Of a DNA stretch of 64,000 nucleotides, positions 1 to 64,000 are shown one piece after another. The stretch comes from Candidatus Aenigmatarchaeota archaeon. Lineage in GTDB: Archaea > Aenigmatarchaeota > Aenigmatarchaeia > PWEA01 > JACQIF01. Position 1 is the first letter of the stretch. The number at the start of each line of letters is the position of its first letter. Position numbers and translations under genes: made by a program. Location of the stretch: assembly GCA_016432325.1 (NCBI GenBank), contig CP066684.1:96001-160000 (forward strand). Direction: 5' to 3'. The notes under the pieces were generated by a model. The model made no database searches. It was not told where the DNA came from and worked only from the letters and a program-made list of their open reading frames with translations.

Positions 1-208
1 GAAGCATTTCCAGGGTTGCCAGAAAGGAATCGACCGTGTGGACGGCGCCCTCCTTACGTGACATAACGGCACCCTCGACCAGCTCGACCGCGTTGATGAC
101 CGTTGTCCTGAGTGGCCCGCCGCGATTCTCGATGTCGCTAAGAGCGCGAATTGCCGCGGCGTCCTTTCTGAGCACACCTATCATCAGGTCGCTGTCCAAG
201 AACACCAT
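1..208 (-). CDS. vapC: VapC PIN-domain toxin (runs off window start)
   Basis: Manual translation from ATG at 208: MVFLDSDLMIGVLRKD...TTVINAVELVEG, a typical PIN N-terminus; TGATG overlap with the antitoxin stop. Confidence 0.85.
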   Translation of the reverse strand, partial: MVFLDSDLMIGVLRKDAAAIRALSDIENRGGPLRTTVINAVELVEGAVMSRKEGAVHTVDSFLATLEML

Positions 209-432
209 CAAAACCGCCTCGATTTGGAGCGGCGGAACTCGTTCATGGCTTCCTTCATCCTTCGGAACGTGGCATCGTCTATGTCTGCCCATACGCCCGC
301 GAATTCGAGCGGGGAACGCTTCCGTTCGCCGCCGGTGAGCCTCACGACAACGTCGGAGAAGGACTCGCCATGGCCCTTCCGTTCCTTGAGTCTTCTGTAG
401 GCGTCGTCGGAGAGAGATACCGGTTTTGTCAT
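208..432 (-). CDS. vapB: VapB-type antitoxin (DUF217-like)
   Basis: MTKPVSLSDDAYRRLKERKGHGESFSDVVVRL signature; directly upstream of the PIN gene. Confidence 0.85.
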   Translation of the reverse strand: MTKPVSLSDDAYRRLKERKGHGESFSDVVVRLTGGERKRSPLEFAGVWADIDDATFRRMKEAMNEFRRSKSRRF

Positions 433-440
433 GGAAATAG

Positions 441-460
441 TATATACGTATACGTATATA
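441..460. promoter_or_regulatory. Perfect 20-bp palindrome, likely vapBC operator
   Basis: TATATACGTATACGTATATA is its own reverse complement, 8 bp upstream of the vapB ATG. Confidence 0.6.
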
Positions 461-554
461 TATGTTTCCGTGGTGTCGGTGTCACGTATTTAAGGTGGTG
501 ACATGTGAATCCATTTAAATAGCTTTGCAACAACCTCGGTGGTGGTAGAATGCC

Positions 555-1466
555 ATGCGAGTGTTGCACGTTTCGGACATACACGAGGCCCGTCCCAAGA
601 AGGGCGAAGGCCCCAGCTCTAAGATGCAGGGCATCGCCAGACAGGCCGATGCAAAGGCCATAATATTCCACGGGGACCTTACAGCAGGAATCTGGTGCGA
701 CCAGAACGGTTCCGGGCAGTTTTTCGACAGAATGGGCGAATTGAAGGGCGAGGCTCGAAATAAGGAACAGGTCATAGGCGACATGGGCACGGTTCTTAGA
801 AACTTTACTTATGTTGACGGGATGACGGACCCTCTGCCGGTTTATGCGGTTACAGGGAATCACGACGGAATTACGCGCTACGCGGTTTCTGGCGACAGGA
901 TAATAGGCCAGAAGCACGAGACTGTGGGACTGGATATTGCAAACGAGACTCCAGGAGTACGCTCTTTGAATTTCAGGACAGAAGATATTGGAGACCTCAC
1001 GTACGGCGGCGTTCCGGGCCACAAATGGATAAGACGCGGGGGCGCGACTCCTGTCGAGTTCTCCGAACACGATATTAAGGAAAAACTGAGTGGTCTTGGT
1101 GCGGTAGACGTTCTAGTTGCGCATAGCCAGCCTGCTGGCACGCTTCTGGACAGAACCGCTTTCCCGCCGCTCCCTGAAGATCGTTCGAGCTTCCCTCCGA
1201 TACCGGGCGAGATTCCGATAATGGACGGGTCCGGATACAAATCGCACGGAGGCTCGTACTCCATTAGAAGCTACATAGACAAGGCGCAGCCTCTCGGCTT
1301 CGCAGGCGGGCACATCCACGAAACCAGCGGACAGAGCGACTTGCTCGGTCGCACGAGAGCATACAGCGTTCCATTCCAGCAGCACGGCGGCCACTCGGTC
1401 GCCAACGGAAACGTCTACGTGATAGACTTCGCAGACGGGACATTTGAAAAGATTCCCGTCGCCTAG
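555..1466 (+). CDS. Calcineurin-like metallophosphoesterase
   Basis: SDIH, HGDL, GNHD, AHS.P and GHIHE motifs. Confidence 0.85.
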   Translation: MRVLHVSDIHEARPKKGEGPSSKMQGIARQADAKAIIFHGDLTAGIWCDQNGSGQFFDRMGELKGEARNKEQVIGDMGTVLRNFTYVDGMTDPLPVYAVTGNHDGITRYAVSGDRIIGQKHETVGLDIANETPGVRSLNFRTEDIGDLTYGGVPGHKWIRRGGATPVEFSEHDIKEKLSGLGAVDVLVAHSQPAGTLLDRTAFPPLPEDRSSFPPIPGEIPIMDGSGYKSHGGSYSIRSYIDKAQPLGFAGGHIHETSGQSDLLGRTRAYSVPFQQHGGHSVANGNVYVIDFADGTFEKIPVA

Positions 1467-2548
1467 AAAGGCCTGCTCTCTCGCCTCAACTTGTAGAGTG
1501 ACGGAAGGTCTCCCACGCGGTCGACTATGTATGAGTGTATCGTCGTAAGTTCCTCTTCACGAAGCTTGGCGCGCGAATCCGCTTCTATTATCACCGCGGG
1601 AATTCCGTATTCCGCGTTCTGGGACGAAATCGGGAGGATCAGGGACGCGAGCTTGTCCGCAGTGCGTACGGCGTCGCCTTTCGCATAGAACTCCACGCGT
1701 ATCGGACGGTCGTATTCGACGGTCTTCAGGTAGAACGCGTAGAGGTTGTTCGCGTGCTCGCCTAGATCTGCGATAACGGCGTTAGTCGCCGGGTCGCCTA
1801 GACGAAAAACAAAAGAACGCTCTCCGGGCTTCAGGACGTGGAATAGAAGGTTCGTATCACGCGTGCGCGAAAGGATGTCCTGGAGTTCCTTCGTGTCAGT
1901 GCCAACCCTGCTCAATACCTTCGCGGCTATCATTTCGGAAAAGTGCGTGGAACGCGAATCTTCAACCACGCCGGCCAGGAGTTTGTGGGACGCGAACGCG
2001 CGTTTGTACAGTTCGAGAAGTTCCGCATACTTGGGCCACACGCCGTCGCCTTTCTTTGGCCGCGAAGAAGGATGCGGCACGAGCGAACCGTCCGCGAGCA
2101 CGAGGTCCGGCGAGAGCGTGCTCACGTTAGAAAGCACGTGCGCTTCGGTCGCCATTCGTTCGATGTCCGCGGCGTGCGCGAAATCCTGTTCTGAGTAAGG
2201 ATCTGTTATCACAGACAGTCGCGGCGTCGCAAGCGGGTCGGGGAAGTACGTTACATTGGCAAGGTTTCCGTCAGCATAGTCGAAGACGGCCGCGACAGCG
2301 CGCGTCAAAATCAGGTCTATCGCATGGTACGCGTGCTTCACGAGCCCGCCGTCCACGCCGGCGACGCGCAGGCGCTTCAGCGGGTCGGCCGCGACAGGTA
2401 TGGCCATCCTGTCTTCGAGAATCTCCGCGTCCTTGCTTATCGCGGCGCCCTTTATCTCGCGCAGGAAAAGGCCGAGCCTGTGGCGCTTGTCTTCCAGCGT
2501 CTTGACGCGTTCGGCCGCGTCAGAAAGTTCCGACAGTATGCGTTCCAA
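1463..2548 (-). CDS. nurA: NurA 5'-3' nuclease
   Basis: AGVDGG, LVLADGSL, RPIRVEF and YGIPAVIIEADSRAK motifs. Confidence 0.85.
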   Translation of the reverse strand: MERILSELSDAAERVKTLEDKRHRLGLFLREIKGAAISKDAEILEDRMAIPVAADPLKRLRVAGVDGGLVKHAYHAIDLILTRAVAAVFDYADGNLANVTYFPDPLATPRLSVITDPYSEQDFAHAADIERMATEAHVLSNVSTLSPDLVLADGSLVPHPSSRPKKGDGVWPKYAELLELYKRAFASHKLLAGVVEDSRSTHFSEMIAAKVLSRVGTDTKELQDILSRTRDTNLLFHVLKPGERSFVFRLGDPATNAVIADLGEHANNLYAFYLKTVEYDRPIRVEFYAKGDAVRTADKLASLILPISSQNAEYGIPAVIIEADSRAKLREEELTTIHSYIVDRVGDLPSLYKLRRESRPF

Positions 2549-2619
2549 AAGGACACCCCGCCTTGCTGAAGGTTAAATAGACGACTGCTTATTTATAGAA
2601 ACAGTCCAAAGGGCGAAAG

Positions 2620-4671
2620 GTGAATGACCTCAAACATGCGAACGCGTTGAAGAAAAGGAAGAAGATACAATCGAGTTCTAAGAACGCCAAAAAAACCGGA
2701 AAGAAGTTTTACATCACCACGGCTATCGATTACGTCAACGCAAAGCCCCACATAGGCCACGCCCTCGAGAAGACGCAGGCCGACGCGCTCGCGCGGTACC
2801 ACCGGCTGAAAGGGGACGATGTCTTCTTCCTCACAGGCACGGACGAGCACGGTACAAAAGTCCTCAGGGCCGCGAAGGACGCCGGAGTAGAGCCGCAGGA
2901 ATTCTGCGACAGCGTGTCGGAAAGGTTCGTCGAGCTCACGAAGCTGTTGGACATAAGCAACGACGACTTCATCCGCACGACCGATCGCGTGAAGCACTGG
3001 CCCGGCGTTCAGAAGCTGTGGGAGCTTTGCAAGCGCGACATCGTGAAGAGAAAATACAAAGGATTCTATTGCGTGGGCTGCGAAGCGTTCGTGCTGGAAA
3101 AGGATTTGACGGACGGCCTGTGCCCGATACACAAGAAGAAACCAGAGGTGGTGGAGGAAGAGAACTACTTCTTTCTCTTGTCCAGATACGCCAACAGGAT
3201 AAAGGAAGCCATAGAGAAAGACGTTTACCGCGTCGTGCCGCAGTCGCGCAAGAACGAGATACTTTCTCTAATCAAGGAAGGACTGCAGGATGTCAGCGTT
3301 TCGCGTCCGAGACACGTCCTGCCGTGGGGCATCCCCGTTCCGGGAGACCACGATCATACGATTTACGTCTGGATAGACGCATTGCCCAACTATGCAACTG
3401 CGGTAGGATTTGGGCGCGACGAGAAGACATTCGACAAGTGGTGGCCTGCGGACGTTCACGCGATAGGAAAAGATATCCTGCGTTTCCACGCGGCCATCTG
3501 GCCCGGGTTGCTCCTGTCTGCAGGATTGCCCCTACCCAAGACGCTCTTCGTGCACGGCTTCATAACCAGCGGCGGCGAGAAGATGTCGAAGACTCTGGGG
3601 AATGTTGTCGATCCTGTGGAGTACGCGCAAAAATATGGAAGCGACGCTTTGAGATACCACCTGTTGGCAGAACTGCCTTCGCAGGACGACGGCGACTTCA
3701 CAAAAGAGCGCTTCATCAGAGTCTACAACTCGGCACTGGCGAACGAGCTGGGCAACCTTGTGATGCGCGTCACGACTCTGACGACGAAGCATCTCGGAAC
3801 CAAGCACCCGCAGGTCCTCGGAGAGTCTCTGAAGACAACGGCCGAACGTCTGGCTGAAGATTTTGGGAAACATCTGGAAGCGTACGAGTTTGACAAAGCC
3901 TGCGCGGCTGTTTGGACCTTGGTGCGCGCCGCCAATAAATATCTCAACGAGAGCGAACCTTGGAAGATTGCGAAGGACAAGGAAAAGTTCGAGGCTGTCC
4001 TGTACAACATAACGGAGTCCTTGCGCTTCCTGAGCGTCCTGTGCGAGCCGATAATTCCGAAAACGGCCGCGAAGATACGCGAGCAGTTCGGTTTCCCAGA
4101 GCCTTCATTGAAAGAGCTCGAATGGGGTTATGTGTGCAAAGGACAGATACGCGAGGCGCCGCCGCTGTTCCCCAAAATTGAAACTGCGGAGAAGGAAGAA
4201 GACCCATTCGCGGCTTTTGATCTCCGCGTCGCCCGTGTTCTGAGCGTCAGCGAGCACCCTGACGCCGAGAAGCTGTACGTTCTTCAGCTCGATTTGGGCG
4301 AGGAGAAGAGACAACTCGTTGCAGGACTGCGTGCGCACTACGCGAAAGAGGAACTGATTGGAAAGAAGGTTGTTGTAATCGCAAATCTCGAACACGCGAA
4401 GCTGCGCGGCGTCGCGTCCGAAGGAATGCTGCTGGCCGGAGACGATGGTAATCATGTGGGGGCGTTGAACGTTAAGAATGCGGCGCCCGGAACGCAGGTC
4501 AGCGCGCAGGGCATCAAGCCTGCGCCTAAGGCGCGCGTCACGCTGAAAGAGTTCCAGAAGATAAAACTCGTCGTCGGAGACGGCGGCGTCTACTACGGCG
4601 AACGCCCTCTCGTCGCCGGGGCCGAACGAGTAAAAGCCGAACGCGTCGGCAAGGGAGCGCAGGTGCGCTAA
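2620..4671 (+). CDS. metG: Methionyl-tRNA synthetase with C-terminal tRNA-binding OB domain
   Basis: ITTAIDYVN..HIGH, LTGTDEHG, CxxC...CPIH knuckle, KMSKT; C-terminal HPDAEKLY...SEGMLLA. Confidence 0.97.
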   Translation: MNDLKHANALKKRKKIQSSSKNAKKTGKKFYITTAIDYVNAKPHIGHALEKTQADALARYHRLKGDDVFFLTGTDEHGTKVLRAAKDAGVEPQEFCDSVSERFVELTKLLDISNDDFIRTTDRVKHWPGVQKLWELCKRDIVKRKYKGFYCVGCEAFVLEKDLTDGLCPIHKKKPEVVEEENYFFLLSRYANRIKEAIEKDVYRVVPQSRKNEILSLIKEGLQDVSVSRPRHVLPWGIPVPGDHDHTIYVWIDALPNYATAVGFGRDEKTFDKWWPADVHAIGKDILRFHAAIWPGLLLSAGLPLPKTLFVHGFITSGGEKMSKTLGNVVDPVEYAQKYGSDALRYHLLAELPSQDDGDFTKERFIRVYNSALANELGNLVMRVTTLTTKHLGTKHPQVLGESLKTTAERLAEDFGKHLEAYEFDKACAAVWTLVRAANKYLNESEPWKIAKDKEKFEAVLYNITESLRFLSVLCEPIIPKTAAKIREQFGFPEPSLKELEWGYVCKGQIREAPPLFPKIETAEKEEDPFAAFDLRVARVLSVSEHPDAEKLYVLQLDLGEEKRQLVAGLRAHYAKEELIGKKVVVIANLEHAKLRGVASEGMLLAGDDGNHVGALNVKNAAPGTQVSAQGIKPAPKARVTLKEFQKIKLVVGDGGVYYGERPLVAGAERVKAERVGKGAQVR

Positions 4672-4679
4672 AGTCACTT

Positions 4680-4695
4680 TACCACCGCGGTGGTA
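4680..4695. promoter_or_regulatory. Perfect 16-bp palindrome just upstream of a TATA-like box
   Basis: TACCACCGCGGTGGTA followed by TTATTTATA at ~4703-4711. Confidence 0.45.
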
Positions 4696-4724
4696 GTGCC
4701 TGTTATTTATAGGACGGCAGCCAA

Positions 4725-4988
4725 ATGCGGATTATGGCCAGGCTAAAGACGATAACGCTGCGCGACATACCGCTGGAACAGGCGAAGACGGAGATTCTTG
4801 AGTACGTGCAGAGGAAAAAACGGGTGTGGACATCGGAAATAGTCGACGACTTGGCTCTGGACTTGTTGCTGACGGCAACCGCCTTGGAGGAGCTGGAGAA
4901 GGAACGCAAGATAGAGAGGAAGGACGATGACGATTCTAACGAAGAAAGGCGACATAGTAAAAGGCAAGAAGCTGGTCTGTCAGTATAG
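4725..4988 (+). CDS. Small winged-helix-like protein
   Basis: EILEYV...WTSEIVDDLALD...ALEELEKERKI resembles a wHTH. Confidence 0.55.
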   Translation: MRIMARLKTITLRDIPLEQAKTEILEYVQRKKRVWTSEIVDDLALDLLLTATALEELEKERKIERKDDDDSNEERRHSKRQEAGLSV

Positions 4989-5115
4989 AAAGGAACACAA
5001 AGCCCGTCTTGTCAATCTCACAGGCGGCCACAAAGGAATGCAGAGAGTCGTGGAAGGACTGCCGGCCGAGGCCATCGTAGATCTTGAATGGGGACCTATT
5101 GCAAACCGCGTCTAA
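4927..5115 (+). CDS. Small hypothetical protein
   Basis: 62-aa ORF overlapping the wHTH gene. Confidence 0.35.
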   Translation: MTILTKKGDIVKGKKLVCQYRKEHKARLVNLTGGHKGMQRVVEGLPAEAIVDLEWGPIANRV

Positions 5116-5126
5116 AGAGATGCGTC

Positions 5127-5732
5127 TTAGAGCAACGCCAGCGCGGCCCCTGTAACAATCGGTATCGTCACGTTATCGTCTATTGGAAAGTCGAACGCTT
5201 CTACGAGGCTCGAAACGAACGCTGCCGCGATGGCAAGGCCTATAGGCGCAAAAAAATAGGAGACGCCGAGAACGGAGAAGAACATCGCCGCCGTGCCTTC
5301 CCAGCTCTTGTGGTTGCTGATGAATCTGGGAAGCTTGTGAGTGCCGTGATGGACGCCGACGAGAGTCGAAACGGAATCGCCTATGGACAACGCGACGATG
5401 GAGAGAGTCGCGATCTGCGGCGCAAACAATATCATACTCGCTCCGATGCCGAGACCGAATGTCATCGCGCCCTTCATCGGCCGCACGTTCGGGCGTTCGC
5501 ATGCCTTTACAATAGTACAGACCGCGTCTTCTGCGAGGCTCAACGGCCAAGGCACGTATCTCTGAAGCGCCTTGCGGCGCATGAAGAATTCGGAGTACAA
5601 TAAAGAGAGCCCCGTTGCCAGAATGAGCAGCATACCCATTGTTTTGAAGTCAATGCCCCACGGTATCAGTACAAGCAGGATGCCGCTCATGTGAATGAGC
5701 TGCCTGGAAAACTCGCGCCTGTTGACTGTCAT
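5127..5732 (-). CDS. Dolichol/phytol kinase-like membrane protein (CTP_transf_1 family)
   Basis: RQLIH, GDSVSTLVG, KSWEG and IDDNVTIP motifs; multiple TM helices. Confidence 0.85.
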   Translation of the reverse strand: MTVNRREFSRQLIHMSGILLVLIPWGIDFKTMGMLLILATGLSLLYSEFFMRRKALQRYVPWPLSLAEDAVCTIVKACERPNVRPMKGAMTFGLGIGASMILFAPQIATLSIVALSIGDSVSTLVGVHHGTHKLPRFISNHKSWEGTAAMFFSVLGVSYFFAPIGLAIAAAFVSSLVEAFDFPIDDNVTIPIVTGAALALL

Positions 5733-5765
5733 ACGCTTAATAATCGGCCTTTGAATATAACCGAT

Positions 5766-6839
5766 ATGCGTCCGAAGGGAGTCTCGCCTGTTATTGCGTC
5801 CATAATCCTCGTTCTGATAGCGATAGCCTCAGGGGCCGCTTTCCTGACTTTCACTGGAAGACTCGCCGGGCAGTCGCAGGCCGCGGGAGAAGAACAGACT
5901 GTGCGAGCAGTGGAACTCACGGCCACCACATTCACCATAGGCTCTGTGAAAGACCAGCGCATTTTCGTAACGAACACAGGCGGCGCGGATATCGGCACCA
6001 ACAGCCTCGACGTGCGCATCGACGACACGCGCGTCAACTATACGCAGGACGAGACGATAGAAAAGGGCGGCTCCGGTACGATAACGCTTGCCGGCTTGTG
6101 GAGGTTCGGTCTTGGAGAGCATACGCTGAAGGTTTCTGGAGCGGCCTACTCGGTGACGAAACAAATCAGAATCGTGCCCGCGGACGGGCGCGTGCTGGAT
6201 TTGCGTTTTGAGGAAGGTTCAGGCACGGTCGCCAACGATTTGAGCGGCAACGGCAATACAGGAACGCTGACCAACGAACCGGCATGGACGAAAAGCACGC
6301 CTTCTCGGAGCTCGCAGAACGCGCTCGGATTTGACGGGAACAACGACTATGTCAGCATTCCTGACAGCCAGCTGTTCAACATAACGTCGATAGATTTCAC
6401 GATAGAAGGCTGGGCGTACGTGCCTGCGGTCGGCGCAAACGGCTACGCAATATCCAAGGGCGAGTCGGGCTACTCCCCGCCGGCGACCAGCATGTGGTAC
6501 GTGTACGTAACAGAGAATGGGCCGAGCCTGAGCAGGCGCGCATTCGGGGCGGGCAGCGACGAGAGCATAGCAGGCCCCACCGTGTTGCATGGCATAGTCG
6601 GCAAGTGGTTCCACTTCTCCATCTCCCGCCAAGGAAGCACGTACACGCTGTACCAGAACGGAGTCACTACCGGCACCGCCTCGACAGCCAACGCGCCTTA
6701 CAGCAACACGCAGCCGCTCTGGATAGGCGCCAGAAAACACGCCGGCACGACCTACGCGTTCGAGGGGACGTTAGACGAGATTCGTATCTACAACCGCGCG
6801 TACACTCCAGAACAGCTCTACGTAATGGAAGAAGTCTGA
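5766..6839 (+). CDS. Archaeal type IV pilin-like protein with C-terminal LamG domain
   Basis: Class III signal KG/VSPVIASIILV; LRFEEGSG, ALGFDGNNDYV, FTIEGW and FEGTLDEIRIYNRA motifs; start moved to ATG 5766. Confidence 0.85.
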   Translation: MRPKGVSPVIASIILVLIAIASGAAFLTFTGRLAGQSQAAGEEQTVRAVELTATTFTIGSVKDQRIFVTNTGGADIGTNSLDVRIDDTRVNYTQDETIEKGGSGTITLAGLWRFGLGEHTLKVSGAAYSVTKQIRIVPADGRVLDLRFEEGSGTVANDLSGNGNTGTLTNEPAWTKSTPSRSSQNALGFDGNNDYVSIPDSQLFNITSIDFTIEGWAYVPAVGANGYAISKGESGYSPPATSMWYVYVTENGPSLSRRAFGAGSDESIAGPTVLHGIVGKWFHFSISRQGSTYTLYQNGVTTGTASTANAPYSNTQPLWIGARKHAGTTYAFEGTLDEIRIYNRAYTPEQLYVMEEV

Positions 6840-6883
6840 TTACTTTATGAATAGTTCAAAGAAAGTTTGAAACCGCCGTTTCC

Positions 6884-7657
6884 TTACTTCTTGCCTTTCT
6901 TCTCGGTCTTGACGCCTTCCACGATGCGCGCCAGTTCGCGCACGTTGTCCGTCAGCGCCGGCAGGAAGTCCTTGAACGCGCGTTCCACAGAACTGACGCG
7001 TCCTTCCAACGACTGCAAAGATTCGCTGGTTTCGGTCAACAGCGTCTTCATCTCCGCCTTCTCCGTGTCTTGATTATCCATCATCTCGTTGAGCTTCCCT
7101 TCCAGAGAGTCCATCCTCTCCATCGATGCGCCGTAGAGGCGGTCCAGTTCCGCGAGATGCGCTTCGACGTCTTTCCACTTCTCGTTGATTACCTCTTCGA
7201 TAAGCTCTTCGAGAGCGACCTCCTCGTGCGCTGTCATTTCGACAACGCCTGCGCCTGACGGAAGCTCCTCGAGCTCTCTGGGATACTGTTCCTGAGGCAT
7301 CTGTATGCCGAAATCGTCAGGAGGCGTCTGCGCCTGCGGCGCGGGCGGTGGCAGAGGCCCTTGCGGAGGAGCAGGCATCCTCTGCATCTGTAGAGGAGGA
7401 CCCTGAACGCGCGGCATTGGAGGAGGGGAAGGCATGCGCAGTGCTTGCTGAGGCGGCGCCACGGGTTGCTGAATAGCGGGCTGCGGCGCAACGTCGCCGC
7501 CGACGGTGAACTTCAAGACGCGGTTTAGCGCCTTCGCAACCTGTTCGTTGGAAAATCCTTGTGACCGTAAGGTCGTTATTATCTCGCGCTCGCTGCGGCC
7601 TTCAGACGCGAGTCTCTGGACCTCTTCGACCGGCACACGCTCTTCCTGCTGTTCCAT
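6884..7657 (-). CDS. Pro/Gln-rich coiled-coil protein in pilus locus
   Basis: N-terminal helical domain, P/Q-rich linker, EELIEEVINEKW plus heptads; RBS GAGGAGG. Confidence 0.7.
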   Translation of the reverse strand: MEQQEERVPVEEVQRLASEGRSEREIITTLRSQGFSNEQVAKALNRVLKFTVGGDVAPQPAIQQPVAPPQQALRMPSPPPMPRVQGPPLQMQRMPAPPQGPLPPPAPQAQTPPDDFGIQMPQEQYPRELEELPSGAGVVEMTAHEEVALEELIEEVINEKWKDVEAHLAELDRLYGASMERMDSLEGKLNEMMDNQDTEKAEMKTLLTETSESLQSLEGRVSSVERAFKDFLPALTDNVRELARIVEGVKTEKKGKK

Positions 7658-7783
7658 TTACTGGTCCCTCCTCGCCTTTCCGAGTGTACGAGACTGCGGT
7701 CTCGACATGTTCGGCCGAGGGCCGAACTTTTCGAACCGCTGTTCGAAAATGTCGAAACTTTGTTTCGTACACGGTAAATCCAT
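7658..7783 (-). repeat. Multi-hairpin leader element (7684-7772) traversed by a 41-aa coupled ORF
   Basis: GTGTA-H1-ACAT-H2-H3-ATGT-H4-TACAC; ORF MDLPCTKQSFDIFEQRFEKF...RRDQ* ends TAA immediately before ATG 7657. Confidence 0.75.
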
Positions 7784-7787
7784 TTAA

Positions 7788-8186
7788 TCACTTTTTCGGT
7801 TTGGGACGGTCGGCCAACTCTTCCCTTACAATCGCTTTTACCTCTGTTTGCGTCGCATAGTGGGTGCGCAGGGGGCTGAGCAGGTCTATGTAGCTCTTGA
7901 ATTCCTCGAGATCCGAGCGAAGCGAGACCTTGTTCAAGAACTTCTTCGTGTTGGATACCTCTGTTTCCAGTTTCAAAATCTTGGTATTTAAATCTTCCAG
8001 AGCCTGCTCGAGCGCGCCGGCGCGCGTGCGCATCTCCTCGGTTCGCTTGAGGGAGGTGGTCTCGACGCTCATCTGTTTGGCTTCCATGCTGCGCGCAATC
8101 TCCTCGAGGTTGCGTATGCGGCGCATAGCCTCCTGCAGGACGCGGACGACTTCCCCAAAAGCCTCTTCGGCCGTGCGGGCGGCCAT
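7788..8186 (-). CDS. Coiled-coil hypothetical protein
   Basis: 132 aa of heptad repeats; RBS GAGGAGG. Confidence 0.7.
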   Translation of the reverse strand: MAARTAEEAFGEVVRVLQEAMRRIRNLEEIARSMEAKQMSVETTSLKRTEEMRTRAGALEQALEDLNTKILKLETEVSNTKKFLNKVSLRSDLEEFKSYIDLLSPLRTHYATQTEVKAIVREELADRPKPKK

Positions 8187-8243
8187 TTACCGGTCCCTCC
8201 TCATGCTTCTAATAGGTAAATATGAAACGGCAGTTTCATGCAT
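8187..8243 (-). promoter_or_regulatory. 18-codon upstream ORF/leader with GAAAC-TGCC-GTTTC hairpin
   Basis: MHETAVSYLPIRSMRRDR* abuts ATG 8186; similar to 12671-12727. Confidence 0.6.
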
Positions 8244-8365
8244 GTCCTTCCCATGTAATGTTCTTTAACCCGCCATAAAAAGGTTCTAAAAGGTTTAACG
8301 CGCGGCGCGGTACGCTTAAAGCAACAGCTTTAAAGGTTAATTAGCCGTTGTGCGAAAATCAACAT

Positions 8366-10006
8366 ATGCGTCTCAAGGGCATCTCGGGCCTTATGGTTGC
8401 CATCTTCCTGACGCTGATAGCCGTAGGACTGGCCTTCGCTTTCCTTGTCTTCGGTCGTTCAACTCAGGAGACCTTCGAAAAGGAGGTAGGCGGAGGAGTG
8501 GAAGGGCAGATAAGCTCTCTGCAGAGCGGGTTGGCAATAGCGAACGTCAACGCGAACAACGTCACTGTGAAGAACACCGGTCGCACGAACCTCGACGTCT
8601 CTAAGATTGACGTGCTTCTGGACGGGAAAAAGGCGTCGACGTCCGCGACAGCTGCCACGATTGTTCCGGGCGGCACTGCGGTCCTAACGTTGACGGGTTT
8701 TGTTCCTGGTGTGCATGCAGTTCGTGTGACAGGACCCGGAGGCGTCGGAGACGAAGGCGACTTCGGAGTCGCACCGTCTGGCGTCGTCGCGCTGTGGGAT
8801 TTTGAAGACGAAGACGCGAATCCGGACGATTCGGTCGGGACGAACAACGGCAGACTCAACGGTTCGACCGTGCTGCTCTTGCACTTCGACGAGGGCGCCG
8901 GAACAAAGGCTTACGACTCGACAAACTACAAGAACGACGGCACGTTTGTGAATAATGCTCTTTGGGGAGCCGGAGTGTCCGGCAACGGCGTGAAGCTCGA
9001 CGGCGTCGCCGCCAGCATTACGGTGCCGAATTCGCCTTCAGTAAACAATATTGGACTGTTCACAACAGAGGCGTGGTTCAGGTGGGACGCCCAAGGAGTC
9101 TCTCAGGTTCTCGTAACAAAATCAGACGCCCATCTCTACATAAGCGGCGCAAACGTGCTGAGCTCGTACTTCGGGGGATCCCCGTGCGCTTCCGGCGTCT
9201 CAATATCCAGAGGAGCGTGGTACCATAGCGCCGTAACTTTTGACGGCACCAACGTGAGGATTTACGTCAACGGGGACCTCAAGGCCACGTGCGCGCGGAC
9301 AGGCAACACAGGCACCGCGAACCTATTCGTCGGGCAGAACGGAATAGGCGGCCAGTTTTTCAACGGCACAATAGACGAGGTCGCGATACATGGGCGTGCA
9401 CTGTCTGCGGACGAAGTTGGTTCGCACTACGACGCGAAGCGCGCGCTGTTCTCCGAATACGTCAAGGGCTTCGCAGGAACGGCCGTGCGCTTTGACGGGG
9501 TTAATGATGATGTGGAAGTGCCCAAATCTGCCGCGCTCGATCCGGGCGCGCAGGTCAGCCTTGAAACGTGGATAAAGAGCGATCCGTCGAATCCCATGAA
9601 CACGTGCTGCCAGGGTCTTGTATCGACGGACTTCTACAACATCGGCGTGTCGACCGGCGGCGTTTATTTCGCCATAAGCTCGAACAGCGGAGCCAGCTAC
9701 CCCTTCACCGGCACGGTCGCGGTCTCCTCGGGCGTGTGGCACCATATCGTCGGAACCTATGACGGCACGGCTGTGCGGCTGTACGTTGACGGCGCGCAGG
9801 CGGCGAGCGCTCCGGCCTCTGGCGCGGTTTCGCCGATGATGGCCAACAGTTTCCTTACCGTGGCGTCCGAGGACGGTAGGACAGCATGCGGCGCTCAGTG
9901 CATAGGCGTCCGCTACTTCAGGGGCGACGTGCAATACGCCGCGGTCTACAATCGCGCCCTGAGTGCGCAGGAGATAAAATCCATATACGATGCATCCACG
10001 GCTTGA
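8366..10006 (+). CDS. Type IV pilin-like adhesin with two LamG domains
   Basis: KG/ISGLMVAIFL class III signal; two LamG sets (WYHSAVTFDG...FNGTIDEVAI; WHHIVGTYDG...FRGDVQYAAVYNRAL). Confidence 0.85.
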   Translation: MRLKGISGLMVAIFLTLIAVGLAFAFLVFGRSTQETFEKEVGGGVEGQISSLQSGLAIANVNANNVTVKNTGRTNLDVSKIDVLLDGKKASTSATAATIVPGGTAVLTLTGFVPGVHAVRVTGPGGVGDEGDFGVAPSGVVALWDFEDEDANPDDSVGTNNGRLNGSTVLLLHFDEGAGTKAYDSTNYKNDGTFVNNALWGAGVSGNGVKLDGVAASITVPNSPSVNNIGLFTTEAWFRWDAQGVSQVLVTKSDAHLYISGANVLSSYFGGSPCASGVSISRGAWYHSAVTFDGTNVRIYVNGDLKATCARTGNTGTANLFVGQNGIGGQFFNGTIDEVAIHGRALSADEVGSHYDAKRALFSEYVKGFAGTAVRFDGVNDDVEVPKSAALDPGAQVSLETWIKSDPSNPMNTCCQGLVSTDFYNIGVSTGGVYFAISSNSGASYPFTGTVAVSSGVWHHIVGTYDGTAVRLYVDGAQAASAPASGAVSPMMANSFLTVASEDGRTACGAQCIGVRYFRGDVQYAAVYNRALSAQEIKSIYDASTA

Positions 10007-10049
10007 TATTTTATAGTGGTTCGTACATACGTGATAGGAGTTGCACGAA

Positions 10050-12311
10050 ATGGCAGACGCCGTCCCCGAAGCCCCGCCGAGATACGAGCTAAAAGACACC
10101 ACGCTGCGCGTGCGGCCTGCAGGACTTCTGTACGAGTCTGGCGTTGAGGACTCTGATGCGTGCATGGCGCAGGTCGTGGACGCGCTGGCGAAGAACAAGA
10201 GCGCGCAGAGCGTTGCGGTCGTGGGAACGCGCGAGTACGAGTACAGCCTTGAAGAGACGCAGATGCTCAAGGATGTCGCGCGCGCCCTTGAAGAGATAAT
10301 CCGCGGGGCGTATCTCAGCGTCCACACGCTCGGAGAGTACAGAGACTACGTCGCTGACGACTTTGCGTACGTGCAAGCGCTCGTGATGACGAAGCTCTTG
10401 GGCGACCCTCTGGGCGTCTACGTCGACCTCAAGCGCCGCACCCGCCACATCAACGTCCGCGCGCGTTCCGTGGAAGGCAAGCGAACGGAGGCGTACAACT
10501 CCCTTATGAACAACGTCATCGTCCCTGTCCTGCAAATATTGGAGAACACGTCTCTCGTGCGCAACGCGAAACCGTTCCTCACCGGCTACAAGATAGGCGA
10601 TCGATCGGCGTACCGCCAGCTTTTCCACCCGACGGTGCGGCCCGTATTCATGCAGACGCGCTACCAGACGGAGATGCCGGAAGGCGCGGAGATAGTGGAT
10701 CGCTATGCGCTTCGGGACGGCGTTGAAGTTGAAATCTACCGCGTACGCGGCTCCGTGCGCTACGTGTACCACGCGATTCCGCCTGAGTTCCGCCTGAGCG
10801 AGGATCAGTATACGATTCTGGACGCGGCCCGGCGCTATATGATAGAACACAAGCCGCGGGAGATCGAATTCGCAGACCCCGAACGCATGCGGGAGATCTT
10901 CGCGAACATAGGCCGCGATCTCGTGACGGACATAGCAAACCAAATGGGACTGTCGCTGACACGCGATGAGACGGAACGCCTGACGTCCATACTGACGCGC
11001 TACACGGCGGGTCTTGGAGTCCTGGAGATACTGCTCTCCGACGAGAAGATACAAGACGTCTACATCAATTCGCCCATCGGGCAAAATCCGATATACGTTT
11101 TCCATCAGGACTATCAGGAGTGCGTAACGAACTTCATACCGACGCAGGAAGACGCGGAGTCCTGGGCCACGCGCTTCCGCCTCGTCTCCGGACGCCCGCT
11201 GGACGAAGCAAATCCCGTTCTCGATACGGAAGTGGTCGTGCCGGGAGGACGCGCAAGGGTCGCGATAGTGACGCGCACGCTTTCGCCGCAGGGGCTCGGG
11301 TTCTCGCTGCGCAGGCACAGGGACGATCCGTGGACCTACCCGCTGTTCATACACCCGAAGACCAGATATTTCAACGAGTTGTTCGCCGGACTCATGTCTT
11401 TCATCGTAGACTATTCGCGCACGTTCTTGATAGCGGGCACGCGTTCGTCGGGCAAGACGTCGCTGCTCAACGCCTCGCTGCTCGAGGTGATGCGCAAATA
11501 CCGCATCGTCACTGTGGAAGACACGCTTGAAATTCCTGTCAACCGCCTGCGCGCTCTTGGCTACAACGTGGAGTCATTGAAGTCGCGTTCTGTGATAACG
11601 CAGGTCGAGACCGAATTGCCGGCGGACGAGGCGATACGCACGTCGCTGCGTCTCGGCGACTCTGTCCTCATAATAGGAGAAGTGCGTTCACTCGAAGCGA
11701 AAGCCCTGTACGAGGCGATGCGCATCGGCGCTTTGGCAAATACGGTCGCAGGAACGATACACGGCGACTCTCCTTACGGCGTGTTTGATCGCGTCGTGAA
11801 CGACCTCGGCGTTCCTCCCACCTCGTTCAAGGCGACGGACCTCATAATAATATGCAACATGATGAAGAGCGCCGACGGCATCCACCGCTTCCGTCGCGTG
11901 ACGAGCGTGACGGAAGTGCGCAAGCACTGGAAGAACGACCCCCAGGAAGAGGGAGGGTTCGTGCCTCTCTTGCAGTACTCTTCCAAGGAAGACATTCTCA
12001 AGCCGACGGACACGCTCCTGAACGGCGAGTCTTTCATACTCAACGAAGTCGCGTCGTCCGTGCGCGAGTGGTCGGGCAACTGGCAGGACGTCTGGGAGAA
12101 CATCCTCTTGCGCGGCAGGATAAAGAAAGCAATAACAGAATACGCGATCGCGAGCGGCAAGCCGGACTTCATGGAAGCGCCCTTCGTCGTCGAGTCGAAC
12201 GACATCTTTCACCTCGTTTCCGAGCAGCTGCGCGCGGAAACAGGCTCGATACCGGCGGAGCGCGCGTACAACGCGTGGTACGACTGGTTCAAGGCGCGCG
12301 TGAAGTACTAG
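10050..12311 (+). CDS. Type IV pilus/secretion assembly ATPase (VirB11/CpaF/ArlI family)
   Basis: Walker A GTRSSGKTS, Asp box VEDTLE, Walker B IIGEVR, His box GTIHG. Confidence 0.93.
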   Translation: MADAVPEAPPRYELKDTTLRVRPAGLLYESGVEDSDACMAQVVDALAKNKSAQSVAVVGTREYEYSLEETQMLKDVARALEEIIRGAYLSVHTLGEYRDYVADDFAYVQALVMTKLLGDPLGVYVDLKRRTRHINVRARSVEGKRTEAYNSLMNNVIVPVLQILENTSLVRNAKPFLTGYKIGDRSAYRQLFHPTVRPVFMQTRYQTEMPEGAEIVDRYALRDGVEVEIYRVRGSVRYVYHAIPPEFRLSEDQYTILDAARRYMIEHKPREIEFADPERMREIFANIGRDLVTDIANQMGLSLTRDETERLTSILTRYTAGLGVLEILLSDEKIQDVYINSPIGQNPIYVFHQDYQECVTNFIPTQEDAESWATRFRLVSGRPLDEANPVLDTEVVVPGGRARVAIVTRTLSPQGLGFSLRRHRDDPWTYPLFIHPKTRYFNELFAGLMSFIVDYSRTFLIAGTRSSGKTSLLNASLLEVMRKYRIVTVEDTLEIPVNRLRALGYNVESLKSRSVITQVETELPADEAIRTSLRLGDSVLIIGEVRSLEAKALYEAMRIGALANTVAGTIHGDSPYGVFDRVVNDLGVPPTSFKATDLIIICNMMKSADGIHRFRRVTSVTEVRKHWKNDPQEEGGFVPLLQYSSKEDILKPTDTLLNGESFILNEVASSVREWSGNWQDVWENILLRGRIKKAITEYAIASGKPDFMEAPFVVESNDIFHLVSEQLRAETGSIPAERAYNAWYDWFKARVKY

Positions 12312-12604
12312 CGCACTCCAATCCCGAACATCACACGCAGTTCTTCCGAAGGCTGCCACGGCGGGTCGAAGACCACTTCCACGTTTACGTCGCTGACGCC
12401 TTCCAGAGCGCGCACGCGTTTCTTCATGTCGTCCACGAGAGCGGGTCCGTACGGGCAGAAAGGAGTCGTGAAGGTCATCCTGATGTAGACGGAGCCGTTT
12501 TCGACGCGCACTTCATAGACCAGATTGAGCGTTATGATGTCCATTCCTATTTCAGGGTCCTTGACCTGTTTCAGGACGTTCGTGACCTCTTCTTTGGTCG
12601 GCAT
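12308..12604 (-). CDS. DUF59/SufT (PaaD-like) Fe-S assembly protein
   Basis: VKDPEIG.DII.LNLVY, MTFTTPFCP and VFDPPW motifs. Confidence 0.9.
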   Translation of the reverse strand: MPTKEEVTNVLKQVKDPEIGMDIITLNLVYEVRVENGSVYIRMTFTTPFCPYGPALVDDMKKRVRALEGVSDVNVEVVFDPPWQPSEELRVMFGIGVR

Positions 12605-12670
12605 GAGAAGGATAGGAAAGGCACGCTTAAATATTGACTTTTATTAACCGCCCGCTTCAAGTTAGACAAT

Positions 12671-12727
12671 ATGGCAGAAACAGATGTTTCGTATCTACAG
12701 CTCAGATACGCAAAGAGGGACCCGTAG
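12671..12727 (+). promoter_or_regulatory. 18-codon upstream ORF/leader with two hairpins
   Basis: MAETDVSYLQLRYAKRDP* abuts ATG 12728; hairpins GAAAC-AGAT-GTTTC and CGTATCT-N7-AGATACG. Confidence 0.6.
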
Positions 12728-14809
12728 ATGGCCGGCGATAAGAAGAAAGGACCTTCTCCGGAAGAGATAAGACGGGAAGAGATTACGCGAATCCTGCGGG
12801 AAGAACGCATGCGGCTGCCCGTGCGCGAGTCGCAAGCCGCTCCTAACACGGCGTTTACGAGTAGGGAGTACCAGACGTTCATGGCGGAGGAGCGCTTCAG
12901 GGAGAAGCCGACCCTGTACGAGCGCGCAGCGCGCCTCGCCGGCCGTCTGAATCTGGAGCCCGACGCCGATACGAAAAAGCAGATGGAAGAGAACATAAAG
13001 TTCGCGCATCTTGACGTTACGCCTGCCGGAGCGTTCTCCCTTGCAATAGTAACGCCGATGCTGATAGCGGTCTTCGCGACTCTCGTGTTCTTCCTGCGGG
13101 TCGTCGGACTCACGGAGACGATGACTCTGTTCATGGGTTCGATTATCGCGTTTTACCATCTCTACAACTATCCGAAGAGCGCGGCCAAGATATTCCGCGT
13201 CAAGGCGGCGTCCGAAATAATACTTGCAGTAATCTACATGGTCATCTACATGCGTTCGTCTCCGAACCTCGAGGGCGCGATTAGATACGCGGCCGTCAAC
13301 CTGACGGGCCCGTTGGCGTACGATCTTCGCAAGCTCCTGTGGGACGTCGAAACGGGAAGGTACGCGACGATGGAGGACGCGCTCGATACGTACCTCTTGA
13401 GGTGGAAGACCAACGAAGAGTTTATAGAGTCGATAAATCTGATTCGCAATTCGATGGAGCAGCCGGAGTCGCGGCGCCACGCGGTTTTGGACGAGGCGGT
13501 GAACGTCGCTCTTACAGGAACGCGGGAGAAGATGCAGAAGTATTCGCAGTCTCTGAGAATGCCTGTGACGCTCATCCACACGATGGGCATCATCCTTCCG
13601 ATACTCATACTGGTTATGTTCCCTGTTCTGATTTTGTTCCTGGGAAAGCAGCTGAACCCGTGGGTTCTCGTGATCGGTTACGACGTCGTGTTGCCGATAA
13701 TAATCTACCTGCTGATTATGCGCGTGATGGAGAGCAGGCCCGTGGGGTTCTCCGTTCCTGACGTGTCTCTGCATCCGAAGTTCACGCCTCTCGGCAAGGT
13801 GAAAATCGGGGGGAAGCTCTACCAGATGTGGCCGTTCACAGCGGCGCTGACGTTCGCGCTCGTCGGGATATGCGCGTATTTCCTGGTGCCCGTGTACGAC
13901 AAGATAACCCTTGAGGCCCTAGGCCTTTCTGTGGCCGTGACCTGGGCGCTGGGCATCGGCATGATGGTCCACTTCCTGACCGGCACATCAGGACTGCTCA
14001 AGATACGCGGAGAGATAAAGAAGATTCAGGATGAGTTCGGCGAAGCACTGTTCCGTCTCGGAAACACGCTCTCTCTTGGAGCGCCTCTTGAAAAGGCGAT
14101 AGAAGACACCGTGCAGAAGTCCGCGGACCTGTCGATATCCGAGCTCTTCAGGCGCGTATTGAACAACGTGCGCCAGGGCCAGCTAAGCTTCGAGGCCGCG
14201 TTCTTCGACAAGCGCTACGGCGCGATATGGGACTATCCTTCGAAACTGATAATCAACGTGATGCACATCGTGATTGAAGCGACAAAGAAAGGGGTGCGCA
14301 TCGGCGCGAACTCGGCGATCGCAATTTCAAAATACATCCGCCAGATCCACGCCATAGACGAGGATCTGCGCGACATGCTTTCCGAGGCGACGACGAGCAT
14401 GCGATTCATGTCCGCGTTCCTCGGGCCTATGATAGCCGGCGTCACGGTCACGATGGCCGGCGTGATGATGCTGATATTCCAGCAGCTCGGCGCGAGTATC
14501 GCGGGCCTGCAGAACACGAACGTCCCGGGCTTCAGCCAGCTGCTGATAGGAGGCTGGGGAGAGTCCGTGGCGCAGATGCCCATCGCGGTCTTCCAACTCG
14601 TTGTTGGAATCTACATCCTTGAGATGATTTACCTCCTGTCGGTTCTGGAGATAGGAATAGAGAGCGGACCCGACGACATCGTGCAGATGCGCCACACCGC
14701 GGCGTGGTCTATATTAATAGGACTTTTGGTATACAGTTTCAGCCTCGTGATAACATGGTCCATCTTCGGAGCGTCTATACAATCCTTGATAACAGGAGGC
14801 GCGCTTTAG
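12728..14809 (+). CDS. Pilus membrane platform protein (TadB/TadC/ArlJ-like, two T2SSF-type halves)
   Basis: Two cytoplasmic domains (SSPNLEGAI; EFGEALFRLGN...GAPLEKA) each followed by TM helices; in the ATPase locus. Confidence 0.85.
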   Translation: MAGDKKKGPSPEEIRREEITRILREERMRLPVRESQAAPNTAFTSREYQTFMAEERFREKPTLYERAARLAGRLNLEPDADTKKQMEENIKFAHLDVTPAGAFSLAIVTPMLIAVFATLVFFLRVVGLTETMTLFMGSIIAFYHLYNYPKSAAKIFRVKAASEIILAVIYMVIYMRSSPNLEGAIRYAAVNLTGPLAYDLRKLLWDVETGRYATMEDALDTYLLRWKTNEEFIESINLIRNSMEQPESRRHAVLDEAVNVALTGTREKMQKYSQSLRMPVTLIHTMGIILPILILVMFPVLILFLGKQLNPWVLVIGYDVVLPIIIYLLIMRVMESRPVGFSVPDVSLHPKFTPLGKVKIGGKLYQMWPFTAALTFALVGICAYFLVPVYDKITLEALGLSVAVTWALGIGMMVHFLTGTSGLLKIRGEIKKIQDEFGEALFRLGNTLSLGAPLEKAIEDTVQKSADLSISELFRRVLNNVRQGQLSFEAAFFDKRYGAIWDYPSKLIINVMHIVIEATKKGVRIGANSAIAISKYIRQIHAIDEDLRDMLSEATTSMRFMSAFLGPMIAGVTVTMAGVMMLIFQQLGASIAGLQNTNVPGFSQLLIGGWGESVAQMPIAVFQLVVGIYILEMIYLLSVLEIGIESGPDDIVQMRHTAAWSILIGLLVYSFSLVITWSIFGASIQSLITGGAL

Positions 14810-14934
14810 GCGGAAAGGGAGACATTTCGATAGGACTGACCAAGTGGCTTGAGCTGATCGTAGCGGCTATCGCCGTGGTCTTGGTGCTGATAATGGCGTG
14901 GGGCCAGCTGTGCCATCTCGCCAACGCGTGTTAG
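14755..14934 (+). CDS. Small pilin-like protein (start uncertain)
   Basis: GGKG/DISIGLTKWLELIVAAIAVVLVLIM plus terminal Cys pair; nearest ATG lies inside the platform gene. Confidence 0.5.
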   Translation: MVHLRSVYTILDNRRRALGGKGDISIGLTKWLELIVAAIAVVLVLIMAWGQLCHLANAC

Positions 14935-15039
14935 GTGGTTATCATCGAACTATTGAAACTGCGTCTCGGAACGCCGCGTTCCGAGTATTTCGAACCGAAG
15001 TTCGAAAAGTTTCAAAGTTCCTCCAGAAGGTGCGTATAA
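14935..15039 (+). repeat. Three-way-junction leader element traversed by a 34-aa coupled ORF
   Basis: GTG directly after upstream TAG; MVIIELLKLRLGTPRSEYFEPKFEKFQSSSRRCV* ends TAA right before ATG 15040; contains TTTCGAAC-N4-GTTCGAAA. Confidence 0.7.
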
Positions 15040-15183
15040 ATGGAACTACCGACAGGAATAATAGTAGCGGTCGTCCTGATAATAGCAATGGCAGTCTTGC
15101 TGCTGTCTGCCGGCGGACAGGTGGCGCAGGCCGGCGTCAAGGTCATAAGCGACTGCGGAATATACTGCGCTATAAAAGGGTGA
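15040..15183 (+). CDS. 47-aa pilin-like protein lacking a basic leader (not in ORF track)
   Basis: MELPTGIIVAVVLIIAMAVLLLSAGGQVAQAGVKVISDCGIYCAIKG; resembles the mature N-termini LELPT/IELPV of the pilins at 22075/22389. Confidence 0.7.
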   Translation: MELPTGIIVAVVLIIAMAVLLLSAGGQVAQAGVKVISDCGIYCAIKG

Positions 15184-15187
15184 TTGA

Positions 15188-15379
15188 ATGGCGTACAACT
15201 GGACGACCATCGCGTTGGCTGTCATACTGTTCCTGATAGTCGCCGTGGTCGTGATAGCCGGCACAGCGCAGGCAGGACAAGCGGTCGGCCAGTCAGGCGG
15301 CGGAGGCGCATGCAACATCTACTGCGTGATGAGAGACGCGATACAGCCTCTTCCGGCGCCGGGCTTCTGCGGGTGTTGA
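15188..15379 (+). CDS. Small pilin-like protein, Cys-rich tail
   Basis: N-terminal TM, AQAG and CNIYC, similar to the 15040 protein. Confidence 0.65.
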   Translation: MAYNWTTIALAVILFLIVAVVVIAGTAQAGQAVGQSGGGGACNIYCVMRDAIQPLPAPGFCGC

Positions 15380-15380
15380 T

Positions 15381-15587
15381 ATGAAGTTACGTCTCAAAAA
15401 TGGCGCGTCGGGCCGGCAAACGGGCGCAAAAGGAGATTCGAACATAGTCTGGTGGCTCGGCGCATTCCTGATAGCGTTGATCGTTCTGGTTGTTATCGTG
15501 CTGCTCACGCAGAACACGCAGAGTACGGCGCAGGCCGGTTGGGAAGGCGTAAAGGACCGTCTGCGGGGCATAACGGGGTTGGGCTGA
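15381..15587 (+). CDS. Small pilin (class III signal peptide)
   Basis: AKG/DSNIVWWLGAFLIALIVLVVIVLL. Confidence 0.65.
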   Translation: MKLRLKNGASGRQTGAKGDSNIVWWLGAFLIALIVLVVIVLLTQNTQSTAQAGWEGVKDRLRGITGLG

Positions 15588-15757
15588 TGGACTCCAGAGG
15601 AGACGTGCAGTACTTCATGCTGGCCATAGTATCTTTCGTTATAATCCTTCTCGTGGCGATATCCCTGCTGATACTGTTCGGCGGTGACGCGGGCAAGCAG
15701 ATGGAATGCGCCATTGGATTGTTCCAGGCCACGGGCTGCCCGACGCAGGTGACGTAA
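15587..15757 (+). CDS. Small pilin (class III signal peptide)
   Basis: MDSRG/DVQYFMLAIV...; TGATG coupling; Cys pair. Confidence 0.65.
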   Translation: MDSRGDVQYFMLAIVSFVIILLVAISLLILFGGDAGKQMECAIGLFQATGCPTQVT

Positions 15758-15921
15758 TGGTGTTCTCGGCGGCAGAAAGCAAGTTCGCGCTCGTGATAGG
15801 GATAGTCGTGATGCTCATAGTCATCGCGGGAATCTTCATCTTCCTTTCCACGCAGCTCTCGCCCGAGTTCGGAACGTACGTCAATAACCTGAACTTCAAC
15901 TTCGAACTGCGGCACAGATAG
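15757..15921 (+). CDS. Small pilin-like membrane protein
   Basis: TAATG coupling; single hydrophobic helix. Confidence 0.55.
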   Translation: MVFSAAESKFALVIGIVVMLIVIAGIFIFLSTQLSPEFGTYVNNLNFNFELRHR

Positions 15922-16004
15922 AACTCATAAACCCCCTTTCCACTCGACGTGGTTTTTAAACGCGACGCGCGAACTATTAAATCCTCCTTATCCGTACTAG
16001 GCGC

Positions 16005-16454
16005 ATGGCCGCTCTCAAGTACATAATAATAGCTGGTCTTCTCGGCGCCGCGCTTGCCGTGGCGGGCTTCGCGGCGGCGACAGGCGGCTTCGAGAGGGAG
16101 GCGGAGCGCAGCGCGCTAATCGCGGCTTTCCCGATAACAGAACGCATAACCTCGGGCGTGAACCTGATGCTCTCTCAGGAGGAAACGGGTTTCATCGAGG
16201 TCGCTCTGCCGCCGATAAGATGCGAGATTGCGTTCAACGAGCCTTATGTCGAAACGACCGTACGCAGAGGCGATATTTCTCAATCGTACGGCCTGTTCGT
16301 TTTCGGTGGCGTCAATCTGAACGTGAATCCGATAGAATGCCCGACAGAGGCCGAGCTTAAGGACGGCAAGAAGGTGCGCGTCAATATTACGCGCATTGAC
16401 GTCGGCGGGCCAGTGTTCGTCAAGAGAGTTGTCCTGGAGGGGACGGTCTTATGA
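16005..16454 (+). CDS. Minor pilin-like protein
   Basis: N-terminal TM plus beta-rich domain; own TATA-like box at ~15975. Confidence 0.6.
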   Translation: MAALKYIIIAGLLGAALAVAGFAAATGGFEREAERSALIAAFPITERITSGVNLMLSQEETGFIEVALPPIRCEIAFNEPYVETTVRRGDISQSYGLFVFGGVNLNVNPIECPTEAELKDGKKVRVNITRIDVGGPVFVKRVVLEGTVL

Positions 16455-17224
16455 AAGGCGCTGCTCTATCAAAGCCGATCTTCCTCTTTTTCGCAATTCT
16501 GTTCTTCGTGATAATGATGGTCTTTCTCATAGCCAGCTTCAACATCACGCCTACTGAAATCAATACCGCATCGAAAGAGATCGTTGCCGTTGACATACTT
16601 CACAGGCTGACGTCGTCGGATGCGTGCCTGAGTACGGGAGAGGCAGGAATACTTGACGCCGTCAAACTTCAGGACGCGGTCAACGGCGGCAGGGAACATA
16701 GTTGCGCGTACGTTCCTAATGCGGGCTACCACGTGCACGTCACAGACCTTCGCACGGATGACGAGTGGGCTTTCGGTTACGACACACCCGACGACTCTAT
16801 AGAAACGAAACACGCAGTCGCAATACAATACAACGACGGTTCTGTGAATCCCGGAGAGCTCACGTTCGCGTACTCGTACAGGGACGCGGATCTGCTTTTG
16901 TTCATAACAGGCCAGGCTTCGCAGACGTTCTACAGAGGGGACAATTACGACAACAGGAGAAAGGCCGAGTTCACGATAGGAAAGAGAGAGACCTTCAGCA
17001 GAAACGGCGTGTACAACGAAGTCTCGACTCTCTGCATGACGCGTCAAGACGAGGAGGAGAGATGCAAGGACCTGCCTGCCGGAGTGCGTGTCATTGTCGA
17101 TGGAGTGTTGCCGGCATACCCTTCTGTTCTTGAACAGACCAAAAACAAAATAATAACGTGGAGGGAAGGAGACGTGGTCCATGTGGTCGTCTGCGGCGTC
17201 ACAAGCTGCGGAACATACGGTTGA
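16451..17224 (+). CDS. Minor pilin-like protein
   Basis: MKG/AALSKPIFLFFAILF; several Cys. Confidence 0.7.
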   Translation: MKGAALSKPIFLFFAILFFVIMMVFLIASFNITPTEINTASKEIVAVDILHRLTSSDACLSTGEAGILDAVKLQDAVNGGREHSCAYVPNAGYHVHVTDLRTDDEWAFGYDTPDDSIETKHAVAIQYNDGSVNPGELTFAYSYRDADLLLFITGQASQTFYRGDNYDNRRKAEFTIGKRETFSRNGVYNEVSTLCMTRQDEEERCKDLPAGVRVIVDGVLPAYPSVLEQTKNKIITWREGDVVHVVVCGVTSCGTYG

Positions 17225-17228
17225 TATC

Positions 17229-17678
17229 ATGAAAGGACAGATAGTTACGAATCTCGTGATGATAGCGATACTGGCGATAATGGCAGTCGCCTCCATAGGC
17301 TTCTTCATATGTGTGAACGTCGGCGACGCTTGCAGCCTCGCCAAGAAGGGCGGCTTTGAGAGCGAGGTGACGGAGAACTTCCTGACAGACTCGCAGGCGC
17401 AGTCGGAGCTCAACGCATATCTTGCCGTTAAAGACATGGACGATAACGTCGCGACTCTCTGGCTGCTTTACAAGACTACAGGCGACGCCGGCTACAAGGA
17501 CCGCGCCAAGACCGTTTATGAAACGATGTTCGCCAACAGGCAGACGCGTCTTTTCGTCGATAGAGAATCGTTTGCGACGCGAGACTGTTCTCCTGAATTG
17601 AACGACCCGTCGGCCACGCGCAAGATTCCGCTGCCGTCGGGCCAGCAGATGTCAATGACGCTGGGGTTGTGTCGATGA
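17229..17678 (+). CDS. Minor pilin-like protein
   Basis: MKG/QIVTNLVMIAILAIM class III signal. Confidence 0.7.
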   Translation: MKGQIVTNLVMIAILAIMAVASIGFFICVNVGDACSLAKKGGFESEVTENFLTDSQAQSELNAYLAVKDMDDNVATLWLLYKTTGDAGYKDRAKTVYETMFANRQTRLFVDRESFATRDCSPELNDPSATRKIPLPSGQQMSMTLGLCR

Positions 17679-19981
17679 GTAAAGCGCAGATAGCAGAGAT
17701 GACGTGGATAGCCATAGGCGGCATACTGATGGTCGCCCTCGTGTTGGGTTTGACCGTTTCTGCGATTCTGGCCGGCCAGGCAGGCGACGCAGAGGACGAG
17801 GCGATAGGAGTCAAGACCGCGCTCGACTACTCCGACGATTACGGCTCGCTCGCGGCTCGTTCGTCGCTGCACGGCTCGCTATACGAGAACGGTTTGAACG
17901 GCGGCTTCTACACCGCCGCGCCGCCTGCAGGCACGGAAACGATAGGCGGCGTTGCGTACGTCTACTGGAAGAGGGGAGACACTACAGGAGTCCCATCCGC
18001 AGGCACTATCACAAAAGAACTGCATGCGGGAACGCAAGCCCTTTTTTCAAGCCACATTTCAAATGAGGGCGTTGAACTGCGAACTCCTCCGGGAGCCGCA
18101 GTCGCGCTCGATCTGGACACGTCAGGAGTTTCTGGGGAGTTCCGTGCTGAAATCGTAGACCGCGGCAAGGCGCCTGCGATAAGGATAGGAGGCGACGGCC
18201 GCGTCGCCGAAACAGAGAGCGTCGCAGCCCGTTACCTGCGGCTGCGCAGGGTCGGCGAAATACTCACGCAGCACTCCTCGGGTCTCATCGATTCGCGCGT
18301 CCACGATGCCGTTCGGAGCGTTCAAGACCACCAGACGAACAGCGAGAGCACATGCGGACCTTCTTCATGTGACGCGTCGCTCAACTCCTGCGGCGGCCAG
18401 GACCGCTTGTGCCCGGGTAACCAGATAAGCGGAGACCCGCACGCGGCCGCGCAGAGCGCCGTTACGTCATTACAGAATGACTTGAACGCGCGGTTCGCGT
18501 CAGAGAACATCCGCTTCGAGATTTCAGTCGTGAAAAACGCCGTGAACAAAGTTCCGATAACGCATGTCGAGGACAACAGCGGCTCTGGAACGTACTATCG
18601 TTGGCATACGACTGAGACAGAGCCGGTCGAGACGTGCAGACCCGCAACGACAGCCGACAAATGCGCCAGCATAAAGGGCGCCGGCTGCTTGACGAGAAGT
18701 AAGTGTACTACGGAATCAGGCAAGCCGACGAGGACGCGCGAGTGCACAGGAGGGAAGGTGTGTTGCCTGCTGCCGCCAGAGACGTCGCCTCGCGTGTGCA
18801 CGACAGCTCCGGGATCCACGACTTCGGACTGTTCCGCGAACGCGGCATACGCATGCCCCTGCGCGTACTGCGCGAACGCGCATTATGATATGGCCTATCA
18901 GTACGACTACACAGTTCGCGTCAGCGTGATAGATTCGAATGTTCAACTACTGACAAAAGACGGCCTGCAGAATCCGAAGATGGTCTTCCTTGTGGAAGGT
19001 TTGCACGTAGACGACAACGCGTGCGGCAGCGACGGCCACGACTGCGGCGCGCCGTTTGCGTCCACCACGCCTCTGGAGTCGGAGACCGTGAACTCCATCG
19101 ATTGGCTTACAGGCGTCTCGGAGACGCCTACGTCTTCTGGAGAGATTCCTCCGGAACTCGGCGGTCCTGAAGACGCTGTGTGGTTCGCTTACAACAGCGA
19201 GTCTTACGCGTGCACTGACAACATCCCGCTCTCTGCCGCATACTTCCACGGCAACCGCACGGCGTTCTACGAAATCGGCTGGAGCTTCAACAACGACCAT
19301 CCGAAGACGGCGAACGTGACGGCCACAGTCGCCCGTTTCGACGCTCATTCCTGCAACAATTTCGCTTCCTCGACAGACATCCGCACAGCCGCGTTCCATC
19401 TTGGTTCAGCGCGTGCGGGCACCGCGAACTCGGGGCTCTACACGATACGGATGAGCGCCTCTGATCTCAACGCATACAGGGACGGCTACGTTGTGAAGGT
19501 CGCGGTGGATTTGTACGACTCGGATACAGGCGCGCGCCTGCTGCAGAACACTACAACAGGATACTACGCCGTCTTGCCTGTCCCGAATTCGGAGTACAAC
19601 GTCAGGTGGACCAACCACTCGGACGGCGTCGCGCACTTCTACAAGGGCTTCACGCAGTCAGGGACATGGAGCAGCGCTGCTGCTAGGTGCGATGCGGACG
19701 AGGCCAGCCTTGCAACAATAACAAACGACGAGGAGAACACGCGAGCGTTCCTCGCCGCAGGCGTGCCCTCGAGCGGCCGATATTGGATTGGGGCCACGGA
19801 TACGGCTGCAGAAGGAACGTGGATATGGGTTACAGGAGAGCTCTGGAGCTTCACGAAATGGGCAGGCGGGCCGAGCGCCGAGGACTGCGCCGCCCTGATA
19901 GGTTCTACGACCACGCAGGCCAGCTACTGGGAATCTCTGGGTTGCGGTGTGCCCCAGACGGGCTTCGTCTGCGAAAAGTAA
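17675..19981 (+). CDS. Large pilin-like adhesin with Cys-rich insert and C-terminal C-type lectin domain
   Basis: MSKA/QIAEMTW; TWSSAAARC...LATITNDEEN...YWIGATD..EGTWIW.TGE...EDCAAL...GFVCE. Confidence 0.8.
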   Translation: MSKAQIAEMTWIAIGGILMVALVLGLTVSAILAGQAGDAEDEAIGVKTALDYSDDYGSLAARSSLHGSLYENGLNGGFYTAAPPAGTETIGGVAYVYWKRGDTTGVPSAGTITKELHAGTQALFSSHISNEGVELRTPPGAAVALDLDTSGVSGEFRAEIVDRGKAPAIRIGGDGRVAETESVAARYLRLRRVGEILTQHSSGLIDSRVHDAVRSVQDHQTNSESTCGPSSCDASLNSCGGQDRLCPGNQISGDPHAAAQSAVTSLQNDLNARFASENIRFEISVVKNAVNKVPITHVEDNSGSGTYYRWHTTETEPVETCRPATTADKCASIKGAGCLTRSKCTTESGKPTRTRECTGGKVCCLLPPETSPRVCTTAPGSTTSDCSANAAYACPCAYCANAHYDMAYQYDYTVRVSVIDSNVQLLTKDGLQNPKMVFLVEGLHVDDNACGSDGHDCGAPFASTTPLESETVNSIDWLTGVSETPTSSGEIPPELGGPEDAVWFAYNSESYACTDNIPLSAAYFHGNRTAFYEIGWSFNNDHPKTANVTATVARFDAHSCNNFASSTDIRTAAFHLGSARAGTANSGLYTIRMSASDLNAYRDGYVVKVAVDLYDSDTGARLLQNTTTGYYAVLPVPNSEYNVRWTNHSDGVAHFYKGFTQSGTWSSAAARCDADEASLATITNDEENTRAFLAAGVPSSGRYWIGATDTAAEGTWIWVTGELWSFTKWAGGPSAEDCAALIGSTTTQASYWESLGCGVPQTGFVCEK

Positions 19982-20326
19982 TCACTTCGAGGACTCCACT
20001 TCCCTTGTCCTTCTTTCCAGAAGCTTCCTGCAGTCTTCCGTGGTGTCGCCTATTTCATTTATGAGCGTCTTTTGTGAAGGCGTCGCTGTGAATAAGACTT
20101 TTCTCAGAAGAGTGTCGTAAGTATTCAGCCACGTTAAACACCGTTTCGCCTTTGAAATGAATCCCCTCCTAATCTCTTTGGGTTCCCACGCTCTTGAGGC
20201 CTTTTCCAGATTCTCGTGGAACTCCCTCTCGTTCTCGCGGAATGACTCGACGCAACTGTCTATGTCTGTCTCCTTTTCTATGCCCTTTGAAGACGGTTTG
20301 CGTCCGAAGATGTTAAAAAGTCCCAT
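19982..20326 (-). CDS. Hypothetical protein inserted antisense in pilin locus
   Basis: 114-aa charged ORF, visibly more AT-rich than its neighbours. Confidence 0.55.
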   Translation of the reverse strand: MGLFNIFGRKPSSKGIEKETDIDSCVESFRENEREFHENLEKASRAWEPKEIRRGFISKAKRCLTWLNTYDTLLRKVLFTATPSQKTLINEIGDTTEDCRKLLERRTREVESSK

Positions 20327-20385
20327 AGACTCATATTGGCCGCGAACTATTTAAATACCGCCGCATAATTTCACGCGGTTCTTCC

Positions 20386-22074
20386 ATGGCCAAGGAGATA
20401 CTCGCGGCAATGATAGTCGCAATAATCCTCATGCTGCTCGCCGTGACGTCAGGCTCGCTGTTCGTTGCGGAGGGCCAGGCCAAGGGCACGGCCTCGCTGA
20501 CCATCGCCAACGAGGCTACGTGCGCGCTCGCTCCGTGGCTGCAGGAGTGCAAGGAACTTGAAGAGAAGAAGGCGCGGGAGGAGGCGACAAGCGACTTGCA
20601 GAACGTGTTTATTGCGGCCGCGACGGACGCTGATAACGTGGAGCGAGACGCGTACACATATTCTTATGCAAAAGGTGAGACAATTTCAACAGGCGTCATC
20701 AACGACGATGCGGCAATCAAGACGGGCTCTGCCGTGACGGTTGTGCCTTACGGCACGAACAGACTCTTTGTTGCGTATGCGAGGAAAAGTCAGAGCAACA
20801 CGAACGACGAGGGTTATTATTATAGCGCGTACACCGTGAATCAGGATGGTAGCATATCCCCTTCGGGAAACGGTGTGATAGACGATAGATGCGATATGCA
20901 ATCCGAGCCTGCTATGGACGCGGCCGCTTTCGATAGCAACTCCGACGGCACCATAGACGGCATACTCGTGGGGCTGACGTGCAACGGCGACGGGTACGAT
21001 AACAGCGACCAGAACGATAACAATGACGAGTATACTTTCTACCGATACGTCATCCAAGAGGACGGTTCTCTGACAAGGCAGGACGCGGGCTCCGACAGGG
21101 TACCATCTTTCGTCGCTGAGAATGCGGCACAGCAGCATATTTACATAAAACCTTCCATTACGATGACGGCGTTTAGTTCTGCAGGCGGCGCGCCGAACAA
21201 GGTCTTTATAGCATATGCACGGGAGGCGGATGGCGGAGGAAAGCCCATAGGATCGCCAGGAGACTACTATGCCTACAGAATCTACGATCCATCCAACCCG
21301 CCACCTGCCACGGCGAACGGCTGGCAGGCGGGATGGAGGAACCTACATACAGGGAAGACCAACGATCAGGCCGCAGGCTCCAAGCCCTGCAGCTTGGGCA
21401 GCGGAAGTACGATAGACTCCGCGCTTTACACAGATAACGCCGCCAATTCCGTAATAGTCGCTTATGCGTGCATATCGGACAACAACAAGGACGGCGGGAA
21501 CGACAACTACGAATACAGAATATACAGCAGCGGCGCAGAGAACATTCAGGGCGTAAAGCCGTTGTCAGATGCCCGACAGATAGAAACGTCTCTAGATTTC
21601 ACAGCCGCCCCCGAAGATCGCGCTAACAGAGTCCATACGATAGCGGTTGCGAGAATCGGACATAGAAAATCCTTTGTCGTTTATACGGAAACGATAAGTA
21701 ATCGTAATGGCAACGGTCCCGGACGCTACAAATATCGGGTTATCGATAACGGAGTGCTGACGCCAGAAGGTGACGCGCCAGACCTGCACGGTGGGGACTG
21801 CCACATATGGGATCCAAACGAGGATCTCTCCGGAGCGGGACCAAAAAAACAGCGAGGCGGAGCCTCGGTAAGCCTGTCGTATGACGTGCAGGGAAATAAG
21901 GTCGTCGCAATATACTCTTGTGATTCTGACGGCAAAGGTTCGCAGGACTCCTACAGCTACGCAATCTATAATGTCGCCACAAATGTTATAGAGAAGAGAG
22001 GCTATGCCATAACTCCTGCACAATTGGACAACGGCCCGTCAGTCGCGAGCGTCTACGTGCCAGGAGGCGGCTAG
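20386..22074 (+). CDS. Membrane-anchored/pilin-like protein with putative beta-propeller
   Basis: N-terminal TM; about seven repeats of 'hVAYa...D.Y.YrhY'. Confidence 0.7.
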   Translation: MAKEILAAMIVAIILMLLAVTSGSLFVAEGQAKGTASLTIANEATCALAPWLQECKELEEKKAREEATSDLQNVFIAAATDADNVERDAYTYSYAKGETISTGVINDDAAIKTGSAVTVVPYGTNRLFVAYARKSQSNTNDEGYYYSAYTVNQDGSISPSGNGVIDDRCDMQSEPAMDAAAFDSNSDGTIDGILVGLTCNGDGYDNSDQNDNNDEYTFYRYVIQEDGSLTRQDAGSDRVPSFVAENAAQQHIYIKPSITMTAFSSAGGAPNKVFIAYAREADGGGKPIGSPGDYYAYRIYDPSNPPPATANGWQAGWRNLHTGKTNDQAAGSKPCSLGSGSTIDSALYTDNAANSVIVAYACISDNNKDGGNDNYEYRIYSSGAENIQGVKPLSDARQIETSLDFTAAPEDRANRVHTIAVARIGHRKSFVVYTETISNRNGNGPGRYKYRVIDNGVLTPEGDAPDLHGGDCHIWDPNEDLSGAGPKKQRGGASVSLSYDVQGNKVVAIYSCDSDGKGSQDSYSYAIYNVATNVIEKRGYAITPAQLDNGPSVASVYVPGGG

Positions 22075-22380
22075 ATGTCCCGCAAAGGACTCGAACTGCC
22101 GACCAACACTCTCATAGTCATGGCCGTCGCAATCGTGGTACTGCTGGTCATGATAGTGTTCTTCACCAGCTCGTCGCAAACGTCCACCGGCGCCACAGAA
22201 CTGCAGAACCGCTTCCGTTCGGAATGCGTGACGTTCGTCAGCAGGAACTGTTGCGTGTCCGGGACGGACGTCACGTCCGGCACGTGCGACGCGTCTGCCG
22301 TGGCGCCGAGCGCAGGACTGGCCATCGGAACGACGGACGACACAAAGATAAAAGAGGCATGCTGCATAATCAAGCCATAG
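22075..22380 (+). CDS. Type IV pilin, 6-Cys head
   Basis: MSRKG/LELPTNTLIV; C..CC..C..CC. Confidence 0.8.
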   Translation: MSRKGLELPTNTLIVMAVAIVVLLVMIVFFTSSSQTSTGATELQNRFRSECVTFVSRNCCVSGTDVTSGTCDASAVAPSAGLAIGTTDDTKIKEACCIIKP

Positions 22381-22388
22381 GTGTTTGG

Positions 22389-22682
22389 ATGTCAAAGAAA
22401 GGAATCGAACTGCCGGTGAACGCGCTGATAATCATGTTCCTGGCCGTGGTAGTTCTTGCCGGAGTCATCGCGATATACACGGGTGTCTGGCAGCCGTCCC
22501 AAAAGACGACGACGCAGGCCTCGGATTTCAACGCCGAATGCGCGAAGTACTCGGCTATTGGATGCTGTGGTGACGATACGCTGTCTGGATGCTCCACGCA
22601 GAAGAGCCAGGTCGTGAGCAAAGCATCGACGTTGGGAATAACGAGCGCGGCAGACGCCGTCAAGCGCTGCTGCGGCGAGTGA
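22389..22682 (+). CDS. Type IV pilin, 6-Cys head (paralog)
   Basis: MSKKG/IELPVNALII; YTGVWQP; C..CC..C..CC. Confidence 0.8.
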   Translation: MSKKGIELPVNALIIMFLAVVVLAGVIAIYTGVWQPSQKTTTQASDFNAECAKYSAIGCCGDDTLSGCSTQKSQVVSKASTLGITSAADAVKRCCGE

Positions 22683-22686
22683 TACC

Positions 22687-23019
22687 ATGGACAACAAGGG
22701 AGCTGAGATAGCGGTCAATGCCGTGATAGTCATGGTGCTCGCGGTGCTGGTTCTGGGAGCGGCCATAGGAATCTTCACAGGAGTCTGGAACCCGGGCAAG
22801 AAGACCACAGAAGGCATAGGCGACTTCAGCTCCGCGTGCGGCTCTTTCGCGGCAGCCGGATGCTGCAGGGACCCGCCTGCGGGCGGCTCTCTGCCTGCGA
22901 CGTGTACGGACACCGCAACAGCCGGCACGCTGGCCAAGAAGCTGCTCGATGCGGCAGGCGGCTTGGGTCTTTCTGCGACAGATTTCCCCGCGGCAAAGGA
23001 AAGGTGCTGCAAGGGCTAG
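22687..23019 (+). CDS. Type IV pilin, 6-Cys head (paralog)
   Basis: MDNKG/AEIAVNAVIV; FTGVWNP; C..CC..C..CC. Confidence 0.8.
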   Translation: MDNKGAEIAVNAVIVMVLAVLVLGAAIGIFTGVWNPGKKTTEGIGDFSSACGSFAAAGCCRDPPAGGSLPATCTDTATAGTLAKKLLDAAGGLGLSATDFPAAKERCCKG

Positions 23020-23130
23020 ATTTGGGCGCAGACAACCCCACCAAAACCTTTAAAAAGACCTGTGTGGAACAGAAAGCAGTAAAATTGAAGGGTGTAATAC
23101 TCTGGTTTTACGTTAAGGAGTTGACAATCG

Positions 23131-23196
23131 ATGCCTGAAATTTCCGAAACAAGTTTCGTCATTCCAGCCATGGGAGGTTTGAGATATGCCTGAAAT
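23131..23196 (+). repeat. 66-bp leader repeat, copy 1 (20-codon uORF 23131-23193)
   Basis: 64/66 identical to 28374-28439. Confidence 0.9.
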
Positions 23197-23902
23197 CCCC
23201 GGAATGGGAAAACTGGGATACGACCGCGCAATAGTCACGTTCAGCCCCGATGGACGACTATTCCAAGTCGAGTACGCACGAGAGGCAGTTAAGAGAGGTT
23301 CGACTGCCGTAGGAATCACATTCAATGGCGGAGTCGTTCTGGCTTCCGTTCGCCTTGCAGACCCGCTGAGCGCGTCAGGCACCACGAACGAGAAGATACA
23401 GCAGGTAGACGATCACATAGGAATCGTTGCAGCGGGGCTCCTCGGAGACGCGCGCGTGCTCGTCGACAAGGCCCGCGTCAAGTCGCAGGTTCACAGAATA
23501 ACATATGACGAATCGATAGACGTTCCGGGTCTCGTCCGCTTCCTCGCCGACCTCAAGCAGGCTCACACGCAGTATGCCGGTCTGCGTCCGATGGGAGTAT
23601 CGTTCCTGATAGGAGGCGTCAACGATAATGCGTATCTGTTCGAAACCGATCAGGGCGGCTCGATATTCCAGTGGAACGCGCACGTCATAGGAAGAGGCGC
23701 GGACATCGTGCGCAAGGGATTGGAGAAGGACTGGAAGGCGGGCATGGACAGGAAGACTGCCATAGACGTCGCCGTACGCACGCTGAAGAAGGCCGAGAAA
23801 GACATATCGAAAGACAACATAGAAGTCGTAGTCGTCGACAAGGCAAAGGGATTCCAGAAGCTGTCTGGAAAGGACAGAACCGAGGCCTTGAAGAGTTGGT
23901 GA
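23186..23902 (+). CDS. psmA: Proteasome alpha subunit
   Basis: GYDRAIVTFSPDGRLFQVEYAREAV signature. Confidence 0.97.
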   Translation: MPEIPGMGKLGYDRAIVTFSPDGRLFQVEYAREAVKRGSTAVGITFNGGVVLASVRLADPLSASGTTNEKIQQVDDHIGIVAAGLLGDARVLVDKARVKSQVHRITYDESIDVPGLVRFLADLKQAHTQYAGLRPMGVSFLIGGVNDNAYLFETDQGGSIFQWNAHVIGRGADIVRKGLEKDWKAGMDRKTAIDVAVRTLKKAEKDISKDNIEVVVVDKAKGFQKLSGKDRTEALKSW

Positions 23903-24020
23903 GAAAATAGCATGCAGCCAAAGCGCCATTCCTTCTGTGGGTATCGGCGCGGAGGCAAAACGTAAAAACGAAACGCACGAAGCGTTTCAATCTTGCCGCG
24001 TTATGCGGCAAAGTGATTCG

Positions 24021-24719
24021 ATGGTAAGCACGGAGAAAGCGGTTGTTGCACGTCTAGAGTCACACGGGAAAAAGTTCGAGATACTCGTCGATCCGGACGC
24101 AGCGGTTCGGGTCAAGAAGGGAGACGACGTCACGGTCAAAGACCTCGTGGTGTATGAAAACGTCTACGAGGATGCAAAGAAGGGTACGCGGCACACCGAC
24201 GCGGACGTGCGTGCCGTGTTCGGCACGCAGGACTTCAAGGAGATCGCGTACCGCATAATCCGCAAGGGCGAAGTGCAGTTAACGACCGACCAGCGGAGGA
24301 AGATGAAGGAAGCGAAGGTCCTCGAAATTGCGGCGCTGATATCCAAGCGCGCCGTCGATCCGAAGACCAAGGCGCCCCATCCCGCGCAGAGAATCATAAA
24401 CGCGATGGAGCAGGCTCACGTGAATGTGAACGAATACGAGCCGGCCGTGTCGCAGGTGGAGCGCGTGATAGACGCGTTGCGGCCGATACTGCCGTTGAGC
24501 GTGGAACAGCTGGACTTGCAGGTTCGCATCCCGGCGTCGTACGTGGGAAAAGCGTACGGCCGCGTGCGCGATTTCGGCCACCTGAAAAAAGAGGAGTGGC
24601 GAAGCGACGGCTCATGGGTCGGCACGGTGGAAATTCCCGCCGGCATGCAGGGAGACTTCTACAGTCTCCTGAGCGGCCTGACTCACGGGGAAGGAGAGGC
24701 AAAGCCTCTCGCAAAATAA
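24021..24719 (+). CDS. Ribosome maturation factor SBDS/Sdo1
   Basis: MVSTEKAVVARLESHGKKFEILVDP, GEVQLT and PHP motifs; superoperon position. Confidence 0.95.
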   Translation: MVSTEKAVVARLESHGKKFEILVDPDAAVRVKKGDDVTVKDLVVYENVYEDAKKGTRHTDADVRAVFGTQDFKEIAYRIIRKGEVQLTTDQRRKMKEAKVLEIAALISKRAVDPKTKAPHPAQRIINAMEQAHVNVNEYEPAVSQVERVIDALRPILPLSVEQLDLQVRIPASYVGKAYGRVRDFGHLKKEEWRSDGSWVGTVEIPAGMQGDFYSLLSGLTHGEGEAKPLAK

Positions 24720-24745
24720 CGATCAAAACACGAGGTGTATGAAAG

Positions 24746-25492
24746 ATGAATGGAACTATGGAAGAGAACGTGGAGAGCGCGCCGGCGCCTATGGATCCCG
24801 GAAGCGTTCTGATTGCAAGCAACAAGAGTATCGTCGTACCGGGCGAGCTCATCGCCAAAGGCGTTGACTTCTTGCCGGGCAGCGGCACGTATAAGGAAGC
24901 CGGAGAAGTGCGCTCGAAGGTTCTGGGCCTCGTCCGCATAAAGAGCGACAGGCTCATCAGCGTCGTCCCTCTTTCTGGCCAGTACATGCCTTTCGCAGGC
25001 GACGGAGTGATCGCAGTCATCGCGGACGTTCAGATATCGTCCTGGATGGCCGACGTCAACGCGCCTTACGTGGCGTTCTTGTCGCTCTCCGAGGGCGTAG
25101 AGGAGTACGTCGACTTGCAGAAGTCTGACCTCACGCACTACTACGACGTGGGCGACGTGATATACGCCAAGGTGCTGAGCGTTTCGAAACGCAAGGACGT
25201 GAAGCTCACGATGAGAGATCGCATGTGTCGCAAACTTCACGGCGGCAACACGATGAAAATAACGCCGACGAAGGTCCCGCGCCTGATAGGCAAGGGCGGT
25301 TCGATGATAGAACTGATAAAGCAGAAGACCGGATGCCACATAATCGTCGGCCAGAACGGCCTGGTCTGGATAAAAGGAGAAAAACAGGATCTGGCCGCGG
25401 AAGCCGTGCTGCTCGTTGAACGCGAGAGCCACGTGGAAGGGCTGACGGATCGCATGACGGCCTTTCTCGATTCGATACAGCAGGTGATATGA
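24746..25492 (+). CDS. rrp4: Exosome RNA-binding subunit Rrp4
   Basis: IVVPGE; S1 plus KH domains (KVPRLIGKGGSMI, IVGQNGLVWI). Confidence 0.95.
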   Translation: MNGTMEENVESAPAPMDPGSVLIASNKSIVVPGELIAKGVDFLPGSGTYKEAGEVRSKVLGLVRIKSDRLISVVPLSGQYMPFAGDGVIAVIADVQISSWMADVNAPYVAFLSLSEGVEEYVDLQKSDLTHYYDVGDVIYAKVLSVSKRKDVKLTMRDRMCRKLHGGNTMKITPTKVPRLIGKGGSMIELIKQKTGCHIIVGQNGLVWIKGEKQDLAAEAVLLVERESHVEGLTDRMTAFLDSIQQVI

Positions 25493-25493
25493 T

Positions 25494-26264
25494 ATGAGCG
25501 AAGAACACAAGAAGATTATTGTTGGAGACAGAAGGCCCGACGGCCGCGCACTCGACGAGATGAGACCCATAACAGCCAAGGCGGGCGTGATTTCGCGCGC
25601 CAACGGCTCCGCGCATTTCGCCATGGGCAGTACCGTCGCAATCGCCGCGGCATACGGCCCGCGCGAGCTGCACCCCAAACACCTGCAGGACCCGGTCCGT
25701 GCGTATCTCAAGTACGTCTACGCCATGGCGCCGTTCTCCACGCAAGATCGCGTAAAGCCCGGCCCGTCAAGACGCTCGACTGAGATAAGCGAAGTCTCTC
25801 GACAGGCGTTCAACTCCGTGATATTCCTGGAGGAGTTCCCCAAGGCAGGGATTGAAGTCTTCGTCGAGATACTGCAGGCCAACGCCTCGACGCGATGCGC
25901 AGGAATAAACGCCGCGTCAATCGCGCTCGCCGACGCAGGCGTGCCGATGACCGATCTCGTATCCTCCTGCGCCGCAGGCAAGGTCGACGGAAAGATAATC
26001 CTGGACGTCGCGGGAGAGGAAGACACGGAAGGAGAAGTGGACATGCCGATAGCGTACATACCCCGCAAGGACGAGATCGCGCTGCTCCAGATGGACGGCC
26101 TGCTGACTCTCGACGAGTTTAAGGAGGCGCTTGAACTGGCGAAGAAAGGCTGCATGCAGATACACGAAAAGCAGGTGGCCGCGCTGAAGGAGCGCTACGT
26201 GCGCGTCGCCTCTGAGATAGCGAAGAAGGGGCCTGTGCGCGAGAGCGCAGAAGAGGTGGCTTAA
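25494..26264 (+). CDS. rrp41: Exosome catalytic subunit Rrp41
   Basis: RPDGR, YGPRE, RRSTEIS, TRCAGINA and LQMDG motifs. Confidence 0.95.
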   Translation: MSEEHKKIIVGDRRPDGRALDEMRPITAKAGVISRANGSAHFAMGSTVAIAAAYGPRELHPKHLQDPVRAYLKYVYAMAPFSTQDRVKPGPSRRSTEISEVSRQAFNSVIFLEEFPKAGIEVFVEILQANASTRCAGINAASIALADAGVPMTDLVSSCAAGKVDGKIILDVAGEEDTEGEVDMPIAYIPRKDEIALLQMDGLLTLDEFKEALELAKKGCMQIHEKQVAALKERYVRVASEIAKKGPVRESAEEVA

Positions 26265-26335
26265 ATGATAACCAAAATCTTGAAACTCTGTTTCAAATTT
26301 TCGTACCAGAGGTGGATGATATGATAACGAAAATC
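26252..26335 (+). repeat. Duplicated translation-initiation region flanking a GAAAC/GTTTC hairpin; 19-aa coupled ORF 26265-26324
   Basis: 26252-26279 vs 26308-26335 match 24/28 (RBS plus MITKI). Confidence 0.8.
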
Positions 26336-27109
26336 GACAAGGAATTCATAAAAACGCTCGCCCGCGAAGGCAAGCGCGAAGACGGCCGCGCGTTCGACCA
26401 GTTCCGCGACCTGAAAATCGAGACGGGCTTCGCCAAGAACGCAGAAGGCTCGGCGCTCGTGACTCTCGGAGAAACGCGCGTGCTCGCAGGCGTGAAGCTT
26501 TCGGTCGGAACGCCGTTCGCCGACACGGCGAACGAGGGCGTGCTGATGGTGAACGCAGAGCTTGGCCCGAAGGCTTCGCCTGAATTCGAGACAGGCCCTC
26601 CGAAAGAAGGAGCCATCGAACTGGCCCGCGTCATAGACCGCGGCATCCGCGAATCGAAGTGCATCGATCTGGAAGCGCTTTGCATCACGCCGAAGGAAAA
26701 GGTCTGGATGGTGTCGGTGGATATAGACCCGATAAACGACGGCGGGAACATACTGGACGCCGCAGGCATAGCCGCGATTGCCGCACTGCACGACGTCAAG
26801 ATACCGAAACTCGACGAGGATGTAAGACCAATATTCGGCACGAACTCGGGAAAGCTCAAGCTGCGTCACATACCGATACCCGTCACGACATTCAAGGTCA
26901 ACGGGGCGCTCGTGATGGACCCTGACTTCGAGGAAGAAGCGTCTGCCGAGGCGCGTCTGACCGTGACGAGCGTCGAGGGTTTCCTCTGCGCGATGCAGAA
27001 GGGCGGCGAGAGCAACTTCAAGACAGAAGAGGTAGTGCGTGCCGCAGAGACGGCGTACGCCAAGGCGACGGAACTGCGTGAAGTCGTAAAACAGGCCGTC
27101 GGCCTTTGA
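26321..27109 (+). CDS. rrp42: Exosome subunit Rrp42
   Basis: REDGR, AEGSALVTLG, ELARVIDRGIRES, DGGNILDA and QKGG motifs. Confidence 0.95.
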   Translation: MITKIDKEFIKTLAREGKREDGRAFDQFRDLKIETGFAKNAEGSALVTLGETRVLAGVKLSVGTPFADTANEGVLMVNAELGPKASPEFETGPPKEGAIELARVIDRGIRESKCIDLEALCITPKEKVWMVSVDIDPINDGGNILDAAGIAAIAALHDVKIPKLDEDVRPIFGTNSGKLKLRHIPIPVTTFKVNGALVMDPDFEEEASAEARLTVTSVEGFLCAMQKGGESNFKTEEVVRAAETAYAKATELREVVKQAVGL

Positions 27110-27179
27110 CGTTTTACACTTCCCGCAGGAAGCTGTATATGCTTAAATAGCCTACATTGAAACAGAATCACGTGATGAT

Positions 27180-27434
27180 ATGCCGGCCAAGAAGATAGGC
27201 TCTGCAGGACGCTTCGGTTCGCGCTACGGACGCAAACTGCGCAAGGACGTCTCTGATATTGAGGCCGTTCAGCGCGCTTTCCACGAATGTTCGTCGTGCC
27301 GCAAGGTCGCGGTCAAGCGCGTTGCGTTCGGAATCTGGCAGTGCCGCTCGTGCAATCGCAAGTTCGCCGGAGGCGCGTTCAAGCCTCAGGCCCATCCTTT
27401 CAAAGAGACGATACAGAAAGCGGCGGGTGCGTAA
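27180..27434 (+). CDS. rpl37ae: 50S ribosomal protein L37Ae (eL43)
   Basis: GRFGSRYG, CxxC...GIWQCxxC...FAGGA. Confidence 0.95.
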   Translation: MPAKKIGSAGRFGSRYGRKLRKDVSDIEAVQRAFHECSSCRKVAVKRVAFGIWQCRSCNRKFAGGAFKPQAHPFKETIQKAAGA

Positions 27435-27435
27435 T

Positions 27436-27576
27436 ATGCCTTACAAATGCCTTTCGTGCAGGAAAGAAATATCGACAGAAGACGTGAAGAAGCGCGTGCG
27501 CTGCCCGTACTGCGGCTACAGGATTCTCGTCAAGACGCGCGCGGCCGTGAAAACAGTGCACCTCAAGACTGGTTAG
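27436..27576 (+). CDS. rpoP: RNA polymerase subunit P (Rpo12)
   Basis: YKCLSC...RCPYCGYRILVK. Confidence 0.9.
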   Translation: MPYKCLSCRKEISTEDVKKRVRCPYCGYRILVKTRAAVKTVHLKTG

Positions 27577-28066
27577 CCTTCACGGTCAGCACCGCTTTCA
27601 AAACGCCTGACGACGGCCAATACGATTTTACTTCGAAGTCCGTGTCCATCTCGAATTCCGGAGAAGTCCACTCGCTCTGAGGCGGAACCTTCGGAGAATT
27701 GAACTTTGCGCTTTTGAAGTCCAGACCGCCATAATAAACGTCTTCGGTCGTCTTGAACTTTATTTTTGCCTTCGTCTGTGCTATCGTGATGCTCGAGATG
27801 CGCGTGCCGTCCTCCCTGTAGAAGCCGTTGTCGTCTGCGAGGACCGTGTACGTCACGGTCTCGGGAGGCTGTTGCTCCTGTTGGGTCCGATTCTGTTCCA
27901 CCAGAGGTTCCTGCGGCGTTGTGTTCTGCTGCGCGGTTTCGTTGGCCATTTCCTGCTGTTCTATCTCTCCAGCGGCGTCTTGCCGAGCCTCTTCGCTCGG
28001 CGTCTGGTAGCCGCCTGTGCAGCCTGCCACGAGAACCAGAAGTGCAATAAAGGCGAGCTTGTTCAT
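27563..28066 (-). CDS. Putative lipoprotein
   Basis: MNKLAFIALLVLVAGC lipobox; Q/E-rich linker; beta-sandwich-like C-terminus. Confidence 0.75.
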   Translation of the reverse strand: MNKLAFIALLVLVAGCTGGYQTPSEEARQDAAGEIEQQEMANETAQQNTTPQEPLVEQNRTQQEQQPPETVTYTVLADDNGFYREDGTRISSITIAQTKAKIKFKTTEDVYYGGLDFKSAKFNSPKVPPQSEWTSPEFEMDTDFEVKSYWPSSGVLKAVLTVKANQS

Positions 28067-28114
28067 ACGCCACGTTGGCAAGCCCTATATAAAAAACCCG
28101 CGCGTACCAAACGC

Positions 28115-28333
28115 ATGCGCGCGACACTTGAGATAAAGACGAAGCATCCGAAGGCCGTTCTGGAAGCGATAGCCGTGGACGAAGAGACGTCGAAGCGCGT
28201 TCGCATCAGGCCAGGCGCGAAGGACGGCGTGTTGCGCGTTGTCATAGAGGCCGACGACTTCTCTGCGTTGCGCGCCGGCGTGACGACTTACATGCGTTTG
28301 GCCAAGGCAGCGCTTGCGGGTCTGGGCGAGTGA
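28115..28333 (+). CDS. pcc1: KEOPS subunit Pcc1
   Basis: LRVVIEADDFSALRAGVTTYMRL; conserved position before pfdB. Confidence 0.85.
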   Translation: MRATLEIKTKHPKAVLEAIAVDEETSKRVRIRPGAKDGVLRVVIEADDFSALRAGVTTYMRLAKAALAGLGE

Positions 28334-28373
28334 TTTCCCGAACGTATAAATAGCTGCATATTCGTTTCGTTTT

Positions 28374-28439
28374 ATGCCAGAAATTTCCGAAACAAGTTTC
28401 GTCATTCCAGCCATGGGAGGTTTGAGACATGCCTGAAAT
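28374..28439 (+). repeat. 66-bp leader repeat, copy 2 (20-codon uORF 28374-28436)
   Basis: 64/66 identical to 23131-23196; TATAAATA at 28345. Confidence 0.9.
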
Positions 28440-28794
28440 TCCCCAGCAAGCGCAGCAGATGATAATGCAACTGCAGGCCGCGCAGCAGCAGTTGCAGGCG
28501 TTCGCCATGCAGAGGCAGTCGCTCACCATGCAGAAGCACGAGATTGAAAAGGCGACAGAAGAACTCACGAGCGCGAACGACAAGGAAGACGTCTACAAGC
28601 TATCCGGTCCCATAATGGTCCGTTCGACAAAATCAAAACTTCTGGACGAACTCAAGGAGCGCATAGCAAAGATAGATTCCGGAATCAAGCGGCTTGAAGA
28701 CCACGAGAAGAAGATAGCCGAAAAGGCGCAGGAGAACCAGACCAAGCTCGAAAAGATGTTTGCCCCGCCTGAAACCAAGGGACAGGCCGGTTAG
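28429..28794 (+). CDS. pfdB: Prefoldin beta subunit
   Basis: QQQLQ...VYKLSGPIMV coiled-coil/hairpin; superoperon position. Confidence 0.93.
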   Translation: MPEIPQQAQQMIMQLQAAQQQLQAFAMQRQSLTMQKHEIEKATEELTSANDKEDVYKLSGPIMVRSTKSKLLDELKERIAKIDSGIKRLEDHEKKIAEKAQENQTKLEKMFAPPETKGQAG

Positions 28795-28835
28795 GCGCCC
28801 GATTTGTTTATTAATAAACCCGGACCATTCTAACC

Positions 28836-29177
28836 ATGGCTCTCGTGCTGGACCCGCTGACGCTGGGCGACACTCTCTCGGCGATAATACTGATAATCGC
28901 GGCCGTCATAAACTGGAAAGTATTCCACATGTACTACAAGTCTGCGGTAAAGCCGAAGGGCAGGTACTTCCTGACCCTCGGGCTTCTGCTGTTTGCCATA
29001 CTCAACCAGGGCGTCGCAGTCATACTGGTTTACAGCGGACTCGTCACCATAGAACTGACAAACACGAACCAGGCCGCTTACATAGTCTTCGTGCTGCTCA
29101 AGTCGGTGGGACCGATAGTGATATTTTACGCGAGCCTCCTGATGTATCAGGAAGCGAAGAGGCTTATCGTGGTCTAG
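28836..29177 (+). CDS. Small membrane protein
   Basis: Three hydrophobic helices. Confidence 0.6.
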   Translation: MALVLDPLTLGDTLSAIILIIAAVINWKVFHMYYKSAVKPKGRYFLTLGLLLFAILNQGVAVILVYSGLVTIELTNTNQAAYIVFVLLKSVGPIVIFYASLLMYQEAKRLIVV

Positions 29178-29545
29178 CCGCTCAGCAGCGCATAGTATTT
29201 CTCGACGGCACGACGGTCTATCTTCTTGTCGAAGAACGCGTGCGGCCGCGTCGCTCCGGAAAAAGTCTTGGGGATGTGGAGAAGTTCGTGTATCAGCGTC
29301 TTTGTCTGTTCCTCGAAGGACTGCTTGTCGAAATGTTCTGACAGCACTTCGATCACGTAGTGCGGACGCACGGCAAGCGCCTTCTGCCACACGCGCGGCA
29401 AAGACCATATCCGCGCGTACGCGCGCGCTTTCGAGCCGTGCGAACGGAAGCACTTGATGCGGAAGGGGTCCACGTGCTTCAGGTCGAGACGGTTCACAAG
29501 AGTATGCACGCGCGCTTCTATGTCCTCTGCTTTTTCGAATCTCAC
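29174..29545 (-). CDS. Putative zinc metallopeptidase
   Basis: YVIEVLSEHFD...TLIHELLHIP (HExxH). Confidence 0.8.
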   Translation of the reverse strand: MRFEKAEDIEARVHTLVNRLDLKHVDPFRIKCFRSHGSKARAYARIWSLPRVWQKALAVRPHYVIEVLSEHFDKQSFEEQTKTLIHELLHIPKTFSGATRPHAFFDKKIDRRAVEKYYALLSG

Positions 29546-30138
29546 AGTATCTCCTCCGCTATTTCGAGCAGCCCGCGCAGGCTGTCTATGGCGTAGTCGG
29601 CCTTGTATTCGTTCTTCTCGGGTTCGACGAGATGGAACACCGTTGTCATTCCAAGGTCTTTCGCGGTTTCAAGATTCTCCTGCCTGTCGTCCACGAAAAC
29701 GCATTCGCTGGCGTTGACGCCTAGGGCCGCGCATGCCTTTCTGTAAATCGCAGCGTCCGGTTTCGCGCTCTTCACCTCCTCGCTGATTACCACGGCTTCG
29801 AACGCGTCCGCAATGCCGAAGCGCTTCAGCAGGGAGCGCAGGAGGAACGCGTCCGCGTTGGAGACGATGGCTATCGCATAGTTCTTCTTCAGCTCTTCAT
29901 GGACTGCTTTGAAGTCCGCGTCGAGTTTGAAGGTTTCGATGAGTCTCTGTTCGATACGCGCGTGGTCTTTGACGCCCATCTTTTTCCAGAACGCCTCGCG
30001 CGTGAGCTCGCCGCGCTCGTACGACTGGTAAATGGGCCTCACGCCGGCCATGTCCTTCTTCAGGAAAGCCGCGATCGTGTTTGTTATGTAGCGGGGCTGC
30101 GCTATCACTCCGAAGAAGTCCAGCAGGATCGCTTGCAT
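29542..30138 (-). CDS. HAD-superfamily hydrolase
   Basis: LLDFFGVI, IVSN, KPDAAIY and FVDD..EN motifs. Confidence 0.88.
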   Translation of the reverse strand: MQAILLDFFGVIAQPRYITNTIAAFLKKDMAGVRPIYQSYERGELTREAFWKKMGVKDHARIEQRLIETFKLDADFKAVHEELKKNYAIAIVSNADAFLLRSLLKRFGIADAFEAVVISEEVKSAKPDAAIYRKACAALGVNASECVFVDDRQENLETAKDLGMTTVFHLVEPEKNEYKADYAIDSLRGLLEIAEEIL

Positions 30139-30170
30139 ACGCGTGTTTCCGCGCGCGAGGATAAATCCGT

Positions 30171-31178
30171 TTAGTCGTGCACGAGAGGCGCAATCTTGCG
30201 CGGTTCAAAGCCGTTGCCGTTGGTGGTGTCCTTGTGTCTAATTTCCACCCACCCCGCGACGCGCTCGGCAATAGCATCTGGAGTGAAGCCGGCCTTGCGG
30301 TACAGGTCTTTCGGCGAGCCGGTCTCCCCCTTCTCGGCCCCTATTCTGCGCATGTGGGTCGGATACCTCTCCGAAAGCACGTCAGATACACTGCTCCCCA
30401 GCCCGCCGTCTATGCTGTGGTCTTCTGCTGTTACGACAAGACCGGTCTTCCTTGCATACTGTTCGATAAGCAAAGAGTCTATCGGTTTTATGGACGAGAT
30501 GTTTATCACCGCCGCACTCACGCCAGATCCCTCCAGCAGTGCTGCGGCTCCCAGCGACGGTTCTATCAGCGCCCCATAGCTCATTATCGCTACGTCGTCG
30601 CCGTCGCGAAGCACCTCGCCCTTTCCTATAGACCATTCCCAGTTGTCGTCGTGCAACGTCAATACTTCTGCGCGGGTCATGCTCATCGTCGCGGGTCCCG
30701 CGTATTTCGGGTCTTTTACGTTTGCGAGTTTGACTGTCATCTGTTTCGCTTCAACCCAGTCCGCCGGGCATAACACGGTGTCCGAGATCGCCTTGTTGTA
30801 TGATAGATAGTTGAGAACCTGGTTGCTCACGCCGTCTTGTCCGACCTGCAAGCCGACATGGCTGCCTACCTTGCAGACGTTGAGCTTCGCGCGCCTGACT
30901 ATCTGTTCGAACGGTTCGGCGGCGAGTTTGGAGAATCCCTCGAAGGTGGCGTAATAGACGCGTTCGCCTGTACGATGCGCCGCACCAGCCGCCATTGTGA
31001 CGCTGTCCTGTTCCGCTATGCCCGCATCAACGATGCGCCGCGGGTACTGTGCAGCGAAGTCCGCGAGGGACATGGAATTGCCAAGGTCCGATACGTAAAC
31101 GCGGATATTGTGCGTCTTGGCCGCTTCCACAGCGCCCCGACCGAGGCCGCTTCTCATCGATTCGTGCTGGCCCTTCAT
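30171..31178 (-). CDS. Transketolase, C-terminal subunit
   Basis: DAGIAEQ, GQDGVSNQ, SIKPID and TAEDHSIDGGLGS motifs. Confidence 0.9.
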   Translation of the reverse strand: MKGQHESMRSGLGRGAVEAAKTHNIRVYVSDLGNSMSLADFAAQYPRRIVDAGIAEQDSVTMAAGAAHRTGERVYYATFEGFSKLAAEPFEQIVRRAKLNVCKVGSHVGLQVGQDGVSNQVLNYLSYNKAISDTVLCPADWVEAKQMTVKLANVKDPKYAGPATMSMTRAEVLTLHDDNWEWSIGKGEVLRDGDDVAIMSYGALIEPSLGAAALLEGSGVSAAVINISSIKPIDSLLIEQYARKTGLVVTAEDHSIDGGLGSSVSDVLSERYPTHMRRIGAEKGETGSPKDLYRKAGFTPDAIAERVAGWVEIRHKDTTNGNGFEPRKIAPLVHD

Positions 31179-31372
31179 GCGCGACTCCCTCCTTCTCCGC
31201 GCTGCACGGGAACCGCAGTCCCCGGCATTTTCGAACAGCGGTTCGAAACTTTACGAATAGCTATTCGTAAACTTGCGACCGCGTCGCAAGAGTTCGACCG
31301 AAGGCCGAACATGTCGGGAAGCTCCACTTCCCGTACAGGGAAGGATGAAACCGCGTGTTTCGTGCCCTTCAT
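31175..31372 (-). repeat. Multi-hairpin element (31202-31338) traversed by a 65-aa ORF coupled to both transketolase genes
   Basis: Six hairpins; 23-nt identity with the 7684-7772 element; ATGA overlaps at both ends; starts MKG like the downstream gene. Confidence 0.75.
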
Positions 31373-32376
31373 AGTATCCCCTTGTTGACAAGCCGCCTGC
31401 GGAACTTCTCCTTACCGATATTGGTTTCTATCATGGCCTCTTCCATCTCCCTGTCGTCCAGACAGCGGCCGTGATATTTCGCGCCGCCCTTCTGCATGAA
31501 TCTGACGCCGCTTCCTTTGATCGTATTGGCGACTATTGCTTTCGGTCCTTTCTCGCGCACCCACGCCCAATCCAGCGCGTGCTTTATCTCGCCGTAGTTA
31601 TGGCCGTTTATCTGCATAGTCCTCCAGCCGAATGAGTCGAGTTTCATGTCCAACGGCTCCATATCCTTCGTGCGCCGCGTGAAGTCATCGTTCTGCGCTC
31701 CGTTCTTGTCTACCCATAGAATCGTTTCGAGCTTGTAGTGCGCGGCTGTCGCGACGGCTTCCCACACCTGTCCCTCATTCATCTCGCCATCTCCGACGAT
31801 TGCGATGACGTGCGGTCTCTTCATGGGATTTTTGATTTCGTCGCGCAGAGTGTGCTCAATGCCGTTCGCGAACGAAAGACCCTTGCCCAGACTGCCCGAC
31901 GGGAACTCGACTCCGGGCGTGGTCGTGTCGGCGTGGCCCGGCAATCCCCCGAGGGTGCGGAATGTAGGAAGAGAGCCATAGGGAATGTATCCCTGATGCG
32001 CGAGTTCGGCGTCTAATGCCGGCGAGCAGTGTCCCTTGCTGTAAATCAGATAGTCGCGGCCGTTCCACGTCGGTTCCTGCGGCCTGTGAGCCAGTTTGTG
32101 GTTGTACATCACTTCCAGCGCGTCTATCGCGGACATCGAGCCGCCCGGGTGCCCGGAACCCGCGACCTTGGTCATCCAGAGAATTTCCTGCCTGTGTACG
32201 GTTGCATTGTACCCGAGGATGTCGGGGTCAAACATATTGCGGTCTACGGGAAGAGGCCTCTCGAGCCTTGGAAAAGCAATCGCTGCAGCTGCCACAAACC
32301 CCACGCGCCGATTGCCGCGCGAAAGAATATATCCTTTTGTTTTGTCGAGGCGCTTAAAAATATGAGAGTTCTTCAT
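31369..32376 (-). CDS. Transketolase, N-terminal subunit (true start may be later)
   Basis: SGHPGGSMS, SKGH, GSLGKG, GDGEMNEG (TPP motif) and TIKG. Confidence 0.9.
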   Translation of the reverse strand: MKNSHIFKRLDKTKGYILSRGNRRVGFVAAAAIAFPRLERPLPVDRNMFDPDILGYNATVHRQEILWMTKVAGSGHPGGSMSAIDALEVMYNHKLAHRPQEPTWNGRDYLIYSKGHCSPALDAELAHQGYIPYGSLPTFRTLGGLPGHADTTTPGVEFPSGSLGKGLSFANGIEHTLRDEIKNPMKRPHVIAIVGDGEMNEGQVWEAVATAAHYKLETILWVDKNGAQNDDFTRRTKDMEPLDMKLDSFGWRTMQINGHNYGEIKHALDWAWVREKGPKAIVANTIKGSGVRFMQKGGAKYHGRCLDDREMEEAMIETNIGKEKFRRRLVNKGIL

Positions 32377-32381
32377 AGATT

Positions 32382-33026
32382 ATGGACTATACGGATGCGC
32401 AGGAAGCGCTCATCGCGCACATGCAGGACACTGGCGCTTTAACGTCCGGGGCGGTGGAAACGGCAATTCGTGCGATGCCGCGCCACCTTTTCGTTCCGCC
32501 GGCGTACGCGCGGCACGCGTACATGGACGAGCCGATGCCTCTTGCGCATGGCCAGACCATATCCCAGCCGTCCACGGTCGTTGTGATGACGGAAGCCCTG
32601 CGCGTGAAACCGGGCCAGCGCGTGCTTGAGATAGGAACGGGTTCGGGCTGGCAGGCCGCCCTAATATCATATATTGTGGGCGTGAAGGGCAGCGTGATTA
32701 CAATAGAGCGCTTTGCCGAGCTGGCCCGCGAAGCGAAACAGAACCTCAGGAACGCGCGAGTCGAGAACGTCGACGTGCGCGTCGGCGACGGCACTCTCGG
32801 CGTTCGGGGCGAGAAGTTCGACGGCATAATCGTAACAGCAGCAGCGCCTTTTGTTCCCAAACCGCTCGAACAACAGCTGAAAACAGGCGGCCGGTTGGTG
32901 ATACCCATGGGAAAAGTCGTGCAGGAGATGTTCGTGTTTATAAAGACCAAAAAGGGACTGGAACAAGCGGACGTTTTGGGCCAGTTCCGTTTCGTTCCTC
33001 TGGTGGGAAAATATGGATTTCAATAG
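32382..33026 (+). CDS. pcm: Protein-L-isoaspartate O-methyltransferase
   Basis: GQTISQP, VLEIGTGSGW and FRFVPLVG motifs. Confidence 0.95.
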   Translation: MDYTDAQEALIAHMQDTGALTSGAVETAIRAMPRHLFVPPAYARHAYMDEPMPLAHGQTISQPSTVVVMTEALRVKPGQRVLEIGTGSGWQAALISYIVGVKGSVITIERFAELAREAKQNLRNARVENVDVRVGDGTLGVRGEKFDGIIVTAAAPFVPKPLEQQLKTGGRLVIPMGKVVQEMFVFIKTKKGLEQADVLGQFRFVPLVGKYGFQ

Positions 33027-33372
33027 CGTTCAGAAAAGAAAATTGGCGTTCGTCCTGTGGACGCTCTTCATCGCCGTCGTTACGCTCACGCCTCTGCCTG
33101 CGGGAGGGCCGGCCGCGCCGGCGACGCAAGTCGACAAGATAGCTCATTTCGCCCTCTTCTTCATCTTCGCGTTCCTCGCCGCACGCATCCGCGGCGCGCG
33201 CACGTGGGAAAACTACCTCCTGATAATCGCGGCCGCGGTGGCTTACGGAGGCCTTATAGAATATCTGCAGTTGTACGTTCCAGGACGCGAGTCGGACATG
33301 CTCGATATCGTCGCGGACGCGCTGGGCGCGCTTTCGTTGTGCATAATGGCGCCAACGGTGTTGAAAAAATAA
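33013..33372 (+). CDS. VanZ-family membrane protein
   Basis: DKIAHF, IEYLQLYVPGR and D..AD.LG motifs. Confidence 0.85.
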   Translation: MDFNSVQKRKLAFVLWTLFIAVVTLTPLPAGGPAAPATQVDKIAHFALFFIFAFLAARIRGARTWENYLLIIAAAVAYGGLIEYLQLYVPGRESDMLDIVADALGALSLCIMAPTVLKK

Positions 33373-33534
33373 TGGAAGAGGGATATGTTCCGGCGCAGTG
33401 GAACGTTTCGCCCGCGCAAGAGGTTTCCTGAAACGTTTCTCCGTCATTGTAAAGTAATCACACGTCGTCAAAAACTTTTATATACCACATTGTCGCACTG
33501 ATACGCAATAGTTGTTTTCGAGGGTGCTGTCCGA

Positions 33535-36099
33535 ATGGGATTCTTGTCTGAAAAGGGCGAACAACTGGCCGTTGGCGCCGTTTTCGTATTGGCCCTCATG
33601 CTGTCGCTGACGATATTCCTGGGCGCGCAACCCGCCGAGGCTGCTCACCTGAACCAGCCAAACGCCACAGTGGCCTTTGGCAACAACACGTCGCAGTTGC
33701 TCGAATCCCCGTGGGGCTTCCAGAACCTCGTGCCGGGAGGCGCCAACACTACATACAGCCCAAGTTCTGCAAGAACGTACGTCTTCAACGTCAGCGTGGG
33801 CAACACCACGCCAGGTAGCAACGTGAGCGTCGACAACACATCAATCATATTCCAGCTCTGCGGTCCCAGCACCTCGTGCGGGAACTTCTCCTCGGGCAGC
33901 ACTCCGTTCCCATCAAACATAACGAAGGCAAACGCAAGCGCAGACGATCTTTCAGGAGGCACGATGGTCAACTTCTCCATCTCCTTCACGCAGTCACAGC
34001 TCGGCCGCGCAGGAACGTACAACTACACGTGGTACGTCCGAGCGACAGGCGACACGACAGCCAACAGCTCTAACGTAGACAACAGTCTCGGCAACGCCGT
34101 GGTCTTCGTCATATCCAAGAACTCCACGATAGCCAATAATACCTTCGTCTTTGTCAACACCAGCACAGTCAACCACAACCGCAATTACCCCAACTTCACG
34201 TATCCGAATACCACTGTAATAGGACTGGTCGGCAACAGCACGGCAGGCTTCAGCGCCAACGACGGCGTTAACGACACGCAGTTCGAGCTCTGGTACGTCA
34301 ACACCAGCAACGTCACCCAAGGGTTCAGAATCAACACGGCCAACGCGACAAGCGGGATACAGAACCTCACGGCCAACACAAACCTCGGCAATTCCACGTA
34401 CTACATAGTCTACAACTTCACCGGCGGCCAGAACTACACCAGCAACGCCACGAACAACATATCCATAGGAGTGCTCAAAGGCACCTTGGCGCTCAACACG
34501 ACGCTGAACGATGTGCCGGCCAACGCGACAGTGTCATATCCGGGAGCCACGACGGTGGTGGCCTTCGCCAACTCTACATCCGGTATGACAGACCTTACGT
34601 TCACTCTCCACGCGGTCAACATAACGACAAGCACTGCCATCCTCCTCAATAATACAGGTACTGGAGACCCCTCATCTGCAGGGTTCGCCACGGGAGCGGT
34701 AGCATATTACAACGCCTTGCCCCTTGGATTCGGCAACTACACGTTCCATTACAACACGACAGGTGGAGGCAACTGGTCCAGCGCGTCCAACTCCACGCTG
34801 AACACGACAGTGTTCCAAGGAGCCACCACAGTCATTATCAACCTCAACAACACATTCAGTGGGCGCCAATATGACATGGGCGACATAATAGGACAGAACG
34901 TGCAGTCCAACACAACGAGCGGGCCCGGACCATCTCCAACGGTCACTCTCTATAACAACTTCAGCGGCACTAACAAGACGGTGGCATCCGGAGTCGGGAC
35001 CGCCAACGCTTCCAACGTAACGGACACGAGCAAACCGACGATAACGGTCAGCCTGTCAGACTCCACGATTACGGTCAGGGAGAAGCAGACGATCACGTGC
35101 AGCGCAACCGATATCGGCGACATCGCCGTCGGCAACTACACGGTGTTTGCCAATACTACGGCAACCCTCAACTACACGGGATCCGCGCTCATCGAGGTGC
35201 CTGTGAAGGTGCAGATACTTTCACCGACGACGAGCGTGGTTATCACCAAGCCCGGTGGCGGTACGGTCTCTGCCTCGTGCGGCGACACCATCCTAGGCGA
35301 GTCCACCAACGAAGCCGGCACATATACCGTCAAAGTTACGGCCAAGGACAAGGCCCTGAACAGTGCAGACAAGTCCGTTACATTCGAGGCTGAAAAGGCA
35401 GGCGACGGCGGAACAAGCGGCGGTGGCGGTAGCAGCGGCGGCGGAAGCAGCGGCGGCGGAGCCGAGGTAACTAAGGAAGAGAACAAGATAACAATCATAA
35501 CCCCGGGCGCGGCCGCGATAACCAAGTTCACGGACGAGGAGCTCGGAATAAAGGAGATAACCATCTCTGTCCAGAACGAGGTTAAGGACATCACGATAAC
35601 CGTGACAAAGCTCGAGGGACAGCCCGCGTCCATAACCAAGACCGTGACGGAAACGGGCAAAGTCTTCAAGTACATGGACATCAAGGCCACGAACCTCGCA
35701 GCAGCAGACATAGACACGGTCAAGATCAAGTTCGCCGTCACAAAGGCGTGGCTGACAGCCAACAACATAGACGAGGGTAAGGTTTCCCTGTACAGATACA
35801 CGACCAACTGGGACAAGCTCACAACGGCAAAGGCCAGCGAGGACGCTGGCAATGTCTACTACAATGCAGACACGCCGGGCTTCTCAACCTTCGCGATAGG
35901 CGGAGAAGAAATCGCGGCATCTCCGGAGCAGCCACAGCCTGAACAGCCAACACAAGAGACAACGACAACAACCGCGCCATCCGGCGGCAACATCCTAGTC
36001 TGGATAGCGCTGGTGATTATCGTGATTGCGGCTGTTGTCTACTGGAAGAAGGACATGCTAACGGGCGGCAAGAAGGGATTTTCCTACAAGAAGAAGTAG
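33535..36099 (+). CDS. Large surface (S-layer-like) glycoprotein with PGF-pre-PGF domain
   Basis: Signal peptide; very dense N-x-S/T sequons; Gly/Ser linker; TPGFSTFAI; Thr-rich spacer, C-terminal TM and Lys tail. Confidence 0.8.
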   Translation: MGFLSEKGEQLAVGAVFVLALMLSLTIFLGAQPAEAAHLNQPNATVAFGNNTSQLLESPWGFQNLVPGGANTTYSPSSARTYVFNVSVGNTTPGSNVSVDNTSIIFQLCGPSTSCGNFSSGSTPFPSNITKANASADDLSGGTMVNFSISFTQSQLGRAGTYNYTWYVRATGDTTANSSNVDNSLGNAVVFVISKNSTIANNTFVFVNTSTVNHNRNYPNFTYPNTTVIGLVGNSTAGFSANDGVNDTQFELWYVNTSNVTQGFRINTANATSGIQNLTANTNLGNSTYYIVYNFTGGQNYTSNATNNISIGVLKGTLALNTTLNDVPANATVSYPGATTVVAFANSTSGMTDLTFTLHAVNITTSTAILLNNTGTGDPSSAGFATGAVAYYNALPLGFGNYTFHYNTTGGGNWSSASNSTLNTTVFQGATTVIINLNNTFSGRQYDMGDIIGQNVQSNTTSGPGPSPTVTLYNNFSGTNKTVASGVGTANASNVTDTSKPTITVSLSDSTITVREKQTITCSATDIGDIAVGNYTVFANTTATLNYTGSALIEVPVKVQILSPTTSVVITKPGGGTVSASCGDTILGESTNEAGTYTVKVTAKDKALNSADKSVTFEAEKAGDGGTSGGGGSSGGGSSGGGAEVTKEENKITIITPGAAAITKFTDEELGIKEITISVQNEVKDITITVTKLEGQPASITKTVTETGKVFKYMDIKATNLAAADIDTVKIKFAVTKAWLTANNIDEGKVSLYRYTTNWDKLTTAKASEDAGNVYYNADTPGFSTFAIGGEEIAASPEQPQPEQPTQETTTTTAPSGGNILVWIALVIIVIAAVVYWKKDMLTGGKKGFSYKKK

Positions 36100-36110
36100 T
36101 TGCGCCTTAG

Positions 36111-36743
36111 TTATTTTTTAATCCAGTCCTTAAGCTCTTTCAGGATGTTCTCCGCGCCTTCGTTGTCCACGATCTCCCAAGCGCGTTTGTATGGAGGGTC
36201 CTTGGCGTCCCTTGATTTCAGAGAGACCAACGCATCTTCCCCGAACGTCTGGGGCAGAACGATTGCGAGAGCGGCGTGAACGGGGATGTGGTTTCTCGTC
36301 ATCACGTCCTCGCCTGCGTAGCGTTCGTGAAACGTCTTCCAGTAGTCTCGAAGACGGCCTGGCCCCTCGTACATCAGGTTCACGTGCGCAAGCTCGTGAA
36401 CAAGCGTAAGCACGGCTCTGGAAGGCTCGGTCTTGCCCTCATGCGTTGTCAGGGTTAACGGATATCCAAAACCGTTGACCGCGTAGTTGACGACGAAACA
36501 GGTAACGGCGTCGTCCTTCCACGGCAGCCCGGTCGCCCGCTCTATTCCCTCTATGACCGCCCTTTCCTTCGGTTCCCATATCTCATACAGCTTGCGGGTG
36601 AAACCGAACGCCTGCGTTTTCGACAGCTCTCTGTCGAACGGTTTTACAGAAGGGTCGCGCGTATAGTGGCCGAAGCGGGCCCTGTAGAACGAACTGTCAT
36701 ACGGAGCAGAATAGACGAAATCCACCTTCACTTTTTCACCCAC
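36111..36743 (-). CDS. Hypothetical zincin-like protein
   Basis: TLVHELAH motif plus a downstream His. Confidence 0.6.
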   Translation of the reverse strand: MGEKVKVDFVYSAPYDSSFYRARFGHYTRDPSVKPFDRELSKTQAFGFTRKLYEIWEPKERAVIEGIERATGLPWKDDAVTCFVVNYAVNGFGYPLTLTTHEGKTEPSRAVLTLVHELAHVNLMYEGPGRLRDYWKTFHERYAGEDVMTRNHIPVHAALAIVLPQTFGEDALVSLKSRDAKDPPYKRAWEIVDNEGAENILKELKDWIKK

Positions 36744-37753
36744 TTGTCGAGCCTTTCCTGCCTCCCTTTGGCGTCTTCAAGCTTTTTAATGGCACTTTCG
36801 ATGCGTTCGCGCCCGAATTCGTGCTCGCTGACCATTATCCGCATTATCTCGTTGACATCAGGCTCGCGCCACTTCAATGTGTAATCGCGCGTCACAGGAG
36901 GGTTCATGAAAAATTCATAGACGTCGTGCGCGGAGACATCCCAACGCCATTCGAGTCCCTCTAACGCATGCGCAAGCGTCTTTTTCCTTTTCACGAGTTC
37001 CAGCGCCTTCTTGGGTCCTATTCCCCTGAAGCCGCCGGGATTGAAGTCCGTGCCTATGAGGACGCCTAGAACGACCAGCTGTTCTCTGTCGATTCCGTTC
37101 GCGCGCAGGGTATCGTCAAGACGAATCATTTCAGGCTCGACGTTCACGTAGACGCGTTTGCCCGGAAGCTTGCGCTTGCCCCCGACAGCGATGTTTCTGA
37201 GAAGCGTCGGCGCTCCGAAAAGAAGGCAGTCGTAGTCTTGCGACGAGACGGCCCACACCTCGCCTCTCTGTGCCATCGCGGCGGCCTGCGCCTCGCCTTC
37301 TGACGGAGCGTTTACGTAAGGAACGCCCATCGCCTCGAGAAGCTCCTTCGCGTCTGCTACTATATCGTCTGTCATGCTCGTGGACATCATGGCGTACTTG
37401 CGGGCCTCTTCCATGTCGCCCTTGGCGAGGGCTTCCTTGTGCAGCGCCTGCGCTTCCTCTTTCACGGCGCGCCTCTGTTCCACCGTCGTAGATTTGAAGA
37501 GCGGTGGAACACCGTCAAAAACGTAACACGGCTTGGCCCCATGCTCAAGAAGCTTTATCGTGCGGTAGAAAAGCCCGGAAAAATGCGACGTGACGCGGCC
37601 TTTGGAGTCACGCAGGGGCGTTCCGTCGGGCTGGCGTATTATCGTCAGGAACTGATAGAGAACGTTCATGGCGTCTATGGCAATTTTGCGGCCTGTCAGG
37701 TCTTCGAGAGTTATAGGCTTCCTGACGAGCATGCCTGAGATGTCAACGCCCAC
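36728..37753 (-). CDS. fen: Flap endonuclease 1
   Basis: MGV, YQFL.IIRQPDG, SEGEAQAA, SQDYD and GTDFN motifs; PIP box QERLDKW. Confidence 0.97.
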   Translation of the reverse strand: MGVDISGMLVRKPITLEDLTGRKIAIDAMNVLYQFLTIIRQPDGTPLRDSKGRVTSHFSGLFYRTIKLLEHGAKPCYVFDGVPPLFKSTTVEQRRAVKEEAQALHKEALAKGDMEEARKYAMMSTSMTDDIVADAKELLEAMGVPYVNAPSEGEAQAAAMAQRGEVWAVSSQDYDCLLFGAPTLLRNIAVGGKRKLPGKRVYVNVEPEMIRLDDTLRANGIDREQLVVLGVLIGTDFNPGGFRGIGPKKALELVKRKKTLAHALEGLEWRWDVSAHDVYEFFMNPPVTRDYTLKWREPDVNEIMRIMVSEHEFGRERIESAIKKLEDAKGRQERLDKWVKK

Positions 37754-37780
37754 GCGATCCCCGTTCTGTATTGAATGGAA

Positions 37781-38392
37781 TCATATATAGTTCTTCGTTA
37801 TGAAGAGGCCGTCCACTGTCTCTGACGATTCGTAGAACAGAGGCGCGTCCCACGGTATCTCAAGCTTTGCGACCGCCTCCTTGCTCAGACCGTCCAGATG
37901 CTTTACGAGCGCGCGGATGCTGTTGCCGTGGGCCACGACAAGCACGTTAGAACCCGCAGCGATGTCCGGTAGGATATTGCTCCTCCAGTAAGGCAGGACG
38001 CGTTCTGAAGTGTCGCTGAGGCTCTCGCCGTTCGGCGGCCGGCCTTCGAAAGAGCGCCGCCATTGCATGAACTGCTCTTCGCCGTATTTCCTGCGTATCT
38101 CGTCCTTGTTCATGCCTTGAAGGTCCCCGTAGTTCCGCTCGTTCAGGGCCGCGCTCCTCTCGGTGGGGACGCCGTTCATGCCCAGTTCGGAGAGAACGAT
38201 GTCCGCGGTCTGAATGGCCCTTTGCATCGAGGACGTGTGGAGCTTGTCTATCTTGCGGCCCACAAGCTTCTTCGCGGCCGTCCTGGCGTCTTCCTCGCCT
38301 CTTGGGCTCAGCGGAACTTCGGCCCATCCCGTGAAGCGGTTCTCCGCGTTCCATTGGGACTGGCCGTGGCGCAATAGGATTAGGTCTGTCAT
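37781..38392 (-). CDS. gpmA: 2,3-bisphosphoglycerate-dependent phosphoglycerate mutase
   Basis: LLRHGQSQWNAENRFTGW, LNERNYGDLQG and AHGNSIR motifs. Confidence 0.92.
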   Translation of the reverse strand: MTDLILLRHGQSQWNAENRFTGWAEVPLSPRGEEDARTAAKKLVGRKIDKLHTSSMQRAIQTADIVLSELGMNGVPTERSAALNERNYGDLQGMNKDEIRRKYGEEQFMQWRRSFEGRPPNGESLSDTSERVLPYWRSNILPDIAAGSNVLVVAHGNSIRALVKHLDGLSKEAVAKLEIPWDAPLFYESSETVDGLFITKNYI

Positions 38393-38428
38393 CGGTTTCA
38401 GAAGCACGCATAAAGATAAAAATACCCT

Positions 38429-39502
38429 TTACGCTTCCGTGCTTTCCGTTCTTGGCACAATTAAACTGACAATCTCCCCCGCAGCTTCAGGCAGTCCGTT
38501 CGAATAGGCGTTGATACGCGACGCTAATGTCGTGTAGAGCATATATGCCGGCATTAGAGGCGCGGCCAGAACGTCGCGAGTTCCCAGCTTATCGCCAGAC
38601 GCCGCGGCAAGCCCTGCAACAACCGCGCCGCTTGTAACGGCCCACGACGCCGCCTTGTTCAGCGCAGAAGGATCTCCTCTGATTGCAGAGTCGCAGATGT
38701 CGTAGATGCCGAGGGGGATTGTGATGTGCGACGAGACGGCCAGCCACGACGCGGCAGAGAGGCCATTCGGTCTCAGCATGTTCCGCGCAATATACGGAGC
38801 TTCTTTAGCGAGCACGCGCTGGCATCCCCTCTCCCAGCCTGCCCTTTGTCTGGAATGTTGTCCAAGCGTGCGCGGCGCCACTGTTCTGACCTCAATCTCC
38901 GGAATGAAGCCGGCTTTGTAACCGTCTTTCTGAATCTTAATCGTCAGCTCCATGTCGTCTCCCAGATATTCGCCGCTGTGATCGTCGAGAGCATCCTCGA
39001 GAACGCTGCGCCTGTAGATGCTGCCGGCGCCGGGCGTTATCATTTGCCTTCCTCCAAGCAGGCGCCTGAAGCCGTTAGCCATCTTGTATTCCAGAGATTG
39101 CATGCTTCCAAACACGCCTCCGGGGTTCGCCACGTTCATCCGGAAAGCCGCGGCCGCGTATCCTTTCTCCTCCATGCGGCCGCATGCCCACTCCAGATCC
39201 TCCGGCGCGCTGACTATCCGCGTGTCGTCATCCGTAGTAACCACGTAATCTATGTCCTGCGGCAGTCCGTTGACGGCTTTCTTGACCGCACCGACCTTGC
39301 GGCCGTTGACCGCCATCCTGAGAAGCTTCGGTCCCGGCGGGCTGTTGCTTGAAAAGCGCTCTATCTCGCCCAGAGTGCCGTCCGTTGAGGCGTCATCGAC
39401 GAGCGTCATCCGCTGGACGTGCGCGCTGTTGGATTCAAGGCTCGCGCGTATCGTATCGGCGCCGTTGTAGACGGGAACGACAATCTCGTACATAGATATC
39501 AC
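38429..39502 (-). CDS. GT2 processive-type glycosyltransferase
   Basis: VPVYN, DDASTD, TDDD, GDD and QRAGW (QxxRW-like) motifs; C-terminal hydrophobic segments. Confidence 0.8.
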   Translation of the reverse strand: MISMYEIVVPVYNGADTIRASLESNSAHVQRMTLVDDASTDGTLGEIERFSSNSPPGPKLLRMAVNGRKVGAVKKAVNGLPQDIDYVVTTDDDTRIVSAPEDLEWACGRMEEKGYAAAAFRMNVANPGGVFGSMQSLEYKMANGFRRLLGGRQMITPGAGSIYRRSVLEDALDDHSGEYLGDDMELTIKIQKDGYKAGFIPEIEVRTVAPRTLGQHSRQRAGWERGCQRVLAKEAPYIARNMLRPNGLSAASWLAVSSHITIPLGIYDICDSAIRGDPSALNKAASWAVTSGAVVAGLAAASGDKLGTRDVLAAPLMPAYMLYTTLASRINAYSNGLPEAAGEIVSLIVPRTESTEA

Positions 39503-39599
39503 TACTAGTAGATGACAGAAGCTATATATACCTCAATTTGGCCTATCTCTGTTCTACGGGCCTTTATATACCTTTTGTGCGAACACACGCCATACCTTT

Positions 39600-39702
39600 G
39601 GGATTCACCCGGTTTCGACTTGGTGAAATCCGACTCGGTGATTTAATGGATGAAATACAAGAATTTCAAACCTACCTCGCCTGCATAGGGGTGGCGATGT
39701 AG
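39600..39702 (+). promoter_or_regulatory. Structured rps15 leader with 18-codon coupled uORF (39646-39702)
   Basis: GGATT-CACC/GGTG-AAATCC hairpin; MDEIQEFQTYLACIGVAM* abuts ATG 39703; TGAAAT-N6-ATTTCA. Confidence 0.55.
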
Positions 39703-40158
39703 ATGGCAAGAATGCACTCCGGAAAGCACGGGAAATCCCGCTCAAAGCGGCCGATACGCAAGACCGTTCCCAAGTGGGTCCGTTACAAGCCGGACGAAGT
39801 GGAAAAGCTCGTTCTGAAGCTCGCCAAGGAAGGCCGGACGTCGGCGCAGATAGGCACTCTCCTGCGGGACGAATACGGCGTGCCGCACGTCAAGGAGATA
39901 ACAGGCAAGCGTCTCGTCGCGATACTGGCGGCGCATGACCTCGAGCCCCAGCTGCCCGAAGACCTTTTCAGCCTGATGAAGCGCGCCGTGCACATCATGG
40001 AACACCTCGTCAAGCACAAGCACGATCCTTTCGCGATACACGGTCTCGAGCTCACGGAATCCAAGATAAGGAGACTCGGCAAGTATTACAAGAGGAAAGG
40101 CAGGCTCCCGGAAACCTGGGCGTATGACCGCGAGCAGGCCAGACTGTTGGTTAAGTGA
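39703..40158 (+). CDS. rps15: 30S ribosomal protein S15 (uS15)
   Basis: MARMHS...IG..LRD.YG..ESKIRRL.KYYK. Confidence 0.97.
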   Translation: MARMHSGKHGKSRSKRPIRKTVPKWVRYKPDEVEKLVLKLAKEGRTSAQIGTLLRDEYGVPHVKEITGKRLVAILAAHDLEPQLPEDLFSLMKRAVHIMEHLVKHKHDPFAIHGLELTESKIRRLGKYYKRKGRLPETWAYDREQARLLVK

Positions 40159-40163
40159 TTGCA

Positions 40164-40799
40164 ATGGCTGACGAAAAACAGGCGCAGAAACAGAAGGGAC
40201 CGCAGACAGCCGAGAGCTCGGCCGTTCAGAAGCAGAAGGCTGCCGCTAAGGCGACGTGGAAAGGCAAGGAGTGGTACGAGCTCGTCGCTCCGAAGCTCTT
40301 CGGCGAACGCGTCATCGCAGAGACGCCGGCGTCTGACATCGAACAGCTCAAGGGCCGAACGGTCACAGTGAACGCCTCGGTGCTCACTGGCAATCCTTCC
40401 AAATACTACTTCAAGATTTTCTTCAGAATCGCGGACGTGAGCGGACGCAAGGCCGCGTGCGAGTACATAGGCCACGAGTGTTCGCGCGATTTCATATCCA
40501 GAATGGTTCGCAGGCGCTCGAAGCGCATAGACACGCGCGACGTCGTCACGCTTAAAGACGGCAAGCGCGTCGTCGTCAAAGTAATCGCGACAACCATAAG
40601 GCCGACGAAAACCTCCATAGTTTCGGAAGTGGCGAAGAGGATATCGGCGAGCGTCGCCAAAACGGTGTCGACGATGGAGACAGACGATCTCATAAAGGAG
40701 ATGCTTGCCGGATCCCTGCAGAAGAGCGTCCGCACAGAGGTTTCAAAAGTCTATCCGCTGCGCGAGCTGGAGATAAACAAGACCGAAATGGTCGCGTAG
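40164..40799 (+). CDS. rps3ae: 30S ribosomal protein S3Ae (eS1)
   Basis: WKGKEWYELVAPKLF, MVRRRSKRID and KVYPLR motifs. Confidence 0.95.
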   Translation: MADEKQAQKQKGPQTAESSAVQKQKAAAKATWKGKEWYELVAPKLFGERVIAETPASDIEQLKGRTVTVNASVLTGNPSKYYFKIFFRIADVSGRKAACEYIGHECSRDFISRMVRRRSKRIDTRDVVTLKDGKRVVVKVIATTIRPTKTSIVSEVAKRISASVAKTVSTMETDDLIKEMLAGSLQKSVRTEVSKVYPLRELEINKTEMVA

Positions 40800-40909
40800 A
40801 AAAATATCGTCTGGAGCAGCAGTCATCTTTTTATACTCGCGCGACGAATCTATTCCGTACTCTTTCTTGGGCGTGCGTCGTTGGTGTACACTCACCAAAG
40901 TGATTAACA

Positions 40910-41731
40910 GTGATCCACCGGTACCTCGGAGAAGCGACGCAGGAGATAGCCAAAGCGACGCGCGCGAACACACTCGTCTTCATAAGCAAGTTCGGCAGCG
41001 CGGACGAGAAGGTTCCCATAAAGCTCATCGTCGTGAGGGAGGTTGGCACGACCGTCCGCCGCGAGTCGCGAACCCTTGAAATCAAGAGACTGCCGCCGAC
41101 GTCGATAATGCAGATTCGCCAGATAGTTCTCGAGGCCGTCAACCAGAAGCTGTTGCATCCCGGCGAGAAGGTATTCTGCATCGCCGATTCTTCTTTGGGA
41201 GAGGGCTTTGAAGGACTGATGTTCATCTTCACGATAAACGACGAGTTCATGGCTTTCACGACGCGCGACCTGCAGGAAAAGGTCGAGAGTTCCGTGTTCA
41301 ACTCCGTCTTGGCCGTTGCGAAGGAACTGGCACGCGAGGGGCGCGAAGGCAGGAAGATAGGAACGGCCTTTTTGATAGGCGATCACGAGAGCGTGATGGC
41401 CAAGAGCAAGCAGCTCGTACTCAACCCGTTCTCCGGCCACCCCATGGAACTGCGCAACGTCAGCGATCCGCGTTTCAAGGAGACCCTGAAGGAGTTCAGC
41501 CAGATAGACGGTGTGTTCGTTATAGACAACGAGGGGTTCGTCCACGCCGCCGGGCGCTACTTAAACGCCGATATAGGGCTCGTGAACTTCCCCGGGCTGG
41601 GAACGCGCCACCACGCCTGCGCGTCGATGACAAAGATGACGTCAAGCGTAGGTGTCGTTGTTTCAGAGAGCGGCGGGACAGTCCGCGTCTTCAAGGGTGG
41701 GAACCTGATTCTCGAGGAACGCGTGAACTAG
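40910..41731 (+). CDS. dacZ: Diadenylate cyclase (DacZ-like)
   Basis: ELAREGREGRKIG, LNPF.GH, IDGVFVI, GLGTRH and VSESGG motifs. Confidence 0.88.
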   Translation: MIHRYLGEATQEIAKATRANTLVFISKFGSADEKVPIKLIVVREVGTTVRRESRTLEIKRLPPTSIMQIRQIVLEAVNQKLLHPGEKVFCIADSSLGEGFEGLMFIFTINDEFMAFTTRDLQEKVESSVFNSVLAVAKELAREGREGRKIGTAFLIGDHESVMAKSKQLVLNPFSGHPMELRNVSDPRFKETLKEFSQIDGVFVIDNEGFVHAAGRYLNADIGLVNFPGLGTRHHACASMTKMTSSVGVVVSESGGTVRVFKGGNLILEERVN

Positions 41732-42120
41732 GCAGCTGCCTTGTTCGCCGCGTACCGATGCCGCTCGTGGGCGTCCCTCAATTCGAAGAACTCATCAGGG
41801 ACGGGGAGCTTCCCTTCAATAAGGTGGCGCTGCAGCTCCTCGATGCAGTCCGCAGTTACCCAAGGTTCGACGTGCGAGAGGCCTTGCCTGCCGACATCGA
41901 GCTGGTAGTCTACGGCCTTCTGGTAGGCTCGCATATTAAGCTCCTGAAGTTCGGGAATGGCTATGCCGGTCTGCGCGGATAGTTGTTCGGCCTTCTCCAG
42001 CGTCGTGAGTATCGTGTCCGTGGCGTATGGCGCGTCCAAAAGGCGCTTGGCTGAAGAAAGGTAGTCGTTTAGTCGTCTCTCTGCGTTTCTCAGTTCCTTG
42101 CTTTTCCTGTTCCCCCACAT
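41728..42120 (-). CDS. Hypothetical protein
   Basis: 130-aa helical ORF filling the gap. Confidence 0.55.
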   Translation of the reverse strand: MWGNRKSKELRNAERRLNDYLSSAKRLLDAPYATDTILTTLEKAEQLSAQTGIAIPELQELNMRAYQKAVDYQLDVGRQGLSHVEPWVTADCIEELQRHLIEGKLPVPDEFFELRDAHERHRYAANKAAA

Positions 42121-42138
42121 GCCAATCCCCCGATTAAC

Positions 42139-42348
42139 CTAGTCCCTTATGCTCGATGCGACCGTTATCCAGAACAGCCCTCCGATGAGTATCAGTATGA
42201 AGGCGAGGAGAACGGACCCGGCGAAGCTCGCTGGCGTCGCTCCAAGAACGTCCGGCGTGGCCTGCCCTCCTATCATGGCTCCGAAGAGTACGAGGAACGC
42301 GCCTATGACCCAAAAGAGTATCGGTCTTGCGCTTGTCAGACCCGCCAT
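42139..42348 (-). CDS. Small two-TM membrane protein
   Basis: Two hydrophobic helices. Confidence 0.6.
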   Translation of the reverse strand: MAGLTSARPILFWVIGAFLVLFGAMIGGQATPDVLGATPASFAGSVLLAFILILIGGLFWITVASSIRD

Positions 42349-42439
42349 GCGCTACGTACGCTTGGCGGCTATATAAACTTTGGTAGCGGCCCTTAATGGT
42401 ACAGGCTTCCCGCATGGGGCCCGAGGAGACATGCGTTAA

Positions 42440-43768
42440 ATGTTGGAAAAGCTGGGTTCGGCCCTGAAGGGTGTGATGGACAAGCTCCTGAAGAAGGGCT
42501 ACGTCGACGCGGACGTGCTGGACGAGGTGGCGAAGGACATCCAGCGGTCACTGCTCGCTTCTGACGTGGAAGTGAAGCTCGTCTTTGAGCTCACAAAGAC
42601 TATAAAAGACCGCTCCCTGAAGGAGAAACCGCCTGCGGGCGTCACGCAGCGCGAACACGTCGTGCGCGTCGTTTACGACGAACTTGTGTCGTTCCTTGGC
42701 AAAGAAGCGAAGCCGCTGCCTGTACAGAGGACAAAAATCCTGCTCGTCGGCCTGTTTGGTTCGGGCAAAACGACGACCGCCGGCAAGCTCGCCAAATACT
42801 ACCAGAGGAAGGGGCTCCGGCCCGTTCTCGTGGCGTGCGACACGTTCCGTCCTGCTGCTTATGAACAGCTCGTGCAGATTGGAAGCACGCTCGGCGTACC
42901 GGTAATCGGGGAGCCCGGAGAGAAAGACTCTTCAAAAGTTCTGCAAAACGCGCTCAAGCAGACGTCCAAGTATGACGTCGTTATAGTCGACTCCTCCGGC
43001 CGCGACGCTCTTGATGGAGAGATGATAAACGAGGTCAAGAAGCTCAACGCGATTCTTGCCGCCGAAGAGAGGCTGATGGTCATACCCGCAGACCTCGGAC
43101 AGCAGGCCGGCCCGCAGGCCCGCGCGTTCCGCGACGCGCTGGGCATAACAGGCGTCATCGTGACAAAGATGGACGGCACGGCCAAGGGCGGAGGAGCGCT
43201 CTCGGCTTGCGCTGCCACAGGGGCGCCTGTGCGTCTCATAGGCGTCGGCGAGAAGCTGGACGCTCTTGAAGAATACGACCCCAAGCGGTTCGTATCGCGT
43301 CTCATCGGCTTCGGGGATCTGGAAGGCCTGCTTGAACGCGCGAAAGAGATGAAGATAGACGAAGCGCAGGCGCAGAAGCTCGTAACAGGCGAATTCACAT
43401 TGGACGAGTTCTACAACCAGATAAAGCAGGTCAAGGGCGCCGGCTCTCTTGCCCAGATGGCAGAGATGATACCCGGGATAGGAAAACTGATAGGAACGAA
43501 GATACCGAAGGAAGAGCTTGAGAGGCAGGAGGCGCGCATGGAGCGCTTCGGCCACATAATCGGTTCTATGACGCCTCAGGAGAAGAAAACCCCTGAAGTT
43601 CTGAACGCCTCGCGCATCAAGCGCATCGCCGCCGGTTCGGGTTCATCGGAGCAGGACGTCCGCGAGCTTTTGAAGATGTTCGAGCAGAGCAGGAAGATGA
43701 TGAAGACCATGGGCAAGGGCGGCAAACAGATGAAGGCCCTTATGAAACAGTTCGGGATGAAGATGTGA
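42440..43768 (+). CDS. srp54: Signal recognition particle protein SRP54
   Basis: GLFGSGKTTT, DTFRPAA, DSSGR and TKMDGTAKGGGALS motifs; Met-rich M domain. Confidence 0.96.
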   Translation: MLEKLGSALKGVMDKLLKKGYVDADVLDEVAKDIQRSLLASDVEVKLVFELTKTIKDRSLKEKPPAGVTQREHVVRVVYDELVSFLGKEAKPLPVQRTKILLVGLFGSGKTTTAGKLAKYYQRKGLRPVLVACDTFRPAAYEQLVQIGSTLGVPVIGEPGEKDSSKVLQNALKQTSKYDVVIVDSSGRDALDGEMINEVKKLNAILAAEERLMVIPADLGQQAGPQARAFRDALGITGVIVTKMDGTAKGGGALSACAATGAPVRLIGVGEKLDALEEYDPKRFVSRLIGFGDLEGLLERAKEMKIDEAQAQKLVTGEFTLDEFYNQIKQVKGAGSLAQMAEMIPGIGKLIGTKIPKEELERQEARMERFGHIIGSMTPQEKKTPEVLNASRIKRIAAGSGSSEQDVRELLKMFEQSRKMMKTMGKGGKQMKALMKQFGMKM

Positions 43769-43856
43769 TGCGATGGTCGAACGGGTCCACAAAAAATAAG
43801 TGTTCGGGCACCCATTTCTATTTATAGCGGAACGGCGACCATACCGCTAGAGCACC

Positions 43857-44888
43857 ATGTACCCGGAAAACCAGATTATCAAGGATGCGCGCGTCCTCAC
43901 GGAGCACTTCATTCCGTCACGCGTCGGCCACAGGGACGGCCAGATTTCCACGCTGCGCGACTGCCTTCTTCCGATAACGCACAAGAAACAGATGAGGAAC
44001 GTTTTCCTGTACGGCCCGCCGGGTTCGGGGAAGACGTGTCTCGGACGCTACGTCTGCGAAGAGCTGACGGCGCACACGCCCACTGCCGCGTACGTATACG
44101 TGAACGTCTGGAAGCACCCGTCGAGGTTCAAGATTCTGCTTTCCGTTGTCAACGCGTTAGGCGTCGTGCTGTCCGTTCACCGCAAAGGAACACCAACCGA
44201 CGAGCTTCTGGATGCCCTGCGCAAGAAGGCCAAGGACCGTTACGTCGTGGTTATCCTAGATGAGATAGACAAGGCCGAGGACGCGAACGTACTCTATGAC
44301 ATCCTCGAGACAGCCAACGTGGGTCTCGTGCTTATCTCGAACGAAGCGACCGCACTCCATTCAGCAGACCAGCGGATACGTTCTCGGCTCTCGTCCGCCG
44401 AATACATAGAGTTCTACGGCTACAAGGATGACGAACTCGCAGACATCCTCAAAGACCGCGCGGAATGGGGGCTGGTTCCCGGCGTGGTCAAAAGAAGCCA
44501 GTTTGACACGATAGCCGAGCACGCGAACGGAGACGCACGGGTTGCTATCGATACGCTCCGCGTCGCTGCAGAGATAGCCGAGAATGCGGACGCCGCGAAG
44601 ATAACGGACGCGCACATACAGAAGGCCCTGCCGCGCGCGGCCGTTCTGTCAGACGCGAAGAAGCTGGAGATGCTCAACGTCCACCAGAAGGTCCTCTATG
44701 ATGTGATAAGCAAGCGCGGCAGCGTGGAGTCCACGGTCCTCTACCAGGAATACGAGCGCGCGATGCGTTCGCAGAAACTGGAGCCCATGGTTGAACGGAC
44801 GCTGCGCAAGTACATGGACCGTCTTGTCGTTTCTGGAATGGTCGAGGCGAAAGGAGACGGTAGATGGAGGACGTACGCGAAGAGCTAG
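43857..44888 (+). CDS. cdc6: Orc1/Cdc6 family AAA+ protein
   Basis: GPPGSGKT, ILDEID, RIRSRL and GDARVAI motifs; C-terminal wH. Confidence 0.9.
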   Translation: MYPENQIIKDARVLTEHFIPSRVGHRDGQISTLRDCLLPITHKKQMRNVFLYGPPGSGKTCLGRYVCEELTAHTPTAAYVYVNVWKHPSRFKILLSVVNALGVVLSVHRKGTPTDELLDALRKKAKDRYVVVILDEIDKAEDANVLYDILETANVGLVLISNEATALHSADQRIRSRLSSAEYIEFYGYKDDELADILKDRAEWGLVPGVVKRSQFDTIAEHANGDARVAIDTLRVAAEIAENADAAKITDAHIQKALPRAAVLSDAKKLEMLNVHQKVLYDVISKRGSVESTVLYQEYERAMRSQKLEPMVERTLRKYMDRLVVSGMVEAKGDGRWRTYAKS

Positions 44889-45439
44889 TCAAGCCCGGTC
44901 AGCTTCAGGACAAGAGCTGTTGGGTCGGCATCCCTGACAATCCGCGATTTGCTTTCTTTGTTTGCGGCCTTTAACAGGACATCGATCGCTTCCTCCGTTA
45001 TCCCGCCGCTTCCTTCAAGAACACCTATGTCCCGTTCCATGTCGTATAGTAACGTGAACTCGTTCATCGTGCCAATCCTGCCGCCCATTATGATACCTGC
45101 ATCAACGGCCGCGACAGACGAGACGTTCCTGTATTTCTTGCAGGCCCGTGGGTCGTCCACGTGCATCCAATCTGCCGGTATGTATACCAATTCTGTGAAT
45201 CCTTCTATAGGGAATTTAAATCTCTCCACGTGATCTTTCATGTCTATACCAGGCGAATAACCTATCACCTTTCCGCCAATTTCGCCGGCTCCTATAACGG
45301 CGTCTTGAGGCAGCCCATGGCACGCTCCAGTAACAAGCGTATGCCCCCGCGAAGCCACTTCCCTTCCTATGGCTCTAGCCTTCTGTTTTACATCATCTCC
45401 AATCGAACCGGCGGCAGAACCATACGCTCCGATTTTCAT
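44885..45439 (-). CDS. LOG/SLOG-family nucleotide-binding protein
   Basis: LVTGAC.GLP, RN and GGRIGTMNE motifs; start moved to ATG 45439. Confidence 0.8.
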   Translation of the reverse strand: MKIGAYGSAAGSIGDDVKQKARAIGREVASRGHTLVTGACHGLPQDAVIGAGEIGGKVIGYSPGIDMKDHVERFKFPIEGFTELVYIPADWMHVDDPRACKKYRNVSSVAAVDAGIIMGGRIGTMNEFTLLYDMERDIGVLEGSGGITEEAIDVLLKAANKESKSRIVRDADPTALVLKLTGLD

Positions 45440-45447
45440 AAAAACAC

Positions 45448-46509
45448 CTAAGCCTTGGCGCCGAACTCCTTCATGTACGTCTTGAAGTCGTCCATAGCAC
45501 GGTCGTCTATGCGTTTGCTCTCGTGGGCGAACTCGAATATCTCTTCTGCAGTGACTATCCAGCTTAGCGGCGCGAGACCGTGCTCTTCCAGAGCTTCGGG
45601 GACGGTTTTCCCGGTTTCGTCGACTTCGCCGCGATAGACCGCGACGTGCACGCCAGCCCATTCGGCCTTTGGGTAGCGTTTCTCTACCTTGTGCTTGCTT
45701 TCGCGTTTCGCTTTTCCTGTGGTGATGACGTCGTCGAAGGCCCGCAGCCTCTCGCCGTCGCCTACGTGGCCGAAGACGCTGCCTATGGACTCAAGATGGC
45801 CGTCTACCACAAGCGCGCGATCGTTCTCTTCTAAGCGGCCGACAAAGCTTGATTCGCCGCTCACACCGTGCGTCTTCGCGCTTACGCGGTCGTACACGAA
45901 CCTTATGTCGACATTGTCGCGTCCAGCTATCTCTCGCGCGAGCAGAGCGGCCGGTCCTATTCCTCCGTATGCCTTGCCTACTATGACGTCTACGTCATCT
46001 GGGCTGTAGTTGCGCACGAACCTTCCGTAGAGGTCATTCGCCAGAGCAACGGCAGACACGCTGTTGCACTCCGTGTGTTTGAGCGTCCCGGCGTCAAGCG
46101 TGTCCAGAATCTTTATGCCCGGTTTCTCGTGGCGCAGTTTGACGCCAATCAGCGCGTCTTGGCTTATCTGTACGGGCCCTTCCTTGAAATCGAAGGCGTA
46201 TTTCATCGCAGCACGGTCTAATCTCCAAGATTCGGCAGCGATAAGAGGAACGAGCGGGATGCCCTTCATCGCAGGACCGTGTGCTACTATATCATCGTTA
46301 TCTGAGGGTATTACAGACCCCGCATAAGCCTCCGCCGTTTGCCAGAGCCTCTTCCCCGAATCCATGGCCGTGGCCATGTTGACAAAGTAAGGAGACATGC
46401 GGCCGGACTTGAGCTTGAAGTAGTGCTCGCGATCAGGCGCAATTTTCACGGCATTCCATTCGAGCAGATTGCTTATGAATTCTTCCTGGAAGCGTTCCAT
46501 CCTATGCAC
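45448..46509 (-). CDS. pyrE: Orotate phosphoribosyltransferase with internal insertion
   Basis: FKLKSGRMSPYFVN, GPAMKGIPL and DDVITTG motifs; adjacent to pyrF. Confidence 0.85.
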   Translation of the reverse strand: MHRMERFQEEFISNLLEWNAVKIAPDREHYFKLKSGRMSPYFVNMATAMDSGKRLWQTAEAYAGSVIPSDNDDIVAHGPAMKGIPLVPLIAAESWRLDRAAMKYAFDFKEGPVQISQDALIGVKLRHEKPGIKILDTLDAGTLKHTECNSVSAVALANDLYGRFVRNYSPDDVDVIVGKAYGGIGPAALLAREIAGRDNVDIRFVYDRVSAKTHGVSGESSFVGRLEENDRALVVDGHLESIGSVFGHVGDGERLRAFDDVITTGKAKRESKHKVEKRYPKAEWAGVHVAVYRGEVDETGKTVPEALEEHGLAPLSWIVTAEEIFEFAHESKRIDDRAMDDFKTYMKEFGAKA

Positions 46510-47251
46510 CTCTTATCGTTTCGCACAGCTCCTTGGCCGCGGTGTGTATGTCTTCTTCTGCTACCTTGCTCGGGTCCTTTGCGCCGCCGGGCGCATAGAT
46601 TCCAGAACCTACAATCGCGTGCCAGCGGTCGCCGGCGGCTTTTGCCGTGTCTTCTATCTTGCCTTTCTGTTTGACGAAGCCCGGAGCCATCAGCTCGACT
46701 TGCCCATCGCAAGCCTCTTCGAGAAGCGCTCTGTAACCCGCGACCTTTTCAGGCTTGTTGCCGGGAACGACGAACGAGCGCACGCCTTTTCGCGTGGCGA
46801 TTCTGTACATTTGTTGAGGCGCGGTTTCTGCTATGTATCCGCCTTCAGGTTCCAGATATTCCGGATGCGTCATCTCTCCGCCGACGATTACGCCGACTCC
46901 TGCGGCTTGCAAGGCCTTTATCCATTCTTCTTCTGTCGCGGGACCGGCCTGCGGGAATAGGATTGCAGCGTTCACGCCCGACGTTTTCATGCGTCGTGCG
47001 AAGTTCTTGCCTGTGTCAGGAATGTCAGTCCCGGCCTTCTGGTGGTCGTAGATGACAGGAAGGTCCGTGAATTCACGAACCACACCCACGACAGCGGGCA
47101 GGCCATGGCCCAAGCCAAGATCGAATCCAACCTTGTACGCGCTTATGCCCTCCACGTCGTGCGTCGCGCGTACGAGCTTGCGGAAATCTTCTAACGTGGA
47201 AACGTCACAGGCCGGAATTATGGAACGTTCGGCTTTAATGACAAAAGACAT
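46502..47251 (-). CDS. pyrF: Orotidine-5'-phosphate decarboxylase
   Basis: IPACD, YKVG, DHQKAGTDIPDT, MTHP, PGF..Q and IVGSGI motifs. Confidence 0.9.
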   Translation of the reverse strand: MSFVIKAERSIIPACDVSTLEDFRKLVRATHDVEGISAYKVGFDLGLGHGLPAVVGVVREFTDLPVIYDHQKAGTDIPDTGKNFARRMKTSGVNAAILFPQAGPATEEEWIKALQAAGVGVIVGGEMTHPEYLEPEGGYIAETAPQQMYRIATRKGVRSFVVPGNKPEKVAGYRALLEEACDGQVELMAPGFVKQKGKIEDTAKAAGDRWHAIVGSGIYAPGGAKDPSKVAEEDIHTAAKELCETIRGA

Positions 47252-47344
47252 GGGTTCTATGAAGACAAGAAAGTATTTATACCATCAAACGCGCGGCTCG
47301 TGAAAGAAAAATAAAAGGAGAAAAAGAAACGTTGCGCATGCGCA

Positions 47345-47617
47345 CTACTTCTTCATCGCGGCGCTGTACACCACGTACAAGAACGCTATCAAGAGCAGCG
47401 CTTCCTGTATCACGTGAGCGGCTCCTGCCGTAACAATGCCGAGATTCAGGTGCACCGTCAGGTAGATGAGCTCTGTAACGGCCCATAGCCCGAACACGAC
47501 TGTCCAGAGTCCCTGCTTGTTGTTCGACGCCCAGTAGGCTCCGTAGAGACCGACCAGAAGAGCGATTACGTGCACGGCCTGATACGCCATGTCAGGAAGT
47601 ACCAAATCAAATGCCAT
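47345..47617 (-). CDS. Small three-TM membrane protein
   Basis: Start at MAFDL after strong RBS GGAGGTGA; T-rich tract downstream. Confidence 0.7.
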   Translation of the reverse strand: MAFDLVLPDMAYQAVHVIALLVGLYGAYWASNNKQGLWTVVFGLWAVTELIYLTVHLNLGIVTAGAAHVIQEALLLIAFLYVVYSAAMKK

Positions 47618-47673
47618 CAATTCACCTCCTTTGAAGTTTTCGAGGTGAGGAGGCACGAAGAGTTCATCCACAT
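47617..47673 (-). promoter_or_regulatory. 18-codon uORF with anti-SD hairpin
   Basis: MWMNSSCLLTSKTSKEVN* overlaps the next start (TGATG); TCACCTC pairs with GAGGTGA. Confidence 0.55.
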
Positions 47674-47813
47674 CAACAAAATTGAGGCAGACTCGTATTT
47701 AAGACTTTTGGAGGCGTTTGCGCGACCCCGCGACAGAAAGGAGGCCTTATGGCGCTCGCCTACCGGAACGGCACCAGCAAACGCTTTTAATACCCTTGGC
47801 GTCAACCGTAGCC

Positions 47814-49022
47814 ATGCTCTACTCGCATTCGCGGCTCGCCACGTTCGAGCAGTGTCCTCTGAAGTTCAAGTTTCACTACATCGACGGGCTGGAACCTCCG
47901 GACGAAGAGCAGACAATAGAGGCTTTCTTAGGCGACCTCGTCCACCGCACGCTCGAGAAGCTGTACAAAGACATGAAATTCCAGAAGACGAACACGCTCG
48001 AAGACGTGCTTGCGTACTATCACGGACTCTGGGAAAAGGAGTGGAACTCGGAGATACGCATAGTGAAGAAAGACTACAAAGAAGAAAACTACAAAAAGAT
48101 GGGCGACGTCTTCATACGCGCGTATTATGCCCGTCACGAGCCGTTCAACCACACGAAGACGCTCGGTCTGGAGCATCGCATCGTCATAGCGCTGGACGGC
48201 GGCTACCAGTTGCAAGGCTACATAGACCGTCTCTCATACGACCCGAAAACGGATACGTACGAAGTGCACGACTACAAGACCGCATCCAATCTTCCAATGA
48301 ACGAACAGCTCGTCGCGGATCGGCAACTGGCTCTTTACTCCATAGCCGTGCGCGAAGCGTATCGCACGAATCGCGTCAAGCTCATCTGGCACTTCCTCGC
48401 GTTCGACAAGGACATGGTGATAGAGAAGACCGCTGACGAGATAGAGGAGCTGAAGAAGGACACCATACACCTCATCAAGCGCGTCGAACAGGAGAAGGAG
48501 TTCAAACCGAAAGTGAGCGCGCTTTGCGACTACTGCGAATTCCGTTCGATATGCCCCGAATGGAAGCATCTCTACAAGGTGGAAGATCTTCCTCCGAAAG
48601 AGTACACGCAAGACCGCGGCGTGCAGCTCGTGAACGCGTACGTGGAGCTTCAGGACAAGGCGAAGACCTCCACAGCAGAGCTGGAAGAGGTGAAGGCCGC
48701 GCTCACGGACTTTGCGAAGCACGAAGGCATTTCCGCTGTAGCGGGCTCCGGCCATCGCGTGCGCATAGTCACATATCCGGACATCAAGATACCGAAAGAG
48801 AAGGAGGAAGAGGTCCGCGCGCTCCTGAAGGAGTACGGCCTGTGGAACGACGTGTCGCGCGTCGACTCGTTCCGCTTGCGGGACATCATACAGTCTTATC
48901 CTTACAATCCGGAGGATCCGAACGACCGTGAATGGAAGCCGTGGCCGCAGGAGCTGGTGAAGAAGCTGGCGCGCCTACTTTCCAGAGGAGAGAACGTCCG
49001 GCTTTACGTGAACAGGCTCTAG
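47814..49022 (+). CDS. PD-(D/E)XK nuclease, RecB/AddB/Cas4-like
   Basis: SHS...CP, G..VH..LE, GYIDRL, DYKT, QLALY and CDYCEFRSICP motifs. Confidence 0.88.
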   Translation: MLYSHSRLATFEQCPLKFKFHYIDGLEPPDEEQTIEAFLGDLVHRTLEKLYKDMKFQKTNTLEDVLAYYHGLWEKEWNSEIRIVKKDYKEENYKKMGDVFIRAYYARHEPFNHTKTLGLEHRIVIALDGGYQLQGYIDRLSYDPKTDTYEVHDYKTASNLPMNEQLVADRQLALYSIAVREAYRTNRVKLIWHFLAFDKDMVIEKTADEIEELKKDTIHLIKRVEQEKEFKPKVSALCDYCEFRSICPEWKHLYKVEDLPPKEYTQDRGVQLVNAYVELQDKAKTSTAELEEVKAALTDFAKHEGISAVAGSGHRVRIVTYPDIKIPKEKEEEVRALLKEYGLWNDVSRVDSFRLRDIIQSYPYNPEDPNDREWKPWPQELVKKLARLLSRGENVRLYVNRL

Positions 49023-49727
49023 CTCGACAGACGGGGCGTGCCACGTGCCGGCTCCAAGAGCTTCGGCCAGCGCATGTCCCGCACACTCCGCTTCTCCGAC
49101 TGTCGCGATGAGTTCTCCGTCTTTATAATCATTCAGTCCTTCCATTGCGGGAGTCGCGTACACGAGCGCCAGTTCCAGAGCCTCCGGCGTCAGGCGTTCC
49201 CTCTCGGAGAGCCACGAGACGATGCCGTCCTTCCACCCCGGAGCCCCATCGCTGGTCCTCGGCACGATGTAATTTTTTATCAGCGCCTCGAAACGTCCTG
49301 CCCCATCTTTTGCAGGGCATTCGTGCTTCGTGGATCTGTATGAGAATGGGCCAAGACCGGTGCGCAGTATGGCTGGTCTCTCGGTGTCAATCGCCAGAAG
49401 GGTAAGGCGCATCCACTGCGTGGCAGGTCGGTATTCGATATTGAGGGCCGTGTGTTTGGCCTGCGAGAAATCCAGCTGTTCCGCCGTGTCCATTATGGCG
49501 CCGCGCTCCATCCCGCTTTGCTCCATCGCGTAAGGGTCTATGCCGCCGAAGCAGATGCCAGGCGAGGGTTCCACGAGAGCCACGTCCTTGTGCGACTCGC
49601 CAGTGTCCCTGATGAGTTTCGGCACCGTGAGGAACCCCTCGCGGAGGCGCGACACGACGCAGTCCTCTCCCAACCTTCTCCCAAACTTTATTGGCTCCGC
49701 AGGGCGGTATGCCCGTATGGTGCGCAT
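48975..49727 (-). CDS. Hypothetical protein
   Basis: ORF fills the gap; TATA-like TTTATAA upstream of ATG 49727. Confidence 0.5.
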   Translation of the reverse strand: MRTIRAYRPAEPIKFGRRLGEDCVVSRLREGFLTVPKLIRDTGESHKDVALVEPSPGICFGGIDPYAMEQSGMERGAIMDTAEQLDFSQAKHTALNIEYRPATQWMRLTLLAIDTERPAILRTGLGPFSYRSTKHECPAKDGAGRFEALIKNYIVPRTSDGAPGWKDGIVSWLSERERLTPEALELALVYATPAMEGLNDYKDGELIATVGEAECAGHALAEALGAGTWHAPSVELEPVHVKPDVLSSGK

Positions 49728-49771
49728 GGTAACGCGTGGCGCAGAAAAGGTTATAAACCTTACGCTCTGCT

Positions 49772-51409
49772 CTAACCCGTCGTCTCCAGCGCCGCAAAGA
49801 GCTTGTCCGGGCTGTCGTAAGGCCCTCGGCACGTCTCGCGCACGCACACAGTCGCTTCCGCTTTCGCGCCTTCCGCGTGTTTTATGACAATGCGTTCGGA
49901 GAGCCTTGAAAGCACGTTCCTGATGAAAGGACCGAGCTTCTCTGGATCGCCTGTCAGAGAGACCTCCACGAATCCGCGTTCCTTGTACATGATAGCTTCG
50001 ACGTACTGCGGAGCAAACACGGACCGCTTCTCCACGAGTCCCGCCAGTTCGTTCAGCGCGTTTTCAGCCAGTATCCTGTACTTTTCTTCACCCGTAATAG
50101 CGAACAGCTTTAGAAGAACCGTCGCGGCGAAGCCGTTGTCGTCCGCGTCCTTGTGCTTGGCGGCCATCAGGCCGTGTCCGTCGGTGCTCGCAACGTCATA
50201 GAACGCTCCCAACGAACCGAAGTCGGCTACCATCGCGTCTGCGACGTTAAGCGCGGAGACAAGATAATCCTTTTCGAGAGTGCATTGGTACGCCTTCAGC
50301 AGCGCGTTCGCCAGCGCGGTCGCGTCTGCGAGAGTCGCGGGCGCGCTCGTGCGCGGCCAGAAATGGTACACGCGTTCTCCGTCGAAGCATTTTTCAAGGA
50401 CGGTTCTTAGCGTCTGAAGCGCCGATGTCCTGTACGCGTCTTCTTTCAATGCAACGGACGCGTCGAGCAGCGCGCAGACCGCCCAGCAGTTCCAATCGGT
50501 GTAGAGGGTCTTGTCGACGTTCGGCGCTTTCCGTTTGGCGCGTTCGTCGGCGTTGAGCTTGTAGTACTCCTCATCGGCGTCCTGGCTGCCGTAGAAGTAA
50601 TGTTCCTTGTCGTCGTAAAGCGTCTTCAACATGTACCGTGCCGTCTGCTCAGCAGCGCTCAAGAACAGCTTGTCTCCGAGATTCACATACGCGCGGAGAA
50701 GGATGGAAACGAGCCTCGAGTTGTCTTCCAGCAGTTTCTCATAATGAGGAGCCGTCCATTCTCTCTGCGTGGCGTAGCGGAAGAAGCCGCCTCCGATGCG
50801 GTCGAACATGCCGCCGCCTGCCATTCTCTGAAGCGTGAGCACCATGCGATCGCGCCAGCCTTTGCCTTCCTCGGCGAGCGCGAACAGCAGTCCGTAAAGA
50901 TTCGTCTGCGGGAACTTCGCGTTGAGACCGAAGCCCCCGTTCTGCGTGTCATAAAGCTCTTCAAGCCACGTGCGGTACGCTTCAACGATGTGCGTTCCGG
51001 GCTTGCCTTCCTCGAAGCGCGGCTCCGCGGCTTTCAGCGCATTCTTTTCCAGCGTTTCCCTGTCTTCTCTGTAGAGCTTCTGCGCCTGCTCGAGCAATTG
51101 GATCATCTGCGCCGGCGGCACGTACGTTGCGCCTGTTATGAGGTTCCCGTCAGGCGTCAGCAGCGCGGTGGTGGGCCATCCGCCGAGATTGTATCTGGCA
51201 TTCACGTCAGGCCGCTTATCGGTGTCGACGCGTATTGGAACGAATTTCTCGTTAAGAAGAGCGGCAACCTTCGGGTCTGCGTACGTATCGGCATCCATGC
51301 GGTGGCACCAGTGGCACCACACGGCGCTGATATCCAGCAGCACGAGCTTGTCTTCGCTCTTCGCTTTCTGGAAGGCATCGTCCCCCCATTCGAACCATTG
51401 GACGTCCAT
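49772..51409 (-). CDS. Thioredoxin-domain protein YyaL/SSP411 (DUF255)
   Basis: WCHWCH, VD..KRPD, GGWP, GGGFFRY and PHYEKLLEDN motifs. Confidence 0.92.
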   Translation of the reverse strand: MDVQWFEWGDDAFQKAKSEDKLVLLDISAVWCHWCHRMDADTYADPKVAALLNEKFVPIRVDTDKRPDVNARYNLGGWPTTALLTPDGNLITGATYVPPAQMIQLLEQAQKLYREDRETLEKNALKAAEPRFEEGKPGTHIVEAYRTWLEELYDTQNGGFGLNAKFPQTNLYGLLFALAEEGKGWRDRMVLTLQRMAGGGMFDRIGGGFFRYATQREWTAPHYEKLLEDNSRLVSILLRAYVNLGDKLFLSAAEQTARYMLKTLYDDKEHYFYGSQDADEEYYKLNADERAKRKAPNVDKTLYTDWNCWAVCALLDASVALKEDAYRTSALQTLRTVLEKCFDGERVYHFWPRTSAPATLADATALANALLKAYQCTLEKDYLVSALNVADAMVADFGSLGAFYDVASTDGHGLMAAKHKDADDNGFAATVLLKLFAITGEEKYRILAENALNELAGLVEKRSVFAPQYVEAIMYKERGFVEVSLTGDPEKLGPFIRNVLSRLSERIVIKHAEGAKAEATVCVRETCRGPYDSPDKLFAALETTG

Positions 51410-51458
51410 GCTTAACGTACGCGGCAGGTTATTTATGTGCGGAATCCGCACGTGAACT

Positions 51459-52259
51459 ATGGCGTTTCTGGATAGAGTAAGGGGAGCGGACGTCTACGAC
51501 ACAATCCTCGTCTTTCTGTACATTCTGGCCGCGATAGGGATATACAAGCTCGGGACGGACGCTTTGATTACATTCGCCGTTACTACGACTGTCGCAGTCG
51601 CCATAGACTTCGTAATCTACACCATTCGCAAGAGGCCCGTTAACTTCCGCAGTCTGCGCAAGGCGCTGATAACGGCTTCATTCGTTGCGTTCCTGATGCC
51701 TCCGGGGGTCGCGCTCTATCTGCCTGCTCTTGCCGCGACTCTGGCTGTGCTGTCAAAGCACGTGTTGCATCTTCCGAAAAAGAAACATATCTTTAATCCC
51801 GCGGCCTTCGGGGCGTTCGTCACAGCCTCGTTGTTCGCCTTGCCTGTCGCATGGTGGGGCGCCGACGCGTATGCCGTGTGGATACTCGGGCCCTTGTTGA
51901 TTTACAGATTCAAGAGACTCGAGCTTCCTGCGACGCTGCTGCTGGCGTACGGCGTCTTGTCCACCGTAGGATTGTATGCAGGTCTCAACACGCCGCGCAT
52001 CGACGTCGTGTTAATGCAGAACATCCCGCTCGTAATGCTTGCCTTTTTTATGGCCACGGAGCCTGTTACGAGCCCGTACACGAGAAACGGGAGAATCGTG
52101 TTCGGAGCGCTGGCAGCTGTTACGATATTCTCCGCAGGGGTTGTTGGAGGAATAGATGCCTTGTTGGGAGGGCTGCTCGTTGCGAACGTTTTCACGCCGC
52201 TGATAAACCGTTTCACCGCGCCGCGTCTTACTCAACCACAACAGAGCCAAACAGCGTAG
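51459..52259 (+). CDS. Stand-alone RnfD/NqrB-family membrane protein
   Basis: KHIFNPAAFG and FFMATEPVTSP motifs. Confidence 0.8.
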   Translation: MAFLDRVRGADVYDTILVFLYILAAIGIYKLGTDALITFAVTTTVAVAIDFVIYTIRKRPVNFRSLRKALITASFVAFLMPPGVALYLPALAATLAVLSKHVLHLPKKKHIFNPAAFGAFVTASLFALPVAWWGADAYAVWILGPLLIYRFKRLELPATLLLAYGVLSTVGLYAGLNTPRIDVVLMQNIPLVMLAFFMATEPVTSPYTRNGRIVFGALAAVTIFSAGVVGGIDALLGGLLVANVFTPLINRFTAPRLTQPQQSQTA

Positions 52260-52671
52260 GGTTCAGGTGGTCGTGGTAGAAGAACGTGCCTGTTTGTATG
52301 AACGTAAACGCGTACGATTCGCCCGGCGCTATCCCCTTGCAAGAGTCGAACGCGCCAGCTTTCGCCACGCCTTCTGCAGAGCAGGAGCGTGTCCCGCCGT
52401 ACGTTCCTGGCTCATAGTAGGCCGCTCCTGGATACGAGTCGTGCAGAGGGTGCATGGCCGACGCGACCCAGTGGTTGGCCGTGTTGGCGTTCGTCCACGT
52501 AACGGTTCCACCCTGTCTTATCGTGACTTCGTTGGGAGCGAATCCGGCCGCGGTTATCGTTATCGTTGCCGTCTCAGGCGCGGGCTGGGTTTCTACAGCG
52601 CCGGTCTGAGGGGCGCTTCCCGTGCATCCGGCGACGAGAACGAGCAAAAGGAGCGCATAAACGGCTTTCAT
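52228..52671 (-). CDS. Cupredoxin-fold lipoprotein
   Basis: LVAGC lipobox; F.P..VTI..G.TVTW.N, GESYAFTF and YHDHLNP motifs. Confidence 0.75.
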   Translation of the reverse strand: MKAVYALLLLVLVAGCTGSAPQTGAVETQPAPETATITITAAGFAPNEVTIRQGGTVTWTNANTANHWVASAMHPLHDSYPGAAYYEPGTYGGTRSCSAEGVAKAGAFDSCKGIAPGESYAFTFIQTGTFFYHDHLNPTLFGSVVVE

Positions 52672-52732
52672 AGGCAACGTAAATCCGGCAGATATATAAA
52701 GGTTCGGATTCGAAATAGGAATGGGTGTGAGA

Positions 52733-53098
52733 ATGGAAGTTCTCGCGAATAGAGACTACACCGAAGGAATGCTGGCCAGAGACAGGCATAAACACGAGGG
52801 CGTTATAGCCGCTGTCATAGAAGAACGTGGAATATACCCGCTCACGTTATTGAGTGGCGGTCAGTCCAGCGCGAGCGAGCCTCACAAGACAGAGGAATAC
52901 AGGGGCGGGTTGCGCGCCGAGTATTTCGCGGACTCGGTATGCGTGACTGTCGGCAATCCGGACAAACCGAGAATAACAGAACTTTTCCCCGCGAACGCCC
53001 AGTGGCAAGCCGTTCTGGAGAAGCGCGTCAAGGACGCCGAGGACTCCAAAGCGCTGCGCAAGTTCAGGAGCCTAAACGCGCGGAAGAACGGGGATTGA
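52733..53098 (+). CDS. Hypothetical protein
   Basis: ORF with TATA-like box and RBS. Confidence 0.5.
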   Translation: MEVLANRDYTEGMLARDRHKHEGVIAAVIEERGIYPLTLLSGGQSSASEPHKTEEYRGGLRAEYFADSVCVTVGNPDKPRITELFPANAQWQAVLEKRVKDAEDSKALRKFRSLNARKNGD

Positions 53099-53105
53099 CG
53101 ATAGC

Positions 53106-53858
53106 CTAGTCCTCAACCCTCGGCGCGAGCAAAAATCGCATGCTGGCTTTTTCTGGATTAATGAACTCTATGCGCATCGGGAAGTCCTTGCCGAAGCTTA
53201 TCGAAGCGACGTCCGCTATGCGAGCGCCCCTTATCATCTTCTTGAGATAGTCCAGGGGATAACGCGAACGCGCGGGCTTGCCGTTGAGAGACAGGAGGCC
53301 GCCGTTCTTGTCCACGCGCAGCTCAGCGGACGAAGAGTCGCCGTCAGTGCGCATCACGAGCGCGTCGTCCTCGCTTTCAAAAACGAGAGAATCGGAAACG
53401 ATTGCCGCGTCGCTCACTCCTTCCTCGATGACAGGCGTGCGTATCTGCAGTTTTGTAGAGAAATCCAGATTGTCCGGAGAAGGAACCTCGCCTTCGGTTA
53501 TGTCCAGCAACGGCATTGAGAACTTGCGTGTCGTCTCGCCGACCATCTTCACGTTGAGCTTTGACTCGTCGTCGGAGAGCGACAGCTCGAGCTTGTCTTT
53601 TGCGCCAGCCCGTTTCAAAATCTGCAGGAGGCTGTCGACGTTGAGGCCCATCTTGATGGTGCCCGACACCTCGTATACCTCAAAAACGTTCTTGTCGAGC
53701 TTGAAATCGACGACCGCCACGATGGCGCGGTCGGTGGCGTTAAACGAAATCCCGTCCTTGTCCGCCTTGAATATGCCTTCTCCTATGAGCTGTGATATTG
53801 TATCGACGGCGTCGCGCAAGAGGGATACGTCTGTCAAAACTGCCCTAAAAACTGACAT
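53106..53858 (-). CDS. pcn: DNA sliding clamp PCNA
   Basis: D...VAVVD, SRYPLDYLKKM and FLLAPRVE motifs. Confidence 0.96.
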   Translation of the reverse strand: MSVFRAVLTDVSLLRDAVDTISQLIGEGIFKADKDGISFNATDRAIVAVVDFKLDKNVFEVYEVSGTIKMGLNVDSLLQILKRAGAKDKLELSLSDDESKLNVKMVGETTRKFSMPLLDITEGEVPSPDNLDFSTKLQIRTPVIEEGVSDAAIVSDSLVFESEDDALVMRTDGDSSSAELRVDKNGGLLSLNGKPARSRYPLDYLKKMIRGARIADVASISFGKDFPMRIEFINPEKASMRFLLAPRVED

Positions 53859-53862
53859 CTGT

Positions 53863-54210
53863 TTAACCCCTCTGTAGTTCTCGTTTCAAGGATTTATATA
53901 GCCCTATATCCAGCCCGTCCATCTTCTGGACGGTCTCAGCCTCTATGTGCAGTGCGCCTTCCGTGGAACGGACGCGGCCTATGACACGCACGACAGAGCC
54001 CTGTACGGCCGGTTTGGCGTCCGGTTGGAGGAGGACCTCGATGCTGTCCGTTCCATCGTCCAGAACGAGCCGCTCCGTGTTCGCGTTGACCACCGTGCCG
54101 AGGATGGCGACGCGTATGTCACGCTCGTTGACGTCTGTTACGTTCTTTTCTTTCATCGGTACGCGCTTGAACGCGAACGATTCACCATAGTCTTCTGTCA
54201 GTTCTGGCAA
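53863..54210 (-). CDS. Small OB-fold protein (RPA subunit-like)
   Basis: RVAILGTVV, LDDGT and VRVIGRV motifs; TTG start at 54210 after RBS AGGTGG. Confidence 0.75.
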   Translation of the reverse strand: MPELTEDYGESFAFKRVPMKEKNVTDVNERDIRVAILGTVVNANTERLVLDDGTDSIEVLLQPDAKPAVQGSVVRVIGRVRSTEGALHIEAETVQKMDGLDIGLYKSLKRELQRG

Positions 54211-54264
54211 CCTAACCACCTTACTGCCGGAAACTTGAAACCCGCGGTTTCATAGTTCGGGCAT
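54199..54264 (-). repeat. Leader element with duplicated start (MPEL/MPEL) and GAAAC-CGCGG-GTTTC hairpin
   Basis: ATG CCC GAA CTA at 54264 vs TTG CCA GAA CTG at 54210. Confidence 0.7.
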
Positions 54265-54268
54265 GATT

Positions 54269-54982
54269 TCACTTCCCAAACCTTCTTTGTCTCTTCCTGT
54301 ACTCGTCGAGAACGCGCACGAATGTGCGCTTGTCAAGTTCGGGCCACCGCTTGTCGACGAAGAAGAGCTCCGCATAGGCGGACTGCCAGATGAGGAAGTT
54401 CGAGAGCCTCTTCTCGCCGCCCGTGCGTACAATCATGTCAGGGTACGGAATCTCGCCGTTCATATAGAGGTAGTGAGCGAACAGGCGCTCGTCTATCTCG
54501 TTAGCGCGTATCGTTCCGCCGCTCACACGTTCGGCAATCGCGCGGCACGCGTCGACGATCTCCTGCTGGCCGCCGTATGCGACGCAGACTGTCAGGAAGT
54601 GCTTGCTGTAGCGGGACGTCAGGGACTCGACCTTGTGCATCTGCTTCTGCAGTTCCAGAGGAAGCATCTCAAGGCGTCCGATGAAGCGCACGCGCGTCTT
54701 CGTTGTGTGAACCGGATGGTCTTCGGTCAGTATTACGTCCAGCTCTTCCCCGAAATACTTGAGAATCATCTCAAGCTCGCGCTTGGGACGGGACCTATAG
54801 TTCTCTGCGGAGAGCACGTACGCGCTCACGTAAGGAATTCCGAACTCCTCCGCCCACGTAAGCACCTCACGTGCCTTCCGGATGCCGGCTTTGTGTCCGT
54901 ACCACGGCGTCTTCATGAGTTCGCGTGCGTAACGGCGGTTGCCGTCGAGGATTATGCCAACGTGTCTAGGATTGCTTTCCAT
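54269..54982 (-). CDS. uppS: cis-prenyltransferase (UppS family)
   Basis: HVGIILDGNRR, S.EN..R, YGGQQEI and RTGGEKRLSNFLIWQ motifs. Confidence 0.96.
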   Translation of the reverse strand: MESNPRHVGIILDGNRRYARELMKTPWYGHKAGIRKAREVLTWAEEFGIPYVSAYVLSAENYRSRPKRELEMILKYFGEELDVILTEDHPVHTTKTRVRFIGRLEMLPLELQKQMHKVESLTSRYSKHFLTVCVAYGGQQEIVDACRAIAERVSGGTIRANEIDERLFAHYLYMNGEIPYPDMIVRTGGEKRLSNFLIWQSAYAELFFVDKRWPELDKRTFVRVLDEYRKRQRRFGK

Positions 54983-55028
54983 CGTACACCCACACTCTGC
55001 TAATCTCTCGTTCTGCTCGCTTATATAA

Positions 55029-55925
55029 ATGCCGCGGTTAAAAGCTTTTCCGGTGCTTGTATTGGTTCTGGAGAACCTGCCTCTCTACGTCGCGCTCGTC
55101 GGTTCGGCGACAGCCGGTTACATAGACCTGCGCACGACAGAAATTCCGGATGAGATACCTTTGTCCATGGCGGTTTTCGGGCTTTTCTGGGCCGCGTTAG
55201 CGTACGTAACGTCAGGAAGCGCGATTCTCGTGCAAAGCGCGATCGTGGGAGGGCTCTTCTTCGCTCTCGGTTACGTGATGTATTACACGGGGCAGTGGGG
55301 GGGAGGCGACGCTAAACTTATGGCGGCCATAGGCGTGCTCGTTCCTCAGGCGCCGGCGTTTGCGGTCGCAACTCTGTTTCCGTTTGCGATGAGCATGCTC
55401 CTGAACGTCTTTATGCTGGGCGCCGTGTATATAGTCGCCTACTCACTGACCGTTTCTCTGCCGAATCGCACGGTCACGCGCGCGTTCCTGGTTGACGTGA
55501 AAGGAGGAATGAAGGAGATTGGAATCTTCGCAGTGGCGCTGACCATCGCCGTCGTGGCTGCGGTGAGGTTTGCCACCGGAGGGTTTTCACAGGCGAGCCT
55601 GACGTTCGCGTTTTCTCTCGTACCCGGCGGTCTGGGACTTTTCCTCTTGTGGAAGTTCCTGCGCGTCGTCGAGCGCGTCGGTTTCCAGAAGAGGATAAAG
55701 ACACAAGCGCTGCGCGTGGGAGACATGCTTGGGGAAGACGTGCGGGAACTGAAGATGTACAAAAAGTTATTGCGCGGCTTGGAGGAGAACGAGATAAGGA
55801 AAATAAGGCGCGTTCGCAGGATGATTCTGATAAGGGAAGGCGTTCGCTTCGGTCCCGTCTTCATGCTGGCGCTGCTGTACACGATATTCTACGGCGATGT
55901 GATGGCGCTGTTCTCGGTGGTTTAG
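55029..55925 (+). CDS. Prepilin peptidase, A24 family (start may be TTG 55071)
   Basis: DLRTTEIPD and WGGGDAKL catalytic Asp motifs; C-terminal GVRFGP. Confidence 0.9.
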   Translation: MPRLKAFPVLVLVLENLPLYVALVGSATAGYIDLRTTEIPDEIPLSMAVFGLFWAALAYVTSGSAILVQSAIVGGLFFALGYVMYYTGQWGGGDAKLMAAIGVLVPQAPAFAVATLFPFAMSMLLNVFMLGAVYIVAYSLTVSLPNRTVTRAFLVDVKGGMKEIGIFAVALTIAVVAAVRFATGGFSQASLTFAFSLVPGGLGLFLLWKFLRVVERVGFQKRIKTQALRVGDMLGEDVRELKMYKKLLRGLEENEIRKIRRVRRMILIREGVRFGPVFMLALLYTIFYGDVMALFSVV

Positions 55926-56752
55926 TGGCGTACATCGAGATTTTGAGACCGGTCAACTGCGCGATGGCTGCCGTTGCTGTTGTTCTGGGAGCCCTTCTTG
56001 TGAACGCCACAGGCGGCGCGCTCGCGATAGCCGCGCTCTCCGCGTTCCTGATAACAGGCGCCGGGATGGTCGTCAATGACTACTTTGACGTCCGTATAGA
56101 CAGGATAAACAGGCCGCAGAGACCGATACCGTCGGGCCGCGTGTCGTTGAGAAACGCCGCGATATATTCAGGCGCGCTGTTCGGAACGGGAATCGGTTTG
56201 ACGTTCGCTCTCAATCCGTATATGTTCGGGCTGGCGGTTTTCAACTCTGCGCTCGAAATCGTATACGCATGGAAACTCAAGAAGACGCCTTTTCTGGGCA
56301 ATGTGCTCGTAAGCTGGCTTGTAGCGTCCACGTACATCTTCGGAGGAATGGTTTCAGTGCCCGGGAAGCTCGGCATCCTCTTCCAGCTGGTTCCTGTAGT
56401 GCTGTTCGCCATTGTCGCGTTCTTGGGCAACCTTGCGCGCGAGCTGTACAAGACCGCGGCCGATTACAAGGGGGACAAGCGCGAGCGCGCGCGAACGGTT
56501 GCTGTGCTCTTCGGCCCGCCTTTCGCCAAGCGGCTCGGAGACGTTTTTGTTGTCGTATCGTCGCTATCCAGTCTGCTCGTTTACATTCTGGGCATACTCG
56601 GCATAGCGTATCTCGTGGTCCAAATGGCGTCCATCGCGGTTTACGTCTCATGCGTTTTCCTCAAGCCGGAAGAAGCCGAAAAACGAACGAAGCTGGGCAT
56701 GGTAATAGGACTGGTCGCGATAGCGGCGGGGCTTGCGGTGCCCTGGTATTGA
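55925..56752 (+). CDS. DGGGP synthase (UbiA family)
   Basis: LRPVNC, NDYFD..IDRINRP.RPIPSG and D.KGD motifs; TAGTG-coupled start. Confidence 0.88.
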   Translation: MAYIEILRPVNCAMAAVAVVLGALLVNATGGALAIAALSAFLITGAGMVVNDYFDVRIDRINRPQRPIPSGRVSLRNAAIYSGALFGTGIGLTFALNPYMFGLAVFNSALEIVYAWKLKKTPFLGNVLVSWLVASTYIFGGMVSVPGKLGILFQLVPVVLFAIVAFLGNLARELYKTAADYKGDKRERARTVAVLFGPPFAKRLGDVFVVVSSLSSLLVYILGILGIAYLVVQMASIAVYVSCVFLKPEEAEKRTKLGMVIGLVAIAAGLAVPWY

Positions 56753-56844
56753 GTTCAAGACGCGCCATCGCCTTTAAATAGTCCGCGTTTTCCACTTCAG
56801 GCCAAGGGGATACGGTGTCTATAGAATTGCGTATCAACGGGAAG

Positions 56845-57639
56845 ATGCGTGTCGGACGTGTCGAGCGATATCTTCACCAGCGCCTCGAACGGACAGGCGC
56901 GCTTCACTTCACGCTGCTCGACCCCGAACACAAGGAAGAGGACAAGATACGCACCATTATAGACGGCGCGGAGAAGGCAGGAACGGACGCGTACCTCATC
57001 GGCGGTTCCCTCGGCGTCGTGCAGTCCGTCGCCGTGCACATGGTCAAGCTTCTCAGGTCCATGACGACCAAACCCATAATCCTCTTCCCCGGAAACGCGG
57101 ATGCGGTGACTCACATGGCGGACGCGATATTCTTCCACTCTCTGCTGAACTCCAGGAACCCATACTGGATATCCGGCGTGCAGGCTCTCGGGGCGCCCAT
57201 CGTCCGCGAACTCAAGATTGAGCCGATACCAATGGCCTACATAATAATGGAGCCCGGCGGCACAGCCTCTTTCATGGGAGACGCGAAACCGATACCCAAC
57301 GAGAAACCGGACATCGCGGCCGCGTACGCAATGGCCGGTCAGTACATGGGGATGCGCATAATCTACTTGGAAGCCGGTTCGGGCGCCAAGACGCCGGTGA
57401 ACCCCCGCGTCGTGGAGATTGTACGCAAGGCCGTCGAAGTGCCAATAATAGTTGGCGGAGGCATTCGCAGCGCCTCTGAAGCCAAGAAGCGCGTCCGCGC
57501 AGGAGCCGATATCATCGTCACAGGAACCCTGACAGAACAGGCGACGGACGTCGAGAAGGCCCTGACGTCCATGATAAAGGCGATAAAAAGCGAGGGAAAG
57601 AAGCGCCTCAAAGGCTCGCGCGGGCTCCTAAAGCTGTAA
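56845..57639 (+). CDS. Geranylgeranylglyceryl phosphate synthase
   Basis: TLLDP, IGGS, LFPG, SLLNS.NPYW, YLEAGSGA and VGGGIR motifs. Confidence 0.95.
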   Translation: MRVGRVERYLHQRLERTGALHFTLLDPEHKEEDKIRTIIDGAEKAGTDAYLIGGSLGVVQSVAVHMVKLLRSMTTKPIILFPGNADAVTHMADAIFFHSLLNSRNPYWISGVQALGAPIVRELKIEPIPMAYIIMEPGGTASFMGDAKPIPNEKPDIAAAYAMAGQYMGMRIIYLEAGSGAKTPVNPRVVEIVRKAVEVPIIVGGGIRSASEAKKRVRAGADIIVTGTLTEQATDVEKALTSMIKAIKSEGKKRLKGSRGLLKL

Positions 57640-58705
57640 CTTCTTTCAGCATGTCAATCCATTCGACTTTCTGCGAAGGGACCTTGTTCCACAGAGTGTA
57701 ACGCTCCGGGCGGACAGCGCTGGCCTTCTTGAGGAGTTCGGCCACCTGCTCCGGACTGTTTTCTTCGAGAGGCCTCAGCACGTAGCCGAGAAGGTCCCTC
57801 TCCTCAAAGAGTTCAATCAGTTCGTCGAAGAGCGTGCTCGCGTCAAAGAACAGGCCCGCGGGCATTTGCGAAGCGTTATGCTTGTACACGAGCGCAGTCA
57901 GGAGCGTGGACGTGCCGACAAGCTGCCCGTGGAAATAGCCGTTCTTCAAGAACGGGGCCAAAAGCTTTTCCAGTTCGTGCTCGGCGCCTGAGCAGTAACG
58001 AGACGAGTCGTGCATCGCCAGCCCGGAAAGGAACAGCGCTTCTGCGAGATCGTCTTCGTCGTGTTCGTTCAGGACGCGCAGCGCGGCCTCAGCCGCCATG
58101 GACATGTGGCGGTTGTCAGGCACGAAAGACGACTCGGCCATTGCAAGAGAAACGTCCTGCAGCGCCATCACGTCAGAGAGAACGTCCAGTCGCCCCGCCT
58201 TCTGGAGCTCGCCCGATTTTTTCCAGAGATATTCGGGGATCACTATCTTTACCGGATACTTTGTGGGATAGGATTTTTTGGTGCCGTTTATCAGGGCGCA
58301 GTTCCTCGACAAGAGCCCATCGTGCGTCGGAGCCGTCGGAACCGAGACTAGGGGAGCGCCGGAGCGGAACGCGACCATCTTCGCGACATCCAGCACGCGT
58401 CCGCCTCCGAAGCCCATCACGGTCGTAGGACGGGACATTGCGAGTATCGTATCTACGGTCTCCACGCTTTCTGTCTGTACGGAGAAGATGCGTTCCTCCT
58501 TGTACACTCCCAGTTTTTTCAGGTAGTCGAGCATGAAGGAATTATCCGTCAACACGGCGAGGCCTGAGCCGTCGCGCGGCAGCGTTTCAACGAGCCTCTC
58601 CTCGGACGCGCAATAGACAAACCGCGTGCCCGCATGGCGGACCGCGCCCTCGAGGCTCGTGCGTCCCGTTGCCCTCAGGATTCTGAGGAGCGATGTGGAA
58701 AGCAT
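57608..58705 (-). CDS. egsA: Glycerol-1-phosphate dehydrogenase
   Basis: GFGGGRVLDVAK, VPTAPTHDG, SR..SGAEH and HGQLVG motifs; next to GGGPS. Confidence 0.82.
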   Translation of the reverse strand: MLSTSLLRILRATGRTSLEGAVRHAGTRFVYCASEERLVETLPRDGSGLAVLTDNSFMLDYLKKLGVYKEERIFSVQTESVETVDTILAMSRPTTVMGFGGGRVLDVAKMVAFRSGAPLVSVPTAPTHDGLLSRNCALINGTKKSYPTKYPVKIVIPEYLWKKSGELQKAGRLDVLSDVMALQDVSLAMAESSFVPDNRHMSMAAEAALRVLNEHDEDDLAEALFLSGLAMHDSSRYCSGAEHELEKLLAPFLKNGYFHGQLVGTSTLLTALVYKHNASQMPAGLFFDASTLFDELIELFEERDLLGYVLRPLEENSPEQVAELLKKASAVRPERYTLWNKVPSQKVEWIDMLKEVTALGARASL

Positions 58706-58750
58706 GTCAAAAAGGACTATTGTTTAGGATATAAAGACGGCGTCTTCCGG

Positions 58751-61000
58751 CTACTCCAGAATTATCGGTTGCTGGCCGTAAGGACCGTATGTGCGGCCTT
58801 TGAGGGAGGATATCTCGTTCTCCAGTCTCTCGATGCGGGCCAAGAGCTCTGCCGTGTGTTCGGGGCCTGTGCGCTCGGCCTCTGCAGCGACACGCGCCTT
58901 GAGCCTCTGCACTTCTTCGAGTTCTGCGCGCAGGCGACGCGCGTTCTGATCGAGGTCGCTGTGGACGCGCTGCACGTCGCTCTCTATCTGCCTCCTTATG
59001 TCGTCGACGCTGGCCACGGCACGCGCCTGTATCTTCTCTATCTCGCTCTCCGCCTGCCTCTTCTTGCGGTCCAGCTCTTCCGACAGCGCGAACAGCACGT
59101 TTTCGACCTTTGCCGTTGCGAGAGCCTCGGCGTCCTGCGTAAGTATTTCGCGCACGCTCTCCTTGAGGTTTCTCTGGACACCTCCGTATTTTTCGTCCAT
59201 TCTGCCTTCCAGCGCGTGCGCGCGGCTGTCGACGCGCTGCGCAACCATCGGCTCCAGGCCGGTGCGGAACTGTTCAAGGCGCGCCTTTGTTTCTCCGCGT
59301 ATCTCTTGCAGGCGCGCTTCGAACTTGCGCGATGCGGCCTCTGTGGCGCCGCGTACCTGTCCTGTCTGTTCGCGTACCTCAGAACGCATCGCATCGAGGG
59401 ACTCTTTGAACTCCTTGCGAAGGTTCTCCTCGCCCGTCCTCTGAAGGGCGAGCACGTTGTCTATCGCGTCAAGTTTCCTCTGGAGGTCTGAAATTGAATT
59501 GAAGTGTTCTCTCGTTATGTCGGCCAGAGACGAAGCGACAGAGGACTGCAGGGCCTCTGCCTTTTCCGCGTGTGATTGTTTGAGATAATCGAGCTGCTTG
59601 TTGTATTTGCCGTCCATGGCGTTCACGTGCGAACGCAGGGACTCTGCGATGCTGATGACCTCTTTCTTCATCGCTTCGGCCGTCTCGACGACCTGTTTTT
59701 CCAGTTCGCGGTCGGCTATCTCGGCGCGCGTCCTGGCGTTTTCAACAGAACCTTCGAAAGCCCTCATCTGGGAGTCCATCGCGTCGAACCTCTGCTGGTG
59801 TTGGACGGTGGAGTCGGCAACGGCCCTGTTCACCTCGCGGGAAAGCTTTTCGTCAAAGCCCTTGTTTTGAAGGTCCACGAGGTTTTCGAGATATTCTATC
59901 TTGCCGTCTATCTTTTGGAATACTCCTTTCTCGTCGAGCTGCTGCTCAACGAGCGCCGCGATTCCCGAGCGCAGCGACTCCTTCTCCGAATTGAGGTCCT
60001 TTATCACGGCTGCGAGCGTTTCGTTGACGTCCTTGAAGTTGCCGCTTATCTTCAGGAGCTTCGTGTTCATCGATTCCATCATCCTGTTTTCCAGAGCGGA
60101 CTCGCTCTCGGCCATCGCCGTTTCCATGCGTTCCAGCCTCCCGGCAAGCCCGTCGTTGGCGACGCGCAGGGCGGAATCCATAACTTCCAGCCTTCTCGCG
60201 AGTTCGATGAGTTTGGCCCTCTGTTCCTCGGACACGCGCGCCGTGTACAGCTTCTCCTGTTCGAGCTCCTTGTCCATGGAGGCTTTAGCGCGCGACACCG
60301 AAGCCTCCGCGGCAGAACGCACGGCATCCTTCATCGCGTCTGTCGCTTTCGCGATTTCAGCGGAGACGTACTTCTTGGTGCCCGCCTCCTGCAGCGACGC
60401 GACATTCTCCAGGGAGGTCATCCTGGTTGTGATGTCGCTGACGACAGCGCGATTCTCGTCAAGCGACGCCCTGAGCGCAGCGGCGAGTTCGGTCCGCCTT
60501 TCGGCAAGAGTCTTGTCCAGGGCGTCTATGGAAGAGTCTATCTTCTTGTTCAGCGCGGCAATTCCTGCGGCCATTTCGCGTTCCACGACTTCGCGCGTTT
60601 CCTTATCGCTTTTTCCAGACTGCGCTTCGATGCGATCGAGCCTTATCTGAAGATCCCTGAGTTCGGTGGCGCTGTCTGCGCTCGTCTGTTTCAGCCTTGC
60701 GAACGCGTCCTTCCTGAACGCATCGAAATCCTGCCGTATGGCCGAGGTTCCCTTTGCGATGCCCTCGGCAACGCTTTTTGACACATCGGCTTCGAACCCT
60801 CCGACTGTGTTCTCGAGCCTGCGGAGCTTGTCTGAAACCTCCTTCCTGAGGACGTCCAGATGCGCTGCCTGTTGGCCTTCCGTTTCGGACAGGCTGTCCG
60901 CCTTCCTCTCGATGTCATCGAGCCTTTTCTGAACGGCCGTGACCTTCTCAGTGACAGACTCAGTCACGTCCACGAGCCGCTTGACTATGCTGTCTTCCAT
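58751..61000 (-). CDS. Long coiled-coil protein
   Basis: 749 aa, almost entirely heptad/helical, no NTPase motif. Confidence 0.75.
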   Translation of the reverse strand: MEDSIVKRLVDVTESVTEKVTAVQKRLDDIERKADSLSETEGQQAAHLDVLRKEVSDKLRRLENTVGGFEADVSKSVAEGIAKGTSAIRQDFDAFRKDAFARLKQTSADSATELRDLQIRLDRIEAQSGKSDKETREVVEREMAAGIAALNKKIDSSIDALDKTLAERRTELAAALRASLDENRAVVSDITTRMTSLENVASLQEAGTKKYVSAEIAKATDAMKDAVRSAAEASVSRAKASMDKELEQEKLYTARVSEEQRAKLIELARRLEVMDSALRVANDGLAGRLERMETAMAESESALENRMMESMNTKLLKISGNFKDVNETLAAVIKDLNSEKESLRSGIAALVEQQLDEKGVFQKIDGKIEYLENLVDLQNKGFDEKLSREVNRAVADSTVQHQQRFDAMDSQMRAFEGSVENARTRAEIADRELEKQVVETAEAMKKEVISIAESLRSHVNAMDGKYNKQLDYLKQSHAEKAEALQSSVASSLADITREHFNSISDLQRKLDAIDNVLALQRTGEENLRKEFKESLDAMRSEVREQTGQVRGATEAASRKFEARLQEIRGETKARLEQFRTGLEPMVAQRVDSRAHALEGRMDEKYGGVQRNLKESVREILTQDAEALATAKVENVLFALSEELDRKKRQAESEIEKIQARAVASVDDIRRQIESDVQRVHSDLDQNARRLRAELEEVQRLKARVAAEAERTGPEHTAELLARIERLENEISSLKGRTYGPYGQQPIILE

Positions 61001-61022
61001 TGAATATCACCGACTTCCATCG

Positions 61023-62408
61023 TCACACCTTCAGCCTTCTTTCCAGCGATTCAAGGTCGCGCATCAGGGACTCTTCCTCGCCCTTCTGCTTGGCCAGAAC
61101 GTCGGCGAGCTGCGCCTTTATGTCTTCCGTTGATTTGGCGAGCCTGTCGATTTCGTCTCTCTGATCCGTGACGGCAAGGCGCAGCGTTTCCGTCGTCGCC
61201 TTGGTTTCCGCAAGCTCGTTGGATATCTCGTCGAATATCTCCTGTTTAAGAATGTTGGCCGAATGGTCAAACATCTCGGCGAACCTGTTGGTGGCTTCGT
61301 TGAGCTTGTAGTCGAACTTGCCTTCGAGATTCTCTTCCACGGTTTCTATGCGCTTGACGCGGTCCTGCACGTCGATTATTACCGACAGCGCGCTTTCCCT
61401 GAGGCGTTCGGCCTCCTTCTTGAGTTCTGAGAGTACTCTCTTCTCGGAGCCGGCCAGCGCTTCCTTGGTCTCCTTCTCGGCGTCGGCGGCCTTCCGCTGC
61501 ATCTGGTTTATGGCAGAAGACGCCTGGTCTTCGGCGCGGCGCCGGACGGCGGCCATCTCGTTCTCCGTCGCGATCATCGCCTCGTCCGCCTTCTTGCGTG
61601 CGTCTTCGGCTACCTGCGCGAGCGAACTGCCGATGAACTGTCTTATCGCCCTCTCGGAGACGCGTTCGTCGACGGCAGTGACTTGGTTGGTGAGGGACTG
61701 CAGGAGATTCGCGAGGCGTTCGGCTTCCTCTGTGTGGAGCTTGAGGGTCTTTTGCATGAGCGCGAGCTCCTCCTTGCTGCTCGTTTGAGACAGCCTAGAC
61801 TGCAACTCTCCTAGCGCAGAATCCGTGTGGTTGAGCCTGGATGACAGCGTGGACTGCATCCGTTCCAGGTCTTCGGTCCTTGCCGCGGTGCGCGTCTTGG
61901 CTTCGAGCATCCTTATGGATTCGTGAACGGTTGCCTCGGTTGACGCGACGCGCGCGTCCAGCGCCTTCATGCGATCTGCGATAGAGGCGACATCTGCCAT
62001 CCTGTTTTCTAGCGCGCGCGTCTTGTCGTTGAGAGTCTGAATCTCCGACAGCCTGCCTTCCACGGAGCGGACGCGCTCGAGTAAGGGCGTCACGTCAGGA
62101 GGCTGTCGCGTCTCCAATGACCTGAACCTCGCGTCGGCGCCTGTCAGGGAACTCTGAAGGTTGGATTCCATTGATTGCACGCGTTCGTTGAGAGAAGAAA
62201 CGGATTCTAACGTTGATTTGATGTTTTCGGCTTCCTGGCGCGCCACTTCAAGCTGTCTGCGGATTTCGACCAACCCTTCGCTTTCGGAAGGTCTCGTCTG
62301 CTCTACTTCTCCTATCTTCTTTTCGAGCGCCGCGAGCCTCTCTGCCAGAGTCACCTGCAGTTCGGCCAGTTCGCCTATCTGATTGACCAATTCGTCTACT
62401 CCATCCAT
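61023..62408 (-). CDS. Coiled-coil protein
   Basis: 461 aa of heptads with recurring L.ER..S.E units. Confidence 0.75.
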   Translation of the reverse strand: MDGVDELVNQIGELAELQVTLAERLAALEKKIGEVEQTRPSESEGLVEIRRQLEVARQEAENIKSTLESVSSLNERVQSMESNLQSSLTGADARFRSLETRQPPDVTPLLERVRSVEGRLSEIQTLNDKTRALENRMADVASIADRMKALDARVASTEATVHESIRMLEAKTRTAARTEDLERMQSTLSSRLNHTDSALGELQSRLSQTSSKEELALMQKTLKLHTEEAERLANLLQSLTNQVTAVDERVSERAIRQFIGSSLAQVAEDARKKADEAMIATENEMAAVRRRAEDQASSAINQMQRKAADAEKETKEALAGSEKRVLSELKKEAERLRESALSVIIDVQDRVKRIETVEENLEGKFDYKLNEATNRFAEMFDHSANILKQEIFDEISNELAETKATTETLRLAVTDQRDEIDRLAKSTEDIKAQLADVLAKQKGEEESLMRDLESLERRLKV

Positions 62409-62692
62409 CAGCGCTCACCGACGCTTTTTCTGAGAGCACGCAATATCTCTTCCTCGTCTCCGAGAACGCTCTCCACTATCTCGGATTTTATGCTGTCCGC
62501 CGACTTGAGCCTGCCTTCCATGCCGTCGATTCTGCTTTCAAGCATGCGCACCTTTCGCTTGAGCTCTTCCAGCATGGATGTGAGATACTCTACGTCTTTT
62601 GAAGGCGCGGCGTGCGCGCTTCCGAGTTCTTCCCTGACCTCTTTCAGGGACTCTTCCACGGCTTCACGCACGGCGTCTTTAAGGGTTCCCAT
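62408..62692 (-). CDS. Small coiled-coil protein
   Basis: Start moved to MGTLK at 62692 (RBS GGTGA); TGATG coupling downstream. Confidence 0.7.
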   Translation of the reverse strand: MGTLKDAVREAVEESLKEVREELGSAHAAPSKDVEYLTSMLEELKRKVRMLESRIDGMEGRLKSADSIKSEIVESVLGDEEEILRALRKSVGER

Positions 62693-62697
62693 GAACT

Positions 62698-62796
62698 TCA
62701 CCAATTTCCTCGTGGGATGTACGAGAACCACGTTCTCGACATGTCGAAATTCCACGGAATTTCGTACAACTTGAAATCGCATTTCATTGTTCCCAT
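62698..62796 (-). repeat. Multi-hairpin leader element traversed by a 32-aa ORF starting MGTMK
   Basis: TGTA-H-ACATGT-H-TACA at 62718-62768; start duplicates the downstream MGTLK. Confidence 0.75.
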
Positions 62797-62797
62797 C

Positions 62798-63310
62798 CTA
62801 ACCACCCATTATCCTCTTGGCCTCTTGAATCTTGGAACGTATGTCGGCGATGCGTATCTCGCCTACAACAGGCGGAGGTTTCTCGAAGACAGGTTGCGCA
62901 CGTTCCGGAACGGGCGGCGCGATAACGGATGGTCTGACGGGTTCGGCCCTCTGCCTCTTGATAGCTTGCACATCCGCCGCTACCGCGTCGATTGCCTGTT
63001 GCATCTTCTTCAGGGCTTCCACATCCGTCGTCAAGGAATCGAGCCTTCTTTGTATCGCGTTCTGGAGCTTGTACAGGTTCTCGAGGGCCCTGACAACGTC
63101 CTTGGGAAGAGGCGTTGGGGCCGTCGGCGCGCCGGAAGTCGGCCCGAGCGCCGTTCCGGTCGCCGTTGCGGGCGCCTTGCCTTCCTGGATGTTCTTGAGC
63201 AGCGACTTGAGTTCCAGTATCTCTATCTTGTTCGTAAGCGAAAGGTCTTCGAGCTCCTCGAGCTTGCTTTCTATATCTTCGAATCTTCTGGGCGTGTCCT
63301 CCCCTGCCAT
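62798..63310 (-). CDS. Pro-rich coiled-coil protein
   Basis: Coiled coils separated by P/T/A-rich linkers. Confidence 0.65.
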   Translation of the reverse strand: MAGEDTPRRFEDIESKLEELEDLSLTNKIEILELKSLLKNIQEGKAPATATGTALGPTSGAPTAPTPLPKDVVRALENLYKLQNAIQRRLDSLTTDVEALKKMQQAIDAVAADVQAIKRQRAEPVRPSVIAPPVPERAQPVFEKPPPVVGEIRIADIRSKIQEAKRIMGG

Positions 63311-63364
63311 ATTTAAAGCACGAATTTCCCCAAATAAATGCATTATATTGGCTTTTTAGGTCGT

Positions 63365-63943
63365 TTAAACGCTTCCCGAGCCGTGCGGGAGAAACTTTAA
63401 AACCGCCGTTTTAAACGTGCTTACCCGCGTTCTCGCGAGGCCGGCCAGAATGGATTTCTTCTTCAGCCACGCGAACCACAGGGCCAGAACGGCGGCCGCC
63501 ATTCCTGCCTGCCAGAGAATGTCGTGGAAGAGGTAAAACGTTTCGACCCCGTAGAATGCCGAATACGACGTGACAGAGACGCGCACGATGTTGATGGCGT
63601 AGATTAGGGGCACAAAGACCGCGATTCCGAGCAGTTTCTCCGCAGACTTGGCCTTGGCCGCAACTATCAGTGCGGCCAGGAAGAACGCGCTCTTCCAACC
63701 CGTGGAATCTCTCGAAACCAGGACGTCAAACCCGTCGAAACGGAGCACGGCGCCATTCAACTGCGCGTTGACGCCGAACAGAGCGAGCGCCGAGTGCACG
63801 TTTTGGGCGGTGAATGTCTGGAGCCACGAAAGGTCGGCGTATGCTATGGCCAGATGGAAGGGTATCGCCATGGCCGAGAGCTTCAGAAGAAAGTAAAAGG
63901 AGTTCTCCAGCCTCCTCGTCTGCCTCTCCGACAAGTCAATCAT
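63365..63943 (-). CDS. Archaeosortase/exosortase-family protein
   Basis: TM helices; V..(C>S)TGW, N..R (INIVRV) and FHD..W motifs. Confidence 0.75.
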   Translation of the reverse strand: MIDLSERQTRRLENSFYFLLKLSAMAIPFHLAIAYADLSWLQTFTAQNVHSALALFGVNAQLNGAVLRFDGFDVLVSRDSTGWKSAFFLAALIVAAKAKSAEKLLGIAVFVPLIYAINIVRVSVTSYSAFYGVETFYLFHDILWQAGMAAAVLALWFAWLKKKSILAGLARTRVSTFKTAVLKFLPHGSGSV

Positions 63944-64000
63944 GGCCTTGGCCTCTGAGGGCTTCTGTTATGTTGTGCACTCTGCGTTTCAGAAGAAGGT

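Follow-up and report, generated by a model that had tools for sequence, protein, structure and literature searches.

Rickettsia palindromic elements (RPE) are bacterial palindromes of ~100-150 bp, and we know of no report of target duplication or of an inverted target copy for them. REPs lie mainly at 3' ends and are not known to duplicate their target. Template-switch products, such as those of bacterial quasipalindrome correction or of snap-back templated insertion during end joining, are known as sporadic mutations. Archaeal introns are believed to transpose as DNA, through a mechanism that has yet to be identified (PMC4090602). The genome studied here (G000), one contig estimated to be 90% complete, is that of a tiny groundwater archaeon (Aenigmatarchaeota, DPANN) with dozens of 45-200-base hairpin insertions directly behind gene starts. 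These units look like a form of selfish DNA not described before, possibly connected with the origin of archaeal introns.

Unit architecture in the window

The window is a 64,000-nucleotide stretch of the G000 contig, in which a preliminary description had attributed one architecture to 13 segments, to two of them more loosely. Coordinates, strands and translations were correct for all 13, including the early TGA at 54264; the sites themselves are a mixture of 57-nt type A units, start-duplicating units, multi-hairpin trains, a twin hairpin (23964) and an anti-SD hairpin (47617) (Table 1). A full unit begins at its 5' end with X1 (the old start region), followed by the core hairpin, a stretch that repeats part of X1 in inverted orientation, a new Shine-Dalgarno sequence (SD), and X2, the second start copy, with the gene. 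Periods are mostly 51-62 nt and the target duplication varies between units from 9 to 28 nt; single units measure ~45-57 nt, and stacks reach ~200 nt. At gene starts a unit contains a spare start copy plus a fresh ribosome-binding site, which should keep the gene working. The claims that units provide SD and start, and that a fresh SD lies at their 3' end, were confirmed.

Other shared traits had been drawn too widely. The GAAAY-Nx-RTTTC hairpin, which is far above chance genome-wide, is present at 11 of the 13 sites and missing from two. Duplication of the gene start holds at seven (14935, 23131, 26265, 28374, 31175, 54211 and 62698); at 8187, 12671, 39646 and 7658 recurrence is limited to an ATGG or SD-stop-ATG context, and 47617 and 23964 have no start copy. 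Lacking the core hairpin as well, 47617..47673 is only loosely related. Copies had been said to differ mostly at synonymous third positions, a bias that very few differences in the window underlie. Mini-ORFs are present as described, but ending exactly on the downstream start is largely a property of one subfamily. In 48 hairpin-bearing upstream regions chosen without bias, the stop of 11 ORFs falls exactly on the start and the remaining ends are scattered; nine of the 11 belong to the 57-nt (or 54-nt) subfamily, whose copies bring along an ATG and a TAA/TAG. Only in the 57-nt subfamily is mini-ORF coupling built in; elsewhere it exists because an already coupled junction was duplicated. The transketolase train holds a 65-codon ORF with ATGA coupling at either end and is covered without differences by contigs from public DNA runs. 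RNase_PH domains flank the rrp41/rrp42 unit on both sides, and the hairpin at 6869..6882 is a family member away from any start.

Table 1. Hairpin units and their parts in the window
Feature	Position	Strand	Remarks
GAAAC-CGCC-GTTTC hairpin	6869..6882		flanking inverted arms; convergent (3'-3') spacer
126-nt four-hairpin unit	7658..7783	-	ahead of coiled-coil gene; type A 3' module at its end
Type A 57-nt unit	8187..8243	-	coiled-coil gene downstream; ATGCATGAAAC..GTTTCAT, ATTTAC, GAGGGACCNGTAA; 8 genomic copies aligned
Type A 57-nt unit	12671..12727	+	T2SSF/TadC-like gene downstream
105-nt three-hairpin unit	14935..15039	+	ATCGAACTA + ATGGAACTA recur 99 nt apart
psmA unit	23131..23196	+	proteasome alpha subunit downstream
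psmA X1	23131-23141	+	at ancestral start
psmA hairpin	23145-23158	+	inverted copy 23161-23171; new SD 23172-23177
psmA X2		+	real ATG at 23186
SBDS 5' leader twin hairpin	23964..24020	+	no start copy; net +48 nt vs G001
rrp41/rrp42 unit	26252..26335	+	24/28 bases repeated, period 56
rrp41/rrp42 X1	26252-26279	+	SD, rrp41 stop, ATG + 4 codons
rrp41/rrp42 hairpin	26280-26296	+	then inverted copy of codons 3-5 at 26297-26304
rrp41/rrp42 X2	26308-26335	+	rrp42 ATG at 26321
pfdB unit	28374..28439	+	Prefoldin_2 gene downstream; 96% identical to psmA unit
pfdB X1	28374-28384	+	TATA box 21 nt ahead
pfdB hairpin	28388-28401	+	inverted copy 28404-28414; SD 28415-28420; X2 ATG 28429
Transketolase N/C subunit gene spacer	31175..31372	-	194-nt train, ~7 hairpins; ATGAAGGGC repeated at both ends
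Type-A-like 57-nt unit	39646..39702	+	ribosomal protein S15 gene downstream; ancestral GGTGA SD retained in X1
Anti-SD leader	47617..47673	-	tract CCTCCTCACCTC able to pair with GGAGGTGA
OB-fold gene unit	54211..54264	-	X1 ATGCCCGAACT, TGA closes after 4 codons; X2 TTGCCAGAACT, preceded by AAGGTGG SD
99-nt multi-hairpin unit	62698..62796	-	within coiled-coil operon; ATGGGAAC repeated

The units are insertions

Comparison with a congener (G001) establishes that the units are insertions and that X1 is the ancestral start. Six window units could be compared (those at rrp42, psmA, pfdB, S15, the SBDS leader and the OB-fold gene), and G001 has none of them. An ordinary start or coupled junction is found there where the upstream copy sits, and X1 aligns with the start of ancestral type and with its SD or TATA box. 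The psmA start of G001 lies at the X1 position behind an identical upstream SD, pfdB keeps its TATA-to-ATG spacing, the OB-fold gene has one ATGCCTGAACAG start, and S15 has SD and ATG, each without a unit. Removal of a unit had been expected to restore an ordinary junction, and at rrp42 the G001 sequence is just that: the rrp41 stop TAG, then AT, then ATG. Since G001 is 79% identical, exact insertion points are not readable. Both genomes have private units: at 95 comparable junctions a hairpin unit is found only in G000 in ~13 cases and only in G001 in ~5.

Independent units also occupy identical junctions in distant relatives. At the junction ahead of a small basic-protein gene, followed through 20 genomes, G000 and G019/G017 alone have a unit; the other 17 genomes, G001 and three congeners of G019 among them, are without it. 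The S10 start carries a unit in G001 and G009 and none in G000, while pfdB has one in both G000 and G019. The same junctions were struck independently in other genera; recurrence at a given gene could have a functional cause and need not point to a preferred target. Copying of a unit has also taken place between genes that have just their first 11-15 bases in common. The psmA and pfdB units share 96% identity across 70 nt and are unrelated beyond the repeat; in G001 both proteins start MAEIP, and in G000 codons 2-4 of pfdB now equal those of psmA.

These absences also bear on the rather unlikely reading of the units, chiefly those of the 57-nt type A, which contains an 18-codon ORF, as cis-regulatory leaders. 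Mini-ORF translation or a hairpin-binding protein would then set which of the two, X1 or the real start, the inverted copy takes as pairing partner. Type A is conserved at full length at no fewer than eight loci with a built-in ATG and TAA, always with 38 nt between hairpin and ATG, and both X copies are possible pairing partners of the inverted copy. In the paired tract at 452776, three of three differences between X2 and X1 still pair with the inverted copy via G-U; the unit shared by G019 and G017 contains a compensatory change, and the core is maintained across an order. Nevertheless, the unit is dispensable at the six congener orthologues and in 17 of 20 genomes at one junction, the downstream genes have unrelated functions, the modules recur in tRNA leaders, gene ends and coding regions, no Rfam family matches them, and the strand bias of loops is weak (TGCG 12 vs CGCA 6). 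Predicted SD/start accessibility at units is like that of other genes (0.44 vs 0.445), and reveals no masking of the real start by leader units. The genome-wide RNA switch of the preliminary description is not borne out by this unchanged accessibility and by the dispensability of units in relatives.

Genome-wide occurrence and members away from gene starts

Strict GAAAC-N3-6-GTTTC sites number 54 in the genome, 49 of them in non-coding DNA, which makes up 9.4% of it. Of the TGAAAC-loop-GTTTCA core there are 28 copies, whereas the reversed pattern used as control gives 0, and perfect 7-bp hairpins number 725 (401 non-coding) against ~390 in Markov controls. Fourteen genes repeat at least 10 of 12 start bases upstream (2-9 in permutations), with a spacing of 51-59 nt in 11 of the 14, and the commonest periods among direct repeats in non-coding DNA are 50-59 nt (19/46). 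Stop-free 18-codon frames are fairly common (~0.4, estimated as (61/64)^18) and the sites were originally picked by eye, but chance resemblance or assembly artefact is scarcely credible and was rejected: the reversed-pattern, Markov and permutation controls are all exceeded, and contigs from four public DNA runs reproduce every unit identically, with no indels. The family is order-wide, its hairpin core persisting across the order.

Targeting of initiation regions had been proposed, but exclusive targeting is not supported, since modules also lie at gene ends, at promoters, on either flank of tRNAs (leaders and trailers), within genes in frame, and in 16S rRNA. In-gene members are 48 nt long, in frame and stop-free in four of four clear cases, and 48-nt twin hairpins lie in frame within uL5 and other genes; a search for split genes found none. 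The 16S rRNA members of G000 and G019 are genuine bulge-helix-bulge (BHB) introns. That of G000 is a 43-nt canonical hBHBh' intron (GUUG:CAAC, 3-bp flanking helices) in the twin-hairpin module style; that of G019, a 45-nt insert in the 790 loop with a TGAAAC hairpin and the X1/anti-X/X2 layout, forms a BHB, and its removal restores GGAUUAGAUACCC.

Such members raise the question of whether the leader units too are archaeal mobile introns spliced by EndA/RtcB, or relaxed derivatives; cut from the mRNA leader, they would make the duplicated start and SD a mere fail-safe. Besides the two 16S inserts, TGAAAC hairpins within tRNA genes of G004, G010 and G012, an encoded EndA, and a racemase gene with no in-frame start unless 34 nt are taken out speak for this reading, which we nevertheless consider quite improbable. 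Strict BHB motifs are near background (1.1 per 100 nt at the 13 sites vs 0.6 in random genomic windows); five of the 13 sites have none, and the matches are not consistently placed relative to unit borders, so the excision of leader units suggested earlier finds no support. Clean one-period excision needs a self-complementary 4-mer in X, absent in rrp42 and psmA, and the hairpins have 1-4-nt asymmetric internal loops instead of two 3-nt bulges 4 bp apart. Every X2 has an intact start and SD, superfluous under efficient splicing, and the 45-48-nt in-gene members, all in frame, are without BHB. The EndA is a 186-aa alpha4-type subunit, a type reported to accept strict motifs only (PMC5829648).

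Mode of spread and comparison with known systems

On balance, the units are probably transposase-free palindromic insertions, retained where duplication preserves function. A unit would enter, or be copied into, a site along with a 9-28 nt direct target duplication and a partial inverted copy, giving the order X1, hairpin core, anti-X, a linker that holds the SD, and X2. Behind a start codon, the old promoter or SD would then drive the decoy start in X1, and the new SD and X2 would drive the gene; the unit would be retained in the mRNA, with translation beginning at X2 and mini-ORFs as by-products of the decoy start. The units that persist at operon-internal junctions seem to be only those that pass coupling on, with a stop lying on the following ATG or overlapping it. 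Units would likewise survive at gene ends, promoters and tRNA leaders or trailers, and within protein genes when in frame in tolerant regions; in rRNA and tRNA they would by chance form a BHB motif and be spliced.

Spread may proceed by short-homology recombination and replication template switching, requiring no transposase, with fold-back synthesis creating or perfecting the inverted copy. Covariation of the inverted copy with the local X is seen at many loci, and at 413091 and 68225 even the core hairpin is made of target sequence; a handful of loci show an inverted copy whose end falls at the beginning of X1. Members of a subfamily have sequence in common that does not come from the target (57-nt type A; CAAATGAAAC..GTTTCAAAAG + GGTGAAGTTC), so some copy mechanism must move foreign sequence, for which local template switching alone cannot suffice. 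Two tyrosine recombinases of ~395 aa each are encoded in G000 and could be involved.

The same two integrase-family genes are among possible enzyme sources, with a virus, a plasmid or the host cell of this episymbiont, if the units are classical non-autonomous transposons (MITE, REP or PATE type) mobilised in trans, a reading we judge unlikely. It would suit the insertion polymorphism between G000 and G001 and the lineage-specific bursts of sequence families, core copies numbering 28 here, 15 identical ones in G070, with 0-2 in the majority of 151 genomes. Against it, no classical mobilising enzyme turned up: no Y1/HUH/RAYT transposase, TnpB, DDE transposase, reverse transcriptase or Cas1 was found in the one-contig genome of an estimated 90% completeness. 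The duplication has no fixed length, different copies have no terminal inverted repeats in common, most copies share just a core of ~10-16 nt, and every unit is partly an inverted copy of its own target.

Among described systems, RPE resemble the units as dispersed palindromes in the small genome of a host-dependent microbe, with no visible transposase, inserted in frame in protein genes as well as at intergenic sites; they differ in that they are not known to rebuild start codons or SD or to form rRNA or tRNA introns. REP/BIME with RAYT and IS200/IS605-derived palindromes likewise comprise many short extragenic hairpins, often in composite arrays, but no Y1/HUH transposase or TnpB was found in G000; unlike REPs, the units come with a 9-28 nt duplication and lie preferentially at the boundaries of genes, among them starts. 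MITEs (Correia, Sulfolobus/Methanocaldococcus; review PMC10969869) are also non-autonomous, flanked by direct repeats and able to give a neighbouring gene expression signals, but have terminal inverted repeats, a fixed short duplication and a related autonomous IS, all three of which are missing from what is observed in G000. Archaeal BHB introns (transposing tRNA introns of Thermoproteales, the cbf5 mRNA intron; PMC4090602, PMC2738675) match the units in size and hairpin style, whereas leader and in-gene units have BHB at background, a full spare start and no need of splicing for gene function. Template-switch products share the order X, inverted X, X and the imperfect palindromes matching their own flank, as from fold-back synthesis; the units differ from them in forming a dispersed family with a shared core sequence and a preferred period of ~55 nt.

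Insertion history of the hairpin units

All 13 intergenic hairpin segments in the window matched the preliminary description, and the gene names assigned there were borne out by Pfam matches (proteasome alpha subunit, two RNase PH genes (rrp41/rrp42), prefoldin beta, transketolase N and C subunits, S15, SBDS, and a T2SSF-type gene). The genome that holds the window (GCA_016432325.1, here G000) is a single contig of 874,869 bp with a G+C content of 56%; crude gene calls over the whole genome gave a set of 1073 genes, 90.6% coding. Public sequencing runs containing the window were groundwater DNA metagenomes only, all of one study. Contigs from four DNA runs reproduced the window region with zero differences, and the worry that the units were assembly artefacts is thus excluded. 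No unit-less variant was found among these contigs; since contigs drop rare variants, the comparison shows only that the units are real. The four-run contigs broke only at a 70-nt repeat shared by psmA and pfdB (window positions 23137-23184 and 28398-28409), and assemblies of this organism are already fragmented by repeats as short as 70 nt. The start of a coiled-coil gene at window positions 62408-62796 is ambiguous: our gene call used a GTG at 62755, inside a hairpin unit, while the start proposed earlier was ATGGGAACC, at ~62692.

The whole of G001, a Candidatus Aenigmatarchaeota MAG of the same genus originating from Northern California groundwater, was compared with G000 over 95 collinear gene junctions. 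A hairpin unit was present only in G000 at ~13 junctions and only in G001 at ~5; approximately one in five comparable junctions thus differs by a unit between the two congeners. The empty sites sought in a relative were found, as the rrp42, psmA, pfdB, S15, OB-fold gene, and SBDS leaders were all unit-free in G001 (6/6). In the alignments, the ancestral start corresponded to X1, the old start region that opens the unit, and not to X2, the second start copy, which begins the present gene. At psmA and S15, X1 sits behind the ancestral Shine-Dalgarno (SD) sequence; at pfdB, a TATA box precedes it by 21 nt, a spacing suggestive of a leaderless ancestor. The gene itself has moved ~55 nt downstream and now follows a new SD. 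The alignments show that the units are insertions.

The core hairpin (TGAAAC-loop-GTTTCA) was detected in 17/22 genomes of the order (eight copies in G019, seven in G017, and four in G009), with none in controls. Among 151 genomes of the phylum, most had 0-2 copies, and G000 had the maximum. Relatives with low G+C content keep the same layout, i.e., SD-stop-ATG, hairpin, inverted copy, and again SD-stop-ATG. The junction before a small basic-protein gene is an ordinary coupled junction in 17/20 genomes, with units only in G000 and G019/G017; it is empty in G001 and in three congeners of G019. At the S10 start, a unit is present in G001 and G009 and absent from G000, while pfdB carries one in both G000 and G019. 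Judged by this distribution, the unit family predates the genus, with sites hit repeatedly, and the units are dispensable in relatives. G070, a genome from another family of the same class, contains 15 identical TGAAAC-AAC-GTTTCA hairpins, apparently from a separate burst of a related repeat.

Duplicated sequences, mini-ORFs, and the regulatory reading

Hairpins are far more numerous genome-wide than expected by chance: G000 contains 725 perfect 7-bp hairpins, compared to ~390 in order-3 Markov genomes, and 401 of the 725 fall in non-coding DNA, which makes up 9.4% of the genome. After merging, 244 non-coding perfect hairpins with stems of at least 7 bp remained; their density was alike across divergent, tandem, and convergent spacers. 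GAAAC-N3-6-GTTTC sites were non-coding in 49/54 cases, and TGAAAC-N3-5-GTTTCA was found 28 times, with no occurrence of the reversed-pattern control.

Duplication of the first codons of the downstream gene, described earlier for many of the segments, was confirmed at 7/13 window sites, but the remaining sites share only an ATGG or SD-stop-ATG context. Genome-wide, at least 10 of the first 12 bases were repeated upstream of 14 genes, compared to 2-9 in permutations, and the repeat distance was 51-59 nt in 11 of the 14. Start duplication is rarer than the heading of the preliminary description implied. The period of non-coding direct repeats, counted with the 100-N run at the genome end excluded, peaked at 50-59 nt. 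Exact triples of X, its inverted copy, and X were in weak excess only (47 vs. ~27 and 10 vs. 0-4 for 7- or 8-mers), since the copies are imperfect.

Translationally coupled mini-ORFs had been described as running through the hairpins to the next start. Eleven that end exactly on a start were indeed found, but nine of them come from type A (the 57-nt subfamily; 57 or 54 nt here), and ORF ends elsewhere were scattered. In type A, the ATG lies within a hairpin stem (ATGCATGAAAC) and the TAA within a conserved 3' module (GAGGGACCNGTAA); only this type has a conserved leader ORF. The coupling relay at rrp42 and transketolase results from duplication of an ATGA junction at a period of 2 mod 3. The chance of such a relay at this pair is, by rough estimate, ~1 in 500, and operon-internal survivors were thus probably filtered for preserved coupling.

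A genome-wide RNA switch, in which the anti-start strand would pair with the decoy or the real start, had also been suggested. Anti-X, the partial inverted copy of X1, could pair with X2; even so, predicted accessibility equals the genome mean, with SD and start accessibility in 36 unit-bearing genes the same as in the other 1036 genes. No Rfam match was obtained within the window, and the dispensability of the units in relatives also speaks against regulation. The switch reading is thus without support. A leader peptide or translational attenuator is unlikely: the units are not conserved at orthologues (absent at 6/6 congener sites and in 17/20 genomes at one junction). Strand bias of UNCG loops, considered as a mark of selection on the RNA, was weak (12 vs. 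6) and was set aside.

Nor are translation-initiation regions the exclusive target, as had been proposed: the pattern of X1, hairpin, anti-X, and X2 also duplicates other kinds of sequence, as listed in the table. The two copies of the duplicated gene end at 452776 differ at 5/30 positions, every change being silent for the gene; where the gene end is paired to the inverted copy, the three differing positions retain pairing by G-U. Comparison with the congener revealed four clear in-gene inserts, each of 48 nt with two hairpins, in frame and stop-free. No frame-breaking unit splitting a gene was found by tblastn of G001 ORFs among genes shared at ≥45% identity. The CysRS gene (G000 190702-192177, minus strand) contains two adjacent perfect hairpins, ~45 nt, in frame. 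One of the two TATA-box duplications (757307 or 850343) lies in the divergent promoter region adjoining the gene for the splicing endonuclease EndA.

Coordinates of duplicated sequences and inserts (G000 unless another genome is named)
Feature	Position	Description
TATA-box duplications	757307-757376 and 850343-850412	14-nt segment (GAAGGTTTAAATAG-like) in two copies spaced 56 nt, flanking a hairpin and an inverted copy of TTTAAA
Duplicated tRNA 5' ends adjoining promoters	753595, 829672	two tRNA genes
Duplicated tRNA 3' end	683042	
Duplicated last ten codons of a gene	452776	
In-gene inserts	uL5 and 316944; two more in G001	48 nt
16S rRNA gene	637095-639272	2178 nt vs. 1478-position model
16S insert	universally conserved 530 loop	45 nt
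16S insert	GUUGAAA/CUUAA	43 nt, twin hairpin, textbook hBHBh' motif
16S insert	near model position 1208	543 nt
16S stretch longer than model		145 nt vs. ~40 in model

Splicing of inserts in RNA

The 16S rRNA gene of G000 is interrupted by several inserts, whose borders were taken from the Rfam model because G001 is without 16S. No clean single bulge-helix-bulge (BHB) was found for the 530-loop insert; it may form a nested BHB, or an A may replace G527 in the mature rRNA. In the 16S gene of G019, a 45-nt insert with the TGAAAC hairpin interrupts GGATTAGATAC/CCC and forms a good BHB, and its removal restores the universal sequence. Given the BHB motifs in the 16S genes of G000 and G019, modules of the family are predicted to be spliced when they lie in structural RNA.

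The same does not hold for the leader units, for which excision had been offered as one explanation. A scanner that recovers control 16S introns found strict BHB motifs at the 13 leader units no more commonly than in random windows, and unrelated to unit borders; no strict motif was found at 5/13 sites. A relaxed scan was uninformative, matching 85% of random windows. At uL5, 316944, and CysRS, no BHB capable of in-frame excision of the 45-48-nt in-gene inserts was found. EndA is encoded by one gene in G000 (186 aa, alpha4-type, with N- and C-terminal domains both present), and PMC5829648 reports that alpha4-type EndA requires strict BHB motifs.

ARAGORN recognized only approximately nine credible tRNA genes in G000, most of them intron-bearing; the others are presumably masked by multiple or non-canonical inserts. 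These unrecognized, presumably insert-rich tRNAs contrast with a sole EndA of the strict-motif type. An Asp/Glu racemase frame (RIGVLGGIGPEAT; G000 812661-812700) has no in-frame start; the ATG that follows a TATA box and SD lies in another frame, and MRIGVLGG results if 34 nt are removed. This 34-nt stretch is a candidate short mRNA intron, which makes some mRNA splicing in the organism plausible. It belongs to a different class of short insert from the hairpin units.

Mobilizing enzymes, copying mechanism, and known systems

The search proposed earlier for an HUH/RAYT transposase or a reverse transcriptase found neither in G000; for the Y1/HUH transposase (PF01797), control genomes did match. 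G000 also gave no match to TnpB, DDE transposase (DDE_Tnp_1), or Cas1 (PF01867). Two tyrosine recombinases (392 and 395 aa, at 289.3 kb and 783.2 kb) were the only recombinase-type genes found; the one at 783.2 kb is ~1 kb from a tRNA gene bearing hairpin inserts. Ectopic spacer integration of the Cas1 type (neo-repeat duplication), prompted by the 28+28 layout at rrp42, was rejected for lack of Cas1, and excision footprints of hairpin-forming transposases for lack of a transposase of any kind.

The units at psmA and pfdB show 96% identity, and the loci otherwise share only the gene beginning MAEIP (in G001); pfdB codons 2-4 of G000 are now like psmA. The pattern resembles gene conversion guided by 11-15 bases. 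The inverted copy differs locus by locus and is specific to each, and at G000 413091 and 68225, the core hairpin itself is built from target sequence. The psmA/pfdB identity, the locus-specific inverted copies, and the target-made cores point to host-driven copying. X/inverted-X/X patterns and perfected palindromes are established products of fold-back template switching, which would yield locus-specific inverted copies and target-derived core hairpins. Template switching fails to account for the shared foreign cores, and the mechanism is one that we infer.

As we envisage it, one transposase-free process would seed the genome with hairpin modules, each arriving together with two copies of the adjacent sequence, one direct and one inverted. 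Pairing of the inverted copy with the upstream flank could let a module landing in rRNA or tRNA form a BHB and so become a spliceable intron; behind a start codon, the module would become a decoy-start leader, and within a gene, a translated insert. That archaeal introns are born and spread at the DNA level through this single insertion process is a tentative proposal, which we consider rather unlikely. How archaeal introns transpose is described as unknown, with a DNA-level process presumed (PMC4090602), and the units offer a concrete, testable route of that kind for the origin and movement of BHB introns. The units would add a kind of selfish DNA, harmless through duplicating the signal interrupted, to genomes commonly viewed as streamlined. 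They explain several pitfalls in the annotation of DPANN genomes (wrong start codons, spurious small ORFs, odd leaders, and shared N-termini) and serve as natural experiments on translational coupling and on the conversion of leaderless to SD-led genes.

No published description of such units was found in the literature searched. The closest kinds are REP/BIME, MITEs, Rickettsia palindromic elements, and archaeal BHB introns, each of which fails at least one defining feature. Like REP/BIME, the units are short imperfect extragenic palindromes present in many copies, but the cognate Y1/HUH (RAYT) transposase gene was not found in G000. MITEs have shared terminal inverted repeats and a fixed duplication, whereas X here is 9-28 nt, the outer arms are locus-specific, and the core alone is shared; MITEs are also related to an autonomous, transposase-encoding IS, and none was found (DDE_Tnp_1, TnpB, Y1 transposase, reverse transcriptase). 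Archaeal BHB introns share with the units a genome that encodes the splicing endonuclease, but carry hBHBh' motifs (two 3-nt bulges 4 bp apart) at their borders, which the leader units have at background rate. Rickettsia palindromic elements, ~100-150 bp in size and restricted as a sequence family to Rickettsia, resemble the units in their stop-free, in-frame insertion into protein-coding genes, whereas the units are 45-57 nt long and reside in an archaeon.

Follow-up and report, generated by a model that had tools for sequence, protein, structure and literature searches.

Inverted doublets of bulged hairpins, probably a miniature mobile DNA family, in an Aenigmatarchaeota genome

REP doublets, REPINs and BIMEs are bacterial repeats mobilised by RAYT (Y1 HUH) transposases (Bertels and Rainey 2011, PMC3116915). 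Rickettsia palindromic elements (RPEs) are palindromic mini-elements of ~150 bp with a conserved peptide, found in frame inside essential genes (PMC10969869). MITEs, the archaeal PATEs and the remnants of IS200-IS605 ends are small, gene-less and nestable, with inverted ends, and integron attC sites, with their conserved hairpin ends, free stem and extrahelical bases, are recognised by structure and not by sequence. Here, we describe an archaeal element that resembles each of these in part, and of which no description was found in the literature searched. The element is probably a lineage-restricted, miniature, non-coding and self-folding mobile DNA family of Aenigmatarchaeota (DPANN), REPIN/RPE-like in kind.

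The stretch of DNA analysed (the window, 64,000 nucleotides) comes from a genome of 874,869 bp (0.87 Mb) in one contig, with 56% G+C and 90% completeness; positions are those of the window unless they are marked as genome positions. A sequence-only reading of the window had described a branched palindrome with fixed junction words in three copies plus one relative, and the four elements are present where it put them: A at 7684-7772, B at 31202-31338, C at 62718-62768 and D at 14947-15020. All of the stems that it named pair on checking, and two words of 23 and 14 nt (CATTTTCGAACAGCGGTTCGAAA and GGCCGAACATGTCG) are indeed common to B and the reverse complement of A. Elements A, B and C occupy spacers between minus-strand genes. 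Element D belongs to a different host hairpin (TGAAAC-TGCG-GTTTCA), common across the genome, which has a two-hairpin insert. The features of the window are collected in Table 1.

Table 1. Positions of doublets, their hairpin units and the inserts that carry them in the window.
Feature	Position	Strand	Remark
Cassette with copy A: ATGGATTTACCG, doublet, CTCGGAAAGGCGAGGAGGGACCAGTAA	7658-7783	-	42-codon open frame; TAA directly before ATG of gene 6884-7657
Copy A, unit 1, bulged hairpin TGT-A-CGAGAC/GTCTCG-ACA	7685-7707		R1 model match
Copy A, inner pair, hairpins GTTCGGCC/GGCCGAAC and TTTCGAAC/GTTCGAAA	7709-7748		Missing from homologous composite at genome position 653529
Copy A, unit 2, inverse bulged hairpin TGT-CGAAAC/GTTTCG-T-ACA	7750-7771		
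Doublet-less 57-nt cassette (ATG, TGAAAC hairpin, TTTACC, GAGGAGGGACCGGTAA directly before ATG)	8187-8243	-	
Further doublet-less cassettes	12671-12727 and 39646-39702	+ and +	
Element D, host hairpin TTGAAAC-TGCG...GTTTCAA	14953-15015		Two-hairpin insert (14965-14985, 14988-15007) after loop
Copy B, whole insert between split transketolase genes	31170-31372	-	9-bp direct repeat GCCCTTCAT (31170-31178, 31364-31372)
Copy B, units 31203-31227 and 31312-31337 around four hairpins	31203-31337		Inner length 84 nt
Copy B, inner hairpins	31229-31248, 31250-31271, 31272-31290, 31292-31310		Middle two nested between outer two
Copy C, whole insert: small hairpin 62772-62786, doublet, Shine-Dalgarno arm	62685-62796	-	TAG-ATG in G001
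Copy C, simple doublet, 51 nt; units 62718-62741 and 62742-62768	62718-62768		

A scan of the whole genome for perfect hairpins returned 109 loci with at least two adjacent hairpins, and stems of at least 8 bp numbered 278 in the genome as against 66 in a shuffled genome, a pattern well beyond chance; an MFE-based scan for framed elements gave noisy output. Sorted by their flanks, the hairpins resolve into ~17 simple copies, 4 copies with two inner hairpins and 2 with four, together with ~7 copies of a variant that has a different right foot. The 17 simple copies align with invariant feet and free upper stems, and a covariance model built from them, R1, finds ~33 loci in the genome at E-values down to 1e-14. 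The module that emerges is TGY-A-CG[stem-loop-stem]CG-RCA with an invariant bulged A, and one such module with its inverse behind it makes up the element; the word ACATGT is merely the joint ACA-TGY of two modules. Compensatory change, proposed from the few copies of the window, is borne out across the alignment: pairing is kept in 96.5% of 340 cells, 13 of 20 pairs are altered on both sides, and none of 500 shuffles matches this. The fixed frame with variable and still paired stems thus stands as a description of a family, whose copies are related by descent and whose stems keep Watson-Crick pairing.

Several other compositional features of the genome were recorded. The tetranucleotides CTAG and GATC are strongly avoided genome-wide (0.15 and 0.38 of expectation), and TTCGAA is 2.4-fold over-represented, mostly via hairpin modules. 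A four-hairpin composite (TTTAAAAC..GTTTTAAA, CTTACGAAC.., TTTGCGAAC.., TACCGCC..), the first hairpin of which resembles a TATA box on both strands, occurs in five near-identical copies at genome positions 13806, 273227, 370026, 448810 and 607609.

The doublets A, B and C each lie inside an insert of 100-200 nt placed exactly at a gene start, and each insert is bounded by a direct repeat (8, 9 and 8 bp, respectively) that contains the host start codon. For copy A, the repeat is TCCATTTA (7653-7660 and 7779-7786); for copy B, GCCCTTCAT is the start ATGAAGGGC of the transketolase C-subunit gene, which the insert separates from the gene of the N-terminal subunit; for copy C, GTTCCCAT (62685-62692 and 62789-62796) is the start ATGGGAAC of the downstream gene. 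All three inserts possess a Shine-Dalgarno-like motif and an open frame that ends at or on the real ATG, that of B being open throughout its 65 codons and ending in ATGA at the real start. The arms between the direct repeats and the doublet are unique sequences and not repeats, except in a subfamily made up of A and the copies at genome positions 653529 and 421891. In these three, and in copy L037 of the sister species G001, the doublet sits inside a cassette that also exists without it; in its doublet-less 57-nt form, the cassette reads ATG, small hairpin, TTTACC and GAGGGACCNGTAA, followed directly by the host ATG. The direct repeats are uneven: those of doublet-bearing inserts measure 8-10 bp, the one at genome position 467541 measures 20 bp, those of doublet-less cassettes 4-15 bp, and the doublet itself has 0-1 bp, so that no single cut-and-paste geometry fits all of them.

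Inserts of ~57 nt directly 5′ of start codons are also present at 23131-23193, 26265-26324, 28374-28436 and 54211-54264, each with an ATG of its own, a Shine-Dalgarno motif, a small hairpin and a stop that adjoins the host ATG, and several are flanked by 8-15-nt repeats of the host gene start. Cassettes ending in GGGACCNGTAA directly before ATG number at least 12 genome-wide. A tandem array at genome positions 488084-488162 holds three 39-nt units, each ending in GGGACCNGTAA and then ACAGGTTTACCG, and at 23970-24011 of the window two adjacent hairpins (GAAACGC..GCGTTTC and TTGCCGC..GCGGCAA) stand just 5′ of a start codon, without the family-1 feet.

Orthologous sites were compared between this genome and its relatives. 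At the copy C site, an insert of 104 nt is present here and the genes abut in the sister species; conversely, G001 has copy L037, with ATGGACAA as the 8-bp repeat on either side, 5′ of a gene that begins MDKKALITELQKD, where this genome has an empty orthologous site. The junction between the two transketolase genes, tktN and tktC, measures 185 nt here versus 1 nt in a relative ('TGA A ATG'). The transketolase genes were not found in G001, nor were orthologues of the genes flanking A, and no relative came up when metagenomes were searched with the transketolase C subunit. Beyond the window, tRNA introns house many copies and the RNase P RNA one; of two paralogous tRNA T-loop introns, one has a clean 49-nt copy and the other has none. 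The gene for the family B DNA polymerase, polB (genome positions 39870-42356, locus L066/L067), has an in-frame 54-nt copy in an insert at genome positions 40411-40476. Its 18 extra residues are absent from five orthologues (G001 and four other genera), and the insert would be read through as an extra peptide; polB of G001 has a different in-frame insert, of 48 nt and two hairpins, ~40 codons upstream of this position. Judged from these sequence comparisons, copies have been gained or lost after speciation. As to the tRNA genes themselves, the Rfam model finds 8 and ARAGORN 12 (several doubtful), and many are interrupted, in the T-loop and at other points, by long inserts with these hairpin modules in them.

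The length of a copy goes with its setting. In translated settings, copies measure 87, 135, 51, 48 and 54 nt, all divisible by three, as are the inner inserts in five of five cases (42, 84, 45, 42 and 42 nt); none of the copies in tRNA introns, at 49, 49, 52, 52 and 56 nt, is divisible by three. Stop trinucleotides account for 0.53% of codons in the cores, all six frames taken together, versus 2.6% genome-wide. With cores this poor in stops, an open mini-frame by itself proves little, and the length-by-three pattern is more telling than the open frames.

These observations bear on the reading that the elements act in cis on mRNA, the hairpin stacks protecting the upstream message or tuning coupled downstream translation, and the mini-frame with its built-in Shine-Dalgarno motif handing ribosomes to the real start. 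Five copies (A, B, C, the copy at genome position 653529 and L037 of G001) are located exactly at a start codon, with a Shine-Dalgarno-like motif 6-12 nt 5′ of the real ATG and a frame stopping at or on it, and divisibility by three in start-codon settings agrees with such a role. However, the orthologous genes of relatives do without the element, the open frame is what composition would lead one to expect, and the same doublet occurs in untranslated RNAs. We consider a cis-acting function an unlikely account of the family, and one that would be compatible with a mobile origin through exaptation. For a mobile element, the placement at start codons may instead reflect survivorship: where spacer is nearly absent, only insertions whose duplication leaves both stop and start intact would be harmless. 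The gene-start inserts, with their own ribosome-binding site and read-through frame, suggest such a route of survival.

The copies differ from one another by pairs of hairpins, with 0, 2 or 4 inner hairpins per copy. That hairpin modules of ~20 nt are gained or lost as units, as had been proposed, is best evidenced by A and its homologue at genome position 653529, which have both arms and the first unit in common and differ by exactly one 42-nt pair, made up in A of the inner pair and a flanking T and A at the centre ACA^TGT. Wherever an inner pair occurs (a TTTCGRAC hairpin followed by a GTTCGGCC hairpin, the TTCGAAC/GTTCGGCC type), it is placed exactly at the doublet centre ACA^TGY, in six or seven of the seven cases, and none of these six or seven occurrences is free-standing. 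In B, a further pair lies between the two hairpins of the inner pair, a pair inside a pair, and at genome position 664150 two inner pairs stand side by side. It is this nesting of pairs at the centre that gives the layered look taken earlier for a branched fold. Single units are reshuffled too, as a short form at genome position 24723 and the long form at genome position 441671 share 27 identical nt in their first units and have different partner units. The idea that the inner pairs are younger than the outer units was rejected, their divergence being similar (identity 0.73 versus 0.66-0.74); at equal divergence, separate nested insertions are indistinguishable from descent of the long form.

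Growth at a centre of symmetry could also come about in place, by template switching or hairpin-primed synthesis at dyad centres, in which case the palindromes would be products of replication errors and not moving copies. Such errors would agree with the nearly pure Watson-Crick pairing, with growth at the exact dyad centre, with the uneven direct repeats and with the absence of a detected transposase in the Y1, TnpB and reverse transcriptase searches described below. They would not readily place one set of feet (TGYACG/CGTRCA) and one type of inner pair at ~33 loci and again in another order, make 27-nt units identical at unlinked loci, or deposit whole inserts where the sister species has an empty site, and we regard this origin as quite improbable.

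The sequence-only reading had favoured selection on a four-way-junction fold, that is, a dedicated structured RNA or single-stranded DNA with several branches. MFE folds of A and B do close an outer stem around the hairpins, and covariation of the stems is strong. The positions that discriminate are the frame bases of the 17 simple copies, and these covary inside the halves and not between them. Within the halves, columns 9 and 32 are UA in 8 copies, CG in 7 and UG in 2, and columns 37 and 60 are CG in 9, UA in 7 and UG in 1, with no copy unpaired at either. Across the element, columns 9 and 60, which belong to the outer stem, give 2 mismatches and 5 UG, and columns 6 and 63 are unpaired in 10 of the 17 copies; in B and at genome position 441671, the outer stem would contain a C-A mismatch. 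Pairing of the outer stem GTGTA/TACAC is hence not backed by the observed variation, and covariation within and not across the halves marks the frame as two independent bulged hairpins back to back. The candidate placement of doublets at the apex of a host hairpin was likewise rejected, columns 6 and 63 pairing in just 7 of 17 copies, about the chance level.

Four further grounds argue against selection on one dedicated RNA. The copies are found in settings as different as mRNA spacers, tRNA introns, the RNase P RNA and the polB reading frame; their presence varies between sister species; G-U pairs (6 of 340 cells) are no commoner than plain mismatches (12 of 340); and the frame is identical when read on either strand. 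The rarity of G-U pairs also makes a hairpin at the DNA level a better fit than an RNA hairpin, if only modestly so. An Rfam match, which had been named as something that might explain the elements, was found neither at gathering score across the window nor at E ≤1 around A, B, C and the copy at genome position 467541. Taken together, a junction fold under selection appears highly improbable. Arrays of double-stranded sites for a dimeric DNA-binding protein (operator, segregation or nucleoid) would account for the two-fold symmetric frame of short palindromic words (GTAC, CATG, TGCA) but are hardly credible, as a double-stranded site needs no covarying intra-strand stems of free sequence and copies also lie inside polB, tRNA introns and the RNase P RNA.

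Among the 22 genomes of the order, R1 is confined to this genus, with ~33 loci here, 9 in the sister species and none in the 20 others. Over 151 genomes of the class, with 35 and 32 strand-matches it is abundant again in a genus of another order (g28), nine further genomes have looser variants, the feet of which are CA..TG, and true doublets are present only in records titled Aenigmatarchaeota. This patchy distribution fits a mobile element with a patchy helper. The search for such a helper covered three Pfam families and found no match to the Y1 transposase (PF01797), the TnpB zinc ribbon (PF07282) or reverse transcriptase (PF00078) in this 90% complete genome; PF01797 had no match in the element-bearing genomes G001, G114 and G083 either. 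An element-rich relative, G045, possesses an intact Y1 gene of 150 residues. A link to RAYT or IS200 was rejected, as this genome has no Y1 match and R1 does not match on either side of the G045 gene. The two tyrosine recombinases of this genome (~395 residues) were rejected as mobilisers as well, since homologues scoring equally well are encoded by the element-free genome G004.

Two observations were made in the vicinity of the recombinase genes. A doublet at genome positions 784475-784560 has a 9-bp direct repeat, CACCGAGGC, at the 5′ end of a minus-strand tRNA gene, of which the repeat is the first 9 nt; the gene of a 395-residue tyrosine recombinase (genome positions 782962-784149) adjoins that tRNA, as in an integrated element. 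The perfect palindrome ATATAACACTGTTATAT occurs at genome positions 289058-289082, 282506 and 689895 and at locus L043 of G001, once beside the other tyrosine recombinase gene.

For the miniature mobile DNA family that we favour, a mechanism can be outlined. The hairpins would form in single-stranded DNA, where a structure-specific enzyme may read the conserved foot and the extrahelical base and copy or move the module. Modules would be tolerated by virtue of being self-folding, having no stop codons in six frames and, where translated, being divisible by three in length. More tentatively, the element may represent an undescribed structure-specific insertion system acting on folded single-stranded DNA, one that reads the TGY-A-CG foot together with its flipped-out base, prefers the joint of two hairpins and also seeds the heavily interrupted tRNA genes, the RNase P RNA and essential proteins of these reduced archaea; this is a possibility to which we assign limited weight, and if it were true, elements would nest like Russian dolls. 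The covariance model and the clean filled and empty sites are at hand, and the missing known transposase, together with patchiness across orders, makes the mobilising enzyme a well-posed question. Inserts of this kind are tolerated by a symbiont-type genome of 0.87 Mb, whether the site is polB, a tRNA intron, the RNase P RNA or a start codon.

How does this family relate to the described systems? Like REPINs and BIMEs, it consists of imperfect palindromes that are short, share a conserved foot and form inverted doublets, in tens of copies (~33 loci), non-coding, with hairpins kept across copies and a patchy occurrence among relatives. Unlike REPINs, it is archaeal, and its halves, the stems of which differ, fold singly and not with each other. 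The foot is TGY-A-CG here and GTAG there, copies enter reading frames and structured RNAs, and additional pairs are nested centrally. A RAYT gene was not found in this genome, G001 or G114, and in G045 the repeat does not flank the Y1 gene. With RPEs it shares the palindromic mini-element lying in frame inside an essential gene (polB, 54 nt), whereas its modules are ~50 nt with free stems and lie mostly outside reading frames.

Like MITEs, PATEs and the remnants of IS200-IS605 ends, the element is small and gene-less, can be nested and has inverted ends (TGYACG and CGTRCA), and like IS200-IS605 ends, the doublet itself lacks a target duplication. At its own ends no target duplication of fixed length was found, the empty sites in the tRNA-intron paralogue and polB showing 0-1 nt of ambiguity; unlike in MITEs, the 8-9-bp repeats bound the larger gene-start insert and not the doublet. 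Within the three Pfam families searched (Y1, TnpB zinc ribbon, reverse transcriptase), no parent insertion sequence sharing these ends emerged, nor did TnpA or TnpB in this genome, a probable difference from MITEs and PATEs. The conserved hairpin ends, free stem and extrahelical bases recall attC, but the copies are scattered, with neither a cassette array nor an attI, relatives have empty junctions at the orthologous positions, and the distribution of the two tyrosine recombinases is not that of the element. As it falls outside the defining features of REPINs and BIMEs, RPEs, and MITEs and PATEs, we file it under miniature palindromic mobile DNA and not within those families; the bulged module, the inverted doublet and the central nesting provide a precise anatomy for an archaeal counterpart of the REP-type mini-elements.

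Follow-up and report, generated by a model that had tools for sequence, protein, structure and literature searches.

Near-identical copies of a hairpin start cassette at the proteasome alpha and prefoldin beta genes of an aenigmarchaeal genome

The window analysed in this study, a stretch of 64,000 nucleotides, belongs to an Aenigmarchaeota genome of 874,869 bp. It contains psmA, encoding proteasome alpha (238 aa; PF00227, PF10584; 23186-23902), and pfdB, encoding prefoldin beta (121 aa; PF01920; 28429-28794), both on the forward strand, as are all features given coordinates below. As stated in the initial annotation, the stretches 23131-23196 and 28374-28439 at the starts of these genes are identical at 64 of 66 positions. 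The mismatches are T/A at base 6 (CCT/CCA, synonymous) and T/C at base 55, and an exact core spans 43 nt (23142-23184, identical to 28385-28427), for which 100 dinucleotide shuffles yielded 0 matches. The whole genome holds only these two copies of the 66-mer. A 24-mer from the core had 0 matches in public genome contigs and in metagenome contigs, and a BLAST search with an 80-mer against 60 relatives gave chance-level matches only (E > 0.01).

At psmA, the ancestral Shine-Dalgarno sequence AAGGAG (SD1, 23115-23120) matches in position the GGAGGT of the cassette-free relatives G001 and L075. It lies 10 nt before the ancestral start word ATGCCTGAAAT (X1, 23131-23141), which is now the start of an upstream ORF (uORF) of 20 codons (23131-23193). 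Downstream of X1 lie a hairpin, CGAAAC-AA-GTTTCG (23145-23158), a stretch complementary at 9 of 11 positions to both X1 and X2 (X', ATTCCAGCCAT, 23161-23171), and a second Shine-Dalgarno sequence, GGGAGG (SD2, 23172-23177), 8 nt before the true start of psmA at the second start word X2 (23186-23196). At pfdB, the TATA box TATAAATA (28345-28352) is followed by X1 (ATGCCAGAAAT, 28374-28384), which begins 29 nt after the first base of the box, much as previously estimated. The same parts follow, namely the uORF (28374-28436), the psmA-type hairpin (28388-28401), X' (28404-28414) and SD2 (28415-28420), the latter two within the exact 43-nt core, and X2 (28429-28439), where pfdB starts. The position of pfdB X1 is that of the leaderless start in G001, and the TATA box is separated from X1 by 21 nt, as it is from the ATG in pfdB of G001, L117 and L118. 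The uORFs, hairpins and complementary strand had all been described correctly: both uORFs translate as MPEISETSFVIPAMGGLR(Y/H)A* and end at a TGA within ATGCCTGA of the true start, with the stop at +5. The N-terminal length of PsmA and the N-terminus of PfdB agree with those of relatives. The database entry for PsmA of this genome is mis-started and begins MGYDRA, and PfdB of two relatives was called about 10 residues short by gene callers.

Judged by their sequence, the psmA and pfdB stretches demonstrably represent a single member, present twice, of a family of hairpin start cassettes found across the genome. At least 20 housekeeping genes of this genome carry a module of 51-56 nt just behind the ancestral start. 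It consists of X1 (ATGCCNGAAAT in psmA and pfdB), a hairpin, X' complementary to X1, a new Shine-Dalgarno sequence and X2, the start word that is in the frame of the gene; X varies among genes. The hairpins follow the consensus GAAAC, 2-5 nt, GTTTC, with conserved stems. This pattern occurs 54 times in 875 kb, and with loops of 3-5 nt 49 times, compared to once for a reversed-pattern control. A Shine-Dalgarno sequence with an ORF start (at least 70 aa) lies 10-70 nt downstream of 21 of the 54 hairpins (20 random sets gave a mean of 3.95 and a maximum of 7). Direct repeats of 9 nt or more flank 14 of the 54 sites vs 2% of random sites (Mann-Whitney p 3e-6), and the stem extends past the hairpin at 20 sites vs 3.6% at random (Mann-Whitney p 2.5e-11). 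The repeat includes a start codon in 14 cassettes, whose periods range from 51 to 64 nt and are mostly 52-56 nt; in some cassettes it holds just ATG and one base, or no start codon. The psmA and pfdB copies fit this family with a hairpin directly after the start-word copy (23146-23157, 28389-28400), a direct repeat of 11-12 nt at a period of 55 nt, and the 9/11 complementarity of the post-hairpin stretch to the upstream start word. Other cassette-bearing genes include those for ferredoxin, L19e, L7Ae, S12, S17e, Sec61-beta, Pop5, Rrp42 and two aminoacyl-tRNA synthetases. The Rrp42 cassette lies in the same operon as psmA and pfdB, at the rrp41/rrp42 junction (26265-26335; X1 at 26265, hairpin 26282-26294, true start 26321).

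Comparison with relatives indicates which parts of the cassette are maintained. An alignment with G001 places a 53-55-nt insertion downstream of the psmA X1 ATG, and G001 is empty at psmA, pfdB, L19e and L7Ae; orthologues of S12 and ThrRS were not found in this 73%-complete genome. A locus search with PsmA found a single distant locus, L072, which has no cassette. Among the Aenigmarchaeota genomes compared for hairpins, G022, G023, G031 and G032 are cassette-rich like this one, and others are cassette-poor. In L073 and L074, with PsmA identities of 82-84%, the 12-nt core of the psmA hairpin is the same as in our genome and GGAGG is kept at the SD2 position, while the remainder of the cassette has diverged, to an overall identity of about 60-65%. 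The outer pair of the hairpin is C-G in this genome and T-A in L074. At the Rrp42 site, L073 is empty and L074 has an orthologous cassette with GAGAC/GTCTC, a compensatory change from A-T to G-C. From lineage to lineage the uORF varies in frame and peptide (the period from X1 to X2 is 52, 53 or 55 nt), whereas the hairpin is kept. Because of this retention, the compensatory change at Rrp42 and the exchanged outer pair at psmA, selection probably acts on the structure of the cassette rather than on the uORF peptide. Alternatively, the complementarity could be kept by template-switch correction of quasi-palindromes instead of selection.

How might a gene with such an insertion behind its start be translated? 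We infer that the cassette serves as a relay. Ribosomes would load at X1, in psmA through SD1 and in pfdB at the AUG with which a leaderless transcript begins, and would read the 20-codon uORF through the hairpin. Translation would then stop at the TGA in ATGCCTGA, and SD2 would help reinitiation at X2; direct ribosome entry at SD2 may also occur. The cassette would thus let the original signals of the gene go on directing its expression. All eight cassettes compared retain the X1 ATG, and in 8 of 11 out-of-frame cassettes the uORF stops between -10 and +5 of the true start, a position reached in 26% of virtual controls (p 0.0017). At Rrp42 the uORF begins immediately behind the stop codon of rrp41 and terminates in an ATGA overlap. 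At the transketolase junction, an open frame of 65 codons crosses a 194-nt insert and has an ATGA overlap at either end. However, the relay cannot be universal, because the uORF is in frame with the gene in two of 14 cassettes and stops 20-43 nt early in three others; avoidance of in-frame uORFs among the 14 is not significant.

In Haloferax and E. coli, termination-reinitiation requires overlaps or very short distances (PMC10666635, PMC6728339). As in such coupling (Huber et al., PMC6728339; PMC10666635), the cassettes have a short ORF upstream that carries an initiation signal of its own and terminates at the true start or a few bases from it; those of Rrp42 and transketolase use the classical ATGA overlap. 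In psmA and pfdB, by contrast, the stop lies 5 nt past the ATG, inside the gene, and forms neither an ATGA nor a TGATG overlap. The cassettes also differ from known coupling in that the uORF is a by-product of an inserted cassette and not a gene, starts with a copy of the start word of the downstream gene and reads through a conserved hairpin.

For the origin of the pair, the initial annotation had considered a recent copy event that also overwrote the first five codons of one gene. The copy event stands, in the direction from psmA to pfdB, and the overwriting does not. The comparison of PsmA and PfdB N-termini that it had proposed was carried out in relatives: G001, of the same genus and lacking the cassette at either gene, encodes MAEIPGMG in PsmA and MAEIPPQA in PfdB. 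Since this cassette-free genome has MxEIP in both proteins, MxEIP is ancestral in both, and therefore no codons were overwritten. The pfdB leader evidently originated from that of psmA, since three lineages conserve the unusual hairpin, with its loop of 2 nt, in orthologous psmA cassettes. The two leaders would be alike only because the start words of the genes coincide (ATGCCNGARATYCC, MxEIP). That the copy is recent is demonstrated, at the level of sequence divergence, by only two differences in 66 nt. In L117 and L118, of the lineages of L073 and L074, the same leaderless start of pfdB likewise bears a cassette, one with different hairpins; in L118 its right half is similar to psmA cassettes, and the hairpin 5' arm of both is misaligned in our cassette alignment (A2). 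We therefore favour gene conversion: most likely the psmA cassette recently replaced an older pfdB cassette, presumed for this lineage from these two relatives, by conversion via the shared start word.

Ectopic gene conversion between dispersed short homologies is an established process. The present case resembles it with a 44-nt tract, identical bounding words of 11-12 nt and loci 5.2 kb apart. In contrast to ectopic conversion in general, the homology here would stem from the chance identity of the first codons of unrelated genes together with pre-existing cassettes. Start-cassette copies, conversion from psmA to pfdB and an inferred relay uORF together form the best explanation of the locus, and we regard it as reasonably probable.

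It is tempting to speculate further that the cassettes arise through a hitherto undescribed, target-templated process acting on DNA and that the copy from psmA to pfdB is a homing event caught in the act, although we hold this idea only tentatively. Such a process would place behind the old start a hairpin together with both an inverted and a direct copy of the gene start, and the X' arm would select the site by pairing with the target. The relay uORFs would then be the means of the host or of the element to keep invaded genes translated.

A related and rather unlikely scenario is that the pfdB cassette is a fresh, guided insertion of a mobile psmA cassette, with X' pairing with the target and the 11-nt repeat being a target duplication. 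It would explain why homing reached only pfdB, as X' pairs with the target and pfdB is the sole other gene start with the same word: ATGCCNGAAAT occurs at just two gene starts, its 5 other occurrences being within ORFs. Most cassettes have an X' with complementarity to the flanking start word, and the empty sites at all four loci checked in G001 imply that cassettes are gained or lost. However, the repeat lengths of 9 to 28 nt are unlike those left by a fixed staggered cut, no enzyme is known, and no cassette family with one core and different arms was seen in our comparisons. Moreover, replacement is simpler than insertion, because pfdB of two related lineages already has a cassette at the same spot.

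The cassettes also invite comparison with REP/REPIN and MITE-like repeats, of which REPINs are reportedly hairpin repeats with RAYT transposases. Dozens of short palindromic units in a small genome, gained and lost between relatives and with conserved stems and free loops, are common to both. In contrast to those repeats, the arms of the cassettes are made from the start sequence of the local gene, and the cassettes lie inside gene starts rather than between genes and bring a duplicated initiation region. Many near-identical copies, as in such repeats, were not found in this genome, in which only the 5-bp stems are shared and the full 66-mer has two copies.

Both genes serve protein quality control, and the initial annotation had therefore proposed a shared stress-response cassette. 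This could not be upheld: the exact 66-mer occurs nowhere else in a genome-wide search, and the same kind of cassette sits before diverse, functionally unrelated housekeeping genes, a finding that the initial annotation itself had named as refuting a regulon. The thermosome, psmB and pfdA starts have no such hairpin or cassette, and HSP20 was not found in this 90%-complete genome. In our model the cassette is not a dedicated proteostasis switch, and it reveals no new proteostasis regulon. A known cis-regulatory RNA was also rejected, as Rfam gave 0 matches for the leader at E up to 1 and the RNA fold of the 66-mer was no more stable than that of shuffles (z -0.41 to +0.45). In a narrower form, selection might keep the two leaders identical so that proteasome alpha and prefoldin beta are translated under the control of one trans-acting factor or condition. 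This reading would fit the 66 nt of near-identity, seen here despite the divergence of psmA cassettes among relatives, as well as the conserved hairpin and the location of both genes in the conserved exosome/proteasome superoperon. We nevertheless consider it improbable. Only two copies exist, the L073 lineage has differing hairpins and Shine-Dalgarno regions at psmA and pfdB, and recent conversion accounts for the identity without selection; the missing cassettes at thermosome, psmB and pfdA and the Rfam and folding results speak against it as well.

Could X1 be the real start, with the cassette removed by enzymatic splicing, as for the hairpin inserts in the tRNA genes of this genome, or skipped by ribosomes that hop from X1 to X2 as in T4 gene 60? 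T4 gene 60 and mitochondrial byp elements share with the cassettes an insert of about 50 nt with matched end words, a 5' hairpin and a Shine-Dalgarno sequence near the 3' end, and their inserts are linked to mobile DNA (10.1101/2022.08.31.505936; PMC8211752). At psmA, the identical X1 and X2, the hairpin after X1, and GGGAGG in the gap 8 nt before X2 match this arrangement, as does the gap of about 50 nt (10.1101/2022.08.31.505936). Further, TTG serves as a weak start at X2 in L073, L074, L118 and a single cassette of the present genome, in which the internal differences between X1 and X2, four in total, are all synonymous (6 synonymous vs 3 non-synonymous including relatives, a small sample). 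Even so, we regard removal or skipping as very unlikely. The matched word of the cassettes includes the start codon, unlike that of gene 60 and byp, and no stop, rare or hungry codon follows X1 in psmA or pfdB (TCC GAA ACA). Only four codons precede the would-be take-off, therefore a nascent-peptide signal is impossible. In some cassettes the repeat is too short or lacks a start codon, as described above, X1 and X2 have diverged in relatives, and hopping is not needed because X2 has its own complete initiation signal. An archaeal bulge-helix-bulge intron, defined as two 3-nt bulges 4 bp apart, helix-flanked, at both junctions, was rejected for psmA and pfdB after all junction pairs were considered with helices of at least 2 bp (random expectation about 1 per site); most other cassettes likewise have no canonical motif against this background.

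Misassembly, which the initial annotation had named as a refuting observation, was assessed with Logan contigs from 4 groundwater runs of one study, possibly the source of the assembly. These contigs break at the 66-nt repeat, and the shared 48-nt unitig (23137-23184) has a depth of about 1.3-1.8x that of its flanks. In all four runs a single 5,255-nt contig joins copy 1 to copy 2, so that the assembled order fits, and no joint skipping 55 nt was seen in them. That one leader was misplaced before the second gene, as the interrupted short-read assemblies might suggest, is thus extremely improbable, given that the raised unitig depth and the joining contigs back both copies, the two mismatches fall outside the shared unitig and independently assembled relatives have cassettes at psmA and pfdB.

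For annotation, these results mean that gene callers mis-start cassette genes. The psmA/pfdB pair is the sole place with the same cassette at two genes. If the model of start cassettes, conversion and relay holds, cassettes can be exchanged between loci via as few as 11 shared bases, which bears on the spread and uniformity of the cassette family, and a streamlined symbiotic archaeon would tolerate dozens of small insertions within the starts of essential genes because each supplies an extra start signal along with a reading frame that acts as a relay.

The two near-identical leaders described in the initial annotation are real: 23131-23196, at the start of the proteasome alpha gene (psmA, 23186-23902), and 28374-28439, at the start of the prefoldin beta gene (pfdB, 28429-28794), differ by two mismatches, and their inner 43 nt are identical. 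Also correct in that annotation are the short upstream ORFs (uORFs), the palindrome CGAAAC-AA-GTTTCG, complementarity at 9/11 positions and a distance of 29 nt to TATAAATA. Both copies have the same five parts, namely the word ATGCCNGAAAT (X1), which opens the uORF, a hairpin, an 11-mer complementary to X1 (X'), a new Shine-Dalgarno (SD) sequence, GGGAGG (SD2), and ATGCCNGAAAT again (X2), opening the long ORF. In the genome, a single contig of 874,869 bp (56% G+C, 90% complete) that was searched as a whole, the 66-nt leader occurs exactly twice, and ATGCCNGAAAT is found at no gene start besides psmA and pfdB. Between the two genes lie SBDS, Rrp4, Rrp41, Rrp42 and a Pcc1-like gene, and the region is the classical archaeal exosome/proteasome superoperon. 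Going by the protein names of its nearest relatives, the organism belongs to the Aenigmarchaeota (DPANN). A de Bruijn assembler necessarily breaks at such a repeat. The DNA is present in four metagenome runs from groundwater, all belonging to one study, where the repeat interrupts the Logan contigs; the shared unitig of 48 nt shows elevated depth, and a single contig of 5,255 nt begins within copy 1 and ends within copy 2. The Logan contigs fit the assembled order, although the assembly may have been made from these very runs.

In the same-genus genome G001, the extra 55 nt are missing from both genes. There, psmA has GGAGGT, 8 nt and then ATGGCTGAAATTCC, and pfdB has TATAAATAGCTG, 17 nt and then ATGGCAGAGATACC, i.e., it is leaderless. 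The first ATGs in the window stand at this ancestral place, 10 nt past AAGGAG at psmA and 21 nt past the TATA box at pfdB. Therefore, the module (hereafter, hairpin start-cassette) entered downstream of the original start and supplied an additional one. The alternative that copying overwrote the first five codons of one gene was rejected: both cassette-free G001 proteins have MxEIP (PsmA MAEIPGMG, PfdB MAEIPPQA), which thus predates any cassette. In more distant relatives, PfdB begins M-x-E-I-S/P-P-E-A-Q. Judged from these sequences, the two N-termini agree by chance over about four codons, and not through an overwrite.

A stem search for GAAAC-N2-5-GTTTC yielded 54 sites in the genome; with N3-5 there are 49, and the reversed control pattern gives 1. 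At 21 of the 54 sites, an SD and an ORF start (minimum ORF length 70 aa) follow 10-70 nt downstream, compared with about 4 in random sets. Flanking direct repeats are far over background, and so is continuation of the stem into flanking sequence. The repeat includes the start codon in 14 cassettes, with a period of mostly 52-56 nt, and is restricted to the SD in others. Since the start word is gene-specific, this is not a constant-sequence repeat. The psmA/pfdB pair is an informative member of the cassette family. The genes served encode ferredoxin, L19e, a HerA-like ATPase, TtuA, an ASCH protein, L7Ae, nitroreductase, Pop5, FKBP, ThrRS, a class II aminoacyl-tRNA synthetase, Sec61-beta, S17e, S12, a small OB-fold protein, Rrp42, PsmA and PfdB. 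In a limited full-text literature search, no publication describing such cassettes was found.

Further hairpins of the same type lie in the window at 6869, 7754, 8224, 12677, 16182 and 31347, and at 53863-54260 (minus strand). The one at 54237 (minus strand) is upstream of the small OB-fold gene, whose X1, ATGCCCGAACT, opens a 4-codon uORF that stops at the TGA of ATGAAAC; the true start, X2, is TTGCCAGAACT. Between two transketolase subunit genes (31175-31372, minus strand) there is a 194-nt multi-hairpin insert with ATGAAGGGC at both ends and a 65-codon open frame (MKGTKH...) with ATGA overlaps with the upstream stop and the downstream start. Many genome repeats of 60-100 nt are strings of mini-hairpins (e.g., genome 13790-13915, 211256-211375 and 60864-60979). 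A 156-nt stretch, 97% identical between its two copies (genome 704885-705040 and 874614-874769, the second adjoining a stretch of Ns that ends the contig), contains an ATG and, behind it, an apparent signal-peptide coding sequence. ARAGORN detected no tRNA in the window (1-64000) and three in the 875-kb genome, the tRNA genes of which are probably heavily interrupted. Hairpin load varies widely among related Aenigmarchaeota, two of which have the motif as a single unit of longer multi-hairpin repeats. In G022 and G031, genomes of other families (L077-L096), these combine 4-5 different hairpins, are found in highly identical form at many loci and often stop just upstream of an SD and ATG.

The bypass cassette of T4 gene 60 combines matched words, a 5' hairpin and an SD in a gap of ~50 nt (10.1101/2022.08.31.505936), and the psmA/pfdB cassette likewise has all three. 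However, it is without a stop or hungry codon and without a nascent peptide, and some cassettes here repeat little beyond ATG. The stress-response regulon suggested initially was rejected: cassettes stand at unrelated genes such as ferredoxin, L19e and S12, the very outcome that the initial annotation had named as refuting a regulon, and the chaperone and protease starts checked (thermosome, psmB, pfdA) carry no such hairpin. HSP20 was looked for in the 90%-complete genome and not found. A canonical-geometry scan for a bulge-helix-bulge intron gave no match at psmA, at pfdB or at the majority of cassettes. Rfam has no family matching the leader, and the fold of the leader is not unusually stable.

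Among public assemblies, the closest PsmA relatives are those at loci L074 (84% identity) and L073 (82%), probably that of G001 (81%), and L075/L076 (76%). L073 and L074 harbor a diverged psmA cassette with the same 12-nt hairpin core, an SD (SD1) and ATG at X1, GGAGG at SD2 and TTG at X2; L075 and G001 have an empty site. The distance from X1 to X2 is 52, 53 and 55 nt across three lineages, so that uORF frame and peptide are not conserved, whereas the hairpin is. At pfdB, the L073 lineage (L117, same 80-kb contig) and the L074 lineage (L118) possess a cassette at the leaderless start. Its hairpin differs from the psmA type (GAAAC-CGCG-GTTTC in L117, degenerate in L118), and the L118 cassette closely resembles the L073/L074 psmA cassettes in its right half. 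The simplest reading of these alignments is that cassettes at both genes predate the split of these lineages, that more than one sequence transfer took place between the two cassettes, and that in the window's lineage the psmA cassette recently replaced that of pfdB between the two shared words. Thus, the proposed copy event is borne out, and its source was psmA. In pfdB, X1 still has the gene's original CCA and X2 has acquired CCT; therefore, both exchange junctions lie within GAAAT. Gene callers misplace the starts of genes that carry a cassette: PsmA of this genome (P0001) is entered in the database from MGYDRA, with 229 aa instead of 238, and PfdB P0122 (L117 1501-1830) and P0124 (L118 1501-1836) were called from an internal ATG, missing the MPEIPQQAQQ start behind the cassette.

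Three observations suggest constraint on the cassette, beyond junk. First, hairpin stems survive across lineages via compensatory change. The outer pair at psmA is C-G in the window's genome and T-A in L074. A sister cassette at the rrp41/rrp42 junction (26265-26335) repeats a 28-nt stretch (SD and five codons) with a 56-nt period around GAAAC-TCT-GTTTC; its stem, TTGAAAC/GTTTCAA, is TTGAGAC/GTCTCAA in the orthologous L074 cassette, and L073 has an empty site. Second, the X1 ATG is retained in 8/8 cassettes compared, with about one third of neighbouring positions changed; at pfdB and Rrp42, this could be explained by promoter or upstream-gene constraints. Third, the uORF ends within -10 to +5 of the true start in 8 of 11 out-of-frame cassettes vs 26% of virtual control uORFs, placed at gene starts that lack a cassette (p 0.0017). 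At Rrp42, the uORF follows directly on the rrp41 TAA, and its stop overlaps the true start of rrp42 as ATGA.

X1 retains the ancestral context, and in several cassettes the similarity of the X1 side to native coding sequence continues into the 5' arm of the hairpin. Except for the hairpin tip, the X1-X2 interval seems to come from the start of the gene itself: an inverted copy, then an SD. By complementarity, X' may pair with X1, which would cap the hairpin, or else with X2 or SD2. Termination-reinitiation in Haloferax and E. coli requires an overlap or a very short gap (PMC10666635, PMC6728339). Together with the uORF ends near true starts and the ATGA overlaps, this leads us to propose a relay, in which the old initiation signal would still load ribosomes, at X1, the uORF would carry them across the cassette insert, and they would restart at X2 with SD2.
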